A stretch of 39,205 nucleotides of DNA from Chiloscyllium plagiosum (Eukaryota). Below, in pieces: positions 1 through 39,205 of this stretch (positions within the stretch are counted from its first letter, which is position 1; each line of letters begins with the position of its first letter). The DNA lies in the NCBI RefSeq assembly GCF_004010195.1, contig NC_057719.1:30703619-30742823 (forward strand). The letters are read 5' to 3'. The notes below the pieces were generated by a model. That model was not told the origin of the DNA. It did not search any database and worked only from the letters and a program-made list of their open reading frames with translations. Both the position numbers and the translations under genes were made by a program.

Positions 1-115
1 AAAATCAAGCAACAGGCTCTCCATTTCCAAATATACTGTTCAATGCCAAGAGGCAATTAGAAGTTTTGAATTTATAAAATGCATCCACTTAGTTCTACAT
101 CATCTGTTTATTCAG

Positions 116-258
116 GTGGAAACATAGCTATTCATTATCGGGAATGGTATAAACCATTAGTCTGGTTCTGGATTCTAGTGGGTCTGGCATACTTTGCAGC
201 TGTCCTCAGTATGATTGGAGATTGGCTACGTGTGATATCCAAGAAAACAAAGGAAGAG
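116..258 (+). CDS. KCNK10: KCNK10 (TREK-2) penultimate coding exon: end of pore loop 2, TM4 and start of proximal C-terminus
   Basis: Acceptor ttattcAG (114-115), donor GAG|GTaaga (259-260); 143 nt, phase 1 to phase 0; translates (G)[47 protein letters not shown], matching TREK M4 and joining in frame to VGEIKAH at 5759. Confidence 0.96.
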
Positions 259-804
259 GTAAGATGCTGTATTTTCTCTTAGAAACCTGCCAACCCTTTT
301 TTAGAGCTAAAGACCTCTTACCAATTAAATTACAGATCCTGGGTGGAGGCTGCAGAGTTAATGTACAGATCCTGGGAATAGATGCATAAGAGAGTCACTT
401 GCATCGGGGAAATGCCAAGATCAGCGAACTTAGTTTTGTGCACCTGCTCTTTTCTTATCCACCCATGGAACAAATCCAAAGGTTGAGCTGTTCAACACTC
501 ATTGAGCTAGCATGCCAGATTTAGGAATTATATTTGCTCATTTTTTTTAGCACTTTATTGCTGAAAAAAATGTAGGACTCATCTCCAGTTATATCTTGCA
601 CAGAAGAGTTTGAAGTTCTTTTCCAAGTGAGTACAGTCAACATAAATAGTCTTTGTGTGGGTTTGCGCAATGAGGGAGGTGGGGGGTCTTAAAAACAGCA
701 GTTCAACTTTGGAATAAGGACTGATATGGCATGTTCTTGGTTGGGACAATGTGTGGATTTTCATATCAAAAGCAATTGGTTCAGTGAGTTGTATCCATTA
801 CTGG

Positions 805-1190
805 AAGAAGTTCTTGATCACAGATTGCATCACCAATCTCCCTACCTGTACATCAACTCCTTCCATGTTGATCTCCTCCCCTGCCTCATCCTCTTTCTGT
901 GGTCCTGCAGGCCCATTGGCCTTCTAATCGAGCTGCTACATGCCCCCTCCTCGTTGGATGGCAAATTATAATGCAAGATGGTGATGATTTTGGAGACCCT
1001 GGCTGAAGTGGAAAGCAACATCCTGCCTGAGTAGCCCAAATAACGGAATCATTACTTTAGCATTCCTAAGGTGTGTTCGACAGTACAATGGATAGTGGCA
1101 TGGAATCGTACTTGTACTTTGCTGTGCCGGGTTTTTATCTGAGAATTGAGACAGATGCAATTAGTAGATCTGGTCTTCCAACAATCCATT
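805..1190 (-). mobile_element. Decayed PIF/Harbinger transposase C-terminal remnant
   Basis: Minus frame 1108-962 reads RFHATIHCTVEHTLGMLK**FRYLGYSGRMLLSTSARVSKIITILHYNL, aligning with the HARBI1-type motif HxxTRxxVExTFGxLKxRFRCLDxSGGxLxYSPxxVSKIIxxCCxLHN; acidic tail (EDEAGEE) follows. Confidence 0.72.
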
Positions 1191-2692
1191 CTTTCAAGGG
1201 TTACAAGTAATTTGGGTACTCTCAAATGTTACATTCCTGAATATTGGAAAATTAGTTTGCAGAAACCATCTGAATATTTAAGGACTGGTATTCCTTCCAG
1301 ATCAGGTATGCATTAAAGTTGATGTTTAGAAGATTCATCGCCATATGCATTCCATTTATAGCAATCTGGGCTGTCAGAAAGCCTGTCAGTAAAATAATCT
1401 GTGCCTACTCTAGTTTCCATTGGTAAACATGGCATCAGTCACTTCTTCATATAGATATGCGCTGGTTTGTCTGGCAGATGTCCCTTACAGTGATTTAGAA
1501 GGATCCTATTGCATAAAAATGTGATTCCATTGAGTCTTTCGCAACTGAATGTGAAGCTATTCCAGCCATTAACGTTACCCCAGCACAATCATTGCTTTTG
1601 CAGTTAAGTGGAGACAGCAAACTATCTTCTGACTGAATTAGAGAGAAGTGTTTTAGTGTATAAATACAGGTACTTGAATATTGATTGGACTGATCCTATA
1701 CCCTCTGAGTGATGATTTTGTCCCTTCATGAACCTGATCTCATCAAATTCATACAGCGCAATAGAAACACTTGCAACGATCACAAGAAACTGGAAGTTTT
1801 ATAGCAAAAGAATGAAAATGCATAGATCAGAAGTTTATGCCAGAAGTGTAGCTGTAGTAAAATCCTCATTGCAAAGAAAATTTACAGTTCATCACCCCAC
1901 TGAAACTTTTCTTCACTGTTTAGCTTCTGGCATGATCACTCCATTTAACTTTCAGTTCTGTGGGTAAGGTGCACTGGGACAGTCTTTCACCAAAGTCATG
2001 GGTCAAAATTTTGTGTACCCCTCACCCCCAACCTCCACCACCACAATACCATGCCCTCCTCCCTCATGCACCACCACCACAACCACAATACCGTCCCCCA
2101 CCTTCCAGAGGGATGAATGTTGGGTGATATGCAGCAGCCCATTTTCAGCACCTACCTGCCAGCCTCTACTGCAATTTAGCCAGTTGTCAGAGAGACATCA
2201 GATGGTGAGACCCTTTAAAGTCTCTTCTCCTGCTGTTGCTGGGACTTCACCTACTGCAGGAGAGCTTACAGTTGCCTGGTACAACTCGGCAAATGTGGGT
2301 GTCTCCTTGATGACTACCTGTGGCCATCAGAGGCCCCCACCCAAAGTGCAAATCTCACTGCATTCATCTTCTCTTGTCCTTCCAACGATGATATCTGTGG
2401 CCACAATGTTACTCAGCCTCATGTTACATCACATTACATCCATTGTTGAACATCTTCCACTTGACCCCACGCAAGTTCCAGCAGTGACTGCCTCTCCAAT
2501 GGTGCTGGTAAGACCCTAGTGCTGCTGACCCTCTGTTGCACAACAGCTCTCCAAGGCAAGGCCACTTTTTGGTGATGGGTGGGCATCCCACTTGTGGCCA
2601 ATTAGGGGCCCATGTGTTGAAAGGCAAGCGAGTGAGGTGAAAACAAAGAGTCTGCAGTGGGATGTACTCAGGCTAAGTAAGTGGACAACAAA

Positions 2693-2845
2693 TAGAACAT
2701 AGAAGAATACAGCGCAGTACAGGCCCTTTGGCCCTCGATGTTGCGCCGATCCAAGCCCACCTAACCTATACTAACCCACTATCCTCCATATACCTATCCA
2801 ATGCCCGCTTAAATGCCCATAAAGAGGGAGAGTCCACCACTGCTA
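2693..2845 (-). mobile_element. Young CR1 LINE 3' end
   Basis: tagaacatagaagaatacagcgcagtacaggccctttggccc = reverse complement of shark CR1 3' UTR with (tctatgt)n tail; CpGs retained. Confidence 0.8.
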
Positions 2846-2849
2846 ACCT

Positions 2850-3050
2850 TACAGCCTGTTTTATACTGTATTTCAATGTCCTTCCTACCGAAGTGCATCA
2901 CCTCACACTGCTCTGCATTAATCCTCATCTGCCATAAACCTGAAAACTACACCAATGTGTCACTGTCCTGTTGGAGTTCCACACTGTCCATCACAAACAT
3001 TATAATTCTTCCAGGTTTAGTATCTGCATATTTTGAAATTGTCCTACAGT
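2850..3050 (-). mobile_element. Degenerate CR1 RT fragment
   Basis: Minus strand gives ISKYAD.TK.G...DSVELQQD...WQMR.NAEQCEVMHFGRK. Confidence 0.65.
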
Positions 3051-3349
3051 CACACACCACACAGAAATACCGATTCACTCACTATTGTGAGGAAGTGCAC
3101 TATTCACACACTCCCTGAGGACAGACTTAAATACTGACACCCACCAGACAAAGCAAGTGAAATGCTGACAAGGTCACCCTGGAGCAAGAGAAATACCGAC
3201 AGACATTCCATGTCTGTATTAGTTTCTGCGTATTAATGAGTTTCTCTAAATCTCTGTATCAGTGTGTGTGTGTATATCTGTGTGTGTCTGCGTGGGACGA
3301 GTCTGGCAGTCACTATGGTGCTTACAGTGATGTAATATCCACCTGACAC

Positions 3350-3440
3350 GAGTTCTGAGGAAGGGTCACTCGACCTAAAACGTTAACTTTCATTTCTGTC
3401 CACAGATGCTGCCAGACCTGCTGAGCTTTATTTTGCTGTC
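3350..3440 (+). mobile_element. Penelope-like terminal (pLTR) fragment with decayed hammerhead motif
   Basis: agtt-CTGAGGA-A-GGGTC-actc-GACCT-AAAA-CG-TT-aact (3355-3384) followed by cagatgctgccagacctgctgag shared with other PLE termini in the window. Confidence 0.7.
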
Positions 3441-3555
3441 AGTCTCTGCTCGTCTCCCCCCAGCACTGTACAGCTTGGAGTGGAGGGTAAAAATCATCAG
3501 AGATTCAGTTTACGAGGGACAGAGGGAGGGCAGCAGCTCACAGCATCATCAACAA

Positions 3556-3612
3556 ACACACACACACACACACAAACACACAGACAGTCACAGGCACACA
3601 GACACACACACT
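3556..3612. repeat. (CA)n-like microsatellite; a (TG)n-like tract also at 3262-3292
   Basis: Direct inspection. Confidence 0.9.
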
Positions 3613-3647
3613 CAGAGAAATAGACACATAACATGTGCAGAGAGAGA

Positions 3648-3772
3648 ACCTTATCAAACGCCTTACTAAAATCCATATATACCACATCTACCGCTTTCCC
3701 CTCATCAACCTCCTTCGTCACCTTTTCAAAGAATTCAATAAGGTTTGTGAGGCACGACCTGCCCTTCACAAA
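3648..3772 (-). mobile_element. Well-preserved CR1 RT fragment
   Basis: FVKGRSCLTNLIEFFEKVTKEVDEGKAVDVVYMDFSKAFDKV (within ORF 3497..3769), canonical CR1 RT. Confidence 0.92.
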
Positions 3773-5758
3773 ATGGGCAGATGGAATTTAAAATGGGAAA
3801 ATTTGAGATTATGCAATTCAGCAGAAAGAATGGAGGAACTGAGTATTAAAATGAAGAAATACTAGAGATAACTGCAGCACAGAGGGATTTTAGTTTGCTC
3901 ATCCATGAATCACAAAAAACTAGCATCCGAATTCAGTGGGTAAAGGGAAGGTAAAAGAAATGTTGACCTTTATTTCAAAGTGAATGGAATATAAGATAGA
4001 GAAGTTTTACTAAAACCATACAACACACTAGTCAGACCGCGTCTAGAATATTACAAACAAATTTGGTCATCCTATCTTAGGAAAGGTAAACTAGAATTGC
4101 AGGCAGTCCAGAGTAGGTTCACTAGTTGATCCAGGCATGGAGGGACTGTCTTATGAGGAGAGGTTGAGAAGGTTTGGCATGTAGTTTAAAAGAATGAAAC
4201 ATTATTGAACCATCCAGGAGTCTTGGGGACATTGACAGAATGAATGTGCAGAGATGTTGTTTCCCCTTGTGAGAAAGTCTAGTACCATGCCACATAATCT
4301 CGGAGTAAGGAGTCACTCATTTAAGACAGGGATGAGGAGGATTTTTTATTCCTTCAGAAAGTAGTGAATCTGTGAAAATCTTTACTGCACAAGGCTGTCA
4401 AGGCTGAATTATTAAGAGTATTAAAGGCTAAGAATCAAAGGTTATAGAGAAAAGGAAAATGGAGTTGAAGATTATTAGATCAACCATGATCTCATGGAAT
4501 GGTGAGCAGATTCAAATGGCCTGCTTTGGCTCCTATGCCTTATGGTCTTATTTATATATTTATAGTCTTACTTAAAACCAGAGTTCTTCTCACAATCAGC
4601 ACTGCTTCCTTGGTTCATATAAATCATCGTAATAAATTCAGCCTCCACAATATCATGTATGTAAGTTTATTACATTACCATCATGAGTGTTCCTCCCTAA
4701 TTCCAGCAAAACCTCACAAAATCAAAACTATGTTGTATAGCTTTACTACTAAACCATAAAGTTTATCTCGAGGAGTATGCCAATAAGCAAAGATGCAACC
4801 CTTATTAATAAGGTCATAATCTGAAAAAAACTCATAAGTTAATTATCAAAAATGATATAGTCACCCCACATTGGCATAATGCTAGTTTTGAGCAGATGTG
4901 GTGTGTAGAACTTTAGGTGAGATCATTCATTTTCATTTGTAGGATCTGCTTACACAGGCATAATTAAGGTTTTCAGTCTAATGGGCTCTCTAGACTGAAA
5001 TGAAATCAGGATGTCTCAATTTATTTCCTGGGGATTTGAAACCAATTGCAAAGAATTTCCCATAGGATACCTTAATTGTCTTGCAATACTGTTATTTGGT
5101 GATAAATCCCAAAGGTATATTTAAAATCTTGAAACTTTTTGCTTCCAGAATTAGAGATGGTTTTTCAGGTTATAAAATCTAAAGGTCTTTAATTGCAGTC
5201 TTTTTCTATTTAAATATTTTGCTCCTTTGGTACAATTTAAAGACAAGATAAAACACAAAAGGAAAACCTCCATTGGATGTATTAGTGAATAGGTATATCA
5301 AGAAATGGGTTAAATCTCTAAACTCAACCATTAAATGTAATGTTTATTCAACTTATCCCCTTTTGCATTGTGTAACGAGGAAATCGAATAGTCCTTATCA
5401 AAGGGAAACAAAATGCTCCTGGTACAACTGGATTAACATAGCTTGGCAATTCATTATCTAAAATAAACTCCAAATGACTTGCTTTCTGCTTGTACAGAAG
5501 TTCCAATGTCTTTAAAACTTTCAAAATGCAAAGATTTAACAAACCCGCCTATAATTCCAAAAAGAACCCACAAGGTGATGACAGCAATGGAAACTGCCAC
5601 TGCCGTGAATGCATGCAATTTCTGCCTTCTTTCCTATTTCATGTGTAAACTAAGCTTTATTTAACACTCTGTTGCTCTTGTACATGTTACTGTTGCCTTG
5701 TTACTGAATAATTCTTTGTTTTATGTGACAATATATAATAATTTCTTTGTGCCGGAAG

Positions 5759-6364
5759 GTTGGTGAAATTAAGGCTCACGCTGCTGAATGGAAAGCAAAC
5801 GTGACGGCAGAATTTAGGGAAACACGAAGGCGATTAAGTGTTGAAATTCATGACAAACTTCAAAGGGCAGCAACTATCCGAAACATGGAGCGAAGACGGC
5901 TTGGTTTGGACCAACGAGCCCACTCCCTTGACATGCTCTCCCCTGAGAAACGATTAGCATTTGCAGGTCTGGAGACAGGTCAGTTCAAGGCCTCCTCTCA
6001 GGAAAGTATAAATGGCAATTCTAATAATCTACAGCAGAAAGAAACAAAGCAATATGACAAACACATGCAAGGAGCTTCAGAGGACAACATCATCAATAAA
6101 GTTGGATCTTCAGCAAGAGGGCCCAAGAGATTCAAAAGTAGAGAACTAAAGAAAGAGATACCAGAGAATATTAGAAAAATATATGAAACATTTGGAAATC
6201 ACACATTGGATGAAGAGAAAAAGGAACAGGAAAAAGAGAAAGAAAACAATACAAATGTTCCAGCTATAACAAGTTACGTCCAGCATTCAGAAGCAGAAGA
6301 TGACAGAACAACCAATGAAGCCAAATATCCAGAGAATAGGAAATTACTTGAAAAAAAGATATGA
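5759..6364 (+). CDS. KCNK10: KCNK10 terminal coding exon: cytoplasmic C-terminal regulatory tail
   Basis: [64 protein letters not shown]...[10 protein letters not shown]...[11 protein letters not shown]...LDEEKKE is TREK-2-specific rather than TREK-1/TRAAK; stop TGA 6362-6364. Confidence 0.96.
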
Positions 6365-6425
6365 AAATACTATGGCGAACAATATAAAAAAGTTTGTTTG
6401 AAGATTTTTTTTATACTATTGACAT

Positions 6426-6433
6426 GTGCCTTA
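6426..6433 (+). promoter_or_regulatory. miR-124-3p 8mer target site
   Basis: GTGCCTTA = complement of miR-124 seed (AAGGCAC) plus A1, about 60 nt after the stop in AU-rich context. Confidence 0.6.
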
Positions 6434-7238
6434 TCATTTTAAAAATGTGGGAAAGCCATTTTCACACATGCATGGTCTACACAAACCTTTAGATTGATTT
6501 GTTATGCCACTGTGATATAGGGTTGAACTACCAAATATCAAACATAGGCTTGAATTAATCTGAACTATGGGAATGTGTTTGAAGACTACATTAGTACCAA
6601 CCTGGGAACATTTTATGTGGACTTAGTGCTCATTACCAATGCAGTATATCCAAGGAAAGAAGTGGATGGCTCTGTACATTATCAGAAGCTCCACTAAGTC
6701 TCCAATACGTTTATTACCGAGAGGATTCAGCTTTGGAAAATTTATGTCCACTTATTTATTACAATTGTTTTACAATTTTTCAACAAACATCAGTTTGTTT
6801 TAGGACCCTTGTGCATCTGCTTTGGCGTGTGTTGTACGTCCTGTTGAAGATGTTACATTTCTGATAGGTATACGAATTTCTGCAGCAGAGAAACACATCA
6901 GAGTCATGGCATTGCAATATTCTTGTGTAATTGTTGAAGACTGACATGAGCACTGAACAAAAGACTGCGGTCTGCATGTCCGTGTCTTTGTAATTTAGTA
7001 AGAAACTTCTATGACTGGTCTTGATAAATGTTGACTTCTCAGGGCTCGCTTGTCCTGCTTTTACAAGGTTTCCTATATTAGGTTTTAAAAAATATAGGGT
7101 GTTGGGAGTAATATTACACTAAAGTAATAATTCAAAGAAAGCATGTTGGTGTATGGATCTATGATCATTCTCTTTGTTGTCTGTGTACTTCTGCAATTAA
7201 TACAATTAATTTGTATTGGTTCTTGAAAATAATTAATG

Positions 7239-7271
7239 AATAAAGCAAAGACAGAATCTGATAAAATTAAA
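7239..7271 (+). terminator. Polyadenylation signals AATAAA / ATTAAA
   Basis: AATAAA 7239-7244, ATTAAA 7266-7271, downstream ttgtgctgtttttatctttt. Confidence 0.5.
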
Positions 7272-8429
7272 CAGATATTTTTAATCCTTGTGCTGTTTTT
7301 ATCTTTTCTCCTCAGTTAATACATCAACTCACTGCTCAGCTTTGTTGACTAAGTTGTTAAAACAGGCTACACACCTCTGAGTTGTCTAGAATGTAACAGT
7401 TGCAGGTCAGAAAGAATTAAAACAATATTTTCCGCAGAATCAGGTACTTCTCTGTAGAATGTTTCATTTAGTAGCCAAATTGAGATTGATGCATGGATTT
7501 ATATTGCTATCTGGTATATTGTCTTGAGTTATTGTTGGGACTTTGCAACTTCAACACTGAAAAAGGAGTGGTTTAACTGTTACAAAACACAAATGCCATG
7601 AAGATCCATGAAGTGGGGGACCACATCCCAGTTTAAGTACCAGTGTCTGCATTAGACTGGAGTAGGGTAGTAAAGTTTGAACCTCTGATGGTTTGGGAGA
7701 CTGATTTGTCTTCACATTGAAGAATCTTGAAATACCAAATAAAGCTTCAAATCAGAAAGGATGCCTGTTTTTTCTTTCACCTCCTCATTCCAAAAGGAGT
7801 ATCAGGGAATCAAACAAATGCACTTAAGAATCAGGAGCAGGGGTAGGCAATTCATTTGTAATCTTTGGGAACTCAAGTTCTGATCCAAGCTTGAAGCACC
7901 AGTTTGGCCTATTATCAGCAGACACAGGTAACACCACTCTGTTCAGATATTGCACTGACCCTGCCTTGAGGCCTGGCTGAGAGTTGGGGTATGGGAACTC
8001 TTGACATGGAAGTCCCTGCATCAGGCTAGTATCCAATGTATCTGAGACCTAGCTGATCTTGTGACTGTTCCAATGAACTCTTATTAAAGTTACAGCAGGT
8101 GTCTCCCAGTCAAGCTAATGAATTTCAGGGCCACATTGCATGTCCTAAAAACAAAATAACCAAAAACACAAGTTATTTTAAAATAGCATTGAAATAATGC
8201 AAAGTCTTTTGGTGTACATTGTCAACTGCATTTAAAACTATGTTCCTACCTTGTTCCATAGTCTGCAGCAATAACTTTTTCTGCGAGTTGCAGTGTAAGT
8301 CCATCAATGAGGTCAGTGGGGTTCTTTCGTAGTAAGTCATTTCCAATGAGGACTGCTTTCTTGTCCATGACAAGTAAATTGTCTTAAGTGTTTATAAGCT
8401 TTTAAAGCATCATTCTATTTTTAATTCAA

Positions 8430-8790
8430 GCTGCCAACCCACATTCCCTGAGCTCTGCTCACTCTCCACCCATGGTACATCTAGCTGCACGTTCATTCCA
8501 CAGGACCTCAACACCTACTCCCTGAAAGCCCATTTTCATCTCCCTCCCTGGAATTTCATCCCTCATCACCCCTGGGTGCCCCATCCACCCTGACACCCCC
8601 AGGACCTCTATCCACCTGGAATGCCATTCCCTGCCCCATCTCTGCCTGAAACCACATTCCCATTCGAGAATTTCATCCTCTCATGCTACTCTACTCCATT
8701 CCCACCACCTGAGCCCAGAATCCCAATCTCCCTGGAACCCTACTGCCTCCTCCCCTCATGTTATTCCATCCCAAATTTCTATGACCCCAG
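8430..8790. repeat. C-rich low-complexity tract with imperfect cctg(g)aa repeats
   Basis: Strong C/pyrimidine skew on +; recurrent cctgaa/cctggaa units. Confidence 0.55.
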
Positions 8791-8994
8791 TGTTTGAACA
8801 TTTAAGTGGATCACGCAATCATCAACTCCAATATCTTGGAATCTAGTTTAAATTTTAATAAAGATGAAGATTAGTTGTTGAACGTGAATAAGACATTTCT
8901 CCCAATGTCATTCAATCTATTTTAAATCATAAAAATGATCCCTTGTCCTTATTCCAAGCAAAAACAAACAACTGCTTCACTACTTGCAACAAGA

Positions 8995-9205
8995 TTTGAG
9001 GCTACACAATGAGAGTAACAGAATGTTGCACTGTCAGAGGGACCATTTGCTGAAGTCCCATCTGTTCTTTGAGGTAGATATAAAGGCACTATTTCAAAAA
9101 AAGAAGAGTGAAGTTATTTCCTGCCAATATGAATATCTCAATGAACTTCCCCCTACAAATTGACCATTATCATGTTGTTGTGGGAGTTTGCTAGGCAAAG
9201 ATGCT
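8995..9205 (+). mobile_element. DeuSINE (SacSINE1/AmnSINE1-like Deu domain) remnant
   Basis: tgttgcactgtcagagg...ggcactatttc..aagaagag...gccaatat...cattatca..ttgtgggagtttgct matches the Deu-domain consensus as recalled. Confidence 0.65.
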
Positions 9206-9699
9206 ACATAAATTCACGTCTTTTTCTTTCTCTTGTTAGCATTGACCTTGTTTGACTTCCTTTGGAATAAATAAATTGGATATACCACAGATTATCTATT
9301 ATTCATTATTTGTAGGTCAAGTGCAGAACTAAAGACGAGTTAAACACAATATTTAATTTTATTACTGAACATCACAAGCATAAAGGATACCCATATGAAT
9401 GTTTTTCTTGTTTGTTAGTAGCTTGAACATCTTTTCAATGACAATGTACAGTTACATTTGAGCAACCAGTCTTCCTCAAATTATGCTTTTTTTTATGATG
9501 AGTAATAGCAGCACTGTTTAACTATGTACAAACAGAAGAGATCGGAATTTTGGTTTTACACAATGATATACTATTTATTGGGATTTATAATTGTGTTAGA
9601 ATTTGTCGCAACATGAAATTTCTTTTAAAGAATTGTAAAGGTTGTCAACTGCCACAAGACTGGCCAGACTATAGACTATTTTCAGCAACTCTGAAGTTA

Positions 9700-9805
9700 C
9701 AGTTATCAAACTGTGTAATATCTGCCATGGTCAGATCCAAATTCAGAACATTATCTGGGATTCTGGATTAATAGTTTAGCATTAACACCATTAGGCAATT
9801 GCCTC
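9700..9805 (-). mobile_element. tRNA-derived SINE head remnant
   Basis: Reverse complement gaggcaattgcctaatggtgttaatgctaaactattaatccaga...ccatggcaga resembles shark tRNA-SINE 5' ends. Confidence 0.5.
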
Positions 9806-10879
9806 ATGAGTATTGATCATGTAAAGTGTGCATAATGTGATCTAGTAATTGTTACAGGAACACATAATATTATGTCTTGTAAACCACATTACACATTATA
9901 GTGAGCTTTCTTTGAGAACATATCCTCTGAAAAGTGTAGAACAATGCGAATGTACAGTCAGTATCATCATGATTTCCTTTTTCATATAATACAATTCTGT
10001 AATTATAAATATAGAATTTTTATTCATGTCAATGCACTGTATCACTTTTGAAGGATAATTATAGAAAGTAAGAGGGACTGGGTGTCAGGTGAAGGTTTGC
10101 CATGGCTGCCTGATATTTTTTACTGACAAAGATCCAGCACAAACATGATGGATTAAGCATGTGTTAAATTTCAATACTATTGTAGTCCCACAATTCTCTA
10201 TTTTCATAACTTGACCTCTGTCTCAATACTTTGTTTTCAATCATCCTGTTTACCTTAGATGTTAAAATTGGCTTGATTTCTGCTTGCCAGGATCCAGCTG
10301 TGTATTCAAAGATATTCATGTTATTCCTTGATAAGTTCCTTTCCTGGAACTGAAGCGTAATCTACTGTTTAAATTGATTTTTCACACTCTATTTGGACTG
10401 GTGCTGATCACATTACTGGCGTAGGCAGTGAAACAGAACAGATTTAAATCTCCCAGCCTGTATGAGGAAGCACAGGTCATAAAATTGAATTTTACCCACC
10501 AGGAATTAATTATATCTTTCTATGGTGAATCTGTATACAAATGACAATTTTGGATGAAAATTTGACTGGTTTCAAGTAAACGAACTCACTTGAATGGATG
10601 GATCTGAGACATACCTTCAGTTGGGCTTCCCACATCATTATTATTGAATTGGAAGTTGTTGGCACTTATAAGGTGGCCTCGGGCAGCTTGTTGAAGCGAT
10701 CATAAGCATTAGGCTGCTACACAATTGGCAATAATGCTTGTGTTAAATCCCTAAAAGGGACGATGAAAGAGGGAAGACCAGATAAGGGGAATAACCAGAA
10801 GAGGGTGATGATCTGCTGGGCAGTGGTTGGAATGAGGGTTTTGAGCCTGCAGAGTGCTGATTAGAAGGAGTTATAAAGT

Positions 10880-12150
10880 TGTACAGTCATAGTGCACAGA
10901 AAAGGCTCTTCAGCCCATCAAGTCTGCACCAATCTATCTATGATCTAATCCTATTTTCCAGCACTTTGCCCATAGCCTTGAATGCTATGTCATTTCCAGT
11001 GTTCAAAGTTTAAAATCACACAACACCAGATTATCGGCCAACAGGTTTATTTGGAAACAATAGCTTTCGGAGCGCTGCTCCTTCATCAGGTGGTTGTGGA
11101 ATATAAAATTGTAAGACACAATTTATAGCAAAAGTTTACAGTGTGATATAACTGAAATTATATATTGAATAAAACCTGGATTGTTGTTAAGTCTCTCATC
11201 TTTTAGAATGGCCATGTTGGTTTCAGTTCTTTCATATGTAAATTGCAGAACATTGAAAAGTTACATTCTCAAGTGAACTTTAACAATTGGTGTCATGTTG
11301 GCCCAGATAATGCATTTAAGGTGTGAGCTGTCCTGTATGAGACTATCTGCACCACAATGGTCAGACTTATTCTAATATAAAAAATTGATTTACAGAATCT
11401 TACATGGATTCATGCAGTTTTTGAGCAAAATAAAATGTAATTCTGCAAATACAAATTCAACCCACAAACTTATATGTATATGCGTGCAAACCTGTTGGAC
11501 TATAGTCTGGTGTTGTGTGATTTTTAACTTTGTATACCTCAGTCCAACACCGACATTTCCAGTGCTCATCCATGTACTTTTTAAAGGCTGTGAGGTTTGC
11601 CTCCCAGGCTGTTTCCATCCAGATTCCCACTACCCTGTGGGTGAAAACTATTTTCTCCAATCTACTCTCAATCTCCTGACCTTCATGTTAAAATTATGCC
11701 CACTCATTGTTGATGCTTCAACTAAGGGGAAACACTGCTTCTGATCCAGCCTGTCCATGCCCCTCATAGTATTATACACCTCAATAAGTATCTCCCGTCA
11801 ACCTTTTTTGCTCCAAAGAAAACAATCTGAGCCTAAGCAGCCTTTCTTCATAGCTAAAATGCTCTATTCCAGGCAACAGCCTGATGAACCTTCTCTGCAC
11901 GTTCTCCAGTGCAATCACATACTTTCTACAATGAGGTGACCAGAACTGTGCATAGTGCTCCAACTGTAGCTTAACCAAAGTTTTGTACAGCTCCAACATA
12001 ACCTCCCTGCTCTTATGTAAAGACTGATAAAGATGTTGCCCATATGCCTTTTTAACTACTCTATTAACCTGTCCTGTCACCTTCAGGGATCTCTGAATGA
12101 GCATTCCAAGATCCTTCTATTCATTTGAGCTTCCTAATTTCCTGCTGGTA
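10880..12150 (-). mobile_element. CR1 LINE 3' fragment interrupted at about 11001/11554 by a PLE-derived insertion
   Basis: ORFs 11781..12104 (REVMLELYKTLVKLQLEH..QFWSPH...LENVQRRFIRLLPG) and 11457..11660 (FTHRVVGIW...LTAFKKYMDEH); 3' UTR at 10885-11000. Confidence 0.88.
11002..11553. mobile_element. Non-autonomous Penelope-like insertion with 44-bp inverted termini and an intact hammerhead core
   Basis: IR 11005-11048 / 11488-11531 (about 4 mismatches); catttccagtg duplicated at 10991-11001 and 11554-11564; minus-strand CTGATGA-A-GGAGC-agc-GCTCC-GAAA-GC-TA at 11089-11061. Confidence 0.75.
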
Positions 12151-12300
12151 GGTTGAGGTTACAACTGAGTGATGGATAGGTGGTGTTTGGAACAACCTAT
12201 AATTTTAAGGAGGAAATTTCCTGCTGCACCCAGATCCACATTTAGATAAATGACTTGAACATACTTAACTATTGGTGGTAGTTGGCCTCCAACAGTCATT

Positions 12301-12527
12301 AGGAGAAAGTGAGGACTGCAGATGCTGGAGATCAGAACTGAAAATGTGTTGCTGGAAAAGCGCAGCAGGTCAGGCAGCATCCAAGGAGCAGGAGTATCGA
12401 CGTTTCGGGCATGAGCCCTTCTTCAGGCATGAGCATTCCTGAAGGAGGGCTCATGCCCGAAACATCAATTCTCCTGCTCCTTGGATGCTGCCTGACCTGC
12501 TGCGCTTTTCCAGCAACACATTTTCAG
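12301..12527. mobile_element. Palindromic (head-to-head) PLE terminus pair with two hammerhead motifs
   Basis: About 90-bp arms 12338-12427 / 12438-12527 are near-perfect reverse complements; ctccaacagt duplicated at 12287-12296 and 12528-12537. Confidence 0.8.
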
Positions 12528-12693
12528 CTCCAACAGTTCTTATAAGGACGATGTGTTAAGCTGCATGAAGAGGTGGCATTGGTTATTTTGGGCAAGCAAA
12601 CATTATAGGATACTTAATTTGCACACTGGGGAGTCAGGAGGTGACTGCAAGAGTCCTAGACTTTGACCTGTTCTTGTAGCTACTATATTATAT

Positions 12694-12806
12694 TCCTGAT
12701 GAAGAGCTTATGCTCAAAACATTGATTCTCTTGCTCTTCAGATGCTGCCTGACCGGCTGTGCTTTTCGACTCTGATCTCCACCATCTTCAGTCCTCACTT
12801 TTTCCC
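12694..12806 (+). mobile_element. Short PLE-terminus insertion with hammerhead motif
   Basis: CTGATGA-A-GAGC-ttat-GCTC-AAAA-CATT (12696-12723) ...cagtcctcactttttccc; atattatat duplicated at 12685-12693 and 12807-12815. Confidence 0.75.
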
Positions 12807-13021
12807 ATATTATATGTCTAGTCCAGGACAGTTTCTGGTTAATGGTAATCTTCAGGATGTTAATAGGTGGGGGTGCATCAGTGATGGTAAAGCCATTGAA
12901 TTGCAAGGGATAATGATTGGATTCTCTCTTGTTGGAGATGGTCATTGCCTGGTACTTCAATGATGTGAGTGTTCCTTGTCACTTGTCAGCCCAAGCCTTG
13001 ATATTGTCTGCATTTGAACAT

Positions 13022-13693
13022 TGTTATGGACAAGGCCAAACCCCCTCAAAGCATTTCAAGGAAGTAGCCCTGACCGTAACTTTGTTAATTGTTTTAAGCA
13101 GGGGTAAAGTGGATATTCCAGGAGTGATGCAGCTGGCCCAACCACATAGTCTTAAGCAAAACAGAATTTATTTGCAAGATTGCCAAATGAAACACAAACA
13201 AAAAGAGAACTGAATATAGAATAACTTAACCCATCTGGAAGCCCTAACAGATTATCCCAACTTAATGATGCTGTTTCAAGTTCCTGCAACAATCCCCATA
13301 AATACCCTTTGGCAATAAAAGGTAAAATCAAACACAGGGTTTTACAGGAGAGATGGCAGAGAGATTCAGCATGGAACACCTTCTTCTATGTCACTGTTTC
13401 TTTGACCAGCAGCCTCAAAGAACTGACTGTGTTCTCTGAACATCCAAACTGCTAAAAAACCCAAAAACCAAACCAAAGCAGAGAAAAATTGAATCAGGAG
13501 AACTGGCCACTCCCCTTTCATTTTACATGTTTTTTAAACTTAAAAGCCTTTTGCCTGAGGCAGTATCAGTTAGCTATAATCAAATTTGCCCTAAAATTCA
13601 TTAAAAGCCAGACATCCCAGAGTCTCTACATTTACAACCTCTCAAAAAAGAACAAAAACAACATAATCTTATTAAAAGAGCAACATCATCACA
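13022..13693 (-). mobile_element. Solo LTR (672 bp), Gypsy- or ERV-type
   Basis: TGTTA...TCACA termini, 4-bp TSD acat (13018-13021, 13694-13697), interrupts a LINE that reads through; AATAAA on minus at 13172-13167. Confidence 0.8.
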
Positions 13694-13744
13694 ACATGGA
13701 TTACTTCACTATCTGAGGAGTCACAACCATTGCTGAACATTGAT

Positions 13745-15045
13745 CATATGAAAGATGAGCAAAGATTGACCAGTCAGTCTTCCAAGTCTGTTCTGCCATT
13801 GAATAACACCATTCAAGAGAAGAAATTTCTCCTCATCTCTGTTCTACAATGACAAACTCTATTTTTAAAAGCAATCCTCCCTAGCTGTGGAACCATCTCC
13901 ATTCTTTTCACCTTCAATTTGTCAAGATCATTTGGGATCTTATTCACATTGATCAAGTCACCTCACACTCTTCGAAACATCAGTGGAATAAGTCCAGCCT
14001 GTCTATTTTTTCCTTATTAGGCAACCCTCTCATTCCAGGAATCAAACTAGTAAACTTCCTATGAGTCACCTCCAAAGTTCCTTAAATAAGGAAAACAAAA
14101 TTACACACAGTTTTGAGATGTCCTCTATAACTGAACCATAAAATTGTTAGTTCTATGCTGAATTTATCAGGTAATAGAAGATAGAATCTCATTAACCTTC
14201 TTGATTTTGTTTTGTAAGTACATACTAATTTTATGTAACTCATGCACCAGAACATTTAAATTCCTCTGCACCTCAGAATTCTGCAGTCATTCTCTAGTTA
14301 AGTAATTTTCTGCATTTTTATTCTTCCTGCCAAAGCAAATAACTTCACATTTTCACAACTTACACTCATCTGTCAGAATTTTGGCCCACTCACTCAACCT
14401 ATCTATATCCATCTCCAACCAAACTCTTGCCCCAATCAAATAAGTCATTAATGTAAATCATAAAAAGTTGATGCTCTAACACAGATACTCGCAGACCTCT
14501 GCTCATCACATCTTGCCAATCAGATAAAGACCCATTTATGCATATTTTCTGTTCTTGCCAGTCAGCCTATCTTCCATCCATTCAAATACATTATCCTCTA
14601 CACTATGAGCTTTTACTTTCCACAATAACCTTTGATGTGTTCCATAAACTAAAGCCTTCTGAAAATCCAAATATAGTATGTCTATGGGCTCCCCTGTATC
14701 CACAGCTCATGTTACTCTTTCACAAGAAGACCAATAAGTTGGTTAACCATGATTTCCCATTGACAAAATGTTTGTAGGGTTTTCTAACTTCATAGTTATA
14801 ATCTTATAGTGTTCAATTTTAAAACATCCTCACAACAGACAGCAAGCTAATTGCCCAATAGTGTTCTTTTTCCTGCCTCGTTTACAGTCCGATGGGATCT
14901 TTCCTGAATTCACAAAATCTTGTAAAATTAACCCTAACTCATCTCCAATCTCATTTGAAATGTTGTTTAAAATTTACAATGAAATCCATCTGGACCTAGA
15001 ATCTTGTCAGCCAGCAGCTCCATCAATTTGTTTAGTACCACTTGC
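13745..15045 (-). mobile_element. Old CR1 LINE ORF2/3' fragment
   Basis: CR1-typical reverse-strand phrases (aagaaatttctcctcatctc, acttcacattttcaca, aagccttctgaaaatccaaata, ccatctggacc); heavily mutated. Confidence 0.7.
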
Positions 15046-15930
15046 GAATGGTTGTTGAGAAAAGACACATTTTGTTGAAGCCATTTTTTGGTCCTCATCA
15101 GAGTGTTTTGCAAGAACATAAATTCAAGGGGAACACCATCTGTACTGCATGAGAGGAGAATGCTGACTGGTTGGCAAATGGATTCTGATTTCCAGAGGTG
15201 TTACCATTGAGAATGTAACTGTTAATGCTGATTGACAGTTAACAGCCTGGTTTTATTCAATTTTAAACCAGTCGGGTTGACTCTGATTGAGGAGGTAATT
15301 GCCCTGAGAAATGAACCAGTGAATGTCTTATGCCTATTTTGTTGAGTTGAAACAGGAACAGTGTCTGTACATGTTCTTTCTATCTGCGAAGAACAGTCCC
15401 GTGTATTAGTACATGCAACTACCAGTACACGCAAGTGTGCCACACTGAGGCCAACTAACAATCCTACTCAAGGTCTGTACTACTAAATGACTATTTGCGT
15501 CCTGAGACAGAGGTACAACAAAGATATAAATAACTTAAAGTTCCATTGAATTCTTTCAAGAATGTATTAAACCCAAGATTGTGCCAGTTTTCACGCCCAA
15601 ATCCACAGATAATATTAAAATGAGACAAAGTCTCACAACTGAATGGGTGTTTATGCAAGAAGATATTGAACAGATTGCTAATAGAATTATTAACTTGTGC
15701 TGTGCCCAACACTGCACTTGGTCTAAAGTGCACAAATTTCTTTCAATTTTGATCTATTTATGCCACTATATTGCTTCTATAGATGACTGCACTATAAACA
15801 ATGCCCGATTAAAACATGCTTGCACCATAAATTTAAAGTGGTTTGGCAACACAAGTAATGATTCCAATAAATATGTGGTAAATCTCCCTGACCATTTCTG
15901 TCTGAAAAGTGAAGAGTTTGTCCTTGTACA

Positions 15931-16207
15931 CAGGAGTTCTGAGGAAGGGTCACAAGAAGACCAATAAGTTGGTTAACCATGATTTCCCATTGACAAAATG
16001 TTTGTAGGGTTTTCTAACTTCATAGTTATAAGCTTATAGTGTCAATTTTAAAACATCCTCACAACAGACAGCAAGCTAATTGGCCAATAGTGTTCTTTTG
16101 TTAACTCTAATTTTTCGTCATAGATGGTGCCATACCTGCCGAGTTTTTCCAGCAATTTTTGTTTTGTTTCTGATTTACAGAATCCGCAGTTCTTTTGGTT
16201 ATTTTTT
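15931..16207 (+). mobile_element. Short PLE-terminus insertion whose hammerhead is split by a copy of 14721-14870
   Basis: TSD agtttgtc(c/t)ttgtaca 15915-15930 / 16208-16223; gagtt-CTGAGGAAGGGTCAC | 149-bp insert | gtt-aactc. Confidence 0.8.
15951..16099 (+). repeat. Near-identical direct copy of 14721-14870
   Basis: cacaagaagaccaataag...gtgttctttt; 2 substitutions and one 1-nt indel. Confidence 0.95.
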
Positions 16208-16599
16208 AGTTTGTCTTTGTACATTATTTTGATGTGCTTTCATCTGACACCAAACAAGAAGATAAATTTCCTGAGTTTAAACTCTTCTGCTCACAGTTAT
16301 CGACCTATAAGCCAGTCCCACAGTGCTCAAGATAGTAAATCCTTGGAGGAGTGCCTAGTTGATCTAGCACGTGCATATTGTGAGATTCTGAATGACTTGT
16401 TCAATTTCCCCATACAGTGTGAATGTCGAGCAGCATTGCCAGACCTCAGAGCCAAGATAGACATACATATCAGTAAACCTTGTAAAGGGATTTGAATAAT
16501 CATCCCTGATAAACATTATTTTACAAACAAAGTGCCATTTTTAATGAGAAGTCCACGTGTCTCTCCATCAGATATAAATGCGCAGTATGACCACACAGC

Positions 16600-17185
16600 C
16601 TGACTAGAAAGTAACTAAAAGATTGTTTGCTGGACTTTTCCAAAAGCAATAAATAGCCAAGTGATATGCAATGGATATGGAGATCTTGCTAAAACTGTAC
16701 AAGGCACTAGTCCAATCACAGCTTGAGTAGTGTGAGCAGTTTTGGCCCTTGATCTTAGAAATGTATCTTGGCATTGAAGCATCCAGAAAAGTTTCACGAG
16801 GTTGATCCTGGGTATGGAGGGATTTGCTTATGAGGAGAAGTTGGGTTGGTGTTATTGTTGTCAATGCAGAGAGGCTGTTTCCCCGAATCTAGGACCAGAG
16901 GGAACAATCTTAGAGTAAGGGAGTGACAATTTAAACAGAGAAGAGGAGGACCTTTTCTTTCAGAAAATCTATGGAATGCTTTACTGCAGAGGGCTATTAT
17001 GGCTGGGTCATTAAGTGTATTCAAAGCTGAGATGGATTTCTAATCATTAAGGGAATTAAGCGTTATGGGGATAAAGCAGGAAAGTGGAGTTGAGGGCTAT
17101 CAGAACTGTTTTTATCTCATTGAATGGCAGAGCAGACTCAATGGGCCAAATGACCTACTTCTGCTTCGATGTCTTACAGACTTAA
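16600..17185 (+). mobile_element. CR1 3' fragment nested in the Penelope ORF
   Basis: ctaaaactgtacaaggcactagt..., 3' UTR ctcattgaatggcagagcagactcaatgggccaaatgacctacttctgct. Confidence 0.8.
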
Positions 17186-18319
17186 GAATGGTCGGGTTCA
17201 TTCTCACAATTCATTGCAGCTCCTTATACATGGACTGTCCAAGACATACAAAAATGTTTTTTCTTTACATTGTCATATCTATGACTGGTTCTGTATAACA
17301 TGAACTGGCCAAATGGTTGGGTGAACTCTCACAACCAGTTTTGAGCAGGTTCCCTACTTACACAGTGAAGGAGCCCTTCACATTTGCAAAGACCTTACAG
17401 GACTTACATAACAATAGCAATACTCTCTCCATATGTTCATTTAACATTGGTAACCTATTCACTCAATGTACCCACTCAAAGAAACCATAAACACCTGCAC
17501 TTCAACACTATATATGGGCAACATAGACAGCAACTATTGTGAATCTGTATTAATTGAACTTATGAACTCAGCAGCTTGTGCAGTTGAATTCAGTCTCAAC
17601 AACATTGTGTATGCTGAAAATAGATGGTGTTGCCATGGAATCCCCACGAGACCAAGCTCTCACAAATATCCTAATATGATTCCATTGGAAATGTGTCTTC
17701 AATGGAATGGCACCTATCCTTCTACCCTTGCATATTTCTGACATGTTGATGATATGTTTGCTATATTTAAATCAGCAGCTGCATGTAATAATTTCCTAAT
17801 GTGTTAATGGGCTCAATCCTGCACTCAAACTCATGTTTGAAATGGAGCTATCAAATAAGTTACCTTTCCTTGATGTCCTAATTGATAAATTGGTCAGTAC
17901 ATTCTCTAATATTCTCTACTGCAAATGTACCTTCATTAGTGCGTACACTTCTTTGGATTCCTACAGTTCCATTTGTTGTAAGGTTAGCCTTTTTGGAAAC
18001 CTTGTAAATAAGCATTAACTCAGTTCTTCACCATACAAACCTGATGCTGAAACATGGCACAATAAAGCCATCCTGCAGGATAATTGCTGCCCTGATCAGA
18101 TATTTTTCACGATATATCAATGCTCATTTCTTCCTGTGTCACAGCGTCATGGCCAGTTTACAAATCCAAACTGCAGCCTCCACTCTCATCTAAAGAGGCT
18201 GAGACAACCTTACACCTATAAGGCGATTGCAAAGATTGACACTCCTACATTTCTGCCTTCTGGGATCCCTTACCTCTCACCTCTCCTGATCATTGATCAG
18301 ATCAGATTACCCTATCTTA

Positions 18320-18450
18320 ACTAATGTGACTGCCTCCTGGTACAAAGAATCCAGGTAACCCAGGTTCCTCTTTCCCGATAGTGTCTGTAGTTCAGCCTCC
18401 ATCATATAAACTCTTAGCCAAAACTGCTTGAACTTCAAACACTTGCTGTA
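18320..18450 (-). mobile_element. CR1 ORF1-region remnant
   Basis: Reverse complement cagcaagtgtttgaag...gaggctgaactacagacact...ttacctggattctttgtaccaggaggcagtcaca resembles shark CR1 ORF1. Confidence 0.5.
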
Positions 18451-18854
18451 CAGTAATTAGTGAATTTTCTAATTTATGACCCAACAGAGGGAAAGTAATT
18501 GATGAAGCAGCTACAGGTCATTGGACCTAAGACACCACCCTGAGGAAATCCTGCAGAGATGTCCTGGAACTGATGTGACTGACTTACAACAACCATCCTC
18601 TTTAGTGCTAGGTATGATGTCAACCAGTTTTCCCCCAATTCCTATTGACTCTAGTTTTCATTAGTCTTCTTGATGCCAAGCTTGGTCAAATACAGTCTTG
18701 ATGTCAAGTCACTCTCACCACATCTCTGGAATGCTGTTCTTTTGTCTATGCTTGGGCCTAGATTATAGTGAGGAACTAAGTGACCCTGCAAAACTCAAGC
18801 TGATGAGCAGTGAGCAGGAGTTTGCTAAAGAAATGCTGCTTGATGATCCATTAG

Positions 18855-19300
18855 ACTATAAGAACAGGAGTAGGGCCTTCAGCCCCTTGAGCCTTCTCCG
18901 CCATTCAATAAGATCAAGACTAATCTGACATTTCTCATATCCACTTTATTGCCTTTTCCCTGTAACCATCAATTCCCCTACTGATCAAGAATCTATCTAT
19001 CTTACCCTCAAAAATATGCATGGACTCTGCCACCACAGCTCTCTGTGACATGGAATTCCAAGGACTGACAATCTCAGTGAAGAAATTCCTCCTCATCTCA
19101 CTCTTAAATTTGCACCCCTTTAATCTGAGACTATGCTCTGGCCCTAGATTTGAGAATGAGACTTCATTTCACCTACGTTCGCCCTAATATTATTTCTGCT
19201 GTGCAGACCCCCAGGGTCTATGTATGAGGGGAAACATCCTCTCAGCATTTACCCTGTCAAGCTTGTAAGAATCCTATATGTTTCAATGCGATCATCTCTC
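18855..19300 (-). mobile_element. CR1 3' fragment
   Basis: ataagaacaggagtagggccttcagccccttgagcc...agaaattcctcctcatctc...tatgtttcaatgcgatca. Confidence 0.8.
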
Positions 19301-20141
19301 GTGATGACGGTACCATACATCACTTTACTGATGATCAAGCGAGCCTGATAGGGTAGTAATTGGGTAGGTTGGATTCGTCCTACTTTTTGTATATAGGACA
19401 TAACTGGATATTTTTGACATTGTTTTGTAGATGCCATGTCGAAGCTGTAGCAGAGCAGCTAGGCTAGGGGCATGGCAAGTTCTGGAGCATAAGTCTTCAG
19501 TACTACGTTTGGCTATCACATGGAATGAATAGAATCAGTTGAACATTTGCATCAGTGATGTTGAGATCCTCTGGAGAAAGCAAAAAGAATCACCGAATTG
19601 GTATTTCTGGCTAAAGATTGTTGCAAAATGCTTCAGCTTTAAGTTTTGCACTAATATTCTGGGTACCTCATCACTGAGGATGTGAAGATTTGTTGAGTCA
19701 CCACCTCTAGTAATTTGTTTAAATTGTCCACCCCATCATGTCTAGATGTGTCAGGATAGCAGAACTTGAATCTGATCTGTTGGTTATGGAATTATGTAGC
19801 CCTGCCTATCATTTGCTAATTATGCTGTTTGGCAGCAAGCACATCTGTATTATAGTTTTACCAGGTCGATGATACATTTTTAGTTATGCCTGGAGCTGTT
19901 CTTGGCATGCCCTCCTGCTCTCTTGGTTGAATCAGAAATGAACCCCTCATTTGATGGTAATTGGAGGTGTGAGGAATAATCCAGACTATGAAGTACATAG
20001 CTGTCATGGCTGATGGTTCACAGGACATTACGGATGCCTTAATTTGAGTTGCTAGATCTGTTTGAAACTTATCCTATTTAGCATGATGATATTGGCTCAC
20101 ACATAATGAAGGTTTTTCTCAATTTGAACATGAGACTTCAC

Positions 20142-20266
20142 CTGTGTTCGCCCTAATATTTTTTTCTCCAGGGTCTATACGTGGCAGTGATGCCACATGT
20201 GGAAGTCACTGCATCAGCTCGCCAATCAGTGTGCAAAGGACTCCAAGTAGCTTAGAGGGAATGCTG
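20142..20266. mobile_element. Possible decayed hAT-type MITE
   Basis: ctgtgttcgccctaa ... ttagagggaatgctg, 10/15 inverted match, resembling CAGTGTTCCCTCTAA termini; host LINE resumes afterwards. Confidence 0.35.
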
Positions 20267-20437
20267 GTGATCATTCTTTACAATACTGGAGTGGTTGAAT
20301 ATAACTGCAGCAGGCAAATGGCTAAGGATGGAGTCAAGTATGCTTTTCCCTCTTGATAGTTCTCTCACTCTTACCATACAAAACATCTAGCAGGTATGTC
20401 CATAAGGATTCACTCAGCTTGGACAATATTGAAGCTG

Positions 20438-20551
20438 ATTTGCCCGAAACGTCGATTTTACTGCTCCTCGGATGCTGCCTGAACTGCTGTGCTCTTCCAG
20501 CACCACTAATCCAGAATCTGGTTTCCAGCATCTGCAGTCATTGTTTTTACC
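20438..20551 (+). mobile_element. 114-bp PLE-terminus insertion, 5'-truncated inside hammerhead stem II
   Basis: Perfect 14-bp TSD caatattgaagctg (20424-20437, 20552-20565); starts atttGCCC-GAAA-CG-TC. Confidence 0.85.
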
Positions 20552-20696
20552 CAATATTGAAGCTGCTGAGCCACTGTTAGGGATGGATATCAAAGTATTC
20601 CATTCTGTATCCTTGCCATCCTCAATGCTTCCACAAAATAGTGTTCAACATGGAGGAGTACTGATTCATCAGCTGAGGCAGTACAGTATATTATCT

Positions 20697-21196
20697 NNNN
20701 NNNNNNNNNNNNNNNNNNNNNNNNNNNNNNNNNNNNNNNNNNNNNNNNNNNNNNNNNNNNNNNNNNNNNNNNNNNNNNNNNNNNNNNNNNNNNNNNNNNN
20801 NNNNNNNNNNNNNNNNNNNNNNNNNNNNNNNNNNNNNNNNNNNNNNNNNNNNNNNNNNNNNNNNNNNNNNNNNNNNNNNNNNNNNNNNNNNNNNNNNNNN
20901 NNNNNNNNNNNNNNNNNNNNNNNNNNNNNNNNNNNNNNNNNNNNNNNNNNNNNNNNNNNNNNNNNNNNNNNNNNNNNNNNNNNNNNNNNNNNNNNNNNNN
21001 NNNNNNNNNNNNNNNNNNNNNNNNNNNNNNNNNNNNNNNNNNNNNNNNNNNNNNNNNNNNNNNNNNNNNNNNNNNNNNNNNNNNNNNNNNNNNNNNNNNN
21101 NNNNNNNNNNNNNNNNNNNNNNNNNNNNNNNNNNNNNNNNNNNNNNNNNNNNNNNNNNNNNNNNNNNNNNNNNNNNNNNNNNNNNNNNNNNNNNNN
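20697..21196. other. Assembly gap (500 N)
   Basis: Run of N. Confidence 1.
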
Positions 21197-21368
21197 TATT
21201 GTACTCTTTGTTACCTTCTCCCCAGCCCACCCACCCCATTTATCTCTCCACCCTGGAGGCTCCCTGCCCCCATTCCTGATGAAGGGCTTTTGCCCGAAAC
21301 TTCGATTTTCCTGCTTCTTGGATGCTGCCTGACCTGCTGTACTTTACCAGCACCACTCTAATCTAGAC
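21197..21368 (+). mobile_element. PLE 3' terminus running out of the gap, with hammerhead motif
   Basis: CTGATGA-A-GGGC-tttt-GCCC-GAAA-CT-TC at 21276-21303; homologous to 33850-34020. Confidence 0.8.
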
Positions 21369-22022
21369 TGTTGAGTCTGTCCTGCCATTAGGGCAGGTAA
21401 TGCCCCGTTAAGGTGTTGTCTGTAGGGATTGCTTGTAAGTTATGATTCTATGACTATGTTCTTAATTATTAAGAAAGAATCTGGCATAACCTGTTTTAAA
21501 TAGTTAAGTGAAATCTCAGAGTTTTCCGTTAGTGGAGATTTAGTTTCAATTCCCAGGAACCCACAAGGTATGTGGCATTCTGGGTAGAGTGACGTCATGT
21601 ACCTAATTTATTTTTGTTGTGCTACATAATTTTCCATTATATTCTGACTCATCAGATGTCTTTGCACAGATGTGCCCCATTGTTTGTGAGACAATTTTTG
21701 ATGGAAAATATTGCTGCACAGCTGCAGAGCAATTAGTCATAAGGCACTGAAGACCACCAACAGTAAAATCAAACTGCAGCAACACTGGATGTCTGCAGTT
21801 CAGATCATTCAACAGAGGGTAGTGATTGTAAATGAGTTAAAACTGATTTTACTGATGAATATGCTATTATGCTTTGATATTTTCTGAATGACTTGAAAAC
21901 TTATGAAAACTACTACCAAATATAGTGCACAGCTTTTGAACAGAACATGTTTTCCATTAATGTGGACAAAAAATGGTATATGTTTCAATCTCACTTTGGC
22001 ACACATGGATATCATTCTATGA

Positions 22023-22650
22023 AATGCTTTTCTCTATTGGTCAGAGTATTGAGTACAGGAGTTGGGAGGTCATGTTGCGGCTGTACAGGACATTGGTCAG
22101 GCCATTGTTGAAATGTTGCGTGCAATTCTGCTCTCCTTCCTATCGGAAAGATGTTGTGAAACTTGAAAGGGTTCAGAAAAGATTTACAAGGATTTTGCCA
22201 GGGTTGGAGGATTTGAGCTATAGGGAGAGGTTGAATAGGCTAGGTCTGTTTTCCCTGGAGCATTGGAGGCTGAGGGGTGACCTTATAGAGGTTTATAAAA
22301 TCATGAGGGGCATGGATAGGATAAATGGACAAAGTCTTTTCCCTGGGGTGGGGGGAGTGCAGAACTAGAGGGTGAGAGGGGAAAGATATAAAAGAGGTCT
22401 ATGGGGCAACGTTTTCACTCAGAGGGTGGTATGTGTATGGAATGAGCTGCCAGAGGAAGTGGTGGAGGCTGGTACAATTGCAACATTTAAGAGGCATTTG
22501 GATGGGTATATGAATAGGAAGGGTTTGGAGGGATATGGGCCAGGTGCTGGTAGGTGGGACTAGATTGGGTTGGGATATCTGGTCGGCATGGATGGTTAGA
22601 CCGAAGGGTCTGTCTCTATGCAGTACATCTCTATGACTCAATGACTCTAT
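22023..22650 (+). mobile_element. Young CR1 (HER1-like) LINE 3' fragment
   Basis: EYRSWEVMLRLYRTLVRPLL..CVQF.SPSYRKDVVKLERVQKRFTR...FTQRVVCVWNELPEEVVEAG; tail ctctatgactcaatgactctat. Confidence 0.93.
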
Positions 22651-22899
22651 TAGGGAAAGTTACAAGAATCGCAGAAGCATAGAAATTGGATATAAATAAC
22701 ATTTGTAGAAATGAGGTTAAAATTCAAAGTCTGCATAGAAAGTAAGAATTCAGATTGAGAAAACACACAAAGTCCTGAAGTCCTAGACAGGACGGTTACT
22801 CCACAACCCACAGAAAGAAGGTAGTCTTGTGGGGGGGGGGGGGGGGGGGGAGAGGAAGATAGCTGAAAAATGGATAATCTGGGTTTTGCAGGAGTTTGC

Positions 22900-23650
22900 A
22901 GTCTTCACTCCCTCTGAAACTGGCAACAATCGCGTGGGTTCAGCTCAATGTGAAAGTCCAATATTTGCTGTCAGACGTTCAATGCTTCTCCATTGAAGCT
23001 GGTGAAGTCACTGTTCTGCGCAATCAGTTAGAAATCATTGAACTGACAAGAACATTGCCTTTTAAGTTGTCATATTGCTTTTAAATACCCTGCAGTAAAA
23101 CCACATTTAATTTATAAAATGGCATCTAATAATAACACTTGAAGCTGTCAAGTGTTATTTAACACTTTCTGACAGAATGTTCCTAATTCCTCAGCTGGCT
23201 TTAAAACTGTCAAATAAGGCAGATTTTCACGGTTCTTCCAAACCCTGATTGAAGTATTGTAGGTGATTGAAACCAAGCTTCTCCCAGAACTGCCAAGGAT
23301 GATAATGACATCAAAAGATGTACAAGTTAGTTTGGACCTAAATCTAACCTGTACATCTTCTCACCTATAGGAAGTTTGTGTGGGTTGTTTTTCCATTGGG
23401 AAATGCAAAATTGTGCACTGGTGACTCATTCTTTTGTCAAATTCTCCCCATTTCTAATGATCTCAGGACACAAATATCCGGGCCTTTCATGGAAACTAAC
23501 AGTTCTTGACAGCTGATGGCTTTGCTAGCTGGCAAGCAGCAAAATGTTGTTAGGAATTAATGATTTTTCCATAATTTGTATTGTTACAAAAATGAGTTAT
23601 CTGAAATATTAATTGATTAAGTCATCTGTTTCATTGAACACAAACTGGTT
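22900..23650. promoter_or_regulatory. Candidate enhancer / conserved non-coding element
   Basis: No recognisable repeat; TGACAG/CTGTCA at 22968, 23145, 23170, 23207, 23507; palindrome 23131-23159; several TAAT cores. Confidence 0.4.
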
Positions 23651-24025
23651 AAATAGAGACACTGAGTTAGCACACTTTTATACCCAGTGTGCTGATGGGA
23701 AAAGAATTAGTTTCGAGCACAAACCATCAGAAAGGGGAAATAACTTTTATCCTCTCTTCCTTCTTTAAAATCTCTTTCATCAAATTTTGTGAGTTGAAAC
23801 ACCTCATCCCTGCAAGTAGAGATTTCTTAAAAGAGAAGTTGGGGGGGATCCAAGATGGCAGCAACCTAGGAAGTTTGTGTTGCACAGCTCCGCACTGCAG
23901 CGCAAACAGGACGAACTTTTAACCCGCCCTACCCGGACCACCGCGATATCCTGGGACTCTGCAAAGGTCGTGGAGTCCTAGGAAACTGCTAAAAATCAAC
24001 TTACCTTGGTTTTTGTCGTCCAGGG

Positions 24026-24826
24026 ATGCCGAAGACGGGAAGAGGAGCGTCTGAGGCCAGGCCCACGGCCCAACCTGCAGGATCCTCGGACTCGATTTCT
24101 TACCAGGCCTTGGTGAAGGAGCTCGCAAGATGTTGGGTAAGCGGAAAGAGGAGAAGCTGGCCCCGATCTCTATCATACTGCAGAAACGCAAACAGCAACT
24201 GGGAGACCTGAAGAAAAGGATGGATGAGGTAGAACACAGAGTCACAGTGGTGGAAGCTGGTATCGGTTCCTCCAAGGTTAGGATTCAGGCCCTGGAGATG
24301 CAGGTCTGTAATTTGCTTGATCAAGTTGATGACCTCGAGAACAGGGGCAGGAGAAAAAAATATTCGGATCGTTGGCCTGTAGGAGGGTAAGGAAGGTCAG
24401 CGGCTGGTGGAATTTATTGAGAATTGATTGCCGAAATTCCTTAACTTGGAGGCTGGAAAGAGAGGTTAGAAGATTGAGAGGGCTCACTGGGTCACGGCAC
24501 AGAGGTTAGGTTCGTATCAACGTCCTCGTCCTATCTTGTGCGGTTTCATTACTGTAGAGATAAGGAGAGAATCGTGGAAGCTTCCAGAATCCAGGGGAAG
24601 GATCCAAAGGCCCTAGTTTACGAGGGCTATAAAATCATGTTCTCCCAGGACTTCTCAGTGGTGGTGATCCAGAAAAGAAAATCCTAAGACATTGTCAAGA
24701 GAAGATTGAGGGAGCTCGGGATCCAGTACTCTCTGATGGTGCTTTCAATCACCATTGATGGATCCACACATCTCTGACACGTCAAAGAAAGCAAGAGACT
24801 TTGTGGACAAATTAAACTTAATCTGA
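24026..24826 (+). pseudogene. L1 ORF1 (coiled coil + RRM + CTD), frameshifted
   Basis: DDLENRGRRK.IRIVGL*EG.E, LKIERAHWV, QRPRPI, IMFSQDFS motifs across frames. Confidence 0.9.
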
Positions 24827-25478
24827 AAAATTTAGTATGTACAAATAGTAGTGTTGTTTGGATATGTCTTTGTTTTTTCTTTTAAAAAAAAGAAGTCTAG
24901 TCAGGGATTTATTTTCCTATCTTTTTTATTGGTAATAATCTGGTCTAAACTATGTTTGGCGGCTTTTGAGATATGTACTTTCAATTTCTAAGTTAAGTTA
25001 TACCAAAGGATGGGTAGAGTACCTAATGTCTTTTCTTCAAAATTTCTTTATTCACATTGCTATTCCATGGGGTATTTTCTTTCTTTCCTGCTTGCATTTG
25101 TGGTGTGGCTCTAGCTAGGAGGAGGGAAATGGTTGGGATGGCTGGATGCCTTCTTACAGGCAGTTTATCCCTGGTTCAGGTATTTAAATGACCTGGCTGC
25201 AGTTTTGGCAGTGGGATGGGAGGTTGGGTTTTGGGATGCGTAGTTGCCCCCTTTGGGCAGGGGGCTGAGTTCTCCTATTCAGCGCCGTTGGTGCTTTATA
25301 TGTTGGTTTGTGTTTTGGTTTTTGTTGTAAATAGTCTTTGATAGATTTGTAGGTTTGTTAACTGTAGTGGTTTTGGTTTATGTAGTTTTTATATTCAATT
25401 GATCTTGCAAGACTAAGACTCACTGATTTGTGGTTCGAGTTCCTCCTCTCTGGAATCTAAATGTTACTGCAGAAGGTT

Positions 25479-28400
25479 ATGGCTAATGAATTGATTAAAT
25501 GGTGCACCTGAAACATCAAGGAAAGTTTCTCACCAATTAAGAGGAAAAAGGTACATTTGAGTCTTAGCAAGGAAAAGGTGGATATTGCTTTGTTACAGGA
25601 GACACACTTGGATGATTGGGAGCATTTGAAACTACAGCAGAATGGCTTTGATCAGGTTTACTTTTCATCTTTTAAGACGAGAGATAGGGGAGTGGCTATA
25701 TTGGTTAGGAGGAATCTCCCATTTAAGTTACTAGAGTGCATTAAAGACACACAGGGAAGTTTGGTAATTCTCAAAGCCTTGATGAATGGGGAAGAATATG
25801 GTGATTTAAACGTTAATTGCCCTCCGGCCCATCCCCTCAAATTTCTGATAGATGTGTTCTTTAAATTGATCACTCTTGAGTCCCGACATATCATTATAGG
25901 GGGAGATTTTAATTGTCTTATGGACCCCACAGTAAACAGGTTGTCCAAAGGCTCCCTGATACCATCTGTACACACTAAACAATTAGTGGATCAATGTGTG
26001 GAGTTAGGTTGGTGGATGTCGGGAGCAGGAATTTTACATTTCTTTACGATCCACAATGATGTTACACCAGGATTGATTTTTTTTCTGTCCCCGTGGCAAC
26101 CCTGAGCTTGATGGCATCTTGTACGTTTGATAATATTACCATCTCTGATCACACTCCAGTGTACCTGTTGGTTAAAATTAAGGATGTTACAGTGGGTTCG
26201 AGGCACTGGCAAAAGGATCCCTTTATCCTCAAGGATAATAAGTTTGTGGAGTACTTCTCTAGGGAGTTTCGGGCATTCCTAGACATTAATTCAGGCTCGG
26301 TTAGTAGCCTGTCCGTCCTTTGGGAAACTGCCAAAGCCTATGCCGGGGGTGAATTATTTCCTACTTTGCCAGTATGAAGTGGCAGAAGGGTGAGCAGCAA
26401 TGTCTTCTCGAAGCACAGTAGAAGGCAGCTGAGAAGGCTTACTTTGACAGACCCTCGTTGGTCAAGCTACAGAGGATTAGGGCACTGCGGTCTGCATTGA
26501 ATTCCGTGCTCACACAGACAGCAAAGAAGGAGCTTACCTTTGCAAAGCAAAAGCTATATGAGCATGGTGACAAACCGGGCAAGTACCTAGCATATCTTGT
26601 CAGGTAAAGGAATGCCCATCAAGCCATTACATCGATTAGGGAAAGGTCCGAGAACCTAACATGTGATTCCAAAAAAATTAATGTGGCATTCCAGAGATTT
26701 TACTCTGAATTATACCAATCTGAGGTCTGTGAGGCGGGGCGGGGCAAGATGAAGTCCTTTTTTCGAGGATCTGGAGCTCCCAGATATAACCCCCGAACAA
26801 GAATCTTTTCTCAATTCCCCCTTATCAGAGCAAGAGGTGCAAGAGGCTGTGAAGCAGCTTCAGAGTGAAAAGGAGCCTGGTCTTGATGGACTCCCCAGCA
26901 AATTCTATAAGGAATTTATAAACATACTGTCAGGCCCGATGCTCAATATGTTTAGTGACTCATACAGTCATGATTGTCTCCTGCCATCTCTGAGAGAGGC
27001 CAATATTTCACTTATTCTTAAAATAGGGAAGGTCCTGGAGGGCTGTGCTTGGTACAGGCCCATTTCACTCCTAAATGTGCACTTCAAAATAATGTCTAAG
27101 ACTCTTGAGTTAAGGCCGGAGACTGTGTCACCTTCTATTGTTAAAGAGGACCAGAAGGGCTTCATAAAGGACTTCAGATCCTCCAATAATGTTAGGAGAC
27201 TGCTTAATGTAATTCAAACATGTCATCAACAGTCAGTACAGGGATTGGTGATTTCTCTAGATGCAGAGAAGGCATTTGATTGAGTTGAGTGGCCATACCT
27301 TTTTTATATTCTGGAGCAGTTTGATTTGGGCGAAGCCTGTATAAGATGGGTAAAGCTTCTCTACAGTGATCCTCTTGCTGCGGTCATCACCAATGGCAGG
27401 GCTGTCCCCTTTTGCCATTGCATTTTACATTGGTGATTGAACCATTGGTGGAGGACATTCATAGGGATCTTAATATATCGGCTCCAAGAGTGGGGTCAAA
27501 ATTACATAAGAGCTTGTTGTATGCAGACGATGTCCTCATTTGTTTTGGCAAATCCAGCAGTTTTGGTGCCTTGCCTGATAAAATGCATCAGCATGTTTGG
27601 CACCTTTTCGGGATACAAAATCAGAGGCTATGCCCATGGGTGGTCTTACGAAAGTGCTAGGTCTTGAGGATGAACATTGATTCCCATTTAAGTGATCACA
27701 GAGGGTTTTGTGATTTTGGCATATTCATTACTCCAGTTCTTGATCGGTTGTTTAAAGCTAATTTTGTTCAATATTTTGACAAAATCAAACAAGACCTTCA
27801 AAGATGGGAGGCACTACCGGTCTCATGGTAGGTCGGATAGCGCGTATTAAGATGAATATTCTCCCGTGTTTGTTGTACCCTATACAGATGCACCCCCTGA
27901 TTTTCAATAAGCAAACGTTCAGGAGACTGAATGGCTGGTTCAGCTCTTTTAGTTGGCATCATAAGCAGCCCCTTATTAAATTAGCTAAACTGAAATTGCC
28001 TCACAGATTGGGGGGAGTGGATCTCCCAGACATTAAAAACTATCAACTAAGCTTGTTTTTATCTTACATGAGTGATTGGGCTTGTGGGGACCCCCTTTCA
28101 ATATGGTTGGATATTGAAACCTCTCTACTAGCTTGCTGTTTTTGGACAAAATGAGGACGGTTAAGGAATATTGCCATAACCCAGTAGTTATCAATACTGT
28201 TAAAGCGTGGAGGGCAATTCGGCAGAGTGAAGGCAATATTGGCAAAACACCTCCTCTTACACGTTTAGTGGGTAAATCAGGTTTTCAATCGGGGATAATA
28301 GATTCAGGATTCAACCATTGGGCAGCTAGGGGTGTGTCTTGCATGGGCGATTTATTTGAGGGAGACACAATGATGTCCTTTGATCAGTTAACATGGAAGT

Positions 28401-29186
28401 ACAAGCTATCTAACAGGGGCCTCTTTTGTTTTTTTCAAATTAAGGATTTTATTCAAAAAAAGACTACACTTTTGACTGATCCCTACAAATCCGACATAGA
28501 GAGGAGGTGTTCAGTGCTCAGAGTACACTTTCTGTCAGCACTTTATATCATCAATTGGGCAGAGCACTCCCTCAGATGAGTTTGATTGGCTCTGCAGGGA
28601 GAGAAAACTAGGCATTGAGGTCTCCTCAGAGACATGGGAAGATATTTGGGAAAACACAAGAAAGATATCAATTTGCAATAGGACCCATACTTTATAGTTG
28701 AAGATTCTCCACAGGATCCACTTGGCTCCAGATTGTTTGTCAAAATTTAAACCAGGGGTATCTTGAACATGTCGCAAGTGCAAGGTGATAGGGGCACTCT
28801 TAACTCATTGTCTCTGGTCCTGTGTAGGCTTCAAACATATGGAGCACTGTGGTGGGTGCAATGGAGGGGATTTTGGGTGTAAGGGTGGAGAAGGACTCAA
28901 CCTTACTTCTTTTTGGCCTGGCCAGTGTGTTCCCTGCAGTTGCACATAAGAAAAGATTTTTAAGCGTCCTCACTTTCTGTGCAAGAAAGAATATTTTGTT
29001 AGGTTGGGATCCGAAAATCCCCTGGGCCTGTCGGGTTGGCGGAAGATTATTATGGAGCATATCCTCTTGGATTTTCTTACGCGTACAGTACAACACAAGA
29101 CTGAGAACTTCTATAGGACATGGTGGCCCTTTTTGGAATACCCAGACACAGATTTGTCTGCCACACTAATAAGGGCTTTTATATAG
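25479..29186 (+). pseudogene. L1 ORF2 (APE endonuclease, RT, Cys knuckle), multiple stops and frameshifts
   Basis: IALLQETHL, GGDFN, ISDH, PGLDGLP, YRPISLLN, SLDAEKAFD, QGCPL, YADD (27520-27531), CRKCK...HCLWSC (about 28770-28823). Confidence 0.95.
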
Positions 29187-29567
29187 CTGTAACGATTGTG
29201 ATTTACGAGTCCAATATCCAGAGAGGGGGAACTGCGAATGTATGAATAGGTGAAAACTAATGCTCTCGATATTCGAGACTGAGTGTTTTGTTTGGCTGAG
29301 CTGAGTTATTATTATTTATTCGTTTGTCGTGGTTATTATTTATTTAGTTAAGTAGTGAGTTGGAGTTTTTTTAATATATTTTTTTCTATACATATTTATA
29401 CATTTGTACCTGAGGGCGGTTTGGCTTTTTAACATTTTTTTTAGTGTTCTTTGTTTGTATTGTTTTGCATTTGTTGTAATATTAGAAAATCTATTTTTCA
29501 ATAAAAATATATTTAAAGAAAAAGAGAAGTCTGTATCCATATTATCTTCTCCAGAAAAAGAGAACCA

Positions 29568-30545
29568 ATCACAGCATTGTTACAGTGCTGAAGGAAGCAT
29601 TTGACCCACCATGCTTGCATCAATTCTAACACATAGTGCCAAATTCCTATCTTTTCCCCATATCTCTGCATACCATTTCTATCTAAGTAATAATTCTATG
29701 CCCTCTTGAATGCCTCAATTCAACCTGCTTTGACCTCATATCCAAACAATGCATTGTATATCCTAACTACTCCCAGTCTAAGGAAGGTTTTCTCCCATCA
29801 TCCTGGCTTCGTTTGAACATCACTTTAAATCTATGCTCTCTCTTTTTTCTCTTTTACAAGTAGGAATAGCTTCTCCCTATCAACTCTATCCATCCCGCAA
29901 ACAAAACCTTTGTCAAATCTCCTTTTTGCCTTTTCTTCAAGGAGAACAGTTCCAACTTCTTTAAACTAATCTCGTAAGTGAAGTGTCCCATTCCTGGAAA
30001 CAGTTTTGTAAATTGACTCTGCACTTTCTCCAGTGCATTCACATCTTTCCGATAATGTGGTGTCTACAATTGTACTTCAGCTCAGATCTAACAAGTGTCT
30101 TTCTCATGTTAAACATCACCTCCTTGTTCAGTAATCTATGCCCCTGTTAATATTTCGCATATCTAGCCACCTTCAATGATATGCGCACATGCAGGTCTCT
30201 CTGTTCCTGTAGCCCCTTTAGAATTGTACCCCCTACTTTTATTGTCTTTAATATTGTTCTGATCAAACCTTACACTTCTTGCATTGAATCCATTTGCCAC
30301 CTATCTGCTCACTCCACCAATTTTTAAATATCAGTTTGGAGTTCCATACCAACTTCCTCATAATTTATAGTTCTTCCAATTTTAATGTTATCTGCAAGCT
30401 TTGAAATTGTTCCCATCACACCAAGATCCAGGTTATGAATATGTATCAGGAATAGCAAGAGTCCCAGCACCAACCACTGGGGATCTCCACTATAAATCTT
30501 CCCTCAGCCTGAAAAATATCCATTGGCCAGCTATCAATCAGCCAC
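29568..30545 (-). mobile_element. CR1 3' fragment
   Basis: ORF 29854..30042 ALEKVQSQFTKLFPGM..FTYE..LKKLELFSL; FKLADNIKIG-like at 30375-30405. Confidence 0.8.
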
Positions 30546-30550
30546 AACTG

Positions 30551-31076
30551 ATCCAGGAAGAAATTCCAGCATCAATATCTTGTGTGGAAAGTGACTTTGG
30601 CTACAGACCAGCATTTTACTATTTTTTGAACAAGTTTATTTGTTAATTTAAGCAACCTAGCTGACTTGTTTCGGGTGCCTGTAAATATGTTGATATAAAC
30701 CATAATAACACTGTCAGCTTCCTTTAAAACACAAATTTAATGTGGCCAACAGAAAGGAAAGGAATCAAGTCCACCCTCCCCCCCCCCCCCCCCCCCCCCC
30801 CACCAAAAAAAATTTTTTTTAATTACAAAATCCAGGAAGAAATTCCAGCATCAATATCTTGTGTGGAAAGTGACTTTGGCTACAGACCAGCATTTTACTA
30901 TTTTTTGAACAAGTTTATTTGTTAATTTAAGCAACCTAGCTGACTTGTTTCGGGTGCCTGTAAATATGTTGATATAAACCATAATAACACTGTCAGCTTC
31001 CTTTAAAACACAAATTTAATGTGGCCAACAGAAAGGAAAGGAATCAAGTCCACCCTCCCCCCCCCCCCCCCCCCCC
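30551..31076 (+). repeat. About 250-bp tandem duplication ending in poly-C (probable assembly artefact)
   Basis: 30551-30801 and 30830-31076 appear identical apart from poly-C length. Confidence 0.9.
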
Positions 31077-32140
31077 AACAGCCATAGCAATAAACTTTTA
31101 TTGTAGTACAAATAACAGAACAGTTCAAATCTGCTTCTGAAAGGTCCTCCTTCTCATCCATTCTGTTCCTTCTTCCTGTCAACAGCATCTTCTGCTCATC
31201 ATCCAACCCTCTGTTGTGATTGTTTTCCTTCAGATTTTATTTCCTCAGCTTTAAATCATGATTCCCTTCATGAGCTCTAAAATGGCAATGAAAATTGTGT
31301 TTCTTTAATTCACTTCTTGATCTATTTAACTTTTGAGTTAAAATGAATTAGCTCTTCAGTTAGTTAATTGCAGTCAAAAGAAACTGCGTGTTTATGCTAA
31401 GGCCGGTGTAAATCTCAAATGTTTTCATTAGATTGTTCATGCACAGAGATGACTTTTAGTTCATGGGAAATGAATATAAAAACTAGCAATACCTGGAAAT
31501 GAACATCCTAGTCATATTGAGTTTCATTTTGAAGTATACAAGACAAGTCAGACCAATGCATTCTTTGCATGTTTACAGGGTTTTCTTTCTACTTACTCAT
31601 AGTTGTATAAACATCAACAAAGCTTAGTGTTCATGGAAATGGATCTAATGCTGTTTTACTCAACTGAATCTTAACTCCTGGAAACAGATGATTTAACCTT
31701 ATGTCAGAGATTAAAATGTAACAAATCTAGAACAGGAATTAAATGTTCTGATAACTGTTACTTCATGGATTTTAATGTAGACAGGACAAGGGTGGGGAGG
31801 GGGGCAATGTAAGCAATTTGCTAGTGGAGGCTATTTGATTATGTAAATATTCTAATAAGGCCGCATGCCCTCACTTAACAATTGCTTCATGTTTTAACCT
31901 GCTGCTTGGTTCCTGGACCGTGGACATTCCAAGGTTCAAAAGAGCCATGAAGGATATTGAACAATGAATGCCTTTTGCAATGTTTGTGAGCAAGGATAAT
32001 CACAAGGATTTCCTCCATGCCCAATATTCTAATATAGTGATCCTCACTTATGTGATTTGTCTGTTTCAACTCCTCCACTCTGCATCTCATGTCTGAACCA
32101 CCATCTGCTCTACAATGGGACATCCCACAGCTACCACCAT

Positions 32141-32417
32141 ACAGCACGGTGGCACACTGGTTAGCACTGCTGCCTCATAGTGCCAGAGACCTGGGTTCAA
32201 TTCCCGTCTCAGAAGACTGTCTGTGTGGAGTTTGCACATTCTCCCTGTGACTGTGTGGGTTTCCTCCCACAGTCCAAAAATGTGCAGGTCAGATGATTTA
32301 GCCATGCTAAATTGCCTGTAGTGTAGGGGAATGGGTCTGGGTGGGTTGCTCTTCGGAGGGTCAGTGTGGACTTGTTGGGCCGAAAGGCCTGTTTCCACAC
32401 TGTAAGTGATCTAATCT
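32141..32417 (+). mobile_element. HE1-type V-SINE (tRNA head, V domain, CR1-derived tail)
   Basis: A box tggcacactgg 32150-32160, B box ggttcaattcc 32194-32204, ctgtgtggagtttgcacattctccc V core, tail gggccgaaaggcctgtttccacactgt...atctaatct. Confidence 0.9.
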
Positions 32418-32492
32418 GGAACCACCTCCCTGCAATGTGAATACACCCCAGTAATTGATTTTTAAAATTCCTGTCTCCTATATTCGGCAAAT

Positions 32493-34021
32493 AGGAGAAA
32501 GTGAGGACTGCAGATGCTGGCTATCAGAATCGAAAAGGCAGCATCCGAGGAGCAGGAGAATTGACGTTTTGGGCATAAGCCCTGCATCAAGAATGCGAGG
32601 AGGAGGAAAGCGGCTGAGAGATAAATAGGATGGTGGGGGAAGGGCAGTGGGGAAGATAGCTGGGAAGGTGATAGGTAAATACAAGTGGGGAGGGTAATGA
32701 TGGATAGGTTGGAGGGGAGGGTGGAGCAGATAGGTGGGAAGGAAGATGGATAGATAAGGCCGTTCAAGAGGATGGTGCTGAGTTGACAGGTTGGATCTAG
32801 GATGAGGTGGAGGGAGGGAACATCTAATTCAAAGCCACTAACTCCCACAGTTACCTGGACTACACCTTCTCCCACTCCCCCTCCTGTAAAAACATTATCC
32901 CTTACTCCCAATTCCTCCGCCTCTGTTGTATCTGCACCCAGGCAAAGCAATTCCACTCAGGACATTCCTGATGGCCTCCTACTTCAAGGACCGTGATTTC
33001 CCCTCCCATGTAATCAACAATATCCTCCAGTGCATTTCCTCCACTTCCCGCACCTCTGCCCTTGAACCCAGCCCTTCCAATCGCAACAAGGATAGAAAGC
33101 CCCTGGCCCTCACCTTTTACCCCACTAATCTCCGGATACAGCATATTATCCTCCATTTCTGCCATCTACAATCTGACCCACACCAAAGATATATTTCCCT
33201 CCCCACCTCTATCAGCATTCTGCAGAGACCATTCCCTCCACAACTCCCTCGTTGGGTCTACGCCCCCCACCAACCCACCCTCCACTCCCGGCACCTTCCC
33301 TTGCTGCTGCAATGGGTACAAAACCTGCACCCACACCTCTCCCCTCATCTCCGTCCTAGGTTCCAAAGGATCCTTCCACATTCAGCAGGATCCTTCCTGC
33401 ACAACCAAACACCTCATCTATTGTGTCCGTTGCTCTTGATGTGGTCTCTGCTACGTTGGAGTGACAGGATGCGAATTTGCAGAACATTTCAGGGAACATC
33501 TCTGGAACATGCACCAAACAACCCCACTGCCCTCTGGCCAATTACTTCAACTCCTCCTCCCACTTCCCTAAGGACATGCAAGCCCTGGGCCACCTCCACC
33601 GCCACATCGAACCCACCTGATGCCTGGAGAAAGAACGCCTCATCTTCTGCCTTGGGACCTTCCAACCACATAGCATCAGCGTTTATTTCACTGGTTTCCT
33701 TACCTCCCCTCCCTCCACCTCATCCTGGATCCAACCCTCCAACTCGGCACTGCCCTCTTCAACTGCCCTACCTGTCCATCTTCCTTCGCACCCAACCGAT
33801 CCACCCTTCCCTCCAATCTATCACCATCACCCCAACCTGTATGTACATATTGCCTTCCCAGTTACCTTCCCCCCGGCCCCATCCTGAACCGCCTATTTAT
33901 CTCTCAGCCTCTGCCTCCCCACCCCACATTCCTGATGAAGGGCTTATGGCTAAAATGACTATTCTCCTGCGCCTCAGATGCTGCCTGACCTGCTGTGCTT
34001 TTCCAGCATCATACTTTTTGA
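32493..34021 (+). mobile_element. 5'-truncated Neptune-type Penelope-like element with inverted 5' pLTR
   Basis: Inverted terminus 32493-32812; + strand SHSYLDY..SH, PYSQFLRL, Cys linker PGTFPCCCNGYKTC, GIY-YIG LIYCVRCS*CGLCYVG.TG; hammerhead remnants 32563-32590 (-) and 33932-33959 (+); decayed TSD 32475-32492 / 34022-34039 (14/18). Confidence 0.9.
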
Positions 34022-35319
34022 CTCTTATATTCTGTAACTTTGTGAAGCAAGCTTTCCACATGACCTCCATCTATAAGTCAGACTGGCTGTGTGCAGGGAC
34101 TTCAAAGAAAGAAACTCAAAGCAGGCCTGCAGTTAAATTCTGCAGGAACCTAAAAAAATCCTGTTCTTCAAGGTGTCATGTCCTCACAAGAACAGAAGCA
34201 AATCCCATCTCCTGCTTCCACACACAACTCAGTGAAGTCCACATATTGGTAAACTCAGTACAATGCAAATGCACCACAGCCAGTGCCATTTACAGTTAAT
34301 TTCCTCACAGTATTTAGAAATTAAATCATCAGTTTCTCTGGCAGTACTGTTTATTAGTGTGTTTGTAAATGTTTGATTTTTCTTCCCTTTCTGCTGTACC
34401 CAAACAGTACACCTTCCCAGCTCACTAGAATTAATGTCTGAGTGGGAAGGCCAATGGTCAACTTTCCCATCCCAATATAATTTGAGACTCTTAAGAGGCC
34501 AATTAAGGTCCACATAAGGGACTTCAGCCTAAAGCTGGGATTTATCAGTGATAGTGGCCCTGTCACTATGTGACATTCACAGCTGCTGCTACCCTGGAGG
34601 CATTTAACACTTCAGTGCCTGATCGAGGAACTGGATATTGTGCAGTGATGAGCCCACTGTGAGTCAATCCCCGATGCTCACTTGTTCTCACACAATGGCC
34701 CTCAACTTGAAAAATCCCTCCCCTCATTGCATAATGTCATGATTCTGAAAGAATTATTGATTATGCCACATTTACATCCAATCTGATGATGTCACACATC
34801 TGGTGATGATTGTGTTCTCCCTCAACTGAAACCTGGAACGTGTGGAGGGAGCGAATGTATTCCATACAGTGCCCAGGTGTCCTTAGTAATGTCAACTGTA
34901 TCTATTTTTACCATGCAATAAATTACTTAGTTATCAAATTCAATTGTTTCTTCTGTTTAGATTCAGCAAAGATCCATTCTCCACCAACGATAATTAAACA
35001 GACCCTAGATTCAGAATAGAGAAAGAAGGATTAATGGTAATGAACTACCTAAACTAGAATACTACATGCTGGCAGCAGTATAATCTAAAAATATTACATG
35101 ATGCTAATGGCATTATTATGAAGACTTCTAAAGTGCCATGATATGACAAGGTGATCAGCAATACAGATGGAAATTCTATTTAGCTGAACAAAATGTCACA
35201 GACAGATATCTACTTGAATCTATTTGATCTTGAAAAAAAGAAGAAAAATATTTTGAAGAAAAATGCATTTACTATTTCCTGACCATGTTACACTCGTTTT
35301 AAACAGGAGCAAAGGAATT

Positions 35320-36400
35320 AAACTCTGGAGGTGAGGCAAATGTGATTGACCTTGACATGAAGACAGCATTTGAAACTGGCATCAAGGAGTCCTTGCAAAA
35401 CTTGAGTCAATGAAAATCAAGAGAAAAAGCCTTTACTGTATTGGAGCCATTCTGAACACAATATTTGTGATTGTTGGATATCAATCATCTCAGTTCTGAA
35501 ACACCATTGAAGACGTTCCCCAAGGTAGTTTTCTAGACTCAATCATCTTAATTTGCTTAGTCAATAACATTCCTTCCATTGTAAGGTCAGAATAGGGGAG
35601 GTTGACTGATGACTGCACAATATTCAATATCATTCACAGTTTCTTAGATACTAAAGCACTCTGTGTCTATATACAGCAGGACTTGGACAACATCCAGGTG
35701 TGGGCTGATAGGTCTTCATGCTACACTAGTACTGGGTAATGCCCATATCCAAGAATAGAAAATCTAACAATCTATCCTTGGTACTCAATGGCATCTTTAT
35801 CACTGAGTCTCAATTATTGATAACTTGATGGTTGTCTTTGACTAGAAACTGAACTAAATGGAACCAGCCATATAAATACTATGGATAAAAAAAGCAAGAA
35901 ACCTATCACTATCTACAAGACGCAACTTAGAAGGATGATGGAATGCTCTCCATGTGCCTGGATGAGTGCAAATCCAATATCACTCAATTAGCTTGACACG
36001 ATTCAGACAAAACAGCCCATTTGATTTGCACACCATTCACCACCTTCAAGTTTCATACCCTCCACCACTGATGTGACACACAATGGCAGCAGTGTGCACA
36101 AAATGCACTGCAGGAACTTGCCAAGACTCCTTTGACAGCACATTCCAAACCTAGAGCTCCACTACCTAGATGGATAAGAGCAACGGATGTTTCGGGACTC
36201 CCAGACCTGCAGTTCCCCTTTAATTACACATCCTCCTGATTTGGAACTATATTTCTGGTCTTCCATTGTTACTAGGTCTAACCCTGGATCTCCCCTCCTA
36301 ATGGGTGAATCATCCTCAGTTGACTGCAGCAGTTCAAGAACAACTTTCCCAACGGCAATTAAGGATGAGCAATAAATGCTGATCTAGCCAACAACACTTG
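35320..36400 (+). mobile_element. LINE 3' fragment (second family), RT to 3' end
   Basis: DLDMKTAF, VPQGSFL, LTDDCTIF, QQDLDNIQVWAD, IYKTQLRRMMECSPCAWMS; ends caataaatgctgatctagccaac. Confidence 0.8.
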
Positions 36401-36509
36401 ACCAATGAGGAGTCTACCACCTCAACTAATAATTTGAGGTGGAATATACACTTTGTTCAGTTTCTCTGGAGGTACACTTGAAAAAAAAACACAGATAAAA
36501 TGTGTTGCA

Positions 36510-36740
36510 GCTTTCTGCAGCTTTCCTCCATTCAAATAATGCTATTTTGTTCTGCCTTCCAAAATGAACAACTTCACATTTTGCCACATAATACTCTATT
36601 TGCCAACTTTTTGCTCACTTACTTAACCTATCAATATCTCTTTGTAATCTATTTGTATCCCCTTTGCAACTTGCCTTTCCACCTATTTTTGTTAGCTGTA
36701 AAGTTATCTACAGTGCCTTTGCTTCCTAACATTCATTAGT
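36510..36740 (-). mobile_element. CR1 RT fragment
   Basis: ccttccaaaatgaacaacttcacattt...tttgccaactttttgctcacttacttaacctatcaatatc = DIDRLS.WAK.WQ..YNV.KCEVVHFG on minus. Confidence 0.75.
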
Positions 36741-38079
36741 TGCTATTAGTGACAAACATTGAGATGTTGTCAGTGGTAGTTTAGCACTCTTAGGAAGTTC
36801 TAACACACATAAATGCTGTAAATGTTGAGGAAGCTTATGTTTATAATTAACTAATTTACACTACCCAGAATCTCTGTAAATGCCACTGAGACTGATTTTA
36901 TTGTCAGAAACTTGGGTTTACCTGGATACCTATCCATTTTGTGCCACAGACCATTGCAGAATTTTGCCACAGCGACTATTGTTATAAAATTATACTGGAG
37001 TAGATTAAATAGAAAGATTATGGTAACAGGTACTTGCTTAAAAAAAGTCAATGTTTTAAAAAGCCAGACAATTTTCTTGTCTGTCTGATTTCTATTTATT
37101 TCGAGTCCTATAAAATTGACAGATTACGAAATCATAGGGACTAAATTCTATCTATAAAAATCTATTTTTCTCTACTTTGTTTCTGGGAAAAGGATTGGAT
37201 CACAGGAGACATTTTGTGTTGTATTCATATTTCACAAAGATGGCACCATTGCAAATTATAGTCACCAGAAAGAACCAACTGAAGTAAAAAGATAATAATG
37301 GGTAAGTTAGTACTGAAAGTTTAGCCAGATGTAAGAGTCATACAGGAAATTATAGGTGCAGGTTTGGCTTTTCTTACAGGTTATTGGCTAATAATTCATG
37401 TTAATATCCATCCCAATATAAGGTCATTAATTAATTGTCCTCACGGTGATGGATACCACTCCATTGATCCCGAATGATATAACGTAGTTCCTGAGCAATG
37501 CAAACTCAAACTGTACAAATTGATGCCACAACTTCAATATGCAGTTGCTAATTTAGGAAATCGGAGAATTGAATCTCTGTAAATAATGAAATTTCATCAT
37601 CACAAAATTCATGAGTAAGCAAGTTACCATTTGAATTTTGATACGTACAAGATGTAGTGCTCACATAAAAGTGCATTTAAAAAAGCATTCACTTTCAATA
37701 TGTTTGATACTATTCAACTTCCTGCATTAGATTTGTTTGTGTGTGTGAGGATTTATGAATGAGAATTTATAACTGAATCTTTCGTAATAGGATCAAAAAT
37801 AAAAGTCAGAGGGCTAGATTTCATGATAGGCCTGAAATTTGACCCCATGACAGGAAGCAAAAACCAATTTAATGTGTTTGAGGCTGTGGTTTAAGAAACT
37901 ATTTTGTGACATCTGAGCAATTAACTGCGAGCAAGCGGAGGAGGCATCAAGTCAGGTGACTTTGGAAGTGCTGTTGTCATGATTAACGAACTGCCAGAAC
38001 TCGTCGAAATTGATATACCCACAAGAAACAAAAGTGGAAGACCTGAGGAAGAAGATCTAACTCAGGTAGATAGATAATC

Positions 38080-38275
38080 CAGGCTGGCCCTAACATCAGT
38101 GACAAGTCCTTCAGACTGGCTTGAAAATGTAAGACGTTCTCTCTCTTCAGGAGGGGAGGAAATGACCTCCCTACCAGACCAATGACGCTTCGACAGAAAT
38201 TGTAAAGGAAATCAGTACCTGTGAGGTCATCCCCAGACTATAGTTGCAGTGCTGAAGGCATGTTAATGACCTCAG
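38080..38275 (+). mobile_element. Harbinger Myb/SANT-like DNA-binding gene remnant
   Basis: 38133-38273 reads DVLSLQEGRK*PPYQTNDASTEIVKEISTCEVIPRL*LQC*RHVNDL, fitting the trihelix motif ...AWxEVAxxVSxxxxxPRTWxQCRKRxNDL. Confidence 0.6.
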
Positions 38276-38474
38276 ACTGCCAAGTTGAGTGTATTGCCAA
38301 TTGTATTCCTCAGCGGTTTACATGTGGCAATGCGTGATGGTGAGATTGGTGAAAGGGGAGTGCCAATGCAGTCACTGCTTGGCAATGACCAGTTAGCTGG
38401 GCTTGTTGTTGGAGGCGTGCCATCTTCTCTGTGAAGGGTTACATTCCAGCTGACTCCCATGCTGATATATCTGA

Positions 38475-38952
38475 TTGGTCAGTTTTGTTTTATTCACTTG
38501 TGGGTATGGGTGTGGCTGGCTGAACCAGCAGTTATTGCCCATCCCTAGGTTCCCTTGGGGAAGCTGCCATCTTGAACCGCTGCCATCCATCTGCTGTAGT
38601 TAGACTCAAAATCCCATTAGGGAGGGAATTCCAGAATTTTTAACAAAGCAAAACTGAAAGAATGACCATATATTTCCAAGCCAGAATGGTGAGTGGTTTG
38701 GAGGGGAGCTTGCAGGTGATGGTGTTCCCATGTATCTGCTGTCCTTGTTCTTTTAGATGGAAGTTGTCGTGGGTTTAGAAGGTGTTGTCTGAGAATACTT
38801 TGTGAATTTCTGCAGTGCATCTTGTAGGTACTGCTACTACTGAGTGTCAATGGCTGAGGTTGTGGATGCTGTAGATGATGAAGCAATTAAGCAGGCTGCT
38901 TGTCCTGGATGGTGTCAAGCTTCTTGAGTATTGTTGGAGCTGCACCCATCTA
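38475..38952 (-). mobile_element. LINE 3' fragment (second family)
   Basis: Minus strand MGAAPTILKKLDTIQDK...TYKMHCRNS; homologous to 35950-36400. Confidence 0.8.
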
Positions 38953-38965
38953 GGTTGAAATCTTT

Positions 38966-39205
38966 GAGGAGAAAGTGAGGTCTACAAAATCCACAAACCT
39001 GACTGCCCTGGCCGACCCATTGTCTCCGCCTGCTCCTGCCCCACCGAACTCATCTCCGCATACCTTGACACCGTCCTGTCCCCCTTAGTCCAAGAACTCC
39101 CCACCTACGTTCGGGACACCACCCATGCCCTCCACCTGCTCCATGATTTTCGCTTCCCCGGTCCCCAACGCCTTATTTTCACCATGGACATCCAGTCCCT
39201 GTACA
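38966..39205 (+). mobile_element. Young Penelope/Neptune-like element, 5'-truncated, running off the window
   Basis: 15-nt inverted terminus gaggagaaagtgagg, then open frame from 38986: KIHKPDCPGRPIVSACSCPTELISAYLDTVLSPLVQELPTYVRDTTHALHLLHDFRFPGPQRLIFTMDIQSLY. Confidence 0.9.

Follow-up and report, generated by a model that had tools for sequence, protein, structure and literature searches.

Ten short motifs resembling hammerhead ribozymes lie in a 39,205-nucleotide stretch of the Chiloscyllium plagiosum genome (contig NC_057719.1, positions 30,703,619 to 30,742,823; hereafter the window), and the locus raises the question of what these motifs are, how they arrived and whether any could still cut RNA. 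Judged by sequence, they are minimal type-I hammerheads in the terminal repeats of Penelope-like elements (PLEs) of three families, here called A, B and C. We consider it very probable that they are remnants left by such terminal repeats, likely decaying without selection. All ten sites listed in an earlier, sequence-only reading were present where it had placed them, with the stem II arms and palindromes it quoted, but they represent only eight insertions, because the motifs at 12399-12426 (minus strand) and 12439-12466 (plus), and likewise those at 32563-32590 (minus) and 33932-33959 (plus), are each the two arms of a single event.

A strict descriptor (CUGANGA, an optional extra base, stem II of at least 4 bp, GAAA, N1-4 and UH) matched four times in the window, compared with a mean of 0.1 (maximum 1) across 30 dinucleotide shuffles. 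Three of these matches are copies already named in the earlier reading; the fourth, at 34332 on the minus strand, is A/U-rich and belongs to none of the three families. Allowing one core mismatch gave 8 matches versus 2.2 ± 1.6 (maximum 7) in shuffles, and allowing two gave 36 versus 24.5, so relaxed matching on its own is weak; degenerate copies were recognised through the flanks common to members of a family. An Rfam covariance-model search of the window returned seven matches at E ≤ 10, none of them a hammerhead and none at the gathering score. Pattern scans elsewhere yielded 2 viral, 78 prokaryotic-genome and 1 metagenome match, and at the thresholds applied the flanks of none of these 81 were homologous to those in the window.

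Family A is tied to PLEs by a long insertion that includes protein-coding remains. An inverted, long-tailed 5' arm (32492..32818, minus strand; motif 32563-32590) is followed by a decayed, 5'-truncated reading frame (32822..33698, plus) in which the reverse transcriptase (RT) thumb region, a Cys linker and a GIY-YIG endonuclease can be traced through stops and frameshifts, and then by the 3' UTR and terminal repeat with a short tail end (33700..34020, plus); the insertion has a weak 14-bp target-site duplication (TSD). The motif of this terminal repeat (33932-33959) is in sense, ~230 nt downstream of the GIY-YIG remnant. With 33014-33436 as the protein query, a full HMMER search found 214 proteins at E ≤ 0.001; when 12 of these were domain-scanned, six had both RVT_1 and GIY-YIG, several under the curated cut-offs. 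A profile built from 18 of the matching proteins covers 32822-33692 at E 1e-52, and a word-indexed protein search with the same query passed none of 493 candidates. A further family A RT piece lies at 38983-39204. The order of RT followed by a C-terminal GIY-YIG domain, and the terminal-repeat position of the motif, were seen for family A only, and not for B or C. The CX2-5CxxC linker, a candidate mark of the Neptune clade that is absent from Penelope/Poseidon (PMC8557442), was found in all seven long homologues of family A checked and is degenerate in the window.

The remaining family A copies are shorter. A head-to-head insertion consists of a long-tailed arm (12300..12431, minus) and a short-tailed arm (12433..12530, plus) that are identical at 90 of 96 positions; it is flanked by a 15-bp TSD with two mismatches (at 12287 and 12528). 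Three plus-strand stubs complete the family: 12692..12806 (motif 12696-12723), with a weak 11-bp TSD; 20438..20551, cut off inside loop II with the whole first box (CUGANGA) absent, and bounded by an exact 14-bp TSD (20424-20437 and 20552-20565); and 21210..21368 (motif 21276-21303), which adjoins an assembly gap. In three copies the family A unit extends upstream by 66, 228 and ~1100 nt, reaching into a GIY-YIG frame.

Family B is joined to family A through tail homology (E about 1e-5), and no ORF in the window links it to a PLE. One copy (3350..3431, plus strand; motif 3355-3384) lies in sense in the last intron of kcnk10, of which the preceding exon is at 112-261 and the last coding exon, a 100% match to a Chiloscyllium KCNK10 protein, at 5759..6364 (plus). 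This copy has a 5-bp stem II, an intact palindrome, a G12A change and a helix I of 5 bp (3350-3354 paired with 3385-3389), and no TSD was found for it. The other copy (15934..16207, plus) is split within stem II and has a 16-bp TSD with one mismatch, at 15915 and 16208. Family C is represented by a main unit (11004..11490, minus; motif 11061-11089) with ~400 nt of upstream repeat and a short tail end, together with an inverted piece of its tail (11488..11555, plus); a 15-bp TSD with one mismatch occupies 10991-11005 and 11554-11568. No family C ORF occurs in the window, and its membership of the PLEs is one that we infer from architecture alone. The several Penelope-like families proposed earlier are three, of which A is supported by the RT/GIY-YIG frame and B by tail homology, but C by architecture only.

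An inverted 5' copy and a 30–40-bp tail are typical PLE anatomy (PMC8557442, PMC3846280); here, inverted arms occur in three of the eight insertions, and the long and short tail ends are 35 nt apart. TSD scores reached at least 9 in four of eight insertions, compared with 4 of 300 random pairs; two more insertions have weak TSDs and two have none. The window copies share with Neptune-like EN+ PLEs their 5' truncation, inverted 5' copy, one-end tail, TSD and C-terminal GIY-YIG (PMC8557442, PMC3846280), but no full-length or partial-tandem copy lies within this window. They likewise resemble Poseidon PAc of Anolis (PMC11167929) in having a terminal-repeat hammerhead, and in the two reverse-transcription start sites that define a 30–40-nt tail in PAc. 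However, the in vitro work on PAc concerned an intact Penelope/Poseidon element, whereas the CX2-5CxxC linker is present in the full-length homologues nearest to family A.

How much of the ribozyme persists varies among copies. The pattern put forward for all of them (CUGANGA-A-stem II-GAAA-NN-UH) is exact in three of the eight whole motifs, while the other five depart from it by one to three changes. All eight have the extra A between A9 and G10.1, and the 10.1-11.1 pair is G-C in six and G-U in two. In stem II, 33 of 34 cells are paired in the eight window motifs; pairs were counted by position because a MAFFT alignment of these motifs shifted family C by one column. For the suggested covariation of the stems, the eight motifs offer four double-sided changes in stem II, at three pair positions, but three of the four lie between families, so just three to four independent lineages are sampled here. 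A 4-nt palindrome, also noted earlier, is indeed kept in four of the eight whole motifs and in the truncated copy at 20438, as ACGU in families A and B and AGCU in C. Helix I, on which the earlier reading was silent, is 5 bp in family B, 3 bp in C (taking the majority base in assembled contigs) and 2+1 bp in A, and its closing pair is kept in just four of eight window copies.

The cores at 11061 and 12399 had been singled out as intact. Both are, but a third, at 21276-21303 (plus), had been overlooked, and both named copies have a damaged helix I that makes them poor test constructs in their present form. The motif at 11061-11089 combines its intact core with the AGCU palindrome but has lost the closing pair of helix I: it has U at 1.1, where G accounts for about nine-tenths of the depth of aligned assembled contigs, in a comparison limited to the best-supported 40 of 229 differences and in which summed depth is not copy number. 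At 12399-12426 core and palindrome are intact and helix I is reduced to 1 bp, and at 21276-21303 helix I is 2+1 bp and the palindrome is broken (ACUU). The core is altered at 12439-12466 (A9G, with a broken palindrome and the 1.1 pair lost), at 12696-12723 (G12A, with an A-U pair at 10.2-11.2), at 32563-32590 (C3U, A9C and G12A) and at 33932-33959 (G12A, with a G.G mismatch breaking stem II and U16.1 lost). None of the eight whole copies combines an intact core, the palindrome and a helix I of at least 2 bp.

The proposal that G12 is lost through CpG decay agrees with our counts: G12A is present in four of the nine copies that retain this position, and changes are in excess at CpG sites (17 of 56, versus 26 of 368 elsewhere; p = 3.5e-6), 15 of the 17 being transitions. 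In family A, such decay falls on three functionally critical CpGs, namely C11.1-G12, the palindrome and C17-G1.1. Among seven copies from five insertions, a sample in which weak selection on single copies would escape notice, the core has changed at 4 of 64 positions and the tail at 12 of 196 (p = 1); the core is no better kept than the tail, and so no post-insertion selection is visible. Most of the window copies are mutated, and they are likely dead. As dispersed here, they would not be expected to cleave: five are core-mutated, two are fragments, in three either helix I or the palindrome is damaged, and for the head-to-head pair a single long hairpin is the predicted fold.

The 5' ends of the copies bear on how they were made. 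Not one copy begins at the cleavage site, and five of ten start 4-9 nt upstream of C3. The PLE protein may have taken uncleaved RNA as its template, beginning reverse transcription at the tail, proceeding in the 5' direction and usually halting at the motif or shortly past it, which would account for copies that keep the core and never begin at the cleavage site. By analogy with published relatives, the motif of the source element would cut after UH only as a dimer formed through the 4-nt palindrome, and weakly, probably aided by the element's protein. In the anole PLE studied by Frangieh et al. (2024; PMC11167929), the hammerhead depends on the element's protein, insertion in vitro does not require the hammerhead, and the main template is unprocessed RNA. 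The clustered starts, along with TSDs on most insertions, are also what a discrete short template would give. On that view the short units would form a non-autonomous family of their own, retrozyme or SINE-like, that spreads through its own small, possibly circular RNA and borrows the PLE enzyme. Tandem non-LTR retrozymes, PLE-derived and with type-I hammerheads as here, have been reported in a chondrichthyan (bioRxiv 10.64898/2026.07.22.740005). They consist of tandem units each with a motif, however, whereas the shark copies occur singly or in head-to-head pairs, with no tandem array overlapping any motif in the window; moreover, no copy shows permutation at the cleavage site, and the graded upstream extensions of family A fit nested 5' truncation. 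We regard this origin as improbable.

Less probable still is that some of the dispersed copies remain active, or have been domesticated, as ribozymes that cut host transcripts, pairing in trans through the common palindrome with other transcribed copies. The catalytic core is kept in three of eight whole motifs, one copy is sense in the last kcnk10 intron, and the families are very abundant and are contained in contigs of a sequencing run guessed to be RNA, but the intronic copy carries G12A, no copy unites the three features listed above, and conservation of the core does not exceed that of the tail. Homodimer folding, which considers secondary structure only, gave the hammerhead arrangement a poorer score than that of the predicted minimum in four of four cases, and the dimers described in the literature cleave weakly. 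That the likeness is a chance product or a DNA-level hairpin signal, with RNA catalysis absent from the history of the family, we consider negligible: it could draw on the lack of an Rfam hammerhead match, the unremarkable folding energies calculated for four copies (z from −0.8 to +0.2) and the frequent chance matches of relaxed descriptors, but three families that differ in the sequences of stem II, helix I and palindrome nonetheless keep core boxes, spacing and pairing, and the motif sits where PLEs of other animals have it, one of which has been shown to cleave.

Returning to the preferred reading, of decaying PLE terminal-repeat remnants, minimal hammerheads in the pLTRs of metazoan PLEs, complete with the palindrome and an additional base following A9, were described by Cervera and De la Pena (2014; PMC4209133). 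Those ribozymes share with ours CUGANGA, one extra base, a G-C-closed stem II, GAAA, a palindromic 15.2-16.2, UH and a short helix I, and also occur as several families per genome, mostly as solo copies of truncated PLEs and as opposite-strand pairs. The rows for Acropora and Nematostella in the part of their Fig. S3 that was compared have nearly the family A layout; unlike the present shark locus, the rows compared include no cartilaginous fish. Neither this class of motif nor the elements that carry it are new to the literature, so the window adds a taxon and not a mechanism.

The expectation of a very large number of motifs is borne out in that the families are very abundant. Extrapolation from this one window puts the density of intact cores at ~0.8 x 10^5 per Gb (0.16-2.3 x 10^5), and that of motifs at ~10^5 per Gb, to be set against published vertebrate counts of about 4,000 in coelacanth and 9,000 in Xenopus tropicalis (PMC4209133). 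We tentatively suggest, at somewhat under even odds, that carpet sharks hold ~10^5 motifs per Gb, at least 10 times the published vertebrate counts, that where new insertions of these elements usually begin at their 5' end is set by the upstream edge of the uncleaved motif rather than by its cleavage site, and that the motif may serve as a transcript start or reverse-transcription stop and not as a template cutter. If the scale holds, three families with dated copies in the hundreds of thousands would allow the function of the PLE hammerhead to be probed, from where insertions end relative to the cleavage site and from how far the motif is constrained in source lineages. Since helices are broken even in those window copies whose cores are intact, family-majority motifs would suit a bench assay; family B, with its helix I of 5 bp, is the predicted best cutter, and unmodified window copies are expected to show little or no activity.

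The two family B copies hint at such constraint: their heads are identical across 20 nt and their tails differ at 11 of 46 positions (p = 0.026), which may reflect constraint on the motif, most simply in source lineages. In the split copy, the head (15934-15953) and tail (16100-16207) are separated by a 150-nt copy of 14720-14870 (15950..16099, plus; 148 of 151 columns identical), which replaces the lost part of the motif at 15939/16100, 12 nt that include the 3' arm of stem II and GAAA. Capture of host DNA by the PLE was considered as the source of this insert and judged less likely than later repair, since 3 of 151 columns separate the insert from its source, compared with 11 of 46 between the family B tails (p = 8e-6). 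A Pfam oxysterol-binding match at 15539-15964 scored under the cut-off and was dropped. The left junction of the insert has 4 nt of microhomology.

The ten hammerhead motifs claimed by the sequence-only reading are all present in the window at the places it described, and they are real, correctly identified and of a kind already known, the minimal type-I hammerhead of Penelope-like elements (PLEs); what is new is a shark member of that kind, whose copies in the window are mostly decayed. Their anatomy, homology and decay are directly observed. By self-comparison and nhmmer, the copies, named by window position and strand, comprise seven of family A (12426-, 12439+, 12696+, 20438+, 21276+, 32590-, 33932+), two of family B (3355+, 15939/16100+) and one of family C (11089-), and no other motif-bearing pieces of these families were found in the window. 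Tail homology joins A to B (best E about 5e-6); C lacks such homology. A strict descriptor gave four matches against 0.1 expected from 30 dinucleotide shuffles: three are the listed copies 11089-, 12426- and 21276+, and the fourth, 34332-, lies outside every family. Allowing one core mismatch gave 8 matches against 2.2 in shuffles (shuffle maximum 7), allowing two gave 36 against 24.5, and none of seven weak matches in an Rfam search of the window was a hammerhead; degenerate copies are therefore recognised by homology, not by descriptor.

That the motifs lie in PLE termini was borne out for family A, in which the 33932 motif sits ~230 nt downstream of a decayed PLE frame on the same strand, but no open reading frame for B or C was found in the window. 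The frame (33014-33436) has 214 protein matches at E≤0.001; among 12 matched proteins scanned, RVT_1 was detected in nine, GIY-YIG in seven and both in six, several of these domain matches falling below curated cut-offs. Matched proteins align over 32822-33698 with stops and frameshifts (profile E 1e-52), and a CX2-5CxxC linker in 7/7 long homologues points to a Neptune-like clade. A PLE reverse transcriptase (RT) fragment at 38967-39205, which continues past the window end, has at most 68% identity to fetched proteins and looks comparatively young; the 13-14-nt inverted family A tail end preceding it makes a miniature of the same architecture. A third, heavily decayed PLE-like RT region lies at 17212-17991 (profile E about 1e-14); a hammerhead motif was not seen in its vicinity.

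The ten motifs derive from eight insertions, since 12426-/12439+ are two arms of a single palindrome (90/96 identical) and 32590-/33932+ are both ends of a single 1.5-kb insertion. Flanking direct repeats accompany four insertions at scores matched by at most 4/300 random pairs, and weaker ones two more (9/300); none was found for the 3355 insertion or for that at 21210, beside the 500-N gap at 20697-21196. Three insertions have inverted arms, each with a longer tail on one arm, and the long and short tail ends of family A are 35 nt apart. Inverted arms, unequal tails and direct repeats are PLE anatomy according to PMC8557442 and PMC3846280. The palindrome centre (12420-12438) contains a second copy of 9 nt from the antisense loop of stem II, possibly the trace of a template switch at a microhomology.

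The stems had also been said to covary, and 33/34 stem II cells indeed pair, with double-sided changes at three positions (10.2-11.2 in copy 12696, 10.3-11.3 in family C, 10.4-11.4 in families B and C), although the lineages number only three or four. Helix I and the palindrome (ACGU versus AGCU) also vary between families with pairing kept; across three or four lineages, these changes fit selection on structure in the source elements. Decay by CpG loss, measured in family A (seven copies, 62 columns, reference its own majority), was confirmed: 17/56 CpG cells have changed against 26/368 elsewhere (p=3.5e-6), 15 of the 17 by transition, and three of the four CpGs lie at critical places. Non-CpG cells have changed at 4/64 in the core and 12/196 in the tail (p=1). 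This comparison has low power, some of its copies are interdependent, and three of the tail mismatches come from a deletion in a single copy. Over 20 nt the heads of the two B copies do not differ at all, yet their tails do at 11/46 (p=0.026), which would count against pure neutrality.

Within stem II of the family B motif 15939/16100+, a 150-nt copy of 14720-14870, 1.2 kb upstream, stands at 15950-16099 in place of 12 nt, with 4 nt of microhomology at its left junction. It matches its source far better (148/151 identical) than one B tail matches the other (35/46), and so seems to have been added by templated repair at a later time, though it may be an assembly artefact.

Among the eight whole motifs the core is intact in three, the two anticipated (11089- and 12426-) and 21276+; the G12 loss ascribed to many others is found in four as G12A, and one further copy has A9G alone. 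PMC6155905 describes G12 as the hammerhead's general base, so copies carrying G12A are predicted to be inactive. The palindrome and the closing helix I pair are each retained in 4/8, and core, palindrome and at least two helix I pairs occur together in 0/8. Copy 11089- has U directly after the cleavage site, where G makes up 89-95% of depth in contigs of four runs and gives family C a 3-bp helix I; 12426- has 1 bp, and the 5-bp helix I of family B forms in the predicted fold. The palindromic pair is predicted to form a single hairpin (about -177 kcal/mol), which would sequester the motif. For all four homodimers folded, the predicted minimum scored better than the hammerhead arrangement, which would be in line with a hammerhead needing help.

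PLE minimal hammerheads cleave weakly, as dimers via the palindrome, according to PMC4209133 and the review PMC6765202; the window motifs have their sequence features and, in the source elements, would have worked alike. They lack the tandem arrangement of non-LTR retrozymes. Five of ten copies start 4-9 nt upstream of C3, one within loop II and four from 66 to about 1100 nt upstream; 0/10 begin at the cleavage site. Where run contigs pass into unrelated flanking sequence, their ends cluster at 12300-12302, the long tail end (about 3,000 in run X1); 351 lie at 12427, a count biased because the compared stretch stopped at 12432. This 5'-end pattern agrees with that of the anole PLE, for which PMC11167929 describes unprocessed RNA as the main template, a protein-dependent hammerhead and no RNA-seq reads ending at the cleavage site. 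The PLE protein would use uncleaved RNA for insertion, beginning in the tail and finishing near the upstream edge of the motif.

A very large genomic number had been proposed. The 38,705 called bases contain eight whole motifs, of which three have intact cores; these counts extrapolate to 2.1 x 10^5 (0.9-4.1 x 10^5) and 0.8 x 10^5 (0.16-2.3 x 10^5) per Gb, respectively, but from a single window chosen for motif density. In X1, 138,375 contigs align to 1,473 bases, with a summed depth (not a copy number) of 2.0 x 10^7 over the family A segment against 4-45 in adjoining unique bins; X4, X10 and X15 have the same profile. PMC4209133 counted about 4,000 for coelacanth and about 9,000 for Xenopus tropicalis, and cartilaginous fish are absent from the accessible part of its Fig. 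S3. None of the papers found in our literature search describes these shark families; tandem repeats that bear hammerheads are reported from one chondrichthyan in a 2026 preprint (bioRxiv 10.64898/2026.07.22.740005).

Collection scans found no homologous copies among 81 loci at the thresholds applied. Eight loci of one Stappiaceae genome bin (L016, L034, L035, L040, L056, L066, L074, L078) share one and the same minimal-hammerhead-like motif, flanked by helix-I-like sequence, and similar motifs occur at two loci of another bin (L018, L028) and on one metagenome contig (L081); these could be PLE DNA of a host animal that entered the bins, or genuine prokaryotic repeats. The window also holds the last two kcnk10 coding exons (112-261 and 5759-6364), the last with a protein match that is 100% over 200 aa to Chiloscyllium plagiosum and 98% to two other carpet sharks, which marks the host as a carpet shark. 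Only copy 3355 is intronic, the others lying at least 4.7 kb beyond the kcnk10 stop. A decayed element at 23900-29200, with Pfam matches to AP-endonuclease and RT, we take to be LINE-1/Tx1-like, and many fragments elsewhere are presumably CR1-like. A near-perfect 279-nt tandem duplication occupies 30551-31112.
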